A stretch of 64,000 bases of DNA from positions 690,552-754,551 of the forward strand of contig CAVQYU010000005.1 of assembly GCA_963718285.1 (NCBI GenBank), written 5' to 3'. Position 1 is the stretch's first letter; every line of letters starts with the position of its first letter. Shown here piece by piece: positions 1-64,000 of the stretch. The position numbers were made by a program, and so were the translations under genes. Below the pieces are notes generated by a model that was given only the letters and a program-made list of their open reading frames with translations, had not been told where the DNA came from and did no database searches. The stretch is from an uncultured Chloroflexia bacterium. Lineage in GTDB: Bacteria; Chloroflexota; Limnocylindria; Limnocylindrales; CSP1-4.

Positions 1-945
1 GGCAACGCGCGGCTCGGGCTCAGGTTCGGCAACCGCGACCGGCTCGGGCTCAGGTTCGGCAACCGCGACCGGCTCGCTGACCGGCTCAGGGACCACCTCG
101 GCGATCGCGGCAGCCTCCGGCTCGGCGGCCGGAGCAACGGCGGCGTCGGGCTCGTGGCTGACGATGACTGCCTCGGCCGCCAGCGCGGTCGCAGGCTCAT
201 CGTGGTGGTGCCCATTGCCGTTGCCGTTGGTTGGCTCGGCCACCGGCGCATAGCCCGTGAAGGGTCGCATCCAGAACTCGGCGGCCGAAGCGAGCTCGGC
301 TTGCTCGGCCGGTTCCGGGACGGCCTCGGCCTGGGCGGCCGGCTCGCGAGCCTCGGCGGCGCCTTCGGCGGCGAGCTCCGGCTCGGCTGCCATCTCGGAC
401 GCCTCGGCGGTCGGTTCGGCATCCGGCGCGCGAAACAGGTCGATCGTGGGCCAGGCCGAGCCGACGACGGCGGCTGGCGCGACCTCGTCGAGCGGCCCGG
501 CTCCGACCAGGAGCTGGCCTTCGGCCGGCGCCGCCCCTGCGACCGGATCCGGGCTGACCAGGGGAGACATGCCGCCCCCCGCGAGCAGGTCGTCCAGCGG
601 CGAGCGAAGCAAGCCCGGCGCGGCGACCGAGAGTGGGGCGCAGGTCAGGCAGCGCCCTTCGGGCTCGTTCCAGCAATTGGCACAGGTGTATTGGCGGCAG
701 GACATGCAGAACTGGAACGTCTGGTGGAACGCATCGAGCTGGCCGCCGCTGAGCTCGCGCTGCTCGTCGGAGCGAGCTTCGGCCAGCGCCTCGTCCAGCG
801 AGGCATCGTCACTCAGGACGTAGTTCTTGAGTCCCTTGGACAGGACCTTCAGCTTGCCAATGCGGCGCTTCTTCGGAATGGCCGCCTCGAAGGTGTAGCG
901 GGTGCCACACCGTTCACAGAACGACTCGGTGATGATCTCGGTCAT
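1..945 (-). CDS. Cys-rich (8 Cys) putative zinc-binding hypothetical protein with Ala/Glu/Pro-rich tail; runs off the window edge
   Basis: Manual reverse-strand translation from ATG at 945: MTEIITESFCERCGTRYTFE...FQFCMSCRQYTCANCWNEPEGRCLTCAP, then an acidic low-complexity region. Probably absent from the ORF track because its stop lies outside the window. Confidence 0.8.
   Translation of the reverse strand, partial: MTEIITESFCERCGTRYTFEAAIPKKRRIGKLKVLSKGLKNYVLSDDASLDEALAEARSDEQRELSGGQLDAFHQTFQFCMSCRQYTCANCWNEPEGRCLTCAPLSVAAPGLLRSPLDDLLAGGGMSPLVSPDPVAGAAPAEGQLLVGAGPLDEVAPAAVVGSAWPTIDLFRAPDAEPTAEASEMAAEPELAAEGAAEAREPAAQAEAVPEPAEQAELASAAEFWMRPFTGYAPVAEPTNGNGNGHHHDEPATALAAEAVIVSHEPDAAVAPAAEPEAAAIAEVVPEPVSEPVAVAEPEPEPVAVAEPEPEPRVA
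11..70. repeat. 30-bp tandem repeat x2 within the coding low-complexity tail
   Basis: GGCTCGGGCTCAGGTTCGGCAACCGCGACC at 11-40 and 41-70; encodes an EPVAVAEPEP-like repeat on the minus strand. Confidence 0.85.
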
Positions 946-1145
946 GCGACTTCCACGCGTGGGACTCACTCGGGGCAATCGCGCTCCCCGAGCGGGGCGA
1001 GAGTATATCGCAGGGGTCCAGCTGGGCCCTGAGCCGCTCGTACCCCCGGTTGCTCCTGATCGTACGGCTACGGCGGGCTTTGGGCATTCCCCGAGCCGCC
1101 CGCTTCGGCCGGCGTTCCGGGCAGCCTGCTAGACTCCGGCCGACC

Positions 1146-1898
1146 ATGCAGCCGATCGCCGCGGTCGAGCGATTCCTCGAGCGGTTGCTCGAGCGTCCCA
1201 CCGCTCGCCTCTTCCACTCGCCCCTCCAACCGATCCAGATTCAACGTCGAATTGAGCGCGCGATGGAGGCCAACCGGAGGACCGTCGGGCGGCGGACCCT
1301 CGTGCCCGACCGGTACCGGGTCCACCTCGCTCCGACGGACATCAGCGCACTCGGATCCCGGGCCGGGGCACTGGCCGCGAGCCTGGCCGACGAGGCCCTG
1401 GGCTTCGCCCGCGGTCATGGCTATACCCTCGAACACTCGCCCACGGTCGAGCTGGTGGCCGATCGGAGCGTGCCCTCGGCCGAAGTGCGGGTCAGCGTCG
1501 ACCGGCCGGGCAGCCAGGGTCAGCCCAACCCTGGCGAACCCCGGGCCGAAGACGCCCTGGAAGGTACCCGGGCCTTCGACGCTCCGGTCGCGCAGGCCCC
1601 GCTGGCCGCCCTGCAGGAGCAGCGGCCCGACGGCCAGGGCCGTCGAATCGTGGTCGACGGTGCGCTCCTGACGATCGGCCGGGCACCGGACAACCAGCTC
1701 GTCCTCGATGACCGGCGGGTATCCCGGCACCACGCCCGGCTCCAGGCCCGCCGGGGGATGCTCGTCCTGACCGACCTGGACAGTGCCAATGGCTCGCGGG
1801 TCAACGGCGTGGCCGTCCAGGAGGTGGCCCTGGGAGCCGGTGACCGGATCGAGTTCGGCATGACCGTATTCGTGGTCGAAGCCGTCCCGACCGGTTGA
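1146..1898 (+). CDS. fhaA: FhaA-like protein (DUF3662 + FHA domain)
   Basis: N-terminal ERFLERLLE...LQPIQIQRRIERAME (DUF3662-like); FHA motifs IGR, VSRHHA, DLDSANG. TGCTAGACT -10 box just upstream. Confidence 0.85.
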   Translation: MQPIAAVERFLERLLERPTARLFHSPLQPIQIQRRIERAMEANRRTVGRRTLVPDRYRVHLAPTDISALGSRAGALAASLADEALGFARGHGYTLEHSPTVELVADRSVPSAEVRVSVDRPGSQGQPNPGEPRAEDALEGTRAFDAPVAQAPLAALQEQRPDGQGRRIVVDGALLTIGRAPDNQLVLDDRRVSRHHARLQARRGMLVLTDLDSANGSRVNGVAVQEVALGAGDRIEFGMTVFVVEAVPTG

Positions 1899-2335
1899 TG
1901 GACCCCTACGTCGTCGCGATCTGGATCGTCCGGATCGCCTTCCTGGCCGGCCTGTACCTGTTCATGTTCTGGGTGGCCCGCCTCCTCCTGAATGACCTCC
2001 GGGCGGCCGCCCGCAACCCCGGCGGCGCCCTGGCCCGGCTGGTCGTGATCGGCTCGGACGTGCCCGAGCCGCCGCGGGGCACGGTCTTCGGCCTGGACGC
2101 GGTGGCCACGATCGGACGGGACGTCAACAACTCGATCGTGGTCGAAGACGACTTTGCCTCCACCGAGCACGCCACGATCGCATTTCGCGGGCGGGCCTGG
2201 TATGTCGAGGACCTGGCCAGCACCAACGGCACGTTCCTCAACGGAGCCCGGATCGAGGGCCTCAATCCGCTCGGCTACGGCGACGAGCTGCAGGTCGGGC
2301 GGGTTCGGTTCCGGTTCGAGCGGGCGCGTCGATGA
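1898..2335 (+). CDS. fhaB: Membrane-anchored FHA domain protein (FhaB/FipA-like)
   Basis: N-terminal TM helix; FHA motifs IGR, ASTEHA, DLASTNGT; overlaps the fhaA stop. Confidence 0.85.
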   Translation: MDPYVVAIWIVRIAFLAGLYLFMFWVARLLLNDLRAAARNPGGALARLVVIGSDVPEPPRGTVFGLDAVATIGRDVNNSIVVEDDFASTEHATIAFRGRAWYVEDLASTNGTFLNGARIEGLNPLGYGDELQVGRVRFRFERARR

Positions 2336-3735
2336 CGGCTGGCGCGGGCACCACGAGCCGCTGGTCGATCAGCCAGGTCCGGCCCCGCAGCCGCCGGCGC
2401 GAGTCGGGCCTCCTCGTGATCGTGGCGGTCGTGCTCGTCCTGGGCAGCCTGTCGCTTGGCCTGACCGAGCGGCAGCTGGCCGGCGAGAAGCTCAGCTGGC
2501 TGCCGGCCGACGCGGGCCAGCTGGCGATCTACCTGGGCGCTCTCCTGCTGGCCCACCTCGCCCTGATCCTGGCCGGCCGGCGGGCGGACCAGGTCCTTCT
2601 GCCGACGGTCGGCCTGCTGGGCGGGATCAGCCTGCTCCTGATGGAACGGCTCCCCCAGTCCCTCGTCTCCCAATCGATCGGTGGGCGCAACTTCGGCCTG
2701 GCCTCGATCCAGCTGGGCTGGCTGCTGCTGGCCCTGGCGGTGATCACGATCCTGGGGATCGTCGTCCGCTCGGATGCCTGGCTGCGCCGTTACAAGTACA
2801 CCTGGGCGGCCGCCGGGATCAGCCTCCTGCTCCTCACCTTCGTGCTCGGCAACGAGGTCAACGGGGCCCTCCTGACCATCCAGATCGGACCGTTCAGCGG
2901 CCAGCCGACTGAGCTGATCAAGGTGGTCCTGGTGATCTTCCTGGCTGGCTACCTGTCCGAGTTCCGGCCGCTCCTGATCGACGCCAACATGCGCGTCGGA
3001 CCGCTCAACCTGCCGCCGCTGCCGTACCTCCTGCCGATGCTGGCGATGTGGGCAATCGCCCTCGGGATCGTGGTCATCCAGCGCGACCTGGGGGCCGCTC
3101 TCCTCTTCTTCGCGGTCTTCCTGGCCCTGGTCTACATCGCCACGGCCCGGGCCAGCTACGTGGTCATCGGGGTCCTCCTGTTCCTGGGTGGGAGCTTCCT
3201 TGCCTACCAGGTCTTCGGCACGGTCCGCGATCGGGTGGACATCTGGGTCAACCCGTTCCTGGATGCCAGCGGCAAGGGCTACCAGGTCGTCCAGTCGCTG
3301 TATGCCTTCGCCCGGGGCGGGATCCTGGGCACCGGCTTCGGAGGCGGACTGCCCCTGGTCGGCGGTCGCCTGCCGATCCCGGCCATCCATACCGACTTCC
3401 CGCTGGCCGCCCTGGGCGAAGAGCTCGGCCTGATCGGGGTCGTCGCGATCCTGGGCCTGTACCTGGTCCTGATCGAGCGCGGGCTGCGCATCGCCGCCTC
3501 GGCCGCCGACGACTTCCGGTCGCTCCTGGCCGCCGGCCTGACCCTGGTCGTGGGCGTTCAGGCGTTCATCATCGCGGGCGGCAACCTCAAGCTGATCCCA
3601 CTGACCGGGGTCACCCTGCCGTTCATCAGCTACGGCGGATCGTCCCTCCTCGCCAACGGCGTCGCCGTCGGGCTCCTGCTGGCCCTGTCCGATCGCGGCG
3701 TCGAGCCGCCGCCGCCGCCCCGGCGGGCCCGATGA
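2332..3735 (+). CDS. rodA: SEDS family peptidoglycan glycosyltransferase (RodA/FtsW)
   Basis: Multi-TM protein; QPTELIK, RDLGAA, HTDF, PLTGVTLPFISYGGSS motifs. Confidence 0.93.
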   Translation: MTAGAGTTSRWSISQVRPRSRRRESGLLVIVAVVLVLGSLSLGLTERQLAGEKLSWLPADAGQLAIYLGALLLAHLALILAGRRADQVLLPTVGLLGGISLLLMERLPQSLVSQSIGGRNFGLASIQLGWLLLALAVITILGIVVRSDAWLRRYKYTWAAAGISLLLLTFVLGNEVNGALLTIQIGPFSGQPTELIKVVLVIFLAGYLSEFRPLLIDANMRVGPLNLPPLPYLLPMLAMWAIALGIVVIQRDLGAALLFFAVFLALVYIATARASYVVIGVLLFLGGSFLAYQVFGTVRDRVDIWVNPFLDASGKGYQVVQSLYAFARGGILGTGFGGGLPLVGGRLPIPAIHTDFPLAALGEELGLIGVVAILGLYLVLIERGLRIAASAADDFRSLLAAGLTLVVGVQAFIIAGGNLKLIPLTGVTLPFISYGGSSLLANGVAVGLLLALSDRGVEPPPPPRRAR

Positions 3736-5225
3736 CGCCCCAGGACCGGGTGCCGATCGGGCGGGGGATTGCCCGGGTCGGGCTGATCCTGACGATCCTG
3801 TTCGCCCTCATCTCGGTCGGGGCGGGCTACTGGCAGGTCGTGCGGGCCTCGGAGCTGAGCCGGGCACCGGACAACCCACTCGTCATCGCGGCCAGCCGCA
3901 ACTCCGTTCGGGGCCGGATCCTGGACCGCAACGGGGCGGTCCTGGCGTCGAACAGGAACGACGCCAACGGCGAGCCCTACCGGGTCTACGCCGACCGCTC
4001 GCTGGCCCAGGTGGTGGGCTATGCCTCCACGATCTATGGCACGGCCGGCCTGGAGCGGGCCTACAACGCCGAGCTGTCCGGGCTGGGCGGAACGAACTCG
4101 CTGGATGACCTGCTGTACAAGCTGAGCCCTCGCCAGAGCAAGGGCGACGACCTGGAGCTGAGCCTGTCGCTCAAGCTTCAGCAGGCCGCGGTCAAGGCCC
4201 TCGGGACGGATCGTGGCGCCGTGGTCATGCTCGACCCGCGCACGGGCCGGGTCCTGGCCCTGGCCTCGACCCCAACCTACGACGCGAGCGCGATCGCCAA
4301 CCCGGTCACCGCCCAGGCCGCCTTCAAGCGCATCTCCAATGCGCCGGGCCAGCCGTTCCTGAATCGGGCGACGATGGGCCTGTACGTGCCCGGCTCGATC
4401 TTCAAGATCGTGACCTCGATCGCGGCCCTCGGCTCGGGGGCGATCAGCCCGTCAACCACCTATGCCCAGCAGCCGCCAGCCGAGAAGACGGGCCTGCTCG
4501 TGTCCGGCTTCCGGATCCACGACGGCCACCATGACTTCACCGGCTCGCAGGCGCTCAACTACTACCAGGCGATCCAGGTCTCCTGCAACATCTACTTCGC
4601 CCTGACCGGCCTGCGCACCGGCGGCGCCGCGCTGGCCGACTGGGCGGCCCGGGCCGGCTTTGGCGCACCGATCCCATTCGACCTGCCCACGGCCGCCAGC
4701 CAGGTCACTAACGGTGGGGGGTCGTTCGGTGGCGGCTTCAAGGACGACGTCGAGCTGGCCAACGCCGCCTACGGCCAGGCCGAGACGCTGGCCACTCCGC
4801 TCCAGATGGCCCTCGTTGCTGCCAGCGTGGCCAACGGCGGAATCCTGATGCAGCCCGAGCTGGTCAGCGCGATTGCCGGCCCCGGCGGGACGCGCACGAT
4901 CGCGCCGCAGGTCTGGCGGACCGTGATGCCGCCGTCGGTGGCGGGCACGATCGGCCAGGCGATGCGCCTCGCCGTCGAGAGCGACTGGGGCCGGATCTTC
5001 ACGACGGGCGCCGCGATCCCGGGCATCCCCACGGCTGGCAAGACCGGCACGGCCCAGATCGGCGGAGCCGCCGAGCCGAACTCGTGGTTCATCGGCTACG
5101 CCCCGGCCGACAATCCGCAGGTGGCGATCGCGGTGATCGTCGAGCAGGGCGGCCACGGCTCGGCCCGGGCCGCTCCGATTGCCGGCTCGCTCATGGGCCT
5201 GTGGCTCAAGACGCTCAATCGGTGA
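3732..5225 (+). CDS. pbpA: Class B penicillin-binding protein (PbpA-like transpeptidase)
   Basis: RGRILDRNG; SxxK (GSIFK), SxN (SCN), KTG (KTGT); ATGA overlap with rodA. Confidence 0.92.
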   Translation: MTPQDRVPIGRGIARVGLILTILFALISVGAGYWQVVRASELSRAPDNPLVIAASRNSVRGRILDRNGAVLASNRNDANGEPYRVYADRSLAQVVGYASTIYGTAGLERAYNAELSGLGGTNSLDDLLYKLSPRQSKGDDLELSLSLKLQQAAVKALGTDRGAVVMLDPRTGRVLALASTPTYDASAIANPVTAQAAFKRISNAPGQPFLNRATMGLYVPGSIFKIVTSIAALGSGAISPSTTYAQQPPAEKTGLLVSGFRIHDGHHDFTGSQALNYYQAIQVSCNIYFALTGLRTGGAALADWAARAGFGAPIPFDLPTAASQVTNGGGSFGGGFKDDVELANAAYGQAETLATPLQMALVAASVANGGILMQPELVSAIAGPGGTRTIAPQVWRTVMPPSVAGTIGQAMRLAVESDWGRIFTTGAAIPGIPTAGKTGTAQIGGAAEPNSWFIGYAPADNPQVAIAVIVEQGGHGSARAAPIAGSLMGLWLKTLNR

Positions 5226-5437
5226 ATGATTCGCCCGCCCCGTCCGGGGCACCACGCGAGAAGCGGCCACTCCTCGAGCGGATCGGCCTGGCCGTCATCG
5301 CCTTGGTCCTAGGCGGCCTGTTCGGGGCCATGGCCGCGGCGGCCTGGATCGGGGGCGAGCTGTTCCTGGCGGTCATGGGCGGCATCGGCTGCGCGATGAC
5401 CCTGTGGGTCGGTGCGCTGACCCTCCTTCGGGGCTAA
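5222..5437 (+). CDS. Small two-TM hypothetical membrane protein
   Basis: GTGA overlap with pbpA; 71 aa with two hydrophobic helices. Confidence 0.65.
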   Translation: MNDSPAPSGAPREKRPLLERIGLAVIALVLGGLFGAMAAAAWIGGELFLAVMGGIGCAMTLWVGALTLLRG

Positions 5438-5440
5438 CCC

Positions 5441-8175
5441 TCAACCGGCGCGCTCGCGCCGGCGGCGCCGGGCCGTCTGCTCGAGCAGCTTGGCCACCAG
5501 CGCCGTCCAGCCAGTCTGGTGGCTGGCCCCGGCGCCCCGGCCGTTATCACCGTCGAAGTACTCGTAGAAGGGGATCCGGTCGATCCAGGCCGGATCGGGC
5601 TGCAGCCGGGCATCGACGCCCAGGACCGGCCGGCGGCCATCGGCATCCAGCAGGAACAGGCGGGCCAGCCGATCGGCCAGGTCCCAGGCGAGATCGTCGA
5701 GCTCCCGGAAGTGGCCGGATCCGGCGGGCATCTCGACCCGGAACGTCTCGCCGTGGTAGTGGTGGAACGTCTGGAGCGCCTCGATCAGGAGGTAGTTGAT
5801 CGGGAACCAGACAGGGCCGCGCCAATTCGAGTTGCCGCCGAAGATGCCGGTCCGCGATTCGGCCGGCTCATAGTCGATCGAGGCCATGATCCCCTCGGGC
5901 AGGGTCAGGTTGACCGGCTGAGCCAGGTGCTCCCGGCTGAGCGAGCGGATCCCGTGCGGGCTGAGGAACTCGTCCGGGTCGACGATCCGACGCAGGACCG
6001 CCTGGAGGCGGTCGTCGTGGACGAGCGACAGCAGGCGTCGCTCGCCGACCCCGGGCTCGGTCCAGCTGGCCACGTTGTGGGCGAGCTCTGGCCGGTTGGC
6101 CAGGAACCAGCCCATCCGGCGCTCGAAGTCGGGCAGCGCCTGGACGAGCTCGGGCTCGAGGACCTGGACGGCCAGCAGCGGGATGATCCCGACCAGCGAT
6201 CGAACCCGAAGGGGGATGACCTGGCCGGTGTCGAAGTGGAGGACGTCGTAGTAGAAGCCGTCCGCCTCGTCCCACAGCGAGACCCCGCTGCCGCCCAGGT
6301 TGTTGAGGGCCCCCGCGATGTACAGGAAATGCTCGAAGAACTTCGTGGCGATGTCTTCGTACACCCGGTCCTCCCGGGCCAGCTCGAGGGCGATCGAGAG
6401 CATGTTCAGGCAGAACATGCCCATCCAGGCCGTCCCGTCGGCCTGGCCGAGGTGGGCCCCGCCGGGCAGGGGGGCGTCGCGGTCGAACAGGCCGATGTTG
6501 TCCAGGCCAAGGAAGCCGCCCTGGAACACGTTCGCGCCGTCGAGGTCCTTCCGATTCACCCACCAGGTGAAGTTGAGCAGGAGCTTGTGGAAGACTCGCT
6601 CGAGGAAGCCGACGTCGCCCTTGCCATTGAGACGCCGGTCGATCTGGTAGACCCGCCAGGCGGCCCAGGCGTGGACAGGCGGATTGACGTCGCCGAAGCG
6701 CCATTCGTAGGCGGGCAGCTGGCCGTTGGCGTGCATGTACCACTCGCGGGTCAGCAGGAGCAGCTGGCTCTTGGCGAACGTCGGATCGATCACGGCCAGG
6801 GTGACCGCATGGAAGGCCAGGTCCCAGGCCGCGAACCAGGGGTATTCCCAGTTGTCGGGCATCGAGATGATGTCGCGCGTGTTGAGCTCGCGCCAGTCGG
6901 CGTTCCGGCCGACCCGCCGGGTGTCCGGGGGAGGCGGCGACGCTGGGTCGCCGTCGAGCCACTCGTCGACGTCGTAGTGATAGAACTGCTTGCACCAGAT
7001 CATTCCGGCGAAGGCCTGGCGCTGGACCAGTCGCTCGTCAGCACTCAGGTCCTGACCGCCGAAGCCGGCGTAGAACGCGTCGGCCTCGGCGATCCGCCGC
7101 TCGAAGACGGCCTCGAAGCCGGCAAACGGGTCGACGGCCGACGGGTCGAGCGGATCCGCGGGACCGAGGCGCAGGCGCAGGCGCAGGGTCGCAGTCGCGC
7201 CCGAGGCCAGTTCGAATCGGTGCCGGCTGGCGGCCTTCGAGCCGACCTCCTCGGGATTCGTGGCGTCGAGGCTGGCCGTCGACGACTCGCCGGTGGAAGG
7301 CGTCCTTGACGTAGGGCTCCGGATTCGGGCTGGCCCACAGCCGCTCGGCGTTGGATTCGTTGTCGGTGAACAGGAGCTCGCCCGGTCCGTCGATGTCGAG
7401 CCGGATCTGGCCCAGCCGAGCGTCCTCGCCCACGATGCTCCGGCGCTCCCCGCCGGCCCCCGGAGCGGCCTCGGCCGGCCGCAGGCGGGGGCGGCTGCCG
7501 CCTCGCCCCCACGCCCAGGTGTTGCGGAACCAGAGCGTGGGCAGGAGCTGGATCGGGGCCGTCTCCGGACCGACGTTGGTGACCCGGAAGCGGACCAGGA
7601 TGTCGTCCGGGCCCGCCTTGGCGTACTCGACCAGGACGTCGAACCAGCGCCGGTCCGCAAAGACGCCCGTGTCGACGAGCTCGTACTCGTCATCGTCCTT
7701 CGTCCGCCTCGCGTTCTCGGCGACCAGGTCGGCGTACGGAAACGCAGCCTGGGGATAGGCGTAGGCGGCCTTCAGGTAGCTGTGGCTGGGAGTCCCATCG
7801 AGGAACCAGTACAGCTCCTTGACGTCCTCGCCGTGGTTGCCCTCGGGCCCGGACAGGCCGAAGGGCCGCTCCTTGAGGATAGGATCGTGCTCGTTCCAGA
7901 GGGCCAGCGCAAAGCACAGGCGGCCGTGGTCGTCGCTCAATCCGAGCAGGCCGTCCTCGCCCCAGCGATAGGCTCGCGAGCGAGCCTGGTCGTGGGTCAG
8001 GAAGGTCCACGGCTGGCCGTCCGCCGAGTAGTCCTCGCGCACCGTGCCCCATTGGCGGCTCGACAGGTACGGTCCCCAGCGATCCCAGTGGGCCGTGCCG
8101 GCGTCTCGCTCGGCCAGGCGGATGTGCTCGGCATCGAGCTCCCGGTTCGGCTCGGGCTTCGGCCCCTGGCGTCAT
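5441..8175 (-). CDS. MGH1-like glycoside hydrolase family 63 glucosidase (frameshifted at about 8165 and 7271)
   Basis: WGPYLSSRQWGTVREDYS, GNHGEDVKE, ISMPDNWEYPWFAAWDLAFH, GGNSNWRGPVW and GASHQTGWT, spread over three frames. Confidence 0.9.
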
Positions 8176-8232
8176 CGGCGTATCGTGCCCTGTCGGACGG
8201 CGTTGTGCTGCCGGGCGGGCCGGCCGTCACGA

Positions 8233-8264
8233 GATGAACCGGATGAACGTCCGTGGCGTAGGAT
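8233..8264 (+). promoter_or_regulatory. Putative moxR promoter with a GATGAAC direct repeat
   Basis: GATGAAC at 8233-8239 and 8242-8248; TAGGAT -10 at 8259-8264. Confidence 0.35.
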
Positions 8265-8360
8265 CACCCGACACATAAAGCCCAAGAACCGGTTCCCCGG
8301 CCGGTTTTCAGCCCCGTCCGGTCGGCCCAGTCGACCGGCACCCGTCACCGAGGGAGCCCG

Positions 8361-9374
8361 ATGACGAAGATCCAGGAGACGGGCGAGAAGGTCGTCGCCA
8401 ACGTCGAGCGCGTGATCGTGGGCAAGCACCACGAGGTGCGCCTGGCCATGGTCGCCCTCATGTGCCGCGGCCATCTCTTGATCGAGGACGTGCCCGGCAC
8501 GGGCAAGACCGTCCTGGCCAAGGCCCTCGCCCGAAGCCTCGGCTGCACGTTCCGGCGGATCCAGTTCACCCCCGACCTGCTGCCCTCCGACGTGACCGGC
8601 CTGTCGATCTACAACCAGAAGACCCAGGAGTTCGAGTTCCGGCCGGGTCCGATCATGGCCCAGGTCGTCCTGGCCGACGAGATCAACCGGGCGACGCCCA
8701 AGACCCAGTCGAGCCTGCTCGAGTGCATGGAAGAGCACCAGGCCACGATCGACGGAACCACCTACCCGATGCCCGATCCGTTCCTGGTCATCGCCACCCA
8801 GAACCCGATCGAGTACGAAGGCACGTTCGCCCTGCCCGAGGCCCAGCTCGACCGGTTCATGCTCCGGCTCCGGCTGGGCTATCCCCAGCCGGTCGAGGAG
8901 ATCGTGATCCTCGACGAGCAGAAGCGCAGCCACCCGCTCGACGAGCTCGAGGAGGTCTGCTCCAACGACGAGCTGCGCGAGATGCAGGCGGCCGTTCGCG
9001 AGGTCTACGTCGACAGCTCCGTCTCGGAGTACATCGTCCGCCTCGTCAACGGCACCCGCAGCCACGCCGACGTGTACCTGGGTGCCTCGCCCCGCGGCTC
9101 GATCGCCCTGTACCGGGCCAGCCAGGCCTACGCCGGTCTGCTCGGCCGGGACTACGTCATCCCGGACGACATCAAGGCGTTGGCCGAGCCAGCCCTGGCC
9201 CACCGCCTGATCATCAAGACGAGTGCCACGATCCACGATGTCCTGCCGGCCCAGATCGTGCGCGAGCTGCTCGACACGGTGCCCGTCGGGGCACCCTCGC
9301 CGACCCTCCACGGCCCGCGCGAGATCCCGGCGGCCGTCGCCGACCCGAGTCCCGCCGAGCGACTGGCGCGCTAA
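8361..9374 (+). CDS. moxR: MoxR family AAA+ ATPase
   Basis: [50 protein letters not shown]. Confidence 0.95.
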
Positions 9375-9389
9375 GGAGCCTTCAGCCTG

Positions 9390-10595
9390 ATGGTCCGACG
9401 CCTGTCGATCATCGCGCTGGCCATCGTCCTGGTCCTGGCCGCGTTCTCGTCCGGCCTGCCCTTCCTGTTCTACCTGCTCTACCTGGGCATCCTGGTCGTC
9501 GGCGGCAGCTACGTCCTGACCCGGCTCGGGCTGGCCGACCTCGAGGCCGGCTACGCCGTCGGCCAGGTGACCGGCCACGTCGGCGAGCAGCTCAAGGTGA
9601 CGTACACCCTGCGCAACGCCGGCCGGCTGCCCAAGCCCTGGCTCGAGGTCCACAACCCGACCAGCCTGCCGGTGGCGATCCCCGGCCGGGCGATCGGGAT
9701 CGGCTCGCGGGCCGAGCGCTCGTGGATCGCCCGGGTGCCGCTTACCCGCCGGGGCCACTTCCGGATCGAGCCGCTCCAGGTCCGGACCGGCGACCCGTTC
9801 GGCTTCTTCGAGGCCTCGGCGGTGGTCGGCCAGCCGATCAGCCTGGTGGTCTATCCGCGGATCGACACGCTGCCCCTGTGGCGGCTGCCCTCGGCCAACA
9901 TCGAAGGCAGTCACGCAGCCCCCGAGCGGACCCTCCAGACGAGCCCACTCGCGACCAGCGTGCGGCCCTACGCGCCGGGCGACGGCTTCAACCGGATCCA
10001 CTGGAAGTCGACGGCGCGCCAGGGGGAGATCCAGGTCAAGGAGTTCGACCTGGAGCAGACCGCCGACGTGTGGCTCTTCCTCGATCTCGAGAGCCGGGTC
10101 CAAACCGGCAGCGGCAACGAGTCGAGCGTCGAGCTGGCCGTCCGGGCCGCCGCCTCGATCGCCGCCAAGTCGCTGGGCGAGAACCGGGCGGTCGGGCTGA
10201 CGGCCTACGGCCAGCGAATGGCGGTCCTGCCCGCCGACCGGGGCGGCCGCCAGTACCTCAAGATGATGCAGCTCCTGGCGGCCGTCGAGGGTGACGGGGG
10301 CAGCCCGCTGGTCGAGGGCCTCCTGTCGAGCCTGCCCCGGCTGCGGCGGGGGATGACCGCCGTGGTCATCACGCCCTCGCTCGATCGGGCGTGGGTCCGG
10401 CCGCTCGCCAGCCTGCGCGGTCGCGGCGTCGCCGCCGTCGTCGTGGCGGTCCGCCCGGCTGACCCGGCGCCCGACCCGGAGGCCACTGCAGGGGCGAAGG
10501 CCCTCGGCTACGCGCTGGCCGAATACGAGCTCCAGACCTACCCGATCAGTCCGGACCGAGCGCTCGGCGCCCAGCTCGCCCGGGTCGGCCGATGA
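9390..10595 (+). CDS. DUF58 domain protein
   Basis: N-terminal TM; DPFG; VRPYAPGDGFNRIHWKSTAR; follows moxR. Confidence 0.9.
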   Translation: MVRRLSIIALAIVLVLAAFSSGLPFLFYLLYLGILVVGGSYVLTRLGLADLEAGYAVGQVTGHVGEQLKVTYTLRNAGRLPKPWLEVHNPTSLPVAIPGRAIGIGSRAERSWIARVPLTRRGHFRIEPLQVRTGDPFGFFEASAVVGQPISLVVYPRIDTLPLWRLPSANIEGSHAAPERTLQTSPLATSVRPYAPGDGFNRIHWKSTARQGEIQVKEFDLEQTADVWLFLDLESRVQTGSGNESSVELAVRAAASIAAKSLGENRAVGLTAYGQRMAVLPADRGGRQYLKMMQLLAAVEGDGGSPLVEGLLSSLPRLRRGMTAVVITPSLDRAWVRPLASLRGRGVAAVVVAVRPADPAPDPEATAGAKALGYALAEYELQTYPISPDRALGAQLARVGR

Positions 10596-12939
10596 ACGAT
10601 CGGCTGCGTTCGCTGCCCCGCCAGCCGGCCGAGGGCTGGATCAGCCTGGTCCTGGTCTTCGTCATGGCCGGCTGCCTGGCCTGGTCGATCTCCGATGCCC
10701 GCTGGGTGATCGGGCGGGGCGACCTGACCTCGTTCCTGCCGTTCGCGGCGGCCGGCGGCGTCGCCTGGGGCTTCATCTCGGCCAAGGCCGGCTGGTCGCG
10801 CTGGCAAGCTCACCTCCTGGGGGCGGTCTTCGCCGGGCTGCTCCTGCCGATCATGGTCGGCGGGGTCCTGCTCCTGGGCGACTTCACGCCCGGACCGGCC
10901 TTCGTGGCCACCGCCAGCTCGACGATCGAGGCCTACCTCGACCTGGCCTTCCGGGGCATGGCATTCACCCAGGAGTACGGCCACTTCATGCTGATCCTCG
11001 GGATCATGTGCTGGGCCAACGGCCAGTTCACGAGCTACGCCGTGTTCGGCCACCACCGCCCATTGAACGCGGTGATCATGTCCGGCATCGCCCTCGTCCT
11101 GAACATGAGCCTGACCCTCGACGAGCAGCTCGGGATCCTGATCTGGTTCAGCCTGGCGGCGCTGTTCCTGCTGGTCCGGCTGCACGCCCTCGACGAGCGC
11201 TCGACCTGGCTGCGCCATCGCCTGGGCGATGCCGGCTCGCTGTCCAACTTCTACCTTCGAGGCGGGGCGGCGTTCATCACGGTGGCCGTCGTGGGCGCCC
11301 TGATCCTGACCTCGACGGCCGCTTCGGCCCCCCTGGCGAGCCTGTGGCGCGGGGTCGACCAGCGCCTGGTCGAGCTGACCCACGGCCTCGAGGCGGTCTT
11401 CCGGGGCGGCGGCTCGGGTACCCGGATCTCGCCGGTCGACTTCCTGTCGTCGACCCGGATCACCGGCGAATGGGTGACCGATGAGACGCCGGTCCTGTCG
11501 ATCAAGGTGCCCGACGGGGGCGATTACCACTGGCGGGCGGTCGCCTACGACAACTTCGACGGCCAGGGCTGGACGATGACGAATCCCCAGAACGCCGATG
11601 TCGCGGCCGGCAAAGCGTTGGTGACCGACTCGCTCGACGACCCGGCCAGCCAGCTCGACCGGAAGTCGCTCACCTTCGAGGTCAGCGAGATCAACTACGA
11701 CCCGGCCGCGATCTTTACGCCCGACCACGCCGATCAAGGTCTCGGTGGATACCTCGGTGGGCTACCTGGGGACGTCACCCAACCGGTTCGCGGGCTTCGT
11801 CACGAAGTCCGGCGCCAACGACTACACGGTCACCGCCGAGGTGCCCGACTTCGCGACCGTCGCGGCCGGTGCCGCCGATCCCGACGGCCTGACCGCGAAC
11901 AAGCTGCGGGTTGCCGGCAACGACTATCCGGCCGCGGTCCTGGGCTACTACCTCCAGCTCGATCCGATCGTCGCGGCCAAGGGCCCCGACACGCTGGCCC
12001 TGCTGGCCTCGATCAAGGCGGCCCATCCCGATGCCAAGGAACCCGTACGACATCAGCAAGGCGATCGAGACCTACCTCAAGAGCGAGGGCGGCTTCCACT
12101 ACAAGACCGACCTGTCCAAGATCGACTGCGGTAGCGACGGGGTCGTCGAGTGCTTCGCCGCGGACGAAGATCGGCTACTGCGAGTACTACGCCAGCACGA
12201 TGGTCGTGCTCCTGCGGATGCAGGGCATCCCGGCCCGCTTCGTCGAGGGCTTCCTGCCGACCAAGCCCGACGCCAACGGCGTGGAGCTGATCTCGCAAGA
12301 GCGCCGCCCACGCCTGGGTCGAGGTCTACTTCCCGAGCTACGGCTGGATCACCTTCGATCCGACCGGCGGCGGCGTCGGCCAGGCCCAGGCGATCCTCAG
12401 CGGGCCCAAGGTCACGCCCCTGCCCACGATCAGCGCGGCGCCGGGCGGCTCGATCGACCCCGACGCCACCGACCTGCGGCGGACGCCGAACGTCGGCGAT
12501 AACACCGGCACGGCTCGGCGCAGGCTCGACGGGCGGCCCGGGCGGTGGCGGCTTCATCGTGATCGGCCTGCTCCTCGCCGCGATCATGGGCGCGCTCGTG
12601 CTCGTCGCCTGGCAGCGCGGGCCGCGCAAGCCCCAGGAGCCCGACCGGGTCTACGGCGGCGTCGTCGGCCTGGCCCGGCGCTTCGGCTTCGGCCCGCGGC
12701 CCAACCAGACGGTCTACGAATACGCCGGATCCCTGGGTGACGTCCTGCCCAGCGCCCGGCCCGACCTGCATACGGTGGCCGTGGCCAAGGTCGAGGTCGC
12801 CTACGGCCGGCGAACCCTCGAGCCGTCCCGGATCGACGCCCTGCGCCTGGCCCAGCGCCATCTTCGGATCGCCCTGCTCGGGCTCATCTTCCGGCGCTCG
12901 GAACGCAAGGCTCGCGGCCGCAACCGGCCACCCGGCTAG
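10592..12939 (+). CDS. Transglutaminase-like membrane protein (TgpA/DUF3488 + DUF4129), several frameshifts
   Basis: Multi-TM N-terminus; YHWRAVAYDNFDG; GYCEYYASTM; HAWVEVYFPSYGWITFDPT in a shifted frame; third gene of the MoxR triad. Confidence 0.88.
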
Positions 12940-13012
12940 GTCTCGGGGTCCGCGGCCAGGCGCGCGTCCCGCGGCGTTCCAGGCCCGCGTCCCGGAGCGT
13001 CGGCTGCGGCGG

Positions 13013-13201
13013 GTTCGTGACAAATTCGCGCTACAGCGGGTCTTATGGCGGTTCGGCCTGCTCGCCGACCGTCGCACAGGCCCTTTTCTGGTCGGGCTGA
13101 GCACGAATTGACCGCCCAGGCGGCCCGATTCGGGCGTCGAACCTCGGGCATCGCCGTGTGGGCGACCATAAGGATCGTTCCGGCGCGAATTTGTCACGAA
13201 C
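13013..13201. repeat. 189-bp inverted-repeat-bounded intergenic element, copy E1 (MITE-like)
   Basis: Perfect 19-bp TIR GTTCGTGACAAATTCGCGC at 13013-13031 and 13183-13201, extended by CTTATGG/CCATAAG; internal CTGAGCACGA. Confidence 0.9.
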
Positions 13202-13294
13202 GCGGCGTTCCCGGGTGGGCTACCGGCGCTCTACATCGAGCGGGCGCAATCCATGGCACGATTCGGCGGCCCGCATCGTCATTGGAGCCGCCCC

Positions 13295-14501
13295 GTGAAT
13301 TGCTTCGAGCCCAACCTCCGGATCCCCGGGCCAACGGCCCTGCCACCCGCCGTGCGCGAGGCCGGCGGACGCCAGATGATCAACCATCGCGGGCCGGAGT
13401 TCGCGGCCATGCTCGGCCGGATCCTGGCCCGGATGAAGCCGTTCTTCGGGACGACCAGCGACGTCGCGATCCTGTCCTGTGCCGGTTCGGGCGGGCTCGA
13501 GGCGGCGGTCGTCAATACCCTGTCGCCGGGCGATCGCGTCCTGGGCGTGTCGATCGGCTCGTTCGGCGATCGGATCGCCAAGATCGCCAGCGTCTACGGG
13601 GCCGACGTGACCAAGCTGTCGATCGAGTGGGGCAAGGCAGCCGAGCCGGCCGAGCTGCGCGCCGAGCTCGAGGTCCAACCCGGCTACCGGGCGGTCCTGC
13701 TGACCCACAACGAGACGTCGACCGGCGTGATGAACCCGATCGCCCAGCTGGCGGCCGTCATGCGCGAGGTCCAGCCCGAAGCGCTGATCATCGTCGACAG
13801 CGTGTCTGGCCTGGGCGCGGTGCCCTTCGAGATGGATGCCTGGGGCGTCGACGTGGTCGTGACCGGTTCTCAGAAAGCCTGGATGGCGGCACCTGGGCTG
13901 GCCATGGTCGCGGCCTCGGAGCGGGCCTGGGCGGCGATGGAGACGGCCACGATGCCGCGCTTCTACCTCGACCTGCGCAAGCATCGCGAGTCGCATGCCC
14001 TGGGCCAGACACCCTGGACCCCGGCGATTGCGGTGGTCTACCAGGTCGATGCCGGGCTCGAGCTGATGGCGGCCGAGGGTGCCGAGGCGATCTTCGCCCG
14101 GCACGAGACCTGCGCCGCCGCCACGCGGGCCGGGCTGGCCGCGCTCGGCTTTCGAGCTGTTCGCCGATCCGGCTCACTATTCGCGGACGGTCACGGCCGC
14201 CCGGGTGCCGGAGGGCTTCGACTGGAAGGCGATCAACGCCGCGGTCAAGGCCGAGGGCGTCGTCCTGGCGGGCGGCCAGGGACCGCTGACCGGCCAGATC
14301 TTCCGCCTCGGCCACCTCGGCTCGGTCACCCTGGGCGAGATCCTCGATGCGATCGGGGTGCTCGAGGAGGTCTCGATCCGCTTCGAGCGAGCTGTCCTGC
14401 CGGGGGCGGGCATTGCCGCCGCCCAGGCGGCGGCGCTGGAGCGGATGGGGATCGGGCCGGCGGCCAGCTCGCGCGCCGTGCCAGCCGGCGCGGCGGGGTG
14501 A
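13295..14501 (+). CDS. Class V PLP aminotransferase (alanine-glyoxylate/serine-pyruvate type; probable phosphoserine aminotransferase), frameshift at about 14155
   Basis: RIPGPT, THNETSTGV, IVDSVS, GSQKAW (PLP lysine), FRLGHLG; directly upstream of serA. Confidence 0.88.
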
Positions 14502-16101
14502 GGATCCTGGTCGCCGAGAAGGTCGCCCCCGAGGGCCTCGGCGCTGCTCCGGGAGCGGCACGAGGTCGGAAGAGCGGATCGGGCTCGGGCCCGACGAATA
14601 CCGGGGATCCTGTTGCCCGACTATGACGGCCTGATCGTGCGCAGCCAGGTCCAGGTGGATGCCGGCCTGATCGAGGCGGGGCGGCGCCTGGTGGTGATCG
14701 GCCGGGCCGGCGTGGGCGTCGACAACGTCGACCTTGAGGCAGCCACCCGGGCCGGCATCACCGTCGTCAACGCGCCCGACCGGCAATACGATCGCTGCGG
14801 CCGAGCACACCCTGGCGCTCCTGTACGTGCTGGCCCGGCGGGTCGCCGCGGCCGACGCATCGGTCCGGCGGGGCGAATGGAAGCGGAGCGAGTTCAGTCG
14901 GGGTCGAGCTGCGTGGGCGCACGCTCGGGATCATCGGCCTGGGCAAGATCGGCCAGGCGATCGCGCAGCGAGCGCAGGGCCATGGAGATGACGGTGATCG
15001 CGGTCGATCCGTTCGTGTCGGCCGAGGCAGCCGCGCTGCAGGGAGTCGACCTGGTCGACCTCGACGCCCTCCTCAGCCGCTCCGATGCGATCACCGTCCA
15101 CGTGCCGCTGACCCGCCAGACGCGGGGCCTGATCGGCGCCGCCCAGATCGCCCGGATGAAGCCTGGCTCGTTCGTGCTGAACGTCGCCCGAGGCGGAATC
15201 CTCGATGAGGCTGGCCGTCGCCGAGGCGCTCCGCTCCGGGCATCTCGGCGGCGCCGGGATCGACGTGTTCGAAGCGGAGCCGCCAGTCGGCTCGCCCCTC
15301 CTGGACGCGCCGCGGACCGTGCTCACCCCGCATCTCGGCGCATCGACCGAGGAAGCCCAGGTCCTGGTCGCGGAGGAGGTCGCCGCCCAGGTCCTCGACG
15401 TCCTCGAAGGCCGCTCGGCGCGTTACGCGGTCAACGCCCCGCTGCTGACCCCGGAAACGGCCCTGGCCGTGGGCCCGTTCCTGCCCCTGGCCGAGATCCT
15501 GGGCCGGTTCGTCAGCCAGTTCAGCCGGACCGGGATCCGCCGGCTCAGCCTGGAGATCGGCGGCGAGCTGGCCCGCGACCTGGCCGGCCAGGATGGCGCA
15601 CCGCTGACCGCGGCGGTCCTGCGCGGATTGCTCGAGGGATCGACGACCGAGCGGGTCAACCTGGTCAACGCGTTCGCCCTGGCCAAGGCCCGGGGCATTG
15701 CCATCGTCGAACGCAAGACGCCCGATGCCGAGGCGTACAGCTCGCTGCTCAGCCTGACCGCCGAGGGCGACGGGGTAACCACGACGATTGCCGGGACGGT
15801 CGCCAACGGCGAGCCCCGGCTGACCCGCCTGGGCGAGCATCGCACTGATCTGACCCTCAGCCCGGTGATGCTGGTCACCCGCCACCACGACCAACCCGGG
15901 ACCATGGGCCGGATCGGGTCGATCCTGGGCCAGGCCGACGTGAACATCAGCGCGATGCATCTGGCCCGGTCCGAGCCGCGCGCCGATGCGCTGATGATCC
16001 TGGCCCTCGACGACGACGTCCCGGCGCCGGTCGCCGAGGCGATCCGGGCCGATGCCGCCGTCCTCGACCTGTGGCTGATCCACCTCGGCAGCGAACCTTG
16101 A
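14498..16101 (+). CDS. serA: D-3-phosphoglycerate dehydrogenase (multiple frameshifts)
   Basis: GRAGVGVDNVD, GNTIAAAEH, IIGLGKIG, NVARGG, LTPHLGAST; C-terminal ASB and ACT domains (DQPGTMGRIGSILG). Confidence 0.92.
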
Positions 16102-16918
16102 GCGGGCGCCTGGTCCCGGCCGGGCTGCACGCCACGATCGTCCTCCTCCGCCACGGTGAGTCGGTGGCGATCACGGAAGGCCGGTTCCAGGGTCGCCTGG
16201 ACACCCCGCTCAGCCCGCTCGGCGAGCGCCAGGCCGAGCTCGCCGGGGATCGCCTGGCCCATCCCGGCCGGCCGCCCCAGATCGCGGTCCCGACGACGGC
16301 CCCGGTCGAGATCGCCCACTCGCCACTCGCCCGGACCGCGGCCACGGCTGCTGCCGCCGAGGCCGCCCTGCGCGCGACCTACGGCTCGGCGACTCCCGCG
16401 CTGCGCCCCGAGCCCGGCCTGTACGAAATCGGCCAGGGAGCGTGGGACGGGCTCGAGCGGTCGGAAGTCGAGGCTCGCTTCGGGCCCGAGCTCGAGGCCT
16501 GGCGGCGAGCGCCCCACCTCAACAACGCACCGGGGGGCGAAAGCCTCGTCGAGGCCGACCGGCGCGTTCGAGTCGCGTTGCCGGCAATGCTCGACCGGCT
16601 CGCCCTGGCCAGCCCGCCGATCAACGCCGCGATCACCTCGGCTTCGGGTTACCCGCCGCCGATGTCCAGCCCGGCCTGGTCGCTCCTGGTCGGCCACGAC
16701 GGCGTGTTCAAGCTCGTCACTCTGGCCCTCCTCGACCTGCCCCTCGAGCGATTCTGGACCATCGCCTTTGGTCTGACCGGGATCACGATCCTGGCGATCC
16801 ACGACGGCCAGGTCGTGTGCGCGCCCACAACCTGCTCGATCACCTGGGCCCGCTCCAGGCCAGCCGCGGCAGCGGCCGATGCCGGCTCTCCGCGGGAGGG
16901 CAGCGGCCCGCGCTGTAA
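16098..16918 (+). CDS. Histidine phosphatase family protein (probable PspA-type phosphoserine phosphatase), frameshift at about 16815
   Basis: LLRHGES, SPLAR, EIGQGAWDG, GGES, VGHDG; TTGA overlap with serA. Confidence 0.8.
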
Positions 16919-16996
16919 GCTGCCGGCGCCCTCTCGGCCCGTCGGCCGCGGGCCGCCCGCGCCCTCCTGTCCGTCGACCTCGTCCGCCCGCCCGCA

Positions 16997-17184
16997 GTTC
17001 GTGACAAATTCGCGCCCAGCGATGCTAATGGCCGGTCGACGGTGCGACTCGAGGCTCGAATGGCTTGGCCGCCGCATTCGGCCTTCGCGTCGTGCTCAGG
17101 TAGCCTCGAGTCCGAGAACTCAGGGCAAGCCGACGATCCGGAGCGGCGAATATAAGACCGCTCTGGCGCGAATTTGTCACGAAC
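16997..17184. repeat. 188-bp inverted-repeat-bounded element, copy E2 (inverted relative to E1)
   Basis: Same 19-bp TIR at 16997-17015 and 17166-17184; internal TCGTGCTCAG is the reverse complement of the E1 motif. Confidence 0.9.
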
Positions 17185-18745
17185 GCCCGCCGTTGACCCC
17201 GGTGCCAGGGCCAGCCCGCTAGCTGCCGCTCGGCGTCGCGCTTCTTCTCGGTGTCGGCCAGCTTCTTCCGATTCGCCTCGCGGGTGCGCATGATCGAGGC
17301 GCCCGCCTTCATCGAGTCGACCGCCGGGCCCGGGCTGGGCGACCCGCTTCTGCCGGCCGGCCAGCCGGGCGGCCTGGCGCGCCTCGGCCCGGGCCGCCAT
17401 CCGGCGCCGATCGTGGCTTCGTAGCCCTGGTCGTCGGGCTGGTAGTAGTGGCGATCGGCCAGCTCCTCGGGCAGGTACAGCTGGTCGATGTCGGAGCCTT
17501 CGAATTCGGGCGGAAAACGATAGCCCACGCCGTGGCCGTAGTGCTTCATGGCGGGGTGGCCGGCGCTCCGAAGGTGGAGCGGGACGGGCAGGGCGCCGTG
17601 CTCGTCGAGGTCGGCCACCGCCGCGAAGTAGGCCGCCCCGGAGCGATTCGACTTGGGTGCGCTGGCGATGTAGGTCGTCGCCTGGGCCAGCGCGTACTGG
17701 GCCTCGGGCAGGCCGACGTGGTCGAGCGCCTGGGCCGCCGCGACGGCGACCTGGAGGGCCCGCGGATCGGCGTTGCCGACATCCTCGGAGGCGCTGATGA
17801 TCAGGCGCCGGACGATGAACCGGGGGTCCTCGCCGGCCGCGATCATCGTGGCCAGCCAGTACAGGGCGCCGTCCGGGTCATTGCCGCGCAGGCTCTTGAT
17901 GAACGCCGAGGCCGTGTCGTAGTGGCCGTCGCCAGCCCGGTCGTAGGCCAGGACCCGCTGCTGGGCGGCCGTCTCGACGTCGACCAGCCGCGGGCGTGAC
18001 CCGGCCGCTCGGGTCGCGCACGCCGGCGGAATCGGCCAGGGCCGTTGCCCCCTCGAGGACGTTGAGCGCCTGGCGGGCGTCGCCGCCGGCCAGCGCCGAC
18101 GAGGTGCTCGAAGGCATCGTCGGGCAGGGCCACCCCGCCGGCCGGACCGAGCGGCCCGGCCAGGCCGCGCTCGGGATCGTCGAGGGCCCGCTGGACGACG
18201 ATCCGGACGTCGTCGTCGGAGAGCGGCTCGAGGCGCCAGATCCGGAGCCGCGACAGCAGGGCGCTGTTCAGCTCGAAGTACGGGTTCTCGGTGGTCGCCC
18301 CGATCAGGATCACCGTGCCGTCCTCGACGTGGGGCAGCAGGCCGTCCTGCTGGGACTTGTTGAAGCGGTGGATCTCGTCGATGAACAGGACGGTCCGGGC
18401 GCCGTCGAGGCTGAGCCGCTCGCGGGCGGCGGCGACCGTCGAGCGGATGTCGGCGACGCCGCTCATCACCGCCGAGAGGCTCATGAACTCGGCGCCGACT
18501 GCCTCGGCCAGGAGCCGGGCCAGGCTGGTCTTGCCGGTCCCGGGCGGGCCCCACAGCAGGATCGAGCCGAGGTAGCCGCGCTCGACCGAACGTCGCAGCG
18601 GGCCCGTGCTCTCCAACCAGGTGCTCCTGGCCGACGTACTCGGCCAGGGTCGCGCGGTCGCATCCGGGCAGCCAGCGGCTGGACGCCGGGCGGCGGCTGG
18701 AAGAGGGCGGTCTGCTGGTCGGGAGCTGGGTCTGCGGGTCGGCAC
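17025..18745 (-). CDS. rarA: Replication-associated recombination protein A (frameshifted; true 3' end uncertain, possibly near 17200)
   Basis: [74 protein letters not shown]. Confidence 0.92.
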
Positions 18746-18773
18746 CCGGTCAGTCTACGACCGGCCGGGCTTG

Positions 18774-20654
18774 CTAGGCGACGCTGCTCTCGAGGCCCAT
18801 GCCCGGCGTCCAGATCCGGCGCAGCGGCCGGCCGTCGCCCGGCAGTGGCGCGTTCTCGGCCGTCTCGATGCCCTGGACGAAGGCGGTCACGAGGGTCGGA
18901 TCGAGCTGCGTCCCGGCGGCATCCTCGAGCCGGTGGAGCGCTTCCTGGATCGACATCGCCACGCGATACGGCCGGGTCGTGGTCATCGCGCTGAAGGCGT
19001 CGCCGACGGCCAGGATCCGGGCGATCAGGGGGATCTCCTCGCCCGACAGCCGGTCGAGGTAGCCGCTGCCCGTCCCAGCGCTCGTGGTGGTGGCGTACGC
19101 CGGCCCGGACGAGGCCCACGTTGGGCACGATCCGGACGATCGAGTCGCCCAGGGCGACGTGCTGCTTGACGATTGCGTACTCGTCCTCGGTCAGCGGACC
19201 CGGCTTGCGCAGGATCCCGTCGGGGATCCCGATCTTGCCCACGTCGTGGAGCAGGCCGGCGATCTCGATCGTCCGGCGCAGCTCGACGTCGAGGCCCATG
19301 CGGTCGGCCAGGAACAGTCCGTAGCGGGCGACATCCTCGGAGTGGCGCTTGGTGTAGCGATCCTTGGTATCGACGGCCAGGACCAGGCCGGCCAGGACGT
19401 CGAAGCTCGAGCGTTCGGCCGGGCCGAGGTCGCTGGGCGCGGCATCGGCGACCCGGACCCCGTTGCCGCCGCTGGCCTTGGCCTCGCCGAGGACGACCGC
19501 GGCCACCGCCAGCAGCTCGGTCGCGGCATCGCCGTCGGCGGGCGCGTAGCAGATTCCGGCACTGACCGTGACCGGCAGCCGCTCGGAGGCCCCGAACTGG
19601 AGGCTGAGCTCGGCGATCCGGTCGCGCAGCCGGTCGATCGCGCGTGACGAGGTCGGCGCTGTGGTCGGGCGGGGCCACGACCAGGAACTCATCGGGCCCG
19701 TAGCGGCCCAGGATCGACGTCTCGTCGAACTCGGCGCGCATGCAGCCGGGCGACCTCGAGGAGGGCCCGATCGCCGGCCTGGTGGCCGTGGGTATCGTTG
19801 ACCAGCCGGAAGTTGTCGATGTCGATCAGGGCGACCCCGATCGAGCCATCGGCTGGCCGCGGGTCTGCTCGAGCAGGTCGGCCAGCCGGGCGACCGCCGT
19901 GCCATGGTTGAGCAGGCCGGTCAGCGCGTCGCGCCGGCCGGCATCGACAAGGGCCCGGGTCTGGCGGGTCAGCCGGCGCTGGGTGGCCTGGAAGATGAAG
20001 TACAGCAGCAGGCCCAGGACGAGCGCCGCGGCCAGGACGACCACGAGGCGACCTCGCGGGTCGTGTTGGCGACCGTGTCCAGGATCGGCTGGGCGTTGCG
20101 GTAGATCTCGAACACGGCCGGGAACGGTGCCGTTCGGGACCGGGGATCGGGACGTACTCCTCGAGCAGCTGGCCGTCGGGCGGGAAGCCCGCGGTCGCCG
20201 CGTCGGGGTCGTCGGCGCCGACGATCGAGGGCGCCACCTGGCCCGTGTCGAAGGCGGCCTCGAGGTCGTCGTCCGGGCCGAGGTTCTTGCCGCGCAGGTC
20301 GGTCCGGTTGCTGTACAGGACGGTCTGGTCGGGGCGCGAAGATCTTGACGTGGACGATGCCGTCGGTCTGGATCAGCGAGGTCAGCCGCTGCCTCGATCT
20401 GGGCGACCCGGCCGTCCGGATACGCCGGTCGATCGTCAGGTCTGCGGCCTGCAGGTCGGACTGGAACAGGCCGATGGCCAGCGACTTGTCGGCCGCCGAC
20501 GGACGCGCTGAGATCGCGGCGTCCTGGACGTTTCCGGCTGACCACGCCGGCAAGGGCGACGCCGGTCGCAGCAACCAGGACGAGGCTTGCGCCAAGGACG
20601 CCCAGCAGGAGCCGTGAGCGGCGAATCGGACCGCTCGGACAGGATGCTCGACAA
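18774..20654 (-). CDS. Membrane-bound GGDEF + HD-GYP c-di-GMP signalling protein (many frameshifts)
   Basis: TM helices; RRDALTGLLNH, DIDNFRLVNDTHGHQAGD, RYGPDEF, KDRYTKRHS, LLHDVGKIG, HHERWDG-GYL. Confidence 0.85.
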
Positions 20655-20768
20655 GGAGGGCGCTCGCGCTACGGGATTCCCGAAGTCCCGACCGTAGGTG
20701 GCCCTGAATGGGCCTGTCGATAGGCCGTTCGGGGGATACAGGGGCCATCCGGCCCTGGCCGCGCCCGC

Positions 20769-21188
20769 TCAGTGGCCGGCGCGCCGACGACCTCGAGCAG
20801 GACGAACAGGACGATCAGGATGACGAACATCGAGCCGCCGATCAGGGCGATCCGGCGGACATCCCGGGCGACGTAGCGATACTCCTCGGCGGCCTCCGCG
20901 GCGAGCCGGCCGCGTGCCCATCGGCGGCTCCGGGCGCGCGCGGCGCCTCGCGCCGGTGGCTTCGGCCGCGACGCGTGCGTCCGCCGGCCGGCGCTGCCTG
21001 CCCGGCCGCGCTCGCCGGCCACGATCGCGGCCTCCGAGCTCGGCGGCGCGGGCCGAACTCGGCGTCCGACAGGGCGCCGGCGGGCGCGACCACCGGCGCG
21101 GCTGGCTGCCGGCCGGCCGGGCTGACCGCTGGATCGGTGGGCGCTGGCCCGGCCGAGTCGTCCCGCGCGCACGCTTGGCCATCAGCAT
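20769..21188 (-). CDS. Small Arg/Pro-rich protein with C-terminal TM helix (frameshifted)
   Basis: MAKRARGTTRPG...AEEYRYVARDVRRIALIGGSMFVILIVLFVLLE; TATCCT -10 upstream. Confidence 0.6.
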   Translation of the reverse strand: MLMAKRARGTTRPGQRPPIQRSARPAGSQPRRWSRPPAPCRTPSSARAAELGGRDRGRRARPGRQRRPADARVAAEATGARRRARPEPPMGTRPARRGGRRGVSLRRPGCPPDRPDRRLDVRHPDRPVRPARGRRRAGH

Positions 21189-21268
21189 CCGTTGGTTCCT
21201 CCGCGTCGGATTCGGCGGCGGTCCGCCGACGGCAGAGGATAGCACCCGGCCCTGCTAGACTCGGCGGC

Positions 21269-21811
21269 GTGCCCGATTCCGCGACGCTGACGCTCGCCCT
21301 GGTCGTCGCCCTGCTGCGTCTGCCTGGTCGCGCCTGGCGGTCCTCTGGCGGCGGGTCGCGGCCTCCGCGGCCGCCTCGACCGGATCACCCGGGGCGAGGA
21401 CGGCGCAGAGCCTCCAGGGCGTCCTCGAGACCCACCTCGGCCGGGTCGTCGACGGCCCAGGCGGATCTGGTCGATCTCGGCCGCCGCACCGAGCGCCTGG
21501 AGGTCGAAGGGCGCCGGGCCTTCCAGCGGATCGGCCTTGTCCGGTTCAACCCGTTCGAGGATACCGGCGGAAATCAGAGCTTCGCCCTGGCGCTGCTCGA
21601 TGCGGAGGAGGACGGGATCGTGCATCTCGAGCCTCCATTCCCGAGGCAATACCCGGATCTATGCCAAGGCGGTGGCCGCGGGCCGGCCCGAGGCGGCCCT
21701 GTCCGACGAGGAGACCGAGGCACTCGGCCTGGCCCGCGACGCGACGGGCGGTCGAGGTGGCGATCCGTGGCCGTGCTGCGCGCGCCGGCTGCTGCCCAGC
21801 CGAGCCGGTGA
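21269..21811 (+). CDS. DUF4446 family protein (frameshifted)
   Basis: IGLVRFNPFEDTGGNQSFALALLD...SSLHSRGNTRIYAK...LSDEE signature; leaderless TAGACT box. Confidence 0.85.
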   Translation: MPDSATLTLALVVALLRLPGRAWRSSGGGSRPPRPPRPDHPGRGRRRASRASSRPTSAGSSTAQADLVDLGRRTERLEVEGRRAFQRIGLVRFNPFEDTGGNQSFALALLDAEEDGIVHLEPPFPRQYPDLCQGGGRGPARGGPVRRGDRGTRPGPRRDGRSRWRSVAVLRAPAAAQPSR

Positions 21812-21943
21812 CGCCAGAGCTGTCACGACGGACGGCCATTCTGCGGGCATGCCCCCTTCAGTCCTGACCCAGCCAAACCCGATCAACCCGCCCGGCCACT
21901 CGGCAGGACGAGCCACCGGCGTCGGCTCCGGCCCCTGGAGCAG

Positions 21944-24900
21944 GTGCCGATGTGGGGCCACGCTCGGCACAGCCCGGCGACCGGTCCGGTCGCTCAGAGG
22001 TCCCGCCCGCGGCCGCGTCGGCAGGCTTCGACGCATCTGCTCGGCGGGCTCAATCCGGACCAGCGCCGGGCCGTGGTCCATGGCTCGCGGTCCGCTCCTG
22101 GTTGTCGCCGGGGCCGGGACCGGCAAGACCCAGGTGATCACCCGCCGGATCGCCTGGCTGATCGCCTCGCGGGCCGCCCGGCCCTCGGAGATCCTCGGCC
22201 CTGACGTTCACCGACAAGGCGGCCGCCGAGATGCAGGTCCGGGTCGACCAGCTCGTGCCCTACGGCTACGCGGACACCACGATCGCCACGTTCCATGCGT
22301 TCGGCGACCGGCTGATCCGCGAATTCGCGCTTCGAGCTGGGGCTGCCGCCCGACGTCCGGGTCCTGTCCCGGCCCGGAGGTCGTGATCTTCCTGCGCGAG
22401 CGCCTGTTCGAGTTCGAGCTGGACGCCTATCGGCCCCTCGGCGACCCGACCCGGTTCCTGGCCGCCCTGGCCGGCCATTTCAGCCGGTGCAAGGACGAGG
22501 ACATCAGCCCGGACGACATACCTCGCCTGCGCCGACCGGCTCGGTCGGCGAAGCGGAGCGCCTGGCGGCTGCGTCAGCCGTGCGGATCCGCGCCGGGCGG
22601 CCGGCCGGCTGGCGGCCGCCACGGCTGCGGCCGACGAGCGCCCGGCGCCAGCTCGAGCTCGCTCGGGCCTACGCCCGCTACCAGGCCCTCCTGGGCGAGG
22701 CCGGCCTGATCGACTTCGGTGACCAGGTCAGCCTGGCCCTGCGCCTCCTGCGCGAGTCGCCGGCCGCCCGGCTGGAGCTCCAGCGGCGCTTCCGGTTCAT
22801 CCTGGTGGACGAGTTCCAGGACACCAATCCGGCCCAGGCGGAGCTCGTGGCGCTGCTCGCCGAGGGCCACCGGAACGTGACCGTGGTGGGCGACGACGAC
22901 CAGTCGATCTACCGCTTCCGGGGAGCCGCGATCAGCAACATCCTCGAGTTCCGGCGAGCGCTACCAGCGGGCCCGCCTGGTCGTGCTCCGGCGCAACTAC
23001 CGGTCGCGCGCCGAGATCCTCGACGCCAGCCGCCGGCTGATCCGATTCAACGACCCGGATCGGCTCGAGGTCCGGGCCGGGATCTCCAAGCAGCTCCGGC
23101 GCCGAGCGACCCGAGCCGGCCGGCGCATGCCGCCGGCCGTCCGCCACGAGTCGTTCGTCACGGCCGCCGACGAGGCCGACTGGATCGCTGCGGACATCGC
23201 GGCCCGGATCTCGGCCGGTGCCCGACCCGCGCGACCACGCCGTGCTGGTCCGGGCCAATGCCGGCGCCGAGCCGATCCTGCGCAGCCTGAACATCGCCGG
23301 CGTGCCCTGGCGCTTCAGCGGAACGTCCGGCCTGTATGCCCGGCCCGAGGTCAGGCTGCTGCTCGGCGTTCCTGCGGGCGATCGCCGACCTGTCGTCCAG
23401 CATCGACGTGTACAGCCTGGCTGCCAGCGACGTCTACGGCCTCCACGGTCCCGGACCTGACCGCGATCATGACCAGCGCCCGGCGGCGGAGCCGGAGCCT
23501 GTGGGAGATCCTCGAGGAGCTCGACCGCCAGCCGGGCCTCCTCCGCCTGACGCCCGGGCTCACGGGCGACCCTTGGCCGGCTGGTCGCCGACCTGCGCAG
23601 CTACAGCGAGCTCGCCCACGAGCGCCCGGCCGGCGAGGTCCTGTATGCCTTCCTCAAGGGTTCGGGCCTGCTGGCGCGCTACGCCTCGGGCGGCACGCCC
23701 GGTGGCGAGGAGGCGCTCCAGAACGTCGCCCGCTTCTTCGAGATCGTGCGCGGCCAGTCGGTCCTCCTGGCCGACGACCGGGCCGTGTTCGTGGCGGCCC
23801 ACCTCCAGACCTTGATCGAGGCGGGCGACGATCCGGCCACGGTCGAGCTCGACGGCGACGCCGATGCCGTCGCGGTCCTCACCGTCCACAAGGCCAAGGG
23901 CCTCGAGTTCCCGACGGTCTACCTGGCCGGGCTGGTCGATGGGCGCTTTCCGGCCACCGGGCGGCGCGAAGGGCTGCAGATCCCGGATGAGCTGATCGGC
24001 ACCGTGGCCACCCGCCGGGGATCACCACCTCCAGGAGGAGCGTCGCCTGTTCTACGTGGCGATGACCCGGGCCCGCGACGAGCTGATCCTCAGCCACGCC
24101 GTCGGACTATGGCGGCCGGCGTGCCCGGCGGATGTCGCCGTTCGTGCTCGAGGCGCTCGACCTGCCGATCGCCTCGGACGGTCCCGCGCCTGGCCCCAGC
24201 CACGACCTCGCCGCTCGAGCGCCTGACCTCGTTCGAGGCGGTCCAGACGCCGGCCAACCCCCTGCGGCCGCCCACGGACGAGCCGCTGGCGCTCAGCTTC
24301 TACCAGGTCGACGACTACCTGACCTGCCCCCAGAAGTACAAGTACGTCCACATCCTGCGGGTGCCGATCGCCCCGCACCACTCGATCATCTATGGGGCGG
24401 CCCTCCACCGGGCCGTCCAGGAGTTCCACCGGCGCCACGCCCGCGGCGAGGTGATGTCCGAGGCCGACCTGCTGGCCTCGTTCGAGGCGGCGTGGATCAA
24501 CGAGGGATTCCTCAACCGCGAGCACGAGTCGGCCCGGCTGGAGGCCGGCCGGGCAGCGTTGCGCCGCTTCCGCCTGGAACAGCTCGAGCCCGATGCCGTC
24601 ATCCCGGCCTACGTCGAGCGAGACTTCGCGTTCACCCTCAACGGCGATCGGATCCGCGGCCGCTGGGATCGGGTCGACGTCGTGCCGGGCAACCCGGCGG
24701 AAGCCCCAGGCGCACGGGCAACCGGCGCTGAGGACGGCGGCGGCCGGCTCGAGGCGGGCTTCCAGCCCGACGTCGTCGAACCGACCCTGGCCCTGCTGCC
24801 GCCCGAGATCGTGACCATCACCGACTACAAGTCGAGCGACGTCCGCGATCCCGACAAGGCCCGCCAGCGCGCCCGCGATTCGCTCCAGCTCACGATCTAC

Positions 24901-25140
24901 GCGATGGGCTGGCAGGCGATGACCGGCCGCCTCCCGGATGCCGTCCAGCTCAGCTTCCTGGAATCCGGCCTCGTTGGCCGGGCCCAGGTCGACGAGCGCC
25001 GCCTGGCCAAGGGGCGGGCCCAGATCGAGGCGGCCGCCAGCGGCATCCGGGCGCGCGACTTCGAGCCCCGGCCGGATCCGCTGGCTTGCTCCTACTGCGC
25101 CTTCCGGGAGATCTGCCCGGCCAGCGTTGCCCGGCGCTGA
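21944..25140 (+). CDS. UvrD/PcrA SF1 helicase fused to a PD-(D/E)XK nuclease with an Fe-S staple (AdnB/AddA-like), many frameshifts
   Basis: LNPDQRRAV, AGAGTGKT, LVDEFQDTN, VGDDDQSIYRFRGA, NYRS, TVHKAKGLEF, EERRLFYVA; LTCPQKY, GRWDRVD, DYKS, QLTIY, CSYCAFREIC. Confidence 0.88.
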
Positions 25141-25150
25141 CGGGAGGACG

Positions 25151-25953
25151 ATGGCCAACCTCGGTCGGGTTTCGACGATCACGTTCGACTTCGGCAACAC
25201 CCTCGTGCCGGTCGGGCGGGCCGAGCTCGCGGCGGTGGTCGAAGAGATGACCCAGGCCGTCGTCGCGGCCTGCGGCCCGTTCGACCTGGCCTCGTTCCGG
25301 GCGGCCTGGGCCGAGGAACGCGACCGGCAGTTCGCCGAGGACGTGCCCGAGGGCCGCGAGGTCGAGCTCGACCGGCGCACCGTGCGGGTGTTGGCTCGCC
25401 TGCGGGGGATGCCACTTCCGTCTGCGGACGAGCGCTGGGACGACGCGGCGGCCGCCGGCTGGTCGAGCGCCGGCGAAGTCGCCCTGGCGATCGATGCCTA
25501 CAGCCGGGCGTTCGTGGCGATCCTGCCCCGTCCGGCCGCGGATCAGATCAATGCTCGAACGGCTGGCCAGGCGAGTACGAGCTGGGTGTCCTCTCGAACT
25601 GGCCGGTGGCAAGCACGATCGATGCCTATCTCGAGGCCGCCGGCTGGGCTCAATTCTTTCGGGCCGTGGTCGTCTCCCAGCGGGTCGGCTCGATCAAGCC
25701 GAACCGGGCGATCTTCGCCGCGGCCGAGGCCGCCCTGGGGCAATCGGGTCGGGCCATCCTCCACGTCGGCGACGACTGGGCGGCCGATGTGCTCGGCGCT
25801 CGCCGGGCCGGCTGGCGGGTGGCGTATCTGCGCGGCCAGCAGGCTGGCTCGGCCTTGCCCGCCTCCGAGCCGGACGGCACGACCGTGGCGGACCTGGAGA
25901 TCGACACGCTGAGCGAGCTCGAGCCGGCCCTCGCCAGCTGGGAATCGGGCTGA
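25151..25953 (+). CDS. HAD family hydrolase (frameshifted at about 25540-25570)
   Basis: FDFGNTL, LSNW, IKPNRAIF, LHVGDDWAADVLGA; GGAGG RBS. Confidence 0.82.
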
Positions 25954-26006
25954 GCCCTTCCGGGCCGGCCCTGACGGCGCTCGGCCCGCCGCTAGACTCC
26001 CTGTCC

Positions 26007-26381
26007 ATGGAGGCGCGCGACCGGCTCATCAATATCGCCACCCTGCTTGCGGCCGGCCTGGCCTGGATCGTCGTGATCCTCATCGTGACCACCCAGGATC
26101 CGCGCGACAGCGGCCAGGTCGTCTTCTTCGGGGCGCTCTCGATCGGGGTCGCAATCGGGCTGACCACCGTCCCGTTGCTGTGGCTGGTCGTGTTCGGCCG
26201 GCATGCCCGGATCGCCTATCGGGGTGACTGGCTGCGGGCATTCCGGCGGGGGGCGTGGGTCGCGTTCGTGGTCGCCCTGTTCGTGCTCCTCAGGCTGGAG
26301 AATGCGTTCAGCCTGCCGATTGCCTTGTTCGTGCTGGTGATCGTGGGGGTGGCCGAAGCCACCCTCTCGGTCGACCGCTGA
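26007..26381 (+). CDS. Four-TM hypothetical membrane protein
   Basis: MEARDRLINIATLL..., 124 aa, hydrophobic; leaderless TAGACT box. Confidence 0.75.
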   Translation: MEARDRLINIATLLAAGLAWIVVILIVTTQDPRDSGQVVFFGALSIGVAIGLTTVPLLWLVVFGRHARIAYRGDWLRAFRRGAWVAFVVALFVLLRLENAFSLPIALFVLVIVGVAEATLSVDR

Positions 26382-26415
26382 GCCCCGACCAGCAGGTTCA
26401 GAGAGGACCCCCGCC

Positions 26416-27650
26416 ATGAGCCAACCACCGAGCGCGACGCGACCCTTGGTCGGAACGAAACCCGCCGGGCCGGGCGAATCGGCCAAGGCGCGGATCGCGG
26501 CCGCGGTCGAAGCCAGCCGGGCCGAGATCCTTGGCCTGAGCCACGACATCTTCAGCCATCCCGGAGCCGGCCTTCGAAGAGGTCCAGGCCGCGGGCTGGG
26601 TCGCGGCGTCGTTGCGGGCCCACGGCTATGCCGTCGAGCATCCCGCGGGCAGCCTGGCCACCGCCGTTCGAGGCCGCCTGCGGGGCGGCCGGAGCACGGG
26701 TGGGGACGGCCCGCGGATCGGGATCCTGGCCGAATACGACGCCCTGCCCGGCCTGGGCCACGGCTGCGGCCACAACACAATGGCCGCCTCGGGCGTTGGC
26801 GCGGCGATTGCCCTGGCCGCCATCGCGCGCCGAGCTGCCTGGCGAGATCGTCTTCCTGGGCACACCGGCCGAGGAGCGCGGCTCGGGCAAGGCGATCATG
26901 CTCGCCGACGGTCTCTTCGAGGGATTGGACGCCGTGCTCCTGTTCCACCCCTCGGACGTGACCCACCTGACCTGCGGCCTGCTGGCCAGCGAGGACGTGG
27001 AGGTCACCTTCCACGGGTTCCAGGCCCATGCTGCATCCGATCCCTGGCTGGGCCGAAACGCCCTCGACGCGATGATCCTGCTGTTCAGCTCGGTCGGCCT
27101 GTGGCGCCAGCAGCTGCGGCCCGACGCCCGTGTCCATGGCGTGATCCTGGAGGGCGGCACGGCGGCCAACATCATCCCGGACCGGACCCTGGCCTGGTTC
27201 ATGATCCGCTCCTCGGACGAGACCGAATACGAGCGCATGCGGATCCGCTTCCAGGAGCTGTGCCGGGCGGCCGCGCTGGCGGCCGAATGCCAGGTCGAGG
27301 TCGTCTTCAGCGGCCGGTCGTCAACGATGCGCAACAACCTGACCCTGGCCGGGCGCTTCGGGGCCAATCTCGCCGCCTACGGGATCGTCGCCGGTCCGCA
27401 GCCCGACAACCTGGGCAGCTCGGACATGGGCGACGTCAGCCAGGTCCTGCCCACGATCCACCCACAGGTCGCGATCTGCGAGGCCGGCGTGCCCGGCCAC
27501 TCGATCGAGTTTCGCGATGCAGCCGGACTGGCCTACGCCGACGAGGTGAGCCTGGTCGTGGCGACCGTGGTGGCCCAGACGGCCTACGAGCTGTTCACCG
27601 ATCCGGCCCTGGTCGAGGCGGCCTGGCAGGAGTTCCGCGCCGAGCCCTGA
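26416..27650 (+). CDS. M20 family amidohydrolase (AbgB/PM20D2-like), frameshifted
   Basis: AEYDALPGLGHGCGHN, GTPAEE, HAASDPWLGRNALDA, ANIIPD, GSSDMGDVS. Confidence 0.88.
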
Positions 27651-27832
27651 GCCGGCCGACCTGAGCCGGCCGCCGCCGACGGGCCTGAGCCTGGTGCTCG
27701 GGCCTGATGCTAGGATGGCCCCGGCTCGCCCCGCTGGACGCCCGATGCGAACCGGCGGCGTCCCCAGAAGACGTGTCCCGTGGCCCGCCCCGACGGGTTC
27801 CCGCGGCCGCGATCCGTCTCCCGGAGGTCCCG

Positions 27833-28900
27833 ATGGCCAAGCGCCATGACCCAGCCCCGGCCGCAGGCTTCGCGGCCGCCAACGGCTGGGATCGCGACTA
27901 CGAGGTCTTCTCGGACTTCGACCTGCCCACCTACGTCGGGCCGGCCACGTTCATGAACCTGCCCTGGATCACCGATCCCGAGACCCTGCGCAGCCGGCGG
28001 ACCGACGTGGCGATCGTGGGTGCCCCGTTCGACGATGGCGTCAGCCATCGCTCGGGCGCCCGCTTCGGTCCGCGGGCGATCCGCCAGGCCCAGTACACGT
28101 CGGGCTCGATCAACTCGCTCCAGCTGGGCGTGGAGCCGTTCGAGGTCCTCGACGTCGTCGACGCGGGCGACGCCAACATCGTGCCGGCCCTGCTCGAGCG
28201 CAGCCACGCGATGATCTATCGCAAGGTCTACGAGGTCGCCGCGACCGGCGCCATCCCGATCATCCTGGGCGGCGACCATTCGATCACCTGGCCGGCCGCG
28301 ACCGCGATCGCCGAGATCCGCCGGCCGCGCTCGATCGGGATCGTCCACTTCGATGCCCATGCCGACACCGCCGACATCGACCGGGGGGTCATGGCCGGCC
28401 ACGGCACGCCGATGCGCCGCCTGATCGAGTCCGGCGCCGTCGCCGGTCGCAACTTCGTGCAGGTCGGCCTGCGCGGCTACTGGCCGCCGGTCGAGGTCTT
28501 CGAGTGGATGAAGGAGCAGGGCCTGCGCTACCACTTCATGACCGAGATCGAGGAGCGCGGCGCCGAGGCGGTGATTGCCGACGCGATCGCCGAAGCGCTC
28601 GATGGTCCCGATGCGGTCTACCTCAGCCTGGACATCGACGTCATCGATCCGGGCATGGCCCCCGGGACTGGCACGCCAGAGCCGGGCGGGATGCTGACCC
28701 GGGAGGTCCTCCGGGCCGTCCGCCAGATCGTAGGCGCCGTCGAGCTGTGCGGCATGGACATCGTCGAGGTCTCGCCGCCCTACGACCAGGCCGAGACCAC
28801 CGCGATGGCCGCCAACCGGGCCGCCCTCGAGGCGATCAGCGCCCTGGCGGTCAAGAAGCGGGACGGGGCAACGATCCGCTGGGAGCCGGCCGCGGGATGA
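27833..28900 (+). CDS. speB: Agmatinase/ureohydrolase (arginase family)
   Basis: GARFGPRAIR, GGDHS, HFDAHAD, HGTP, SLDIDVIDPGMAPGTGTPEPGG, DIVEVSP; exact substrate uncertain. Confidence 0.85.
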   Translation: MAKRHDPAPAAGFAAANGWDRDYEVFSDFDLPTYVGPATFMNLPWITDPETLRSRRTDVAIVGAPFDDGVSHRSGARFGPRAIRQAQYTSGSINSLQLGVEPFEVLDVVDAGDANIVPALLERSHAMIYRKVYEVAATGAIPIILGGDHSITWPAATAIAEIRRPRSIGIVHFDAHADTADIDRGVMAGHGTPMRRLIESGAVAGRNFVQVGLRGYWPPVEVFEWMKEQGLRYHFMTEIEERGAEAVIADAIAEALDGPDAVYLSLDIDVIDPGMAPGTGTPEPGGMLTREVLRAVRQIVGAVELCGMDIVEVSPPYDQAETTAMAANRAALEAISALAVKKRDGATIRWEPAAG

Positions 28901-29688
28901 GCGCCGCCTCCAGCCCGAGCGACGAGGCAGCCACCGCCGCCACGGCCGCGGCGCTGGCCCGCCTGTACGACCTCGACCTGAGCCAGGACCCGGGCGACGA
29001 CATCGAGCTTTACCTGGCCCTGGCCGGGCGGACTGGCGGCCCGATCCTCGAGCTCGCGGCGGGCTCGGGCCGGATCGCCCGGCCGCTCGCGGCTGCCGGC
29101 CACCCGGTCACCGCCCTCGACCTCGACCCGGCCATGCTCGCCCGATTGGCGGGCAGCCGGACGGCCGGGATCAGCCTGGTCGAGGCCGACCTGATCACCT
29201 GGCGCCCCGCCCAGGCCTCGTTCCGGCTGGCGATCCTGGGCTTGAACTCGCTCTTCCTGCTGACGGAGCGGCACCAGCAGCGGGCTGCCTTCGCCAGCCT
29301 CGCCGCCGCCCTGGCGCCGGGTGGCCTGGCCGTGGTCGACGTGTGGCTGCCCGATGCAGCCGACCTGGCTCGCTACGACCGGCGCCTGCTGCTCGACTAC
29401 ATTCGCGTGGATCCCGAGTCGGGCCTGACCGTGACCAAGACCGTTTCGGCCGTCCACGATGCCGCGACCGCCACGGTCCTGCTCGACGTGATCTACGACG
29501 AGGGCCTGCCCGGCCAGCCCACCCGGCGCTGGATTCGACGCGACGCGCTGCGCCTGGTCAGCGCCGGCGAGCTGGTCGACTACGCCACGGCCGCCGGCCT
29601 CGAGGTCGAGATCCTGGCCGGCGACTACGGCCTGGATCCGCTCGGACCGGGCGATGAGCGGGCGATCCTGGTGGCCCGGCGTCCATAG
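28897..29688 (+). CDS. Class I SAM-dependent methyltransferase
   Basis: ILELAAGSGR motif I, ALDLDPAML, LAPGG; ATGA overlap. Confidence 0.85.
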   Translation: MSAASSPSDEAATAATAAALARLYDLDLSQDPGDDIELYLALAGRTGGPILELAAGSGRIARPLAAAGHPVTALDLDPAMLARLAGSRTAGISLVEADLITWRPAQASFRLAILGLNSLFLLTERHQQRAAFASLAAALAPGGLAVVDVWLPDAADLARYDRRLLLDYIRVDPESGLTVTKTVSAVHDAATATVLLDVIYDEGLPGQPTRRWIRRDALRLVSAGELVDYATAAGLEVEILAGDYGLDPLGPGDERAILVARRP

Positions 29689-29760
29689 CCTCGATGGCGG
29701 CCGCTTGGATGGCCCGTTCGGCGGGCTAGGCGAGCGCGATGCGCATGGTATCGTCGATCG

Positions 29761-30906
29761 ATGGCCAAGGACCAGATCCGGCTGCTGATCGTCGAGGACG
29801 TCCCGCAGGTAGCCCAATACATCCGGGGACTGCTCAATTCCCAGAGCGCGATCAAGCTCCTGGATGTCCTCACCGACGGCGCCAAGGCGGCTGGCCAGAT
29901 CGGCCAGCTGCGGCCCGATGTGGTCGTGGTGGATGCCCTCCTGCAGGGCCGGGTCAAGGGCCTCCAGCTCGTCGACCAGCTCCACGAAGCGGGCATCGGC
30001 CTGCCGATGATCGTCCTGACCGTGCCCCAGCACCCGATCGAGCCCGACCCGATCCGGGGTATTCAGGCCGTCCTGATGATGCCCTTCTCGGGCTTCGACC
30101 TGATGAACAAGGTGTCCGGCGTCCATCGCTCGTTCCAGGCCAGTGAGCAAGCTGCCAGCTCGCGCGTCCTGACCGTGTTCGCACCCAAGGGTGGCGTGGG
30201 CAAGACCACGATCGCGTTCAACCTGGCGGTCGCCGCGGCTCAGATCGGCAAGCGCACCGCCCTGATCGACGGCAGCCTCCAGTTCGGCGACCTGCGCTCC
30301 CTGCTCAAGGTGCCACCGGATGCCCCGTCGATCCTCGACCTGCCGACCGATCGGGTCCAGGAGAGCGACCTGGCCGATGTCCTGTGGCGCGATCCATCGG
30401 GCGTCGACATCCTGCTCGCCCCGCCCCGGATCGAGCAGGCCGAGATGGTCACCGTGCGCGACGTGGACAAGATCCTGTCGCTCCTGCGCCGGGTCTACGA
30501 GGTCGTCGTGATCGACACTCCGGCCGCCCTGACCGACACGACCCTGAGCTTCCTGGACGCCTGCGACACGATCATCGAGATCGTGACCTTCGACTCGACG
30601 ACGATCCACAACACCCTGGCCATGGCCGACACGTTCCGTTCGATCGGCTACCCGCCGAGCAAGGTCCGCTACCTCGTCAACCGGGCCGATTCGTCGGGCG
30701 GCCTGGATGTCAACGAGCTGGCCGCGATGATCGGCCGGGTGCCCGAGCACTACGTCGTGTCCGACGGCCGGCTGGTGATCCAGGCCAACAACGGCGGCTT
30801 GCCGTTCGTGCTGGCCGAGCCCGGCGCACAGGTCAGCCTGGACATCGCCCGGGTGCTCGAAGAGCTGCTCATGGGCGAGCCGGTCGCGGTCGGAGCGCGG
30901 CACTAG
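29761..30906 (+). CDS. Receiver-like + MinD/ParA ATPase protein (CpaE/TadZ-like, paralogue 1)
   Basis: N-terminal REC-like domain; FAPKGGVGKTT, IDGSLQFGD, VIDT, LVNR. Confidence 0.85.
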   Translation: MAKDQIRLLIVEDVPQVAQYIRGLLNSQSAIKLLDVLTDGAKAAGQIGQLRPDVVVVDALLQGRVKGLQLVDQLHEAGIGLPMIVLTVPQHPIEPDPIRGIQAVLMMPFSGFDLMNKVSGVHRSFQASEQAASSRVLTVFAPKGGVGKTTIAFNLAVAAAQIGKRTALIDGSLQFGDLRSLLKVPPDAPSILDLPTDRVQESDLADVLWRDPSGVDILLAPPRIEQAEMVTVRDVDKILSLLRRVYEVVVIDTPAALTDTTLSFLDACDTIIEIVTFDSTTIHNTLAMADTFRSIGYPPSKVRYLVNRADSSGGLDVNELAAMIGRVPEHYVVSDGRLVIQANNGGLPFVLAEPGAQVSLDIARVLEELLMGEPVAVGARH

Positions 30907-30911
30907 GCCCG

Positions 30912-31833
30912 ATGTCCGACCCGCGTCCCATCGGCGTCTTCGACTCCGGCGTCGGCGGCCTGACCGTGCTCCGCCAGATCCTGCGCCGGATGCCGGCCGA
31001 ATCGACGATCTACCTCGGCGACAACGCCCGGGCGCCGTATGGACCGCGCTCCGACGAGGAGGTCCTGCTGTTCAGCCGGCAGGCGATCGAGCGGCTGGCC
31101 GAACGCGACGTCAAGGCGATCGTGATCGCCTGCAACACTTCGACCGCAATCGCCCTGGCCGACCTGCGCCGGCGCCACGACCTGCCGATCCTGGGCGTGA
31201 TCCGGCCGGGGGCGGTGACCGCTGCCCTCTCGACCCGGACCCGCCGGGTAGGCGTGATCGCGACCTCGGCCACGGTTCGCTCGCACGCTTATTTCAACGC
31301 GATCAAGGAAGAGAATCCGGCGATCGAGGTCTTCGAGCACGCCACGCCGGCCCTCGTCCCGCTGGTCGAGGCCGGCAAGCTCCACGGGCCCCTGGTCGAG
31401 GCGATCGTGCGCGACGAGCTGGCCGGCCTGCTGGGCGAGCGCGACGCGGACGGCCTGCCGGTCGGGCCGCAGCCCGCCTCGGCGAGCATCGACACGCTCC
31501 TCCTGGGCTGCACCCACTACCCCTTGATCGAAGGCGCGATCCGGGCCGTCAGCGGTGAGCGGATCGCCATGGTCGATTCGGCCACGGCCACGGCCGGCGC
31601 GCTCGACGATTTGCTTGCGATCAACGGCCTCGAGGCGCCGGGCACGACCCGCGGGACGGCGGCCGACCCCGGTCACTTCGGCCACGATCGGCCGGACGAG
31701 GCCCTCGGCCCGGTGACCCACCGCCAGCTGACCACCGGTTCGCTCGACGCCTTCCGCGACCTGGCCGGGCCGCCTCTTTGGCGAGGGCTTCGTCGACGTC
31801 GAGGGCGTCGCCCTCGGGGTCCCGGTCGGATGA
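30912..31833 (+). CDS. murI: Glutamate racemase (C-terminal frameshift at about 31765)
   Basis: IGVFDSGVGGLTV, PYGPR, IACNTS, LLGCTHYP. Confidence 0.93.
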
Positions 31834-33024
31834 CCGGACCGCGCCGCGACGACCGGCTGTGGCAGGCCGGCTTCCTGGTGGGCTCGGCGATCGGGGCGGC
31901 GGTGACCGTCCTGGGCCGCCGGGCCGAGCTGTCCGCCGCGCAAGGGCCTGGTCGACTGGAGCCAGGCCGAACGGGTCGCCATCGGCCGCCTGCGCAAGGC
32001 GCCCGGAACGCTGGACCCAGCCGAGCTGCGCCGGTCCGAGGCGGCCTACACCGCAGCCATGGCCGTCGTCGTGCCCCGCCTGGCCGAAGCGCTCGGGACG
32101 GAGCTGCCCGGGATCGTCGACCGGGTGGGTGTCGTCGATCGGGCGGGCTGGGTGCGCGCCAACTCGGCCAGCTTCGCCGACCTGATCGGCCGGCTCGAGG
32201 GCCAGCTCCTGGACCAGGTCGTGCCCAAGGGCGGGGGCCTGGTGCCGGCCACGATGGCCATCGCCAACCGCTGGGTGACCACCCACCAGATCGGCTACCT
32301 GCTCGGCTTCATGGGTGGCCGGGTGCTCGGCCAGTACGACCTGGCCCTGCTCGCGGCCGAGACGACTCCGGGCCGGCTGCTCTTCGTGGAGGAGAACATC
32401 CGCCAGACGGCCAAGCTGCTCGACGTTCCGGTCGACCCGTTCCGGACCTGGATCGCCCTCCACGAGACGACCCATGCCTTCGAGTTCGAAGCCCATCCCT
32501 GGCTGCGGCCGTACCTGGCCGACCGGCTCGAACGCCAGCTGACCGCGTTCTCGAACGGGGCCGCGTCGCTCAGCCGGGATGGCCTCAAGCGGCTCGGCCG
32601 CTCGCTCCGGGGCGAGGGCGGCGCGGAGAACTGGATGGAACGCCTGATGGACAGCGAGCAGCGCCGGCTGTTCCGCGAGACCCAGGCCGTCATGAGCCTG
32701 CTCGAGGGCTTCAGCGACTATGTCATGGACGAATACGGCAAGGACCTGGTGCCCGGCATCGAGCAGATCAGCCAGCGCTTCCACGCCCGGCGCGACCAGA
32801 AGAAGACCGGCGTCGAGCGGGCGATGATGCGCCTGATCGGGATGGACCTGAAGATGGAGCAGTACCGCAAGGGCGAGCGCTTTGTCGCGGCGATCGCCCA
32901 GGCCGGCGGCCCGGCCGCCCTCAATCGGCTCTGGGAAGGTCCCGAGACCCTGCCGGTCCCGGGCGAGATCGAGGCGCCCGAACGCTGGCTGGCGAGGGTC
33001 ATCGGAGCGAGGCAGGACGCTTGA
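31830..33024 (+). CDS. Zinc-dependent metalloprotease (Zincin_2/DUF2342 type), frameshift at about 31935
   Basis: VLGQYD, WIALHETTHAFEF (HExxH), MSLLEG, KMEQYRKGERF, ETLP..EI..PERW. Confidence 0.85.
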
Positions 33025-34089
33025 CCCAGATCCGCCGGGTCGCCGGACCGGGTCGCGGTCCCCACGGCGTGCCCGCCGCAATCGCCCTCAGTCCCATCCT
33101 GTCGGCCCGCTACCGGGCTCGTGACCTGGAACGGATCCGGGCGGCGGCTCCTGGCTCGCGCCTGGTCACGATCTCGGTCGAGGGCCTGGCCGATGGCCCG
33201 GTCGAGGATGTCGAGGTCCTCCTGCGGGGCTTCCTGAGCGCGGACGCATTCGAGCGACTCCTGGCCCGGACCCCGCGCCTGGCCTGGGTCCACTCGGCCA
33301 CGGCCGGTGTGGAACGCGTCCTGACCCCGGGCAGCCTGGGCCGGGACCTGGTGATCACCAATGCCCGGGGCGTCTTCTCGGGGCCCGATCGCCGAGTACG
33401 TGATGCTCATGGTCCTGGCCGTCAGCCGCCGCCTGCCCCAGCTGCTCGAGCTCCAGCGCGAGCGGACCTGGCAGCCGCTCGGTGGCGCCGAGATGGCCGA
33501 CGTCACCGTCGGGATCGTCGGCCTCGGCTCGATCGGCCGGGCGGTGGCGGCGCTGGCCAGCTCGTTCGGCTGCCGGGTGATCGCCACCCGCCGGCGGACC
33601 GAGGCGGGCACCGGCCCGGCCTCGGAAGGCGAGTCGTCGGAGGGGGACGAGAGGGATACCCTGGTCCTCGATCGCGTCCTGAGCCCGGACGGCCTGCCCG
33701 AGCTCCTTGCCGAGTCGGATTTCGTGGTCCTGGCCGCGCCGCTGACGGCGGCGACCGAGAACCTGATCGATGCGGCCGCCCTCGAGTCGATGAAGCCCGG
33801 CGCCTGGTTGATCAACGTCGCCCGCGGCCGCCTCGTCGATGAGCGGGCGCTCATCCGGGCGCTGCGCGACGGCCAGCTCGGCGGAGCGGTGCTCGACACG
33901 TTCCGAGACGAGCCCCTGTCGTCGTCCTCGCCGTTCTACGACTTGGCCAACGTGATCGTCACGCCCCACACATCATGGTCGAGCGACCGCGTGCTCGATC
34001 GATCGGTCGAGCTGTTCTGCGCCAACCTGCGCCGCTACGCCGTCGGCGAGCCCCTCGTCAACGTGGTGGATCCGGCCGCCGGCTACTGA
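33021..34089 (+). CDS. D-2-hydroxyacid dehydrogenase (frameshift at about 33380)
   Basis: ITNARGVFS, GIVGLGSIG, INVARG, LDTF..EPL, VTPH. Confidence 0.87.
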
Positions 34090-34128
34090 GCGAACGGCGG
34101 CCGCCGTCATCGGCGACAATCGGGCGGC

Positions 34129-35233
34129 ATGCAGATCGCCATCGTGGGTCTGGCCGGATCGGGCAAGACCACCGTCTTCAATACCCTGACCCGGGGCCAC
34201 GCCGAGACCGGTGGATTCGGCGGGATGCAGCTCAACGTCGGGGTGGTCAAGGTCCCCGACGAGCGGCTCGACCGGCTGGCGGCAATCTTCAAGCCCAAGA
34301 AGATCGTCCAGGCCGACGTCACCTATGCCGACCTGCCCGCGCCACCGGCGTCGTCCGACGGCCGGATCGGGACCGAGGAGCTGCCGGCCGAGCACCTCGC
34401 CCGCCTGCGCGACGCTGATGCCCTTCTCCACGTGGTGCGCGCGTTCGAGGATGCCTCGGCGCCCCATCCGGACGGATCGGTCGATCCCTGGCGGGATATC
34501 GAACGGCTCGACCTCGAGTTCGTCCTGGCCGACCTGTCGATGGCCGAGCGCCGGCTCGAGCGGCTCAAGGCGACCGGCCGGCACGGCACGCCCGCCGAGC
34601 GCGAGTCGAATGAGCGCGAGGAGGCGGTCCTCGAGCCGGATCCACGCCGGATTGGTGACCGGTTCGCCGATCCGCGATGTCGAGCTCGACGACGACGAGG
34701 AAAAGGCCCTGCGTGGCTTCCGCTTCCTCAGCCAGAAGCCGGTCCTGGTCCTGCTCAACGTGGGCGAGGGCGACATCGCCCGCGAGGCCGAGATCGTCGC
34801 CGGGATTGCCGATCGCTACGAGCACCGCGAGGCGATCGTCGATGCCCTCTCGGCCCGGATCGAGATGGAGCTGGGCGAGCTCCAGCCGGACGAAGCCGGC
34901 GCGTTCATGGACGAGCTTGGGATCCACGGCTCGAGCCTCGACCGGGTGATCGCCCTGTCGTATCGCCTGCTCGGCCTGGTCAGCTTCCTGACCGCCGGTC
35001 CAGATGAGGTCCGGGCCTGGCCGATCGCGCAGGGCTCAACCGCGGTCGACGCGGCCGGGGCGATCCACACCGACCTGGCCCGCGGCTTCATCCGGGCCGA
35101 GACGGTGTCCTACGAGGACTTGCTCGAGCTGGGCTCGATGGCCGAGGCGCGCAAGCACGGCCGGCTGCGCTCCGAGGGCAAGACCTACATCGTCAAGGAC
35201 GGCGACGTGCTCGAGGTCTTGTTCAGCAAGTAG
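34129..35233 (+). CDS. ychF: Redox-regulated ATPase YchF (frameshift at about 34635)
   Basis: GLAGSGKTTVFN, VPDERL, HVVRAF, FLTAG..EVRAW, AAGAIHTD..RGFIRAE, RSEGKTYIVKDGD. Confidence 0.92.
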
Positions 35234-35242
35234 CCCCTCCGG

Positions 35243-37849
<2,607 letters not shown>

Positions 37850-37882
37850 CCGCGCCTCCGGTCTTCGCCGGCCCAGGCCCGC

Positions 37883-38287
37883 CTAGTTCAGGTTCGGATC
37901 GCGGTTCGGGCGGAGCTCGGCGATGACCGCCCGGTAGTCGGGCAGGTCGTCCTCGTCGATGTCGTTCTCGTCAATGTCCTCGTCGCCCCAATCGGGACCC
38001 TCGTCGGCCGCCGCTTCGATCGGGGTCAGCTTGGTGTCCTCGGTGTTCGGGCTGACGAAGACCGACGCGATCAGGCGGTCATCGGTGACCGGGGTGAAGC
38101 CCTGCTCCTCCTCGAGGATCCGGGCCACGGCGGCGATCAAGGTGTCGTCCTCGAAGGACTCACGCACCCGGACGCTGGCCGCCTGGACGAGCTCGAAGAA
38201 TTCATCCGGTTCAAAGCGCTCTTCATGGACGAGAATGAGGTCCGAGAAGATGTCGCCTTCGCCCTCGTGGAGTTCGTAGAAGTACAT
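37883..38287 (-). CDS. Acidic hypothetical protein
   Basis: MYFYELHEGEGDIFSD..., 134 aa, very Asp/Glu-rich; TATCGT -10 box 6 nt upstream. Confidence 0.75.
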   Translation of the reverse strand: MYFYELHEGEGDIFSDLILVHEERFEPDEFFELVQAASVRVRESFEDDTLIAAVARILEEEQGFTPVTDDRLIASVFVSPNTEDTKLTPIEAAADEGPDWGDEDIDENDIDEDDLPDYRAVIAELRPNRDPNLN

Positions 38288-39218
38288 GACGTCACGATAC
38301 CCCCAGCGCGGCGACTTCGATGTCGTCCACGTGGCGAGCGCCTGTCGCGACCTCGCCCCGGACGATCCGCGCGGCTGGCGCCTCGGCGGCGGCGTCACCT
38401 ATGCCGCGCTGACCACGGCCCGCCTCGGCCTGCGCACGGCAGCGCTGATCGGGGCGGACGCGCTTGCCAGCAAGGCCGTCGAGCTGGAGCTGTTGCGCGA
38501 CGCGGGTGTCGTCGTCCGGATCGAGGAGCTGGCCCACGGACCGGTCTTCGACAATGTCGAGACGCCCACCGGGCGCGTCCAGACCTGCCTCGATCCGGGT
38601 GATCCGGTGACCGTGGTGACCCTGCCCGAGAGCTGGCTCGCGGCCCCGGTCTGGCTCGTGGTTCCGGTGGCCAACGAGACCCGGGACGAGTGGGCTGCCG
38701 CGATCCCGCCCGAGGCCAAGCTCGGCCTGGGCTGGCAGGGCCTGCTCCGGGTCCTGATCGCCGGCGAGCGGGTGCGCCGCCTGCCACCGGCCTCGACGCC
38801 GCTGATCCGGCGGGCCAACCTGGTCAGCGTCAGCCGGAACGATCTCGAGCCCGGCACCGACGTGCACGACCTGGCCACGATGCTCCAGCCGGGCGCCCAG
38901 CTGGTCGTGACCAACGGCCGGGCCGGTGGACACTTGCTCGTTGCCCCGGACCTCGAGCGCGAGCCGCCCCAGGGCCGGCACTACCGGCCGCTGGACGCGA
39001 CCGAGGTGGACCCGACCGGGGCCGGCGACATCTTCATGGCCGCGCTCGTCGCCGCCCTGTGGCTCGAGGGCCCGGCCGAAGAGCCGATCGATGAGGTCGC
39101 CGCCCTGCGCTGGGCCGCGGCGGCCGCGGCACTTGCGGTGGAGCGGATCGGCTTGCCGGCCGTCCCCAATCGAAACGAGGTCCTGGAACGAATGGAGCTG
39201 GCCGCCCGACCATCCTGA
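38286..39218 (+). CDS. PfkB family carbohydrate kinase
   Basis: LGGGVTYAA, VVTNGRAG, VDPTGAGDIF. Confidence 0.85.
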   Translation: MTSRYPQRGDFDVVHVASACRDLAPDDPRGWRLGGGVTYAALTTARLGLRTAALIGADALASKAVELELLRDAGVVVRIEELAHGPVFDNVETPTGRVQTCLDPGDPVTVVTLPESWLAAPVWLVVPVANETRDEWAAAIPPEAKLGLGWQGLLRVLIAGERVRRLPPASTPLIRRANLVSVSRNDLEPGTDVHDLATMLQPGAQLVVTNGRAGGHLLVAPDLEREPPQGRHYRPLDATEVDPTGAGDIFMAALVAALWLEGPAEEPIDEVAALRWAAAAAALAVERIGLPAVPNRNEVLERMELAARPS

Positions 39219-39239
39219 CCGCCCCGCGCGACGGTCAGC

Positions 39240-39734
39240 TCAGGACGGGCCCTCAAGGGGCATCACCATGATCTGGATCGCCAGGTCGGTGTCGTCCCGG
39301 AGCGGGTACTGGTCGCCCGTCTCGACGAATCCAAGGCTTCGATAGAGCGCAATTGCGGCGCTGTTCGTGGTCGTGACGCCGAGGCCCAGGGCGGGATACC
39401 CGGCCGCGATCGCCCACTCTCTGACGGCGTCGACGAGCGCAACCCCGACGCCCTGCCGGCGTGCAATCGGGTCGACCCACATCGAGAACAGCCCTGCAAC
39501 ACCGGGTCGCGCGGGCGCCGGGCCCCCGCCCGCGAGTCCAACCAGCCCGTCCGGTCCGTCCGCCACGAACACTGCGCCGTCGGGTCGGTTCGCCCGTCGC
39601 TGCCAATCCTCGTCGGTCAGGCTCGATTCGTGGGCCAAAGTGGCCCCGAACGCGTCGGGCGAGTCACCGAGGGCTCGAAGCCGGATGACGCGATAGGCCT
39701 GCCACTCATCCGGCTTCAGTCGCCTGACTGCCAT
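39240..39734 (-). CDS. GNAT N-acetyltransferase
   Basis: SMWVDPIARRQGVG, N..AIALYRSLGF. Confidence 0.88.
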   Translation of the reverse strand: MAVRRLKPDEWQAYRVIRLRALGDSPDAFGATLAHESSLTDEDWQRRANRPDGAVFVADGPDGLVGLAGGGPAPARPGVAGLFSMWVDPIARRQGVGVALVDAVREWAIAAGYPALGLGVTTTNSAAIALYRSLGFVETGDQYPLRDDTDLAIQIMVMPLEGPS

Positions 39735-40201
39735 CAGATTTGCTTGAGCATTGTCACGTCGGTCTCGAGATAGCCACTCGAGCGATACAGGTTCCGGGCT
39801 GCCTCGTTCGAACCGAAGACGTGCAGCCGGATCGAGCTGTAGCCGAGCTCTCGGGCGAACGGCTCGAGCGCTGCCATCGTCGCCCGGCCGTGGCCCTGGC
39901 CCCGAAACTCGGCCTCGATCAGCAGGTCCCAGATGAACAGCGAGCCCAGCCCGATCTCAGTGTCCGCGCCGACCCAGACCGAGCCGACCGTCGCGCCATC
40001 GTCGCGCAGGATCCACAGGAAGGCATGCCCTGGCGTGGCCTGGCCGGCTGGGAGGAGGCTCTCGAACTCCTTGGCCGAGCGGCCTTCGGCGCCTTCCGGC
40101 GGCCAGCGGCCTAGCCCGACCATCTCCTCGACATGCGCGGCGTTCGCCCGCGCGGCCCAGGCCGGCCAGCTCTCCGCGGACATCGGACGGAGGGTCACCA
40201 T
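39734..40201 (-). CDS. GNAT N-acetyltransferase
   Basis: FRGQGHG, LHVFGSNEAARNLYRSSGY; leaderless TATCCT box. Confidence 0.88.
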   Translation of the reverse strand: MVTLRPMSAESWPAWAARANAAHVEEMVGLGRWPPEGAEGRSAKEFESLLPAGQATPGHAFLWILRDDGATVGSVWVGADTEIGLGSLFIWDLLIEAEFRGQGHGRATMAALEPFARELGYSSIRLHVFGSNEAARNLYRSSGYLETDVTMLKQI

Positions 40202-40217
40202 CGTCCGAGGATAGCCC

Positions 40218-41588
40218 TCAGCCGCGGCCGGACACGTTGACCCGCCGGTTGAGCCGGATTCGTCGCCGGCCGAGGTCTGCCTCGATGCCCCGTAGGGGAC
40301 GCCCAAGGAACCGCGAACGGCGGGCCAGCTGGTCGGCGGCGGCGCAGGCTCCCAACGCGCCAGCCGGGTCACGCTCTCGATGTTCGAGGCACTTGGCCAC
40401 CTCGATCCAGGCCAGCGCGGCATCCGGCCCCCCTGATCGGGCGACATCCCGCCATGCCTCGAGCGCCTCGCGGTGCCGTCCGAGGCGTCGAAGGAGCCGT
40501 GCCCGCTCGACGATGATGTCGAGCCGGGGCGGACATGGGCCGGTCTCGGCGGCGTCCGCCCGAGTGGTCAAGATCGTGGTCCAGGAGCGCCGGAGCGGAG
40601 CCGAGCGATCGGTCTGGCTCGCCTGGCCGGCGAGGGCCGCGACGATCGGACGGGGCGGACCCTCGAGCGCGGCATCGAGGCAGTCGAGGGCGTCGTTGTC
40701 ACGCCCAGTTCGGCGAAAGGCACGAGCCAGGCCGACCAGGTCCCCGGCCGGGGCGAGGCGCCGTTGCGAGATCGCGCCGAGTCGTTGCTCCATGTGGGCC
40801 AGCAGCCGGGCGAGCGAGCGGACGTCCTCGTGGTTGTGGCGAACGATCTCGGCGATCGGCTGCACCGGACCGCCGCGGAGCATCTCGAGGTAGCGCCCCG
40901 GGATCTCCCAGCCGTCGATGTCGTGTCCGCGGCGCATCCCCAGCAGCTCGGTCTCGACCGTCTTGAGGCGCGCGTCGCTCATCCGGTGGCGGAAGATCCG
41001 GCGGACAAACGGGAGCAGGTCCAGATGCCCGGCCAGCGGCGGTGGCGTGCGCCGGTTCATCCGGAAGCGGGCCACGAGCAGGGGCCAGTCGAAGCTTCGC
41101 CCGTTGTAGGTCACGAGCCATGCCTCGGGCGGCAGGAATCCGGCCAGGGCGTCGAGCAGGCCAGCCTCTCCAGCCTCGTCCGGGAGCAGGAGCTGGGCCT
41201 GCTGGAAGAGATCGCCCTCCCACCAGCCGAGGCCGACCAGGAAGGCCAGGGTGCCGGCCCCGGTCGCCAGGCCGGTCGTCTCGGTATCGAGGCAGACCAG
41301 CTTGACCTCCGGGCCTGGGTGGCCGGGCAGGCTTGCGCTCCGATCTCGGTCGATCGGCAAGGCCACCGGCGACGGTTCGATCAGGACGTGGCCACCGCCT
41401 GGGCCATTGACCCGGCGGCCGCCCAGGGCTTCGGCGAGGCGCTGGGCACGAGCGTCCGCGGACCGGGCGAGGCCCGACCAGGCCGGTTCGGCTGGCGGAC
41501 GCAGGCCCCCTGTGACCCGGTCTCGCTCGGCATCGCGGGCGATCCGGAATCGACCGAGCCGGCGTTCGAGGATCGCCGCGTCGCTCAT
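40218..41588 (-). CDS. mrfB: RNase H-like exonuclease with TPR-like C-terminus (YprB/MrfB)
   Basis: LDTETTGL, VTYNGRSFD, HLDLL, HNHEDV; adjacent to a DUF1998 helicase. Confidence 0.82.
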   Translation of the reverse strand: MSDAAILERRLGRFRIARDAERDRVTGGLRPPAEPAWSGLARSADARAQRLAEALGGRRVNGPGGGHVLIEPSPVALPIDRDRSASLPGHPGPEVKLVCLDTETTGLATGAGTLAFLVGLGWWEGDLFQQAQLLLPDEAGEAGLLDALAGFLPPEAWLVTYNGRSFDWPLLVARFRMNRRTPPPLAGHLDLLPFVRRIFRHRMSDARLKTVETELLGMRRGHDIDGWEIPGRYLEMLRGGPVQPIAEIVRHNHEDVRSLARLLAHMEQRLGAISQRRLAPAGDLVGLARAFRRTGRDNDALDCLDAALEGPPRPIVAALAGQASQTDRSAPLRRSWTTILTTRADAAETGPCPPRLDIIVERARLLRRLGRHREALEAWRDVARSGGPDAALAWIEVAKCLEHRERDPAGALGACAAADQLARRSRFLGRPLRGIEADLGRRRIRLNRRVNVSGRG

Positions 41589-41589
41589 C

Positions 41590-43908
41590 TCAGGCGGCGA
41601 CGACCGGTGTGGCGGCGGCCAGGGTTCGAAGGAGGCGCAAGGCCAGGGCCCGCGCGTCAATCCCGGGTTCGAGGCGGGGACCCGTGCAGCTCGGACAGCC
41701 GCCCTCGCAATCACATCCCGCGATCAGGTCGGCCGCCCCGGCGATCAGCTCATCGGTGCGCTCGAACAGGCGCTCCGCGAGGCCGACGCCGCCGGGCACG
41801 GTCTCGTACAGGTAGATCGTGGGTGCTTCGTGATGCGGCGAGCGGACCTGGCTGACGAGGCCAAGGTCGCGCGGGTCGACCATCAGCAGGAAGCTGGCCA
41901 CGGCCTGGAGGGCGCGGCCTGCCCCGACCAGCCCGATGTCGAGCTCGTTCCGGCGCCACGTTCCGCCTGGCCCGGTGGTGACCTGGGCGGGATCGAGGGT
42001 CAGCCAGGCTGCCGTGGTCTGCAGCTCGATCTCGGGCAGGTGGATCCGGCCCCAGCCCAGGTTCTCGTTGGTGATGAACTTGAGCTTCTTGTAGATGGTG
42101 GCGAGGCTGGCGACCATGACCTCGCCGTGCTCGCGCCGGCCGCCCGGCAGTCCGGCCGAGGCGAAGACGTCGAGCGGCTTGAGGGTGACGGCCGTGTCCG
42201 CCTGGGTGTAGTGGTCGACGTCGACCCGCCGGACATAGGCCTTGCGCTCGTCCCAGTCGAGCCGGTCGACGTGGAACTGGGCCGACTCGTGGAGGTAGAT
42301 CGCATCCTCGTGAACGGCCGTCTGCGCCCCGAACAGGTCGATCTCGCCGATGACCCGGGGCCGATCGGGGGTGGTGTCGATGATCACGACGTTCTCCGAG
42401 GCAGCCGTTCGAAGGGAGATCGACGACGCCGGGAAGTTCTCGCTCGACCAGTACCAGCGGCCATCGCCGGCCTGCCGGACGTGGTGCTCCTCGGCCAGGA
42501 AGGCGAGCAGGTCGTCAGCCGGGCCCGGGCCAAAGACCTCGCCCGGCTCGAACGGCAACTCGAACGTAGCCGCCTTCAGGTGGGCCAGCAGGATGTGCAG
42601 GTTGTCCGGATCGATCCGGGCCTCCTCGGGCGCTCCGGTAAGCAGGTACTCCGGGTGGTGGATGACGTACTGGTCGACCGGCGAGCCGCTGGCGATGACC
42701 ACGGCCACGCTCACCCCGCTCCGCCGGCCCGCCCGCCCGATCTGCTGCCAGGTACCGGCGACCGAGCCGGGATAGCCCGCGATCACGGCCGCATCGAGCC
42801 GTCCGATGTCGACCCCCAGCTCGAGGGCATTGGTGGCGACCACGCCGAGGACCTCCCCGCTGCGGAGGCCCTGCTCGATCGAGCGCCGCTCGGTCGGCAG
42901 GTACCCACCGCGATAGCCCCGGACCCGGGAGCGCGGCCCGGCATGCTCGCGGAGCGACTCGCGCAGGCCCGTCAGCAGGAGTTCGACCGAGGTCCGCGAG
43001 CGTCCGAACACGATCGTCTGGCGACCCGCCCGCAGGAACGGCAGAGCCCAGCGATTGGCCAGGGTCAGGGCCGAGCCGCGGGCGCCGGTGGCAGCGTCGA
43101 TCAGTGGGGGATCGACCAGCAACAGATGGCGCTCGCCGGCCGGCGCGCCGTTCCGGTCGACCAGCCGGGGTGTGCGCCCGGTCAGGGTCGTGGCCAGCTC
43201 GAGCGGATTGCCGATCGTGGCCGAGCAGGACACGATCAGCGGCTTCGAGCCGTAGTGGGCGCACAACCGGAGCAATCGGCGCAGGACGTTGGCGACGTGG
43301 CTGCCGAACACGCCCCGATAGGTATGGAGCTCATCGACCACGATGACCTGGAGCTGCTCGAACAGCTGAAACCACTTGGTGTGGTGGGGCAGGATCGCCG
43401 CGTGGAGCATGTCGGGGTTGGTCACGACCACCTGACCGGCCGTGCGGATGGCCGAGCGAATCGGCGCCGGCGTGTCGCCGTCGTAGGTGGCCGTCGAGAC
43501 GTCCAGCTCGGACAGGGCGGCCAGCGTGCTGAACTCGGCGACCTGGTCCTGGCCCAGGGCCTTGGTCGGGAACAGGAACAGGGCCCGCGCGGAGCGATCG
43601 TCGGCCAGGGCCTGGAGAACGGGCAGGGTGTAGCACAGGGACTTGCCTGAGGCCGTGGGCGTGACGATCGCCACGTCGTGGCCGGCATGGATCGCTTCGA
43701 TCGCCTCGGCCTGGTGGGTGTACAGGCTGGTGATCCCGCGCTGCTCGAGGCCGTGCTTGATCCGGGGGTCAAGCCAGTCCGGCAGTGGCGCGATCCGGGC
43801 GGCCCGGGCGGGGATCCGTTCGTGATGGACGACCCCCCGAGCCATCGACGGCTCGGCGAGCAGGTCATCCAGGACCCGATCGACAGTGGCAGGAGCGTAG
43901 GTCCGCAT
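41590..43908 (-). CDS. mrfA: DEAD/DEAH-box helicase with DUF1998 zinc domain (YprA/MrfA)
   Basis: LYTHQ, TPTASGKS, PTKALGQDQ, DELH, SATIGNP, ATNALELGVDIG, GRAGRR, CDCEGGCPSC. Confidence 0.9.
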   Translation of the reverse strand: MRTYAPATVDRVLDDLLAEPSMARGVVHHERIPARAARIAPLPDWLDPRIKHGLEQRGITSLYTHQAEAIEAIHAGHDVAIVTPTASGKSLCYTLPVLQALADDRSARALFLFPTKALGQDQVAEFSTLAALSELDVSTATYDGDTPAPIRSAIRTAGQVVVTNPDMLHAAILPHHTKWFQLFEQLQVIVVDELHTYRGVFGSHVANVLRRLLRLCAHYGSKPLIVSCSATIGNPLELATTLTGRTPRLVDRNGAPAGERHLLLVDPPLIDAATGARGSALTLANRWALPFLRAGRQTIVFGRSRTSVELLLTGLRESLREHAGPRSRVRGYRGGYLPTERRSIEQGLRSGEVLGVVATNALELGVDIGRLDAAVIAGYPGSVAGTWQQIGRAGRRSGVSVAVVIASGSPVDQYVIHHPEYLLTGAPEEARIDPDNLHILLAHLKAATFELPFEPGEVFGPGPADDLLAFLAEEHHVRQAGDGRWYWSSENFPASSISLRTAASENVVIIDTTPDRPRVIGEIDLFGAQTAVHEDAIYLHESAQFHVDRLDWDERKAYVRRVDVDHYTQADTAVTLKPLDVFASAGLPGGRREHGEVMVASLATIYKKLKFITNENLGWGRIHLPEIELQTTAAWLTLDPAQVTTGPGGTWRRNELDIGLVGAGRALQAVASFLLMVDPRDLGLVSQVRSPHHEAPTIYLYETVPGGVGLAERLFERTDELIAGAADLIAGCDCEGGCPSCTGPRLEPGIDARALALRLLRTLAAATPVVAA

Positions 43909-43923
43909 CGGGGTCCTCCATAT

Positions 43924-43937
43924 CGAACGGATGTGCG
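43924..43937. promoter_or_regulatory. Putative LexA (SOS) box upstream of mrfA
   Basis: CGAAC-GGAT-GTGCG, one mismatch to CGAAC-N4-GTTCG; lies between the minus-strand TGCTAGACT -10 (43948-43956) and the start codon. Confidence 0.55.
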
Positions 43938-44061
43938 AAACAGATGGAGTCTAGCAGCACGATGCGGCGCGGTTGCGACACCTTTGGTGTCACGCCACGA
44001 GCGGGGCCCGAGAGACGGCTGCGTTTGACACGTCGAGCTGCGCGTCAGCTACGCTGCGCCG

Positions 44062-44571
44062 ATGACCGGCCGGCCTGACGAACCGCGCGACTTGCCCGAC
44101 GACCCTCGGGACCCGGCTCCCACGAACCAGGATCCGGGCGACGGCCTGCTCGCCCGCGGTCGTGACCTGGCCGGCCTGTCGGTGGCCGGGATCACCCGCC
44201 GCCGGATCGCCATCCTCATGGCGGCCCTCCTGTGCGCCTGGATCGTGCTGGCCCTGTCACGCCAGGTCGGCGAAGCGGCCGACGCCACGAATCGGGCCCG
44301 CCAGCTGGGCGCGGCCAACCAGCAGCTGAACGCTCAGATCCAGACCCTGACCGAAGAGCGGACGCTGATCCAGCAGCAGACCTACATCGAGATCGAGGCC
44401 CGGGCCCACGGCCTCGGTGGCCGCAACGAGCGTCCCTTCAGCCTGGCCGCGGACGCTCCGTCCCTGCCGCCCGACGCGCCGGGCAGCGCCTCGGCGGCGC
44501 TCGGTGCCAGCCCCACGCTGACCGGCCCACTCGACGCCTGGCTCGACCTGCTCTTCGGTCCCGGCCACTAG
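44062..44571 (+). CDS. Septum formation initiator (FtsB/DivIC-like) protein
   Basis: TM helix followed by a coiled coil and YIEIEARAHGL...E; TTGACA (44025) and TACGCT (44050) promoter elements. Confidence 0.65.
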   Translation: MTGRPDEPRDLPDDPRDPAPTNQDPGDGLLARGRDLAGLSVAGITRRRIAILMAALLCAWIVLALSRQVGEAADATNRARQLGAANQQLNAQIQTLTEERTLIQQQTYIEIEARAHGLGGRNERPFSLAADAPSLPPDAPGSASAALGASPTLTGPLDAWLDLLFGPGH

Positions 44572-44644
44572 CCCGTCTCGCTAGCTCGCGCCCGGTCGCG
44601 CTAGCCCCCCGACGGCGGAGCCGCTCGGATGGCACGATCAGCCG

Positions 44645-45790
44645 ATGCACCGGCCCGTCCTGACCGCTGCCCAGCTCTCACGGGCAACCCTGGCTCGGCA
44701 GCTCCTGCTCGAGCGTGCCCGGCTCGACCCCACCCTGGCCATCGAGCGTCTCGTCGCCCTCCAGGCCCAGGAGCCGGCATCGCCCCACATCGCGCTGTGG
44801 TCGAGGCTCGCCGACTATCGGGCGGCTGACCTGAACGAAGCGTTCGATGCTCGCCGGGTCGTCAAGGGCACCCTCCTGCGAGTCACCCTCCACGCGGTCA
44901 GCGCCCGCGACTACCTGCGCTACTGGCCGGCCGTCGAGCCGAGCATCCGGCAATGGCGCTCGAGGATCATCCGGCAGCTGGCCCTCGAGCCAGACCTCGA
45001 GCGGCTGGCTGCCCAGGCGGCGGCCTTTGGAAGCGAGCCGAGGACGGGCAAGGAAATGAGCGAGCACCTGCCGAGGCTCGCGACGGGCGTCGGACCGGCC
45101 GGCCAGACGGACGCGTGGTGGGCCATCCGGCCGTTGCTGCCGTTCCTGATGGCGCCCGGCGAACCGCCCTGGTCGTTCGGGCGCCGGCCCCGGTTCGTCG
45201 CTGCCCCGGCCTGGCTCGAGGCCAACCTGGCTCCCTCGAGCGAGGGCCTCGATCACCTCATCCGACGCTACCTCACCGGGTTCGGGCCGGCCGGGGTGGA
45301 CGACCTGCACCAATTCACCCACGTCCCCACGTCGGTCCTGAGACTGGCCCTGGCGGGCCTCGAGGAGGAGCTCGTGGCCTTCGAGGACGAGCTCGGCCGA
45401 CGGTTGTTCGACGTACCCGGCGGTCTCCTGCCGCCGGGCGATCTGCCCGCCCCGGTCCGGTTCCTGCCGATGTGGGACAGCCTCTTGCTGGCCTATCGCA
45501 ATCGGAGCCGGGTCCTGCCGGAGCCCTACCGACGACGAGTGATCCAGCCCAACGGCGACTTCCTGCCCTCGTTCATGGTCGACGGCCTCGTCGCCGGGCT
45601 GTGGCGGGCCGACGTCGTGGCCGGCCGCACCCGGATCAGCCCGCTCCCATTCGCGCCCCTGGCGCCGGACGTCGCCGCGGAGGTCGCCGAGGAGGCCGAC
45701 CGGCTGGCCGCATTCCTCGAGCCGCTGGATCCGGCGGTCTACTCGCGCTACGCGATCACCTGGATGAAAGGGACGGAGCCAGCCGGCTGA
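44645..45790 (+). CDS. AlkZ/YcaQ-like (HTH_42) winged-helix DNA glycosylase
   Basis: RATLARQLLLER, LQAQE (QxQ), LWSRL, RVTLH, YLTGFGPA, RFLPMWD, VDGLVAGLW. Confidence 0.85.
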   Translation: MHRPVLTAAQLSRATLARQLLLERARLDPTLAIERLVALQAQEPASPHIALWSRLADYRAADLNEAFDARRVVKGTLLRVTLHAVSARDYLRYWPAVEPSIRQWRSRIIRQLALEPDLERLAAQAAAFGSEPRTGKEMSEHLPRLATGVGPAGQTDAWWAIRPLLPFLMAPGEPPWSFGRRPRFVAAPAWLEANLAPSSEGLDHLIRRYLTGFGPAGVDDLHQFTHVPTSVLRLALAGLEEELVAFEDELGRRLFDVPGGLLPPGDLPAPVRFLPMWDSLLLAYRNRSRVLPEPYRRRVIQPNGDFLPSFMVDGLVAGLWRADVVAGRTRISPLPFAPLAPDVAAEVAEEADRLAAFLEPLDPAVYSRYAITWMKGTEPAG

Positions 45791-45845
45791 CGGGTTGGCG
45801 CTCCGACCGAGGGTTGGGTACCATTCGCGACCGGGGCTGACCCGC

Positions 45846-45920
45846 GGCGGAGTAGCTCAGTGGTAGAGCAGGGGACTCATAAGCCCTGTGTCGCAAGTCC
45901 GATTCTTGCCTCCGCTACCA
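45846..45920 (+). tRNA. tRNA-Met (CAT), probably elongator
   Basis: Acceptor stem GGCGGAG/CTCCGCT, D-arm GCTC/GAGC, anticodon loop CTCATAA, T-stem GCAAG/CTTGC, encoded CCA. Confidence 0.93.
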
Positions 45921-45986
45921 AATCTTCCAATCCCACCCAGCAGGCCGCGTCCGGCGCCGGCCGCCTGCCGCGGCTGTTCGTCGAAA

Positions 45987-46157
45987 TTGCCAAATCCTTC
46001 CCAGTTGACGGCTTAGGCAACCGACGGGGCGCTTTGACCGGCCCGCGACATCCGGCATGTCCAATTCCACGCTCAGCCGACGCGCCTGGATCCTGCCCGA
46101 ACACGGAATCCTGGCCTGCCAAGTTGCGTAAGCCTCGTTTGGTGAACGATTTGGCAA
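45987..46157. repeat. 171-bp element with imperfect ~36-bp inverted termini (E3), related to E1/E2
   Basis: Left end TTGCCAAATCCTTC...GGCTTAGGCAAC versus reverse complement of right end TTGCCAAATCGTTC...GGCTTACGCAAC; central AATTCCACGCTCAGCCGAC. Confidence 0.75.
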
Positions 46158-46218
46158 CGCCGCGCGGCAAACAGCGGTTCACGCGACGCCACCTGGCAGC
46201 ACCGCGCGGCAAACAGCG
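46152..46218. repeat. Direct repeat x2 with 42-bp period
   Basis: CCGCGCGGCAAACAGCG at 46160-46176 and 46202-46218, each preceded by TGGCA. Confidence 0.8.
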
Positions 46219-46410
46219 TTGGCGCAACGCCGCCGCCACTTCGGAACGCGCGGCGCCTCGAGCGAACGGTTCCGATCCGGCCGAGCGTTCTACCCGTACC
46301 AACGGTGTGCGCTGGATAACGACTGGTCAGCGGGCCAGAAAACCGGCCGAGGGTATACTCGGGCTGAGGTCGGCGCACGGTCGCCGGCTGAACGATTCGG
46401 AGGCTCCTTC

Positions 46411-48324
46411 TTGAACGCCAAATTTGCCCGCAACGGGATCGTGATGCTGGTCCTGGTCGCGGGGACGCTCGTGCTCCTGTGGCAGCTGCTCGGGCAGCCC
46501 ACCCAGCCCAATTCCATCGGCTACTCGCAGTTCCTGACGAACGTTCAGAACGGCAAGGTCAGCCAGGTCGTCCAGGAGCAGTCCAACCTGACCGTGACCA
46601 CGACCGAGACGCCCGCCTCGACCTACTCGGTCACGGTGCCCACGATCCTGATCGACGTCAATGCCCAGATGCACGCCGCGGCAGCCGCCGGCAACCAGAC
46701 CCTGCGCGCCGACGTGTTCCTGGCCAAGGACGCGCCCGACACGTCCTGGATCGGCCTGCTCGCAACCACCCTGCTGCCCCTGATCCTGATCGTGGGCTTC
46801 ATCCTGTTCATGATGCGCCAGGCCCAGGGCACGAATAACCAGGCCCTCAGCTTCGGCAAGAGCCGGGCCCGGATGTTCCTGGGCAACAAGACCGTCGTCA
46901 CGTTCGCCGACGTGGCCGGCGTGGACGAGGCCAAGATGGAGCTCCAGGAAGTCGTGGAGTTCCTGAAATACCCCGAGAAGTTCAACTCGCTCGGAGCGCG
47001 CATCCCGCGGGGCGTCCTGCTCGTCGGACCTCCCGGCACGGGCAAGACCCTGATGGCCCGGGCTGTCGCCGGCGAGGCCGGGGTGCCCTTCTTCAGCATC
47101 TCCGGCTCCGAGTTCGTCGAGATGTTCGTGGGCGTCGGCGCCAGCCGTGTCCGGGACCTGTTCGACCAGGCCAAGCGCAACTCGCCGTGCATCGTCTTCG
47201 TGGACGAGATCGACGCGGTCGGCCGCCAGCGCGGGGCCGGCCTCGGTGGCTCGCACGACGAGCGCGAGCAGACCCTCAACCAGATCCTGGTCGAGATGGA
47301 TGGCTTCGACACGAACACGAACGTGATCGTGGTGGCCGCCACCAACCGACCTGACGTCCTCGACCCGGCCCTCCTTCGGCCGGGCCGGTTCGACCGCCAG
47401 GTGATCCTGGACCGGCCGGACATGAAGGGCCGGACGGCGATCCTCAAGGTCCACACCAAGGGCAAGCCGCTCGACAAGGGCCTCGAGGTCGAGGGCATCG
47501 CCCGTCAGTCGCCGGGCTTCTCCGGAGCCGACCTGGCCAACCTGGTCAACGAGGCGGCCATCCTGGCCGCGCGGCGTAACAAGAAGGTCATCGGGATGTC
47601 CGAGTTCCAGGAGGCGCTCGAGCGGATCGTGGCCGGTCCCGAGCGGCGCAGCCGGGTCATCTCGGACGCCGAGAAGAAGATCATTGCCTACCACGAGGGT
47701 GGCCACGCAGTCGTGATGCGCGTCCTGCCCAAGTGCGACCCGGTCCAGAAGGTCACGATCATCAGCCGCGGCATGGCCCTCGGCTACACGATGGGCGTGC
47801 CGATGGAGGACCGCTACCTCAAGTCCAAGACCGAGTTCGAGGACCAGATTGCCGGCCTGCTGGCGGGCAATGCCTCGGAGCGGATCGTCTTCGGCGACAC
47901 GACCACTGGTGCCAGCAACGACATCGAGAAGGCCACCGACCTGGCCCGGCGGATGGTCACCGAGTACGGCATGAGCGAGCGGCTCGGGCCGTTGTCCTTC
48001 GGCAAGCGCGAAGAGATGGTCTTCCTCGGCCGCGACCTCGGCGAGCAGCGCAACTACTCCGACGAGGTTGCCAAGGAGATCGACGAAGAGGTCCGGGCGA
48101 TCATCGATCGGGCCTATGAGCGGGCCCACGAGGTCCTCACCACGAACCGCGAACGGCTCGACCGCCTGGCGGCCAAGCTGGTTGCCGAAGAGACCGTCGA
48201 TTCGGACGGCTTCGAGGCGCTCTTTGCCGACCTGCCGCCCAAGACGGACGTGCGCACCCACGGCTCGATCGTCGCTCCGGGCGATACCGGGCCGGCCATC
48301 GAACCATCGCCGATGCCCATCTGA
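46411..48324 (+). CDS. ftsH: ATP-dependent zinc metalloprotease FtsH
   Basis: Two TM helices; [40 protein letters not shown]; GGAGG RBS; TATACT -10 at 46354. Confidence 0.97.
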
Positions 48325-48356
48325 GCGACGCGCTCAGTCCCAATCCCGCAATCCCG

Positions 48357-48390
48357 ACGAGCGAGCCAGACCGGCTCGCTCGTTCTGATT
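48357..48390 (+). terminator. Hairpin after ftsH, probable terminator
   Basis: 11-bp perfect stem ACGAGCGAGCC/GGCTCGCTCGT, 5-nt loop, weak U-tract TCTGATT. Confidence 0.6.
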
Positions 48391-48474
48391 CCGGGTCGCG
48401 GCGCGCGTCGGTACACTGACCAGAGCCAGGCTCGGCCGAAACGCGAGCCGGTCCCAGGAGGGCCACCCAGCGCG

Positions 48475-49851
48475 ATGACAACCGAGCTCGACGCCTACCT
48501 CGACACGACCTCCGACCGACGCTTGGCGTCGTACCTCGAGTTCCTGCGCATCCCGAGCATCTCCGCCCAGCCCGAGTACGCCGGCGCCTGTCGCCAGGCG
48601 GCCGAGTGGATCGCCGGCCAGCTCCATGGCATGGGCGTCGAGAACATCGAGGTCAGCGAGACGGGCGGCCATCCGATCGTCTACGGCGACTGGCTGCACG
48701 CGCCGGATGCGCCGACCGTCATCGTCTACGGCCACTACGACGTCCAGCCGGTCGATCCGATCGACCTGTGGGAGACGGCCCCGTTCGAGCCGTTCGTCAA
48801 GGGCGACCGGGTGATTGGCCGGGGGTCGGCCGACGACAAGGGCCAGATCCATATCCACCTGCGGGCGACCGAGGCGATCCTGGCCACCCGGGGCTCGCTG
48901 CCGGTCAACCTCAAGTTCGTGTTCGAAGGGGAAGAGGAATCGAGCTCGATCAACCTGGACGCCTGGCTCGAGTCGAATCGGGAGCGCCTGGCGGCCGACC
49001 TGGCCGTGATCAGCGACAGCGGATTCTTCGACGGCAACCTGCCTGCGATCACCGTGGGCCTGCGCGGCATCTGCTACGTCCAGGTCGACGTGATCGGGAC
49101 CGCGGTCGACCTCCACTCGGGCCAGTTCGGCGGAGCCGTCCAGAACCCGGCCAACGCCCTGGCCCAGATCATCGCCGCGCTCAAGGGCCCCGACGGCCGG
49201 ATCCGGGTGCCCGGCTTCTACGACGACGTGGTCAGCCTGACCGAGGCCGACCGGGCCAGCTTCGCCGCGCTGCCGTTCGACGAGGAGCGCTACCGCACCG
49301 ACCTGGGCCTGCCAGCCCTGGTCGGCGAGGCAGGTTACAGCACGCTCGAGCGCCGTGGCGGGCGGCCCACCCTCGACGTCAACGGCCTGTGGGCCGGCTT
49401 TCAGGGCGAGGGCGCGAAGACAATCATCCCGGCTCATGCCCACGCCAAGATCAGCTGCCGGCTGGTAACGGCCCAGGATCCCGATACGATCTTCGAGCTG
49501 CTCCGGGCCTACATCCTGGAGGTCGCCCCGCCCGGCTGCCTGGTCGAGGTGTCTGACCTCGGCGGGGGACGGCCGAGCCTCACCCCGATCGATCATCCGG
49601 CCACCCAGGCCGCGGCCCGGGCGCTGGAGGCGACCTTCGGGACGGCCCCCGTGTACATCCGCGAGGGCGGCTCGATCCCGGTCTGCGCCAGCTTCGAGAC
49701 GATCCTGGGCCTGCCCGTCGTCCTCCTCGGATTCACGCCGCCAGATGACAACGCCCATGCCCCCAACGAGTCGATGTCGCTGGCCAACCAGGAGACGGCG
49801 ATCCGGACGGTGGCCCTGTACTGGGACGAGCTGGCCGCCCTGCCGCGCTGA
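48475..49851 (+). CDS. M20 family dipeptidase
   Basis: YGHYDVQP, GRGSADDKG, EGEEE, DLHSG, GGSIP, HAPNE. Confidence 0.92.
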   Translation: MTTELDAYLDTTSDRRLASYLEFLRIPSISAQPEYAGACRQAAEWIAGQLHGMGVENIEVSETGGHPIVYGDWLHAPDAPTVIVYGHYDVQPVDPIDLWETAPFEPFVKGDRVIGRGSADDKGQIHIHLRATEAILATRGSLPVNLKFVFEGEEESSSINLDAWLESNRERLAADLAVISDSGFFDGNLPAITVGLRGICYVQVDVIGTAVDLHSGQFGGAVQNPANALAQIIAALKGPDGRIRVPGFYDDVVSLTEADRASFAALPFDEERYRTDLGLPALVGEAGYSTLERRGGRPTLDVNGLWAGFQGEGAKTIIPAHAHAKISCRLVTAQDPDTIFELLRAYILEVAPPGCLVEVSDLGGGRPSLTPIDHPATQAAARALEATFGTAPVYIREGGSIPVCASFETILGLPVVLLGFTPPDDNAHAPNESMSLANQETAIRTVALYWDELAALPR

Positions 49852-49953
49852 TCCCGACCGTGGCTGTGCGGAAATGTGGGGTCTGGGAGGGTGATTCGGG
49901 CCTTCCCGGGTGCTAGGATGCGGTGACTGCCATCACCGGGAGGATCCATTCGC

Positions 49954-51033
49954 GTGAGCACCGAAGCTGCCGAGCCGGCCACCAGCCAGAAGGGCGTGTG
50001 GCGTCTCGAGACTCCGAACGGGAGCATGGCGCCGCGCTCGGCGCTGGACGTCCTGGTCGACCTGAACGATCGTGTCACGAGCGGCAAGGTCGGCGAGTTC
50101 CAGCCCATTCCGCTGGGTTTCACCCCCCTCGACAAGACGATCGGATCCGGTCTTCGACCGGGTGAGCTCCTGCTGATCGGCGGCGCCCAGGGCACCGGCA
50201 AGACGACGATGGCCCTCCAGATGGCCCGCAACGTGGCCTCGGCCGGCCAAGCCAACGTCCTGTACATCTGCTTCGAGCACGAAGAGCAGTACCTCCTCAA
50301 CCGGATGATCGCGATGGAATCGGCCCTCGCCCATCTGCCCCACAAGACCGGCGCGATCAAGATCCAGGACGTCCGCAAGGAGATCCTCGGCTCGTGGCTG
50401 GCCGAAGGCCAGTCGGGCACTCAGCTGGCCAATAACCCGCGCCTGCGCCCGTCGCTCGACCGGATCGCCCGCTACGGCCAGAACCTGTTCCTGCTGCGCG
50501 GCTCGCAGACCGCCAGCACGGTCGACAACATCCGCAACCTGGTCCGCCAGCATCGTGAGCTGTCCGGCGACCGGCGCCTGATGGTCATCGTCGACTACAT
50601 GCAGAAGGTGCCGGTCATCCCCGAGCCGCCGACCGAGGCCGAGAAGGTGACCTACGTCATCAACGGCCTCAAGGACATCTCGCTGTCCGAGGACGTCCCG
50701 ATGATCGCAATCGTGGCCGCCGACAAGGAAGGGCTCAAGGCGGCCCGCCTGCGCAACCACCACCTGCGCGGCTCGTCGGCAATCAACTACGAGGCCGACA
50801 TCATCCTGATCCTGAACGAGAAGTACAACGTGGTGGCCAAGGTCAACATCGAGTTCAACCCCTACCAGGCCCAGCGCTTCCGGGACTGGGTGATCGTGTC
50901 GGTCGAGAAGAACCGGGGCGGCCAGGACAACGTGGACCTCGAGTTCGAGAAGCATTTCGAGTTCTCGTGCTTCGACCCGAACGGCCGGACCGTCCAGGAG
51001 AAGCTGATCGAAGAGCGGCTCTACAACGACTGA
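49954..51033 (+). CDS. DnaB-like (SF4) helicase C-terminal domain protein lacking the DnaB N-terminal domain
   Basis: GFTPLDKTIGSGLRPGEL, GAQGTGKT, VDYMQ, LRGSSAINYEAD, EKNRGG; GGAGG RBS. Confidence 0.82.
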   Translation: MSTEAAEPATSQKGVWRLETPNGSMAPRSALDVLVDLNDRVTSGKVGEFQPIPLGFTPLDKTIGSGLRPGELLLIGGAQGTGKTTMALQMARNVASAGQANVLYICFEHEEQYLLNRMIAMESALAHLPHKTGAIKIQDVRKEILGSWLAEGQSGTQLANNPRLRPSLDRIARYGQNLFLLRGSQTASTVDNIRNLVRQHRELSGDRRLMVIVDYMQKVPVIPEPPTEAEKVTYVINGLKDISLSEDVPMIAIVAADKEGLKAARLRNHHLRGSSAINYEADIILILNEKYNVVAKVNIEFNPYQAQRFRDWVIVSVEKNRGGQDNVDLEFEKHFEFSCFDPNGRTVQEKLIEERLYND

Positions 51034-51565
51034 GCCACCCGGCCGGGCCGGCTCCTTTCCGGCGATCGTCGAGATCGTCGTCGAGATTCCGCGGGGAAGC
51101 CGCAACAAGTACGAGTTCGACGAGGCGGCCGGTGTTTTCCGCTTGGACCGGGTCCTGTCCTCGGCCGTCTTCTACAACTTCGACTACGGCTTCATCGAGG
51201 GCACCCGCTCCGGCGACGGCGACCATACCGACGCCCTCCTCCTGATCGACGAGCCCACGTTCACCGGCTGCCGGGTCTGGGGCCGTCCGATTGGCGGGCT
51301 CGAGATGCGCGATGACAAGGGCCCCGACTTCAAGGTCCTGTGCGTGGCCGTGGACGATCCCCACCAGGCCCATGTCGAGCGGCTCGACCAGGTCCGGCCG
51401 CATCGCCTGGTCGAGATTCGCCACTTCTTCGATACCTACAAGCTGCTCGAGGCCAAAGAGACCGACGTGGTCGGTTGGCGCGAGGCCGAGGAGGCCCGCC
51501 AGATCCTGCTGGCCGACCGGGAGCGCTACCTCAGGGAGATCCGGGCCAAGACCGTTCAGGCGTGA
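51026..51565 (+). CDS. ppa: Inorganic pyrophosphatase (start codon appears to be ACG)
   Basis: VEIPRGSRNKYE, LDRVL, YGFIEGT..GDGD..D, D.KVLCV, HFFDTYK. Confidence 0.9.
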   Translation, partial: TTEPPGRAGSFPAIVEIVVEIPRGSRNKYEFDEAAGVFRLDRVLSSAVFYNFDYGFIEGTRSGDGDHTDALLLIDEPTFTGCRVWGRPIGGLEMRDDKGPDFKVLCVAVDDPHQAHVERLDQVRPHRLVEIRHFFDTYKLLEAKETDVVGWREAEEARQILLADRERYLREIRAKTVQA

Positions 51566-52212
51566 CCGACGCCCGTCCCCGCCGATTCGGTCCGCCCGCC
51601 GGCGAGCCTGACGGGCCGCGCCTGTTCGTGGCCATGCCCCTGCCGACCGAGGCGATGGCCGCGGTGGCCGACCTGGTCGCCGGCGTCCGGCTCGCCCCAG
51701 AGCCAGGCCCAGGCGAGCGGCGCGACCCGCTCGACGTGCGCTGGGTCCGGATGGACGGCCTCCACCTGACCCTGCGCTTCCTCGGTCCGACCGATCCCGG
51801 CCGGCTGCCGGAGGCCGAGGCAGCGGTCCAGGCCGCGGTCCTTGGCTCAGCTCCGTTCGAGGTGGGCCTGGCCGGCGCCGGCGTCTTTCCCAATCCCACC
51901 CGGCCGCGGGTCCTGTGGCTGGGGATCGGGCGGGGGATCGACCAGCTCGAGGCCCTCACGATCCGCCTCTCGGGGGCACTGGCCGAGCGGGGCTGGCCCC
52001 ACGACGATCGACCCGTGCGGCCCCACCTGACCCTCGCCCGCAGCGACGGCGTCGCGTCCGGCGCGCTCGTCGCCCGGCGCCTGCTGACGGCCGCGGCGGA
52101 CCTCGACCTGCGCTGGCAGGCCGACCGGCTGGTCCTGTTCGAGAGCCAGACCGGGGGCGGCCCGGCCCGCTATGTGCGTCACCTCGAGGTCACCCTGACT
52201 GCTCCGCGCTAA
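51562..52212 (+). CDS. thpR: RNA 2',3'-cyclic phosphodiesterase (2H family)
   Basis: RLFVA, HLTLRFLG, PRVLW, PHLTLAR. Confidence 0.9.
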   Translation: MTDARPRRFGPPAGEPDGPRLFVAMPLPTEAMAAVADLVAGVRLAPEPGPGERRDPLDVRWVRMDGLHLTLRFLGPTDPGRLPEAEAAVQAAVLGSAPFEVGLAGAGVFPNPTRPRVLWLGIGRGIDQLEALTIRLSGALAERGWPHDDRPVRPHLTLARSDGVASGALVARRLLTAAADLDLRWQADRLVLFESQTGGGPARYVRHLEVTLTAPR

Positions 52213-52274
52213 GGCCGGTGCACCGGCGCATCGCAGGGCGCGACGGAACGTCGAATCAGGGGTACGATCCATCG

Positions 52275-52565
52275 GTGCCCAAACTCGTTTGTCGCTCGTG
52301 CGGGCGGCAGATCTACGCAACGGTTCCGGTCGAGGCGCTGTTCGCCGAGGAGCGTCGCTGCACGCGCTGCGGCGCGAACCTCAACAACGACCGGCGCGAG
52401 ATGGACCGCCGGACGGTCGCCCGGCGGGAGAACCCGCTCGATGAGCCGGGACCGCCCAGCGCCGAGGAGCGTCGCACCGAAACCCGCCGGGAAGCAGCCC
52501 CGCGCCGCAAGGACGGGGCACGCACGTCGGCACCGGCCGGCAGCGGAGCCGGCTGGATCGACTAG
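52275..52565 (+). CDS. Small zinc-ribbon protein with Arg-repeat tail
   Basis: CRSC and CTRC; DRREMDRRTVARR and ERRTETRR; leaderless TACGAT box. Confidence 0.72.
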   Translation: MPKLVCRSCGRQIYATVPVEALFAEERRCTRCGANLNNDRREMDRRTVARRENPLDEPGPPSAEERRTETRREAAPRRKDGARTSAPAGSGAGWID

Positions 52566-52576
52566 GCCGACCAGCG

Positions 52577-53467
52577 GTGCGCCTGGCGTTCCTGGGCCTC
52601 GGCCTGATCGGGGGCTCCGTCGTACGCGCCGTGCGCGCCCACGAGGCGCTCACCGCTGACCCAGCCGGGCCCCTCCGCGAAGCAGATTCGATCGTCGCCT
52701 GGAGCCCCGCTGGCCGAGGGCCGGCCGAGGCGATGGCCGGCGGCGTCATCGATCGGGTGGCCGATTCGCTGGCCAGCGCCGTCGAGGGCGCCGAGATGGT
52801 CGTGCTGGCCGCGGACCCCCTGACCTGCCTCGCCCTGCTCGACCAGCTGGCGGGCCTGCCGCCGGCGGACGAGCCGGCCACGATCACCGATGTCGCGAGC
52901 ACCAAAGCGTTGCTCGGCCGAACGGCGGACGCACTGGGCCTGCCCTATGTCGGCGGTCATCCGCTGGCGGGTCTCGAGCTGGCCGGCTACGGCCACGGCC
53001 GGGCCGACCTGTTCGCCGGCCGGCCGTGGGTCCTGTGCCCCGGCGCGCACGCCCGGCCCATCGACCTCGAGCGGTGCGAGGCCCTCGTCGAGCGCTGCGG
53101 GGCCACCCGCCACTGGCTGAGCGCGGATGCGCACGACCGGGCCGTAGCCGGGATCAGCCACCTGCCCCTGGCGCTGGCGGCGGCCCTGGTCGAGAGCGTC
53201 GGCGAGGCCGACGACTGGGCGCTGGCCGCCGGGCTGGCGGCGGGCGGCTGGCAGAGCTCGACCCGGCTGGCCCGGGGCGACGTGGCGATGGGCGCCGGGA
53301 TCGCCGCGACGAATGCCCCCGAGCTCGCCCGACGCCTGAGATCGGCACGGACCCACCTCGACGGCTGGCTGGCCGACCTCGAGGCCACGCCCGACGACCC
53401 GGCCGCGACCGCCGAGCGGATCGGCCGCCGGCTCGACGCGGCTCGCATGACCCTGGCCGGCGATTGA
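52577..53467 (+). CDS. tyrA: Prephenate dehydrogenase
   Basis: GLGLIGGS, TDVASTK, GGHPLAG, HDRAVAGISHLP, TRLA. Confidence 0.88.
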   Translation: MRLAFLGLGLIGGSVVRAVRAHEALTADPAGPLREADSIVAWSPAGRGPAEAMAGGVIDRVADSLASAVEGAEMVVLAADPLTCLALLDQLAGLPPADEPATITDVASTKALLGRTADALGLPYVGGHPLAGLELAGYGHGRADLFAGRPWVLCPGAHARPIDLERCEALVERCGATRHWLSADAHDRAVAGISHLPLALAAALVESVGEADDWALAAGLAAGGWQSSTRLARGDVAMGAGIAATNAPELARRLRSARTHLDGWLADLEATPDDPAATAERIGRRLDAARMTLAGD

Positions 53468-54066
53468 GCGCCATCGCGACCCGGGCACTGCCCGAGCAGG
53501 TCCTGGTCGTGCCCCGGGCCAGTGTCCTCGGCCGAGCGAGCTGGCAGGGCTTCCGGACGCTCGAGGTCGACGGCCTCCTCGCGGCCATCCTGCGCGAGGG
53601 CCGCTATGAGCCACGCCCGGAGGTCGAGTCCGATCCGCACTGGAAGCAGGTGATCCCGTACCTGATCGTGCGCGACGGCCTCCGCTACTTCCTGATGCAA
53701 CGGACCGCGGCCGGGGCCGATGCCCGGCTCCACGGCGTCCTCACGATCGGGGTCGGTGGCCACCTCAACCCGGGCGACGGTGGCGTCCAGGGCGGGCTCG
53801 TGCGCGAGTGGCGGGAGGAGATCGAGGCGGACTTCGATCCCGAGCCGCGCTTCCTCGGCCTGCTCAACGACGAGACGACGGATGTCGGCCGGGTCCACCT
53901 CGGCCTGGTCTTCTCGGCCGACGCCCGGGGCCGGCCGCTGGCGATCCGCGAAACCGACAAGCTGCGCGGCTCGTTTGCCACGGCCGCCGAGGTCCGGACG
54001 GTCGCCCCGCACCTCGAGACCTGGAGCCAGCTCATTTTCGAACAGCTCGACGACCCGGCCGGCTGA
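53464..54066 (+). CDS. NUDIX-family phosphoesterase
   Basis: E.DP.WKQVIPY, IGVGGHLNP, GLVREWREEI, VGRVHLG, LETWS. Confidence 0.85.
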   Translation: MSAIATRALPEQVLVVPRASVLGRASWQGFRTLEVDGLLAAILREGRYEPRPEVESDPHWKQVIPYLIVRDGLRYFLMQRTAAGADARLHGVLTIGVGGHLNPGDGGVQGGLVREWREEIEADFDPEPRFLGLLNDETTDVGRVHLGLVFSADARGRPLAIRETDKLRGSFATAAEVRTVAPHLETWSQLIFEQLDDPAG

Positions 54067-54124
54067 GCGGAGCGCCTATAATCGGGCGGTCGAGCCGATG
54101 GGCGGCTTCAAACCTGGGGAGGCG

Positions 54125-55297
54125 ATGGCCGCCAAGATCCTCGTCGTCGATGACGACCCGAATGTCCAGCGGCTGCTGACCTATACCCTCAAGCAGGAAG
54201 GCTACGAGGTTCTGGTCGCGTCCGACGGCCAGGAAGGCTATCGCCTGTGGAGCGCCGAGACGCCCGCCCTGATCCTCCTCGACATCATGCTGCCCAAGCT
54301 GGACGGCTACCAGGTGGCCGCCAAGATCCGAACCGACGAGGGCTCCGCCGCCCACGTGCCGATCATCATGCTGACGGCCGAGCGTGAGGTCGAGCAGAAG
54401 GTCAAGGGCCTGCGGGCCGGCGCGGATGACTACCTGATCAAGCCCTTCCATCCGGCCGAGCTGCTCGCTCGGATCAAGAGCCTCCTCGCCCGCTTCGCCC
54501 CGCGGGACCTCCTCGTCGGGCGCCCACCGATGGGCCGGGTGCTGGCGTTCTACGGCGCCAAGGGCGGCGTCGGCACGACCACGATCGCAATCAACGCAGC
54601 GATCGCCCTCCAGCGCGAGCTCGGCCGCAAGGTCGTCCTGGTCGATGCCAACCTGCAGTTCGGTGACCACCGGGTCTTCCTCGACCTGGGCCTCGACCGC
54701 AAGAGCATCATCGACATCGTCACCGCCCCGACGATCGACGTGGACCTGGTCAAGCAGGTCCTCGTCCACCACGACTCCGGGGTCGACCTGCTCCTCGCCC
54801 CGCCGTCGCCCGAGACGGCCGAGCTGGTGACCGAGGAGCACTTGCCCCAGATCCTTGACCAGCTCCGCTCGCTGTACGACTACGTCGTGCTCGACATCGA
54901 CAAGCGCCTCGATGAGATCAACCTGAAGATCCTCGACCAGGCCGACCAGTTCTTCGTGGTCATGACCGCCGACCTGTCGTGCCTCAAGAATGTCCGCCTC
55001 GTGCTCGAGACCATCGCCCACCTGGGCGTCGAGCCGGGCAAGGTCCACCTGGTCCTGAACCGCTCGAACGCGTTCACCGGGATCAGCATGAAGAACGCCG
55101 AGAGCGCCCTGAAGCGGACGATCGAGTTCCAGGTGATCAACGAGTACCGGGGCGCGATCAGTGCCCTGAACAGCGGCGCTCCGTTCATGTACACCAAGGC
55201 CAATTCTCCGCTGGGGCGATCGCTCCTCGAATTCGGTCGCACGATCGACAAGACCGCCTCGGGCGGGGCACCCCAGCCGGCCCTCGGTACGCGCTGA
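54125..55297 (+). CDS. Response regulator receiver + CpaE/TadZ-like protein (paralogue 2)
   Basis: VVDDD, LLDIMLP, LTA, GADDYLIKPF; GAKGGVGTTT, DANLQFGD; TATAAT -10 at 54077. Confidence 0.88.
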   Translation: MAAKILVVDDDPNVQRLLTYTLKQEGYEVLVASDGQEGYRLWSAETPALILLDIMLPKLDGYQVAAKIRTDEGSAAHVPIIMLTAEREVEQKVKGLRAGADDYLIKPFHPAELLARIKSLLARFAPRDLLVGRPPMGRVLAFYGAKGGVGTTTIAINAAIALQRELGRKVVLVDANLQFGDHRVFLDLGLDRKSIIDIVTAPTIDVDLVKQVLVHHDSGVDLLLAPPSPETAELVTEEHLPQILDQLRSLYDYVVLDIDKRLDEINLKILDQADQFFVVMTADLSCLKNVRLVLETIAHLGVEPGKVHLVLNRSNAFTGISMKNAESALKRTIEFQVINEYRGAISALNSGAPFMYTKANSPLGRSLLEFGRTIDKTASGGAPQPALGTR

Positions 55298-57345
55298 GCG
55301 GCGAGCGGGCCGGGCCCGAGGAGATCCTCGGCGGCCTGAACGAGGCGCAGCGCCAGGCGGTCCTGGCTACCTCCGGGCCCGTCGCGATCCTGGCCGGCGC
55401 GGGAACCGGCAAGACCCGGGTGATCAGCCGGCGGGCGGCCTACGCCATCGCCACCGGGGTCGTGCCGGCGGCCGAGGTCCTGGTCGTGACCTTCACCGAC
55501 AAGGCCGCGACCGAGATGGCCGAGCGCCTGCGCCAGCTCGGCCAGCCCGGGGTGACGGCCCGGACGTTCCACGCCCACGCCCTCTCCCAGCTGCGCCACT
55601 TCTGGCCGTCGCGGCACGACGGAGCCGCCGCCCCGGCGATCCTCGAGTCAAAGTTCCCGATCGTCGGCCGGATCGCGCGCGGCCTGCCCGGCGGCTATCG
55701 CTTCACGCCTGCCCGGGATCTCGCGGCCGAGATCGAGTGGGCCAAGAATCGCCGGATCGGCCCGGCCGGCTACCCCGCCGCCGCCCTCGCCGCCCGACGC
55801 GATCCGCCGATCCCGGTCGAGCTCATGGCCCGGGCCTATTCCGACTACGAGCGGGCTCGGCAACGCTCCGGCCGGATCGACTTCGAGGACATGCTGGGCG
55901 CCACGATCGACCTGCTCGAGGGCGACCCGGCGGCCGTCGCCATCGTGCGCGGCCGTAAGCGCTGGTTCAGCGTCGATGAGTACCAGGACACGAATCCGCT
56001 CCAGGAGCGGCTCCTGGAGCTGTGGGCTGGGTCGAGCCGCGATATCTGCGTCGTGGGCGACGAGGACCAGACGATCTACAGCTTCACCGGTGCCTCGAGC
56101 CAGTACCTGCGCGACTTTGCTCGAACCCATCCCGGAACCAGCGTGATCGCCCTGACCGAGAACTACCGCTCCACTCCTGAGATCCTCGAGCTGGCCAACC
56201 GCCTCCTGGCCGGCGACGGCCGGACCAAGGTCCTCACCACCAGCCGCGGCTCCGGCCCGTCGCCATCGTTTGCCGCCTATGCCGATGCCGATGCCGAGCT
56301 CGACGGCCTGGTCCGCGCGATCCGGGCACGGCTGGCCGAGGGGATCGACCCGGCCGAGATGGCCGTGCTCGTCCGGATGAACGCCCAGCTGGCGCCCGTC
56401 GAGGCGACCCTGACCGCGGCCGGCCTGCCGTATGTCGTCCGGGGCGGCCGCTTCTACGAGCGGCCGGACATCCGGGCTGCCCTGCGCGCGATCGAGCGGG
56501 CCGGGATCGCCGCCCTGGGCCGGGACCTGCCGGGGGCGGTCGAGGCGGTCTTCGGGTCGGCCCTGGGCTATGACCCCGGTGCGAGCGCGACCGGCACCGA
56601 GGAGCGTGAGCGCGCGGCGGGCCTCGAGGTCCTCCTGGCGATCACCCGCGACCTCGTTGCCAGCGGGGCTGGTCAGGCTAGCTCGACGGAACCGAAGCCG
56701 GGGGCCCCCGAACTCCTGGCAGAGCTCGCCCGCCGCGACGCGGCCGAACGGGCCAACTCGGCCGGTGGGCTCACCCTCTCGACGATCCACCGGGCCAAGG
56801 GCCTCGAGTGGGATGCGGTCTTCCTGCCTGGCCTCGAGGAGGGCAGCCTGCCGGCCGGCCAGGCCGCCGGTGACCCGGCGGCGATCGCCGAGGAGCGCCG
56901 CCTCCTGTACGTGGCGATCACCCGGGCCCGCAGCCATCTCGCCCTGTCGTGGGCCGAGCGCCGGGCCGGTCCGGGCGGTCGCGAGGGCAGCCGCCATCGC
57001 TCCCGCTTCGTCGACGACCTGATCGGGCCGGACCAGGCCCGCGGACGAGCCGTCGCGCGGACCAGGCCCCGCGCCGGCCAGGCTGCTCCGGGCAGCCCCG
57101 GAGCGACCCTCGAAGCCCTGTCGGGCGCCGACGCGACCCGCTTCGAGGCCCTCAAGCGCTGGCGCTCGGAGCGAGCCCGGGCCGACGCCGTGCCGGCCTA
57201 CGTGATCGCCCATGACGCCACCCTGCGCTCGATCGCCCAGGAGCAGCCCGCCTCCAGCGTCGCCCTGGGCCGGGTCAAGGGCATGGGTCCGGCCCGGCTC
57301 GAGCGCTATGGTGCCGAGATCCTGGCCGTCCTCGGAGGCGCCTGA
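55294..57345 (+). CDS. uvrD2: ATP-dependent DNA helicase UvrD2 with HRDC domain (probable CTG start)
   Basis: LNEAQRQAV, AGAGTGKT, VDEYQD, GDEDQTIYSF, NYRST, TIHRAKGLEW, EERRLLYVAITRA; HRDC motif LKRWR..VPAYVI. Confidence 0.9.
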   Translation: MSGERAGPEEILGGLNEAQRQAVLATSGPVAILAGAGTGKTRVISRRAAYAIATGVVPAAEVLVVTFTDKAATEMAERLRQLGQPGVTARTFHAHALSQLRHFWPSRHDGAAAPAILESKFPIVGRIARGLPGGYRFTPARDLAAEIEWAKNRRIGPAGYPAAALAARRDPPIPVELMARAYSDYERARQRSGRIDFEDMLGATIDLLEGDPAAVAIVRGRKRWFSVDEYQDTNPLQERLLELWAGSSRDICVVGDEDQTIYSFTGASSQYLRDFARTHPGTSVIALTENYRSTPEILELANRLLAGDGRTKVLTTSRGSGPSPSFAAYADADAELDGLVRAIRARLAEGIDPAEMAVLVRMNAQLAPVEATLTAAGLPYVVRGGRFYERPDIRAALRAIERAGIAALGRDLPGAVEAVFGSALGYDPGASATGTEERERAAGLEVLLAITRDLVASGAGQASSTEPKPGAPELLAELARRDAAERANSAGGLTLSTIHRAKGLEWDAVFLPGLEEGSLPAGQAAGDPAAIAEERRLLYVAITRARSHLALSWAERRAGPGGREGSRHRSRFVDDLIGPDQARGRAVARTRPRAGQAAPGSPGATLEALSGADATRFEALKRWRSERARADAVPAYVIAHDATLRSIAQEQPASSVALGRVKGMGPARLERYGAEILAVLGGA

Positions 57346-57362
57346 AGAAACGGCCTGGCCCC

Positions 57363-57388
57363 TGTCGATTTCCTGACTCGCGTTCGTT
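57363..57388 (+). promoter_or_regulatory. Putative ECF sigma promoter (ECF42-like)
   Basis: TGTCGA-N16-CGTT upstream of the VOC gene. Confidence 0.45.
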
Positions 57389-57449
57389 GTACAGGTGAGG
57401 GTCAACGAGGCACCAGAACCTCGGTCCCCGGGCAGTGGAGATCGACACC

Positions 57450-57800
57450 ATGGCAGACGCGAAGGTCATCCATTTCGAGGTCAGGGGCAAGGACCAGAAG
57501 GCGCTCCAGGCCTATTACAGCGACGTGTTCGGCTGGAAGTTCGACACGAGCGCGCCGGGCGGCTACGGCATGACCGATCCAGCCACGACCGGGATTGTCG
57601 TGGGCGTCGGCGCGACGCCCGACGGCTCGGCCGGTCATGTCACCGGCTACGTCACCGTTTCGAGCATCGACGCCACCGTGGCCAAGGCCGTTGCGGCCGG
57701 CGGCCGGGTGATCATGCCCAAGTTCTCCCCGGGCGGCGGCGCGACGCTGGCCCTCGTGGCCGATCCCGAAGGCCACATCGTGGGCCTGACCGAGGTCTAG
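57450..57800 (+). CDS. VOC/glyoxalase family protein
   Basis: HFEV, YSDVFGW, AGG, DPEGH.VGL. Confidence 0.88.
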   Translation: MADAKVIHFEVRGKDQKALQAYYSDVFGWKFDTSAPGGYGMTDPATTGIVVGVGATPDGSAGHVTGYVTVSSIDATVAKAVAAGGRVIMPKFSPGGGATLALVADPEGHIVGLTEV

Positions 57801-57825
57801 GCCGTCACGGGTTCCGGACGGGTTC

Positions 57826-58374
57826 TCAGCGGCCCGTCCGGAACGCTTCGCCGTGGCCCGGGATGACGATGTCGGCCGCTGCCAGGATCCGGGCGCGGCT
57901 CGTCTCGAGTCGTGCCTGATCGGAGGCGAGGGGATCCAGCTCCGGCGTCCGATCGCCGCGCCACCAGGCGTGGGTCATGGCATAGGTGCCATCGTCAGCA
58001 GTCACGATCAGCGAGGCGTCCTGATCCGTGTGGCCGGGGGTCAGCCACAGCTCCGAGCTCGGGCCGAGGTGGTAGCCATCGCCATCGTGGTCGAGCCACT
58101 CGTCGCCCACGTAGCGTGCCCAGAAGTCGACCACCTCCGCCGCCGGGAAGAGGGCGACGTTGATCGTGTGGTCGGGATGGTGGTGGCTCAGGAAGACGTG
58201 GCTGATCGACTCGGGCGTGATGCCCAGCCCGGCCAGGGGCTCCAGGATGAGCGAGCGCCGCGCGACCATGCCCGGATCCACGATGATTCGGGCGTCACCG
58301 TCGAGCACCAGCACGACGCTGCTGGCGACCCGGTCGCCGGCGTAGCCGGCGTGAAGGAGATGGACGGAGGCCAT
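57826..58374 (-). CDS. MBL-fold metallo-hydrolase
   Basis: VDPG, SHHHPDH, TPGHT, IPGHG; leaderless TATCAT box. Confidence 0.87.
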   Translation of the reverse strand: MASVHLLHAGYAGDRVASSVVLVLDGDARIIVDPGMVARRSLILEPLAGLGITPESISHVFLSHHHPDHTINVALFPAAEVVDFWARYVGDEWLDHDGDGYHLGPSSELWLTPGHTDQDASLIVTADDGTYAMTHAWWRGDRTPELDPLASDQARLETSRARILAAADIVIPGHGEAFRTGR

Positions 58375-58472
58375 CGGTCGATGATACGGGCCGCGCCGCC
58401 TGCGCCGCACAGCCGGCGCCAGACGGGCTGTGGCTGGCAAGATGGTCCGGTCGACCGCAGCGGAGGCAGTCA

Positions 58473-59279
58473 GTGCAGGTCACCGGGCTCGATCACGTCC
58501 AGCTTGCGATTCCGGCCGGTGGCGAGGAGGCCGCCCGGGCGTTCTACGCCGGCCTGCTCGGCCTGGCCGAAGTGGCCAAGCCGCCCGCCCTGGCCGGCCG
58601 GGGCGGCTGCTGGTTCAGCGGCCCGGGGCTGTCCCTCCACCTTGGGATCGAGCAACCCTTCACCCCGGCCCGCAAGGCCCACGTCGCCCTCGGCGTCGAG
58701 GATCTCGACGCGGCGCGCGCGGCGCTCCTCGCCGCCGGCGTGCCGGTCGCCGACGACCCTGCCGATATCGGTCGGCGCCGCTTCCATGCGAGTGACCCGT
58801 TCGACAACCGGATCGAGCTCGTCGAGCGGCCCGGCTCGCGGCTGCCCGACGGCGTTCGAGCCCGCCGCGGCCCGTTCGAGATCAGCACCGATCGCGGTCG
58901 CCTGGACCTCGCCTGGCTCGTCGGGGCCCTCTCGGAGCGAGCCTACTGGTCGGTCGGCCGGTCAGCTGCGGCGATCCAGCGCTCGATCGATGGCTCGGTC
59001 TGCTACGGCGTCTATCGCGGTCCGCAGCAGCTGGGCATCGCCCGGGTGGTGACCGACGGCGCGACGTTCGCCTGGCTGTGCGACGTCTTCATCGACGAGG
59101 CGTCGCGCGGCCAGGGCCTCGGGATCTGGCTCATCGAAACGATCGTGGCCGAGCCGGACCTGGCCGGGATCCGCCGGTTCATCCTGGCCACCCGTGACGC
59201 GGGCGAGCTGTATCGGCGCCATGGCGGGTTCGAGCCGCTGCCCAATCCCGAGCGCTGGATGGCCCGGATCAACTCCTGA
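58473..59279 (+). CDS. VOC + GNAT fusion protein
   Basis: LDHVQL..FYAGLLG..DPFDNRIEL, then ISTD..YW..ARVVTD..DVFI..RGQGLG..LATRDA..LY. Confidence 0.82.
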   Translation: MQVTGLDHVQLAIPAGGEEAARAFYAGLLGLAEVAKPPALAGRGGCWFSGPGLSLHLGIEQPFTPARKAHVALGVEDLDAARAALLAAGVPVADDPADIGRRRFHASDPFDNRIELVERPGSRLPDGVRARRGPFEISTDRGRLDLAWLVGALSERAYWSVGRSAAAIQRSIDGSVCYGVYRGPQQLGIARVVTDGATFAWLCDVFIDEASRGQGLGIWLIETIVAEPDLAGIRRFILATRDAGELYRRHGGFEPLPNPERWMARINS

Positions 59280-59306
59280 GCGAGGCGGCGGCGGCGCGCC
59301 GCCGGG

Positions 59307-60146
59307 TTACTGGCCGAGGCCGGGGATCGTGAACGGCTGGTCGCTGATCTGGTCCGCCGGCGGCGCCGCGATCGTCACGGCGGCGTCGTAGTTGGTCAGG
59401 TCGATCGTCAGCGAGAGGGTGCCCTGGGAGGCGCCGTCGACGGCGATCACGAGCCGGCTCGGCCGGCCATCCGACTTCTGGCTCCAGACATCGACCGTCG
59501 CGCTGCCGCTCACGCCATCAAGGGCGCCGCTGGCCATGGGCACATCGCTGCTGGCAACCTTCACCTGGATGTGGTGGCAGTCCTGGCCATTGACCGTCTC
59601 GTCGGCCAGAAGGGTCGGCGGCGGCAGCTTGGCCAGCGCGGCCTGAACCTCGGACAGCACGGCCGAGGCCTCCGGGGCGGGGGAGCCGCCCACGGCCGTG
59701 CTCGGGATCGGCAGGGCGCCGGTCAGGCTCGAGGTGTCGAGCTTCTCGTACTGGGCCCCGGTCAGGCTCGTCTTGATGTAGGCGACGCCGCCGACGACGA
59801 TCACGTTGGCCGTCAGGTTGAGCAGGGCCGGCACGGTCGCGGTCACGGTCGCGGCGCTGTTCACGACGTCGAGGTCGCCCTCGATCGTGGTCCCTGCCAG
59901 GTCCAGGCTCGAGCCGCTGCCCGATGGGCCCGAGCTGGCGCTGTCGCCGCCAAGCAGGCCGCCGGTGTTGAGGCTGCCGGTCACGGCCACCTTGTAGTGG
60001 ACGCTCTTGACGTCGTGGAGGGAGGCCGTGGTCGCGGCCAGGATGGCCGCGGGGTCGGTCGGAACGGGGGTCGCCGCCGGGCCGTTGCTGCAGGCCGCGA
60101 TCACGATCGCGACTGCGGCCAGGAGGGTGAGCATTCGGCGTGGCAT
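59307..60146 (-). CDS. LppX/LprAFG-like lipoprotein
   Basis: Lipobox IAAC after a hydrophobic signal peptide; ETVNG..CHH; C-terminal V.I.APP. Confidence 0.7.
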   Translation of the reverse strand: MPRRMLTLLAAVAIVIAACSNGPAATPVPTDPAAILAATTASLHDVKSVHYKVAVTGSLNTGGLLGGDSASSGPSGSGSSLDLAGTTIEGDLDVVNSAATVTATVPALLNLTANVIVVGGVAYIKTSLTGAQYEKLDTSSLTGALPIPSTAVGGSPAPEASAVLSEVQAALAKLPPPTLLADETVNGQDCHHIQVKVASSDVPMASGALDGVSGSATVDVWSQKSDGRPSRLVIAVDGASQGTLSLTIDLTNYDAAVTIAAPPADQISDQPFTIPGLGQ

Positions 60147-60330
60147 CGAGTACCTCTGGATCAAGTCATGGCAGTCAGGGCTGGGGCTAAGGGTAGCCAA
60201 TGTCGTCGGACGGGTCCGGCGAGCGCATTGTTACGCTCGAACGGGCGCCCGAGCCATCCCCTGATCGGGCTAGCCCAGGTCAGAGTAGAGTCGGCCAACT
60301 GGGGCAGGTCAACGAGCCAAGGAGATCTCG

Positions 60331-60747
60331 ATGCAGGCCTATCGGACCGGCGTCTCGCGCTGGCGCCATCCCGTGAATATCGCGCTCCATGCGAATGCGA
60401 GCCCGGGCGTGCGGGTCGCCAACGCGGTCACGGGGTTCATGGGCTCCTGGAAGTTCATCATCATCCAGACGATCATCGTCGGCGCCTGGGTGGCAGGCAA
60501 CATCTACCTTGTCTTCCACTTCGACCCCTATCCGTTCATCTTCCTCAACCTGGCCTTCAGCACCCAGGCGGCCTACGCCGCACCGCTCATCCTGCTGGCC
60601 TCCAACCAGTCCGCCACTCGCGACCGGGCCACCCTCGAATACGCGGCCAAGGAGGCCGCCGAGGGCGACCAGAAGGAGGACGACCTGGCGGTCCGGGTGA
60701 AGCACATCGAGGCGATGCTCGAGCAGCTCAGCGCCAGCCGGCCGTGA
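60331..60747 (+). CDS. DUF1003 membrane protein
   Basis: GSWKFI, FDPYPFIFLNLAFSTQAAYAAPLILLA.N. Confidence 0.9.
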   Translation: MQAYRTGVSRWRHPVNIALHANASPGVRVANAVTGFMGSWKFIIIQTIIVGAWVAGNIYLVFHFDPYPFIFLNLAFSTQAAYAAPLILLASNQSATRDRATLEYAAKEAAEGDQKEDDLAVRVKHIEAMLEQLSASRP

Positions 60748-60766
60748 CCTGCCAGACGTTCGCCAG

Positions 60767-61345
60767 ATGATCGATTTCGGGCCGGTCCGGGACGGCGGCC
60801 TGGAGCTGGCCGACCTGGCCCTGGGCCTGACGAAGGCAGACCTGGTCGGGGCCAGTCGGGCCTTGACCGGCGATCTCCTCGACCGCCTCGAGCTGGCCGA
60901 GGATGCCGACCTGACCTTCGTGCCCCAGGATCCCGAGGCCAACGATACGTTTGCCGACGATTCCGGTGAGGTCGACCTGGCCTGGACCCTCGGCCACGTG
61001 ATCGTCCATCTCACGGCCAGCGCCGAGGAGGCCGCGTTCCTGGCCGCAGAGCTGGCGCGTGGGGTCGAGCCCCACGGGCGATCCCGCTACGAGGTGCCCT
61101 GGCCCACCCTGACCACGATCGCGGCCGGCCGGGCGCGCCTGGCCGAGAGCCAGCGGATGCTCGAGGCCAGCCTTGACTCGTGGCCCGACGAGCCGCACCT
61201 CGACGTCGTGTTCACCACCTCGCGCGGCACGACCCGCAACGCCCTGGCCCGGTTCCTGGGCGGCCTGCTCCACGCCGACGCCCACCTCGAGCAGGTCTCG
61301 GACATCCTGGCCCAGGCCAGGGCGGCGCGGGGCAGCGGCGGCTGA
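60767..61345 (+). CDS. DinB family protein
   Basis: WTLGHVIVH and LHADAHLEQ metal-binding His pattern. Confidence 0.75.
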   Translation: MIDFGPVRDGGLELADLALGLTKADLVGASRALTGDLLDRLELAEDADLTFVPQDPEANDTFADDSGEVDLAWTLGHVIVHLTASAEEAAFLAAELARGVEPHGRSRYEVPWPTLTTIAAGRARLAESQRMLEASLDSWPDEPHLDVVFTTSRGTTRNALARFLGGLLHADAHLEQVSDILAQARAARGSGG

Positions 61346-61426
61346 GCACGATCAGGGGCCCCGCGCCCGAAGCTTCGGCGCAGGCCGGCCATTTCGATCG
61401 AACCTGGGGCGCGTGGCGCTGGTCCT

Positions 61427-61993
61427 ATGAGTGTGACCACCTTGAACGCGTCATTCGATAACCACCTCGTCGAGGCGGCCCGGGACCGTGATCCCGAGGC
61501 CTTTGCGGCCCTGGTCCGGCCGCGCCTCGATCGCCTCATGCGGACCGCCCGGGCGATCCTTGGCCACGACGCCGACGCCGGCGACGCGCTCCAGGACGCC
61601 CTCACCCGCGCGTGGCAGGGCATGCCTGGCCTGCGCGATCCCGACCAGTTCGACGCCTGGTTGACCCGGATCGTGGTCAATGCCTGCCGGACCGCCCTCA
61701 AGCGTCGCTCCCGGACCTGGGTCCGTGAGATCAGCCTGAACCCCGAGCCCGGCCCGGACGATCCGGTGAGCCGTCAGCCCGGGCCCGAGGGCGTGGTCGA
61801 CCGGCTGTCGGTCGAGGCCGCCTTCGAACGCCTGAGCGTCGATGAGCGGACGATCCTCGTCCTCCACCACCTCGAAGGCCGGTCGCTCGACGAGATCGGC
61901 GCGATTCTGTCGATTCCCGTGGGCACGGCCAAGTCGCGGCTTTATGCCGCCCGTCAATCGCTCGAACGAGCCCTACAGAGGCAACACCGATGA
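61427..61993 (+). CDS. ECF RNA polymerase sigma factor
   Basis: DALQDA, F.AWL.RI..N.C, L..EI..IL.IP.GTAKSRL. Confidence 0.92.
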   Translation: MSVTTLNASFDNHLVEAARDRDPEAFAALVRPRLDRLMRTARAILGHDADAGDALQDALTRAWQGMPGLRDPDQFDAWLTRIVVNACRTALKRRSRTWVREISLNPEPGPDDPVSRQPGPEGVVDRLSVEAAFERLSVDERTILVLHHLEGRSLDEIGAILSIPVGTAKSRLYAARQSLERALQRQHR

Positions 61994-62817
61994 CTACGCC
62001 CAATGACGACCAGATCCGGGACATGCTCGAGGCGCGAGCGGATCAGCCCAATGGCGCCAATCCCGACGACATCCTGGACCACGTGATGCGGTCGAGCCCG
62101 CCGGGCCGGGCCGCGTCCATCTGGCCGAAGCTGTTCGGCGGCCTGGCCGCCGGAGCCCTGGTCGTGATCGTGGCCGGGGTCTTCCTGACCAACCAGGCCG
62201 GTGGACCGGGTGCAGCCGGTTCAGCCGGGGCCGGCGCGGGAACCGGGTCGAGCGGGCCATCGGCCGGTCCATCGGCCGGTTCATCGGTCGCGGCCCCGTC
62301 CACGGCCCCGTCCACCCCGTCCACGGCCGGCCCGACGGTGGCCCCGGCCACGCCCGTGCCCACGCTGGCCGCCAACCGACCCTGCCTGACCTCCCAATTG
62401 AGCGCCAGGATCGTGAGCTGGGAGGGCGCGGCAGGCAATCGGATCGCCACCGTTCGGGTGACGAACGAGGGCCAGGTGAGGTGCATCCTGGCCGGCAATC
62501 CCGGCGTCCAGCTGCGTGGATCGGACGGCGCCATCCTGATCGACTCGTCGACCAACGGGGGCAGTGCTCCGTCAGGCTCGGGCACGGGAGCCATCGACGT
62601 CGCGTCGGTTGGCGCGGTCACGACCGAAGTCGATGCCTCCAACTACTGTGGCCCGGCGCCGGCCCTGCCCGTCACGGTTGCGTTCGTCCTGCCGGCCGGG
62701 GCCGGCACGGTCGTGGCCAAGCCCGCCCCGGGCACGGACGATGCGTTCGCCGTCCCGCCCTGCAATGGCCCGGCGCCGGCCGTGATCTCGACCAACGGCT
62801 GGGTGGCCGCACATTAG
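61990..62817 (+). CDS. Putative anti-sigma factor with extracytoplasmic DUF4232-like domain
   Basis: ATGA overlap with the ECF gene; short cytoplasmic N-terminus, TM helix, Ser/Pro/Ala linker, C...L, EGAAG, N....C.L.G.P. Confidence 0.7.
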   Translation: MTTPNDDQIRDMLEARADQPNGANPDDILDHVMRSSPPGRAASIWPKLFGGLAAGALVVIVAGVFLTNQAGGPGAAGSAGAGAGTGSSGPSAGPSAGSSVAAPSTAPSTPSTAGPTVAPATPVPTLAANRPCLTSQLSARIVSWEGAAGNRIATVRVTNEGQVRCILAGNPGVQLRGSDGAILIDSSTNGGSAPSGSGTGAIDVASVGAVTTEVDASNYCGPAPALPVTVAFVLPAGAGTVVAKPAPGTDDAFAVPPCNGPAPAVISTNGWVAAH

Positions 62818-63934
62818 TTGCCAGCGATCCGGGCCGGTCTCTTCGGGGGCTCGGTCAAGGCTGTCCTTGCCCTCGTCCTGATCGGGCCGCTCGCGGTCGT
62901 CCTGGCTGGCCCGCTGGCCGGTCGGGTCCAGGCTGGCTCGGTCGCGGTGGTCAGCCACGGCGACCCGGCCGAGCACGAGATCGCCCTGACCTTCGATGAC
63001 GGGGTGAGCCCGGCGAACTGCCGCCGGATCCTGGCGATCCTGGTGGAGCACAAGATCGCGGCCACGTTCTTCCCCCTGGCTGAGGCGATGCGCCTGGATC
63101 CATCGTTTTGGCAGCTGGTCGGGCAGGCGGGCTACCCGGTCGGCAACCACAGCCTGACCCACCCGGAGATGCCCGAGCTGGATCTGTCCGCCCAGGTCCG
63201 CCAGATCCAGACGGCCCGGGTGCTCGAGGAATCGATCCTGGGCCGGGCCACGATCGACGTCTTCCGGCCGCCCTACGGCGCCTACGACGCCACGACCCTG
63301 AGTGCGGCCGGCGAGGCGGGCTACTCGACGGTCCTGACCTGGAGCAATTCTGATCGGGACACCTCGCCCACCGGACACGAACCGGCGATGCTGGCTGCCG
63401 GCGAGCTGGGCGGCAACGGCTCGGTCATCCTGCTCCACTGTGGCCCGAACGTGACCCCGTTCCTGTTGACGCCCTTGATCCAGTTCTACCAGGCCCGCGG
63501 CTACCGGTTCGTGACGATCCCCGAGATGCTGGGTATTGCCTGGAACTCTGGGCGGACGGCGGCGATCAGCCCGAGCCAGATCCTGCACGGCCTGTCGCCC
63601 CTGCCGGGGACGAGCTCGGGCGGGCCGATCACCGGTCCCGACGGCTGGAGTCCGCCGCCCGGCGTCGTTCTTGCGCCGATGCCGGCCAGTTCGCCAGGGC
63701 CGTCGCGTTCCGGCGACGTCCACGGGTCGGCGGCACCGGCCAGATCCGAGCGCCCCACCGTCCATCGGTGCGCCCGCGCCGTCTTCGAAGCCGGTCGCGC
63801 TACCTGCCGCCGGCGTCCAGCCGGCCAAATCGCGCCGGCTCGCCCTGGCCGGACTCCTGCTGGCGGCCCTGCTGGGCCTGGGCTCGTTCAGCAGCGCTGT
63901 TGTCGTGGTGATCCGCTCGCGGCGGTTGCCCTAG
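62818..63934 (+). CDS. Polysaccharide deacetylase (NodB/CE4) with C-terminal TM anchor (frameshift at about 63700-63750)
   Basis: ALTFDDG, GNHSLTH, FRPPYG, ILLH, GYRFVTIPE; TM tail in the frame ending at 63934. Confidence 0.85.
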
Positions 63935-64000
63935 AGGCGAAATCGTCCGACCGGTGCGTCGGCTGGTGAGGTCCGGGCCGGTCCGGGCGACGCCGTGGCT

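Follow-up and report, generated by a model that had tools for sequence, protein, structure and literature searches.

The stretch of DNA analysed here (the window, 64,000 nucleotides from an uncultured Chloroflexia bacterium) holds three intergenic elements, E1, E2 and E3, with a common geometry and diverged spacers, and the question is what kind of element they are. The first-pass annotation took them for one repeat family, which could be an old family of MITEs, a structured RNA, or an element where a protein binds several sites or recombination takes place. The multi-site element and the MITE family still fit, considering the 10.5-bp steps, the A/T phasing and the gain and loss described below, but the structured RNA is not supported.

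E1 and E2 had been said to share a perfect 19-bp terminal inverted repeat, and this repeat indeed occurs four times in the window and no more, once at each end of each of the two, where 0.01 occurrences would be expected. The inward-facing box described at all six ends is there, with the inner box 24-25 nt after the outer one, and the GCTCAG seen 79-80 bp from one end turned out to be part of a conserved 11-bp central motif (Table 1). E3 is a member of a second subtype, and both its ends match the pattern. All three elements are real, but the extent of E3, originally given as 45987-46157, is better placed at 45983-46161, because the conserved ends start 5 bp outside the outer box and reach 38 bp inside it. 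The centre of E3 scores only 7/11 in an ungapped scan, and its placement was read from the sequence against the geometry of the family. E1 lies upstream of aminotransferase and serA-like genes, and E3 upstream of ftsH, with a tRNA gene (45846-45917) on one side and the ftsH-like gene (46132-48324) on the other.

Table 1. Elements of the window and their parts, in window coordinates
Feature	Position	Strand	Remarks
E1, whole element	13013..13201	.	box-to-box length 179 bp, with 5 further conserved bp at either end
E1, left end module	13013..13055	+	outer A/T box, 16-nt gap, inner A/T box, conserved inner triplet; profile E 2.6e-11
E1, central 11-bp motif	13098..13108	-	11/11 to family consensus; 80 bp from left outer box
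E1, right end module	13159..13201	-	inverted copy; 19-bp repeat, profile match
E2, whole element	16997..17184	.	178 bp box to box
E2, left end module	16997..17039	+	19-bp repeat, profile match
E2, central motif	17088..17098	+	9/11 to consensus; 81 bp from right outer box
E2, right end module	17142..17184	-	19-bp repeat, profile match
E3, whole element (second subtype)	45983..46161	.	169 bp box to box
E3, left end module (subtype B)	45983..46025	+	pattern match
E3, central motif	46064..46075	+	degenerate, 12 bp (one extra base); 76 bp from left and 81 bp from right outer box
E3, right end module (subtype B)	46119..46161	-	pattern match; profile E 2.2e-4

The three elements are members of one family, as had been supposed, and a scan of the source genome (G000) and its relatives for the two-box pattern gave further copies with conserved spacing in most genomes of the genus. 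In G000 the pattern has 39 matches genome-wide against none with a reversed control, and these make up 20 paired copies and single ends, while one relative holds about 60 copies. The genomes searched in the genus are 62-92% complete (G000 62%; the relative G010, in 9 contigs, 77%), and the family is present in 13 of the 15 other genomes by pattern search and in 12 of them by profile search, with end-match counts from 0 to 120 per genome, the latter in G010. Outside the genus it was found in 0/25 genomes of the order (pattern search) and in 0/150 of the class (profile search), and among the genomes searched the family is thus found only in this one genus. There are subfamilies within the genus, of which some subtypes are species-specific, and elements in tandem arrays also occur. 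The element is dispersed in many copies, intergenic and 145-200 bp long; it is non-coding, and neither an RNA fold nor a long hairpin is supported.

The plan of the element is two inverted 43-bp end modules and a conserved 11-bp centre, separated by spacers of free sequence. Each end module consists of two A/T boxes spaced two helical turns apart, and in a logo of 132 ends the conservation runs from -5 to +38 relative to the outer box and ceases beyond. The central motif scores at least 8/11 in 57 of 66 elements, compared to 8.6% of random 170-mers, and at least 9/11 in 41 of the 66, compared to 0.85% of random sequences. Of the 57 elements at or above 8/11, 38 have the motif at a distance of 78-82 bp from one end and a further 17 at 69-70 or 88-91 bp, the opposite arm being 56, 66-67, 75-79, 86-89 or 97 bp in the central-motif scan. 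The motif is asymmetric, and in subtype B it is oriented toward either kind of end.

The lengths of 79 elements fall only at 145-148, 157-159, 165-171, 176-180, 187-190 and 199-200 bp, that is, in classes stepped by about 10.5 bp. The Rayleigh R is 0.807, with its maximum at 10.5-10.6 bp and slightly lower values across 10.2-10.9, against 0.366 as the highest R over all periods in random length sets (n = 500); the classes do not follow multiples of 3, with an R of only 0.12 at 3 bp. The arms measure from 6 to 10 full helical turns of 10.5 bp. From end to end of the element, and also in the unconserved spacers, A/T-rich patches fall on the same side of the helix at intervals of ~10.5 bp, with peaks at -3, 6.5, 16.5, 27.5, 36, 47, 57.5 and 68. 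In the spacer alone the A/T amplitude is 0.053 and greatest at 10.5 bp among the periods tried, while the null maximum is 0.017 and none of 1000 shuffles reached the observed value. The length rule, the whole turns of the arms and the A/T phasing together point to a constraint that would act on double-stranded DNA. We found no description of a helical spacing rule for a MITE family in the literature searched, and such a rule seems to be undescribed for any bacterial repeat family.

At 13 of the 20 element loci of G000 there is an element at the same locus in G010, E2 being one of those with an orthologous copy. In 10 same-locus pairs the identity is 77-78% at the ends, 64% in the interior and 58-61% in the flanking intergenic DNA, with random sequence at about 50%, so that the ends diverge slower at the same locus than the adjoining intergenic DNA does. 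When 20 ends were compared with all 84 ends of G010, the top match was the orthologous one in 8 cases. Where same-locus copies differ in length they do so by multiples of ~10.5 bp (145/157/178, 158/169 and 168/200). The vacant orthologous sites that the first-pass annotation proposed to look for were seen at two loci, although the junctions of both are too diverged to give the exact insertion point: the E1 locus has an element in G000 and G010 and lacks it in G008 and G003, and a second locus has a full element in G000, a solo-end remnant in G008 and none in G010, G003, G006 or G015. Within the genus the family has reached new loci, and between species copies have been lost and truncated. Two dispersed copies in G010 share 88% of their interiors; within one genome the interiors of almost all copies cannot be aligned, and there is therefore no sign of recent bursts in G000.

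The 6-bp duplications that had been noted at the flanks of E1 and E2 are present, but they are not a feature of the family, with 2 of 66 elements at that geometry, and no consistent target duplication could be found across the 66. Repeats of 3-8 bp at a fixed offset do not clearly exceed the mean over offsets, and flexible-offset repeats of at least 7 bp number 6 against 4.0 +/- 1.8 in permutations (p 0.23); one repeat geometry, picked post hoc, gives p 0.04. Older target duplications may have decayed. The absence of a transposase or recombinase from the window, as had been stated, held for the 49 reading frames scanned. Searches of G000 and G010, the two genomes with most elements, with six Pfam families (Y1_Tnp, rve, DDE_Tnp_1, Transposase_mut, DDE_3 and Resolvase) gave no significant match, the exception being a sub-threshold DDE_Tnp_1 fragment at a contig end in G000. 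Both genomes have only two Xer-like tyrosine-recombinase loci each, as in element-poor relatives (three other genomes searched). Y1_Tnp (PF01797, RAYT) was found in none of the 16 genomes of the genus, while control genomes gave matches. An enzyme gene bounded by the element ends, which would be an autonomous partner, was not among the 18 transposase/recombinase loci examined in G008, G007 and G000, and no copy was seen to enclose a gene between its ends.

We think it quite possible, if only as a tentative reading of the sequence patterns, that the family is a MITE/BIME-like dispersed element which forms a platform with three sites in helical phase, where DNA and protein join in a looped or wrapped complex. 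Protein subunits would bind both bipartite ends and the centre, the phased A/T patches would let the ~150-200 bp bend in one plane, and the planar bend would bring the three sites together in one looped or wrapped complex, with a geometry that could be that of a transposition or recombination synapse, or of the site of an architectural protein. Because the ends and the centre lie whole helical turns apart, the spacing rule suggests a tight looping of each element by proteins; it is from such sequence statistics that we infer protein binding, looping and bending. We also infer that ends, centre and spacing have been maintained by selection after insertion, and many copies therefore probably serve the host at present, or serve as recognition sites of a chromosomal protein. 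That the ends are conserved in place is unexpected for a decaying transposon, and a host function fits equally well. A bolder version, which we regard as rather doubtful, is that the elements are self-contained DNA-folding devices, where the sequence specifies, to the single turn, a planar loop of 14-19 turns that closes on a protein complex bound to the ends and the centre, and where the geometry is selected locus by locus. They would then be a positioning element for an architectural or chromatin-like protein, or a mini-transposon that is length-selected in whole turns because such short DNA can synapse only in phase. To our knowledge it would be the first natural bacterial repeat family defined by helical phasing rather than by sequence.

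That the elements are an architectural or topological site of the host and nothing else, wrapped or looped by gyrase, an HU/IHF-type bender or another nucleoid protein, is in our opinion unlikely. The inverted ends would be binding sites and not transposon termini, and new copies would be rare and arise via recombination, which agrees with the failure of the searches to find a transposase, with the conservation of ends and spacing in place, with the dyad symmetry of the whole element and with A/T patches that are phased along both arms. There is also a resemblance to the symmetric E. coli gyrase motif and the BIME-2 gyrase sites, as far as these are described in PMC6379681, and of the 132 element sides 59 are by gene 3' ends, 31 by 5' ends and 42 uncalled, on crude gene calls. 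However, an occurrence in one genus, with anything from 0 to 120 end matches per genome, is odd for the site of an essential universal protein, and the most conserved boxes stand at least 76-79 bp from the centre, beyond a 130-bp gyrase-type footprint. Arms of 6 to 10 turns fit loops better than a fixed wrap, and the family has what mobile repeats typically show, namely subfamilies, tandem arrays, solo-end remnants and copies gained at new loci. A recombinase could instead flip the interior at the inverted ends, with the centre as an enhancer or part of a promoter as in invertasomes, and an interior of ~100 bp with an asymmetric central motif between inverted ends, three sites on one helical face and a motif that in subtype B faces either kind of end would all suit such an inverton. 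We consider it very improbable, since the orientation of the interior is identical in 5 of 5 informative same-locus pairs of G000 and G010, and gaps between genes are occupied alike whether these are convergent, divergent or co-directional. The contigs examined have no strand-switch joints, although contigs drop rare variants; moreover, G000 and G010 gave no serine recombinase (Resolvase) beside their two Xer-like tyrosine recombinases each, and no sigma-70-like promoter was found in E1 or E2.

An element that works as a single strand has in our view a very slight probability, whether as a structured non-coding RNA or as paired REPIN-like hairpins that a RAYT/HUH enzyme moves. The paired ends are inverted, and there is a weak dyad excess in the 16-nt gap, where the best perfect stem has a mean of 3.18 against 2.61 in shuffled sequence and 56 of 160 ends hold a stem of at least 4 bp, compared to 24 of 160 when shuffled; some species-specific subtypes also have 5-bp palindromes in this gap. 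The stems do not covary, however (paired 60.1% against 60.3% shuffled, and 76.8% against 73.9%), so the covariation that was to be looked for is missing in this small dyad of the end module, and the complementarity of the arms is no higher within elements than between them (4.65 against 5.25). The presumed enzyme, Y1_Tnp, has no match in the 16 genomes of the genus, and Rfam matched only tRNA at gathering thresholds and nothing on the elements with E up to 1. For a single strand the 10.5-bp length rule and the A/T phasing would be meaningless. The structured RNA of the first-pass annotation is disfavoured because this rule is a property of double-stranded DNA, and it is left without arm complementarity, covariation in the end-module dyad or an Rfam family. 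Three phased sites also resemble repressor loops with a central bender, and some copies are just upstream of genes (E1 and E3), which would be expected if the elements were operators of a DNA-looping transcription factor that regulates its neighbour genes. But these genes are functionally unrelated, many copies lie between convergent genes, presence at the same locus varies among species and tandem arrays exist, and we find a regulon of this kind hardly credible.

If the three-site platform is the right reading, the family is a natural experiment on the looping or wrapping of short DNA in cells, and it points to a DNA-binding partner in a little-studied, uncultured soil lineage. Should this partner be a transposase, DNA mechanics would have selected the length of a transposon, and should it be a host protein, there would be ~30 to 60 architectural sites per chromosome. 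The insertion of half a turn is predicted to abolish the effect.

REP/BIME repeats and MITEs are usually defined by sequence or hairpin, whereas this family is defined by geometry, by the full helical turns that separate its three sites and by A/T patches in phase across otherwise free DNA. Like BIME-type repeats the elements are intergenic and dispersed in dozens of copies per genome, and they have two inverted end units around a conserved central site in a putative platform for architectural proteins. They are however about twice as long, the ends are bipartite and 43 bp where those of BIMEs are hairpins of 20-40 nt with a conserved tetranucleotide tag, the spacers keep to whole helical turns while their sequence is free, and no RAYT was found in the 16 genomes of the genus. 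With REPIN-RAYT systems they have in common the inverted pairs of a short repeat with a linker, vertical maintenance and lineage-specific variants, but there is no hairpin covariation, the spacer is unconserved and the RAYT gene was not found. Bacterial MITEs, such as the Correia elements of Neisseria, have terminal inverted repeats, are 100-200 bp, non-coding and intergenic, fall into subfamilies and are variably present, and Correia elements have a central IHF site. The elements here likewise have terminal inverted repeats, small non-coding dispersed copies and presence or absence at orthologous loci; within the genomes and families searched they have neither a fixed target duplication nor an autonomous partner or cognate transposase, and they differ from MITEs in that the interiors are nearly unrelated between copies, the ends are conserved in place and the lengths are helically quantised.

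Integron attC sites, which are shorter than these elements, are similar in having imperfect inverted ends and a variable centre, but the polarity of the terminal triplets is reversed here, the arms are not complementary past the ends, and there is no integron-type integrase, only the two Xer-like genes. In one region of G010 the elements alternate with single small genes in an attC-like manner. The SARK-type repeats of Deinococcus radiodurans have a similar length of ~150-190 bp, conserved segments alternate in them with variable ones, and the conserved segments have dyad symmetries; we know of no report of helical quantisation in them. The E. coli gyrase motif, as far as the account in PMC6379681 goes, is symmetric, degenerate and 130 bp long, with periodic flanks of 47 bp where A/T faces the protein, its ~10.5-bp phased composition is read as DNA lying on a protein surface, and BIME-2 is a strong gyrase site (PMC6379681). 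It shares with the present family a symmetric pattern of more than 100 bp about a centre and a base composition phased at ~10.5 bp (PMC6379681), but compared with the motif as described there, the family belongs to one genus, has boxes whose sharp conservation is seen as far as 105 bp from the centre, and varies its arm length by whole turns.

The elements E1, E2 and E3 are found where the first-pass annotation had placed them, and the window has exactly four copies of the 19-bp terminal repeat that it had described, one at each end of E1 and of E2 (0.01 copies expected). The window comes from contig C5 of an assembly (G000) of 2.37 Mb with 71% G+C that is 62% complete, and the annotation's suggested two-box pattern proved productive when scanned through this whole genome, with 39 matches and none for the reversed control. 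Iterated profile searches of G000 with the element ends gave 29 end matches and then 40, and the curated set holds 20 inward-facing pairs and 8 single ends. E3 is a member of a second subtype (B); both subtypes have the same two A/T boxes at the same spacing and differ in the sequence between the boxes, and they are connected by hybrid elements. In a logo of 132 ends, the conserved stretch begins 5 bp outside the outer box and stops 38 bp inside it, with no conservation further out or in.

Coordinates of the elements and of other features in the window, in G000 and in a relative of the same genus (G008)
Feature	Position	Observation
E1	window 13013-13201	
E2	window 16997-17184	
E3	window 45983-46161	subtype B
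Block flanked by E1 and E2	window 13013-17184	3.8 kb; class-V aminotransferase, split D-3-phosphoglycerate dehydrogenase, histidine-phosphatase
MgsA/RarA-like gene	window 17025-18554, - strand	last Pfam domain of the product ends at residue 384 of 509
Part of that frame within E2	window 17025-17184	~160 nt before the stop
Genes split between overlapping frames	window 10592-12939, 14613-16101, 21537-25140	TgpA/DUF4129, serA-like and UvrD/PD-(D/E)XK helicase-nuclease pieces
Region with poor frame signals	window 10.6-23 kb	GC3 scan
Repeated ~17-bp stretch	window 46157-46235	just after E3, upstream of an ftsH-like gene; two copies ~43 bp apart, the second adjoined by a piece similar to the outer portion of the E3 end
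Exchanged stretch before E2	window 16861-16962	92 other letters in a related-strain soil-metagenome contig
Exchanged stretch inside E2	window 17066-17158	90 other letters in the same contig
Locus L077	G000:C6:175646-175906	weak DDE_Tnp_1-like fragment, E 4.6e-4, below cut-off, at the very end of C6
Locus L105	G000:C2:288000-290500, local 1026-1416	subtype-B element beside an element of a one-base-shorter subtype
Locus L114	G008:C138, local 183-209	solo end remnant, 57 bp past the upstream gene, near the contig start

Between the ends lies an 11-bp central motif. A score of 8/11 or more is reached by 57 of 66 elements (8.6% of random sequences) and one of 9/11 or more by 41 of 66 (0.85%); some copies have the motif as a palindrome or in both orientations. 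Within the group of 57, the motif stands 78-82 bp from the end it points at in 38, 88-91 bp in 12, 69-70 bp in 5 and 101 bp in 1, and the opposite arm measures 56, 66-67, 75-79, 86-89 or 97 bp. If each arm is taken to begin with base 1 of the outer box and to end at the midpoint of the central dyad, its length is 63, 73.5, 84, 94.5 or 105 bp, which by arithmetic corresponds to 6 to 10 turns of 10.5 bp. The total lengths follow the same rule. In a set of 79 elements, including loci added from five relatives, every length falls into one of six classes, 145-148 bp (2 elements), 157-159 bp (6), 165-171 bp (37), 176-180 bp (24), 187-190 bp (8) and 199-200 bp (2), and none lies between them. The Rayleigh R of the 79 lengths reaches its maximum of 0.807 at 10.5-10.6 bp, and is slightly lower over 10.2-10.9 bp; 500 random length sets gave at most 0.366 at any period. 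The many split genes in the assembly of the window mean that single-base errors in element length are possible; such errors would make the classes less sharp rather than give rise to them. Along the arms, the A/T fraction has maxima at -3, 6.5, 16.5, 27.5, 36, 47, 57.5 and 68, and in the unconserved positions 40-72 alone the amplitude of 0.053 at 10.5 bp is the highest of the periods tried, a value reached in 0 of 1000 shuffles (null maximum 0.017). The 10.5-bp rule and the A/T phasing are a property of double-stranded DNA that is bent on one face.

Several other readings of the elements were weighed. Protein coding is excluded because the length period is not 3 bp (R = 0.12 at that period) and the classes follow 10.5 bp; the start-like and stop-like triplets of the inner boxes also have no constant frame, as worked out from the element lengths. 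A long hairpin is excluded as well: complementarity of the left and right interiors is no higher within an element (score 4.65) than between elements (5.25), and it is the ends alone that account for the low folding energies. The structured RNA that the first-pass annotation had considered is not supported either, since no Rfam family lies on the elements; as for a small hairpin in the end module, the 16-nt gap has a short dyad with a weak excess of stems and no covariation. Scans of E1 and E2 gave no site resembling a sigma-70-type promoter, and the sole terminator-like site in the intrinsic terminator scan falls outside both. Crude gene calls put 59 of 132 element sides at gene 3' ends and 31 at 5' ends, with 42 uncalled, and the gaps that hold elements are convergent (9), divergent (5) or co-directional (13). 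Such a context would be expected of tolerated repeats, and a single regulatory role does not fit it; the neighbouring genes, which are ordinary and unrelated, were rejected as a clue.

Some features of the window itself should be mentioned. The genes between E1 and E2 look like a serine-pathway set, and the central motifs of both elements point outward. The four 19-bp termini of E1 and E2 are identical in G000, and the orthologous four in the relative G010 have 1-3 mismatches among themselves; the identity could reflect homogenisation between ends, or merely that all four match the consensus. The MgsA/RarA-like gene may have lost its original 3' end to E2. The split genes are either assembly indels or real frameshifts.

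The family is genus-specific. Of 15 further genomes from the genus, 13 have the two-box pattern (1 to 53 matches each), and it is absent from all 9 genomes that represent other genera of the family and from all 16 of a second family; the control count was 0 in all genomes but one. A sequence-only model built from 42 ends had no match in 150 genomes of the class outside this genus (35 other genera) and had matches in 12 of 15 genomes within the genus, namely 120 ends in G010, 37 in G008, 36 in G000, 18 in G007, 9 in G003 and 0-6 in the remaining ones. Two of the three genomes without a model match have pattern matches from divergent, species-specific subtypes.

Copies have been gained and lost between the species of this genus. 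E1 has an orthologous copy in G010 (87% identity across 1.7 kb) and is missing from the orthologous locus in G008 and G003. Of the 20 G000 elements, 13 are matched by one in the corresponding intergenic locus of G010, and one further locus has an element in G000, G008 and G010 alike. At another locus G000 has a full element, G008 has only the outer part of one end left, and G010, G003, G006 and G015 have gaps of 39-81 bp without element, for which the simplest account is a gain within the genus followed by partial deletion.

The ends change more slowly than the DNA next to them. In 10 same-locus pairs of G000 and G010 the end modules are 77-78% identical and the interiors 64%, compared with 58-61% for the flanking 40 bp of intergenic DNA and ~50% for random sequences. 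When 20 ends were each ranked against 84 G010 ends, the same-locus one came first in 8 cases and within the top five in 11, and from these ranks about half of the pairs have clearly been inherited in place with slowly changing ends, while the remaining pairs look replaced. One same-locus pair has different subtypes in the two species, and lengths at the same locus differ by ~1-3 turns (145/157/178, 158/169 and 168/200 bp). Within one genome, the interiors of different copies can hardly ever be aligned; G010 has a few pairs that are 79-88% alike, some of them in tandem arrays. Intergenic DNA in this lineage turns over fast. The related-strain contig with the exchanged stretches at E2 has kept both E2 end regions, and its flanking genes are >90% alike; among the soil-metagenome contigs aligned to elements there was no strand-switch joint and no clean empty site.

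In G010, the locus corresponding to L105 (L053) has the subtype-B element alone. Elements of G010 also occur in local clusters (L044, L048, L043, L037), for example three in tandem within 0.8 kb, or four within 7 kb alternating with single small genes (DUF2461, adenylate cyclase, glyoxalase, DUF427). Contig breaks in short-read assemblies may in part be due to the elements.

If the copies are mobile, an enzyme and a target duplication would be looked for. The 6-bp duplications that the first-pass annotation had seen at E1 and E2 are not general, and the family has no consistent duplication; its observation that the window has no transposase or recombinase holds for the 49 reading frames scanned, and the reading frames near the elements are ordinary genes. 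The enzyme search covered six families in assemblies that are 62-92% complete. Y1/RAYT had no match in any of the 16 genomes of the genus, and rve, DDE_Tnp_1, Transposase_mut, DDE_3 and Resolvase had no significant match in G000 or G010; such matches exist in G008 and, for a subset of these families, in G007. None of the 18 loci fetched with the enzyme searches, known IS loci of relatives included, carries the ends of the family. Tyrosine-recombinase loci number two each in G000 and G010, and such genes occur in all five genomes searched, also in the element-poor G013. The fragment at L077 is a hint that G000 has an insertion sequence which was not assembled, and there is no element end beside it. 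An autonomous element may exist outside the genomes searched.

What we have is thus a family with inverted bipartite ends, a central site, arms of whole helical turns and phased A/T patches. Judging from this layout, the three sites would lie on one side of the helix, and proteins would bring them together on DNA bent in plane, a geometry that would suit either the synaptic complex of a very short transposon or an architectural site. Arms that vary by whole turns would fit loops better than a fixed wrap. The family does not show what defines REPIN/RAYT systems, attC sites or invertons, and it has four of six features of MITEs, the missing ones being the target duplication and the enzyme partner, which makes it a kind of dispersed repeat outside any named family. 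The literature search, which did not extend to subscription journals and old scans, gave no description of such a family or of helical length rules in MITEs. The closest described architecture is that of BIME-1, in which inverted REPs surround a conserved linker, often with an IHF site (PMC3333891), and the closest described sequence signature is the gyrase motif, which is symmetric, spans 130 bp and has periodic flanks (PMC6379681).
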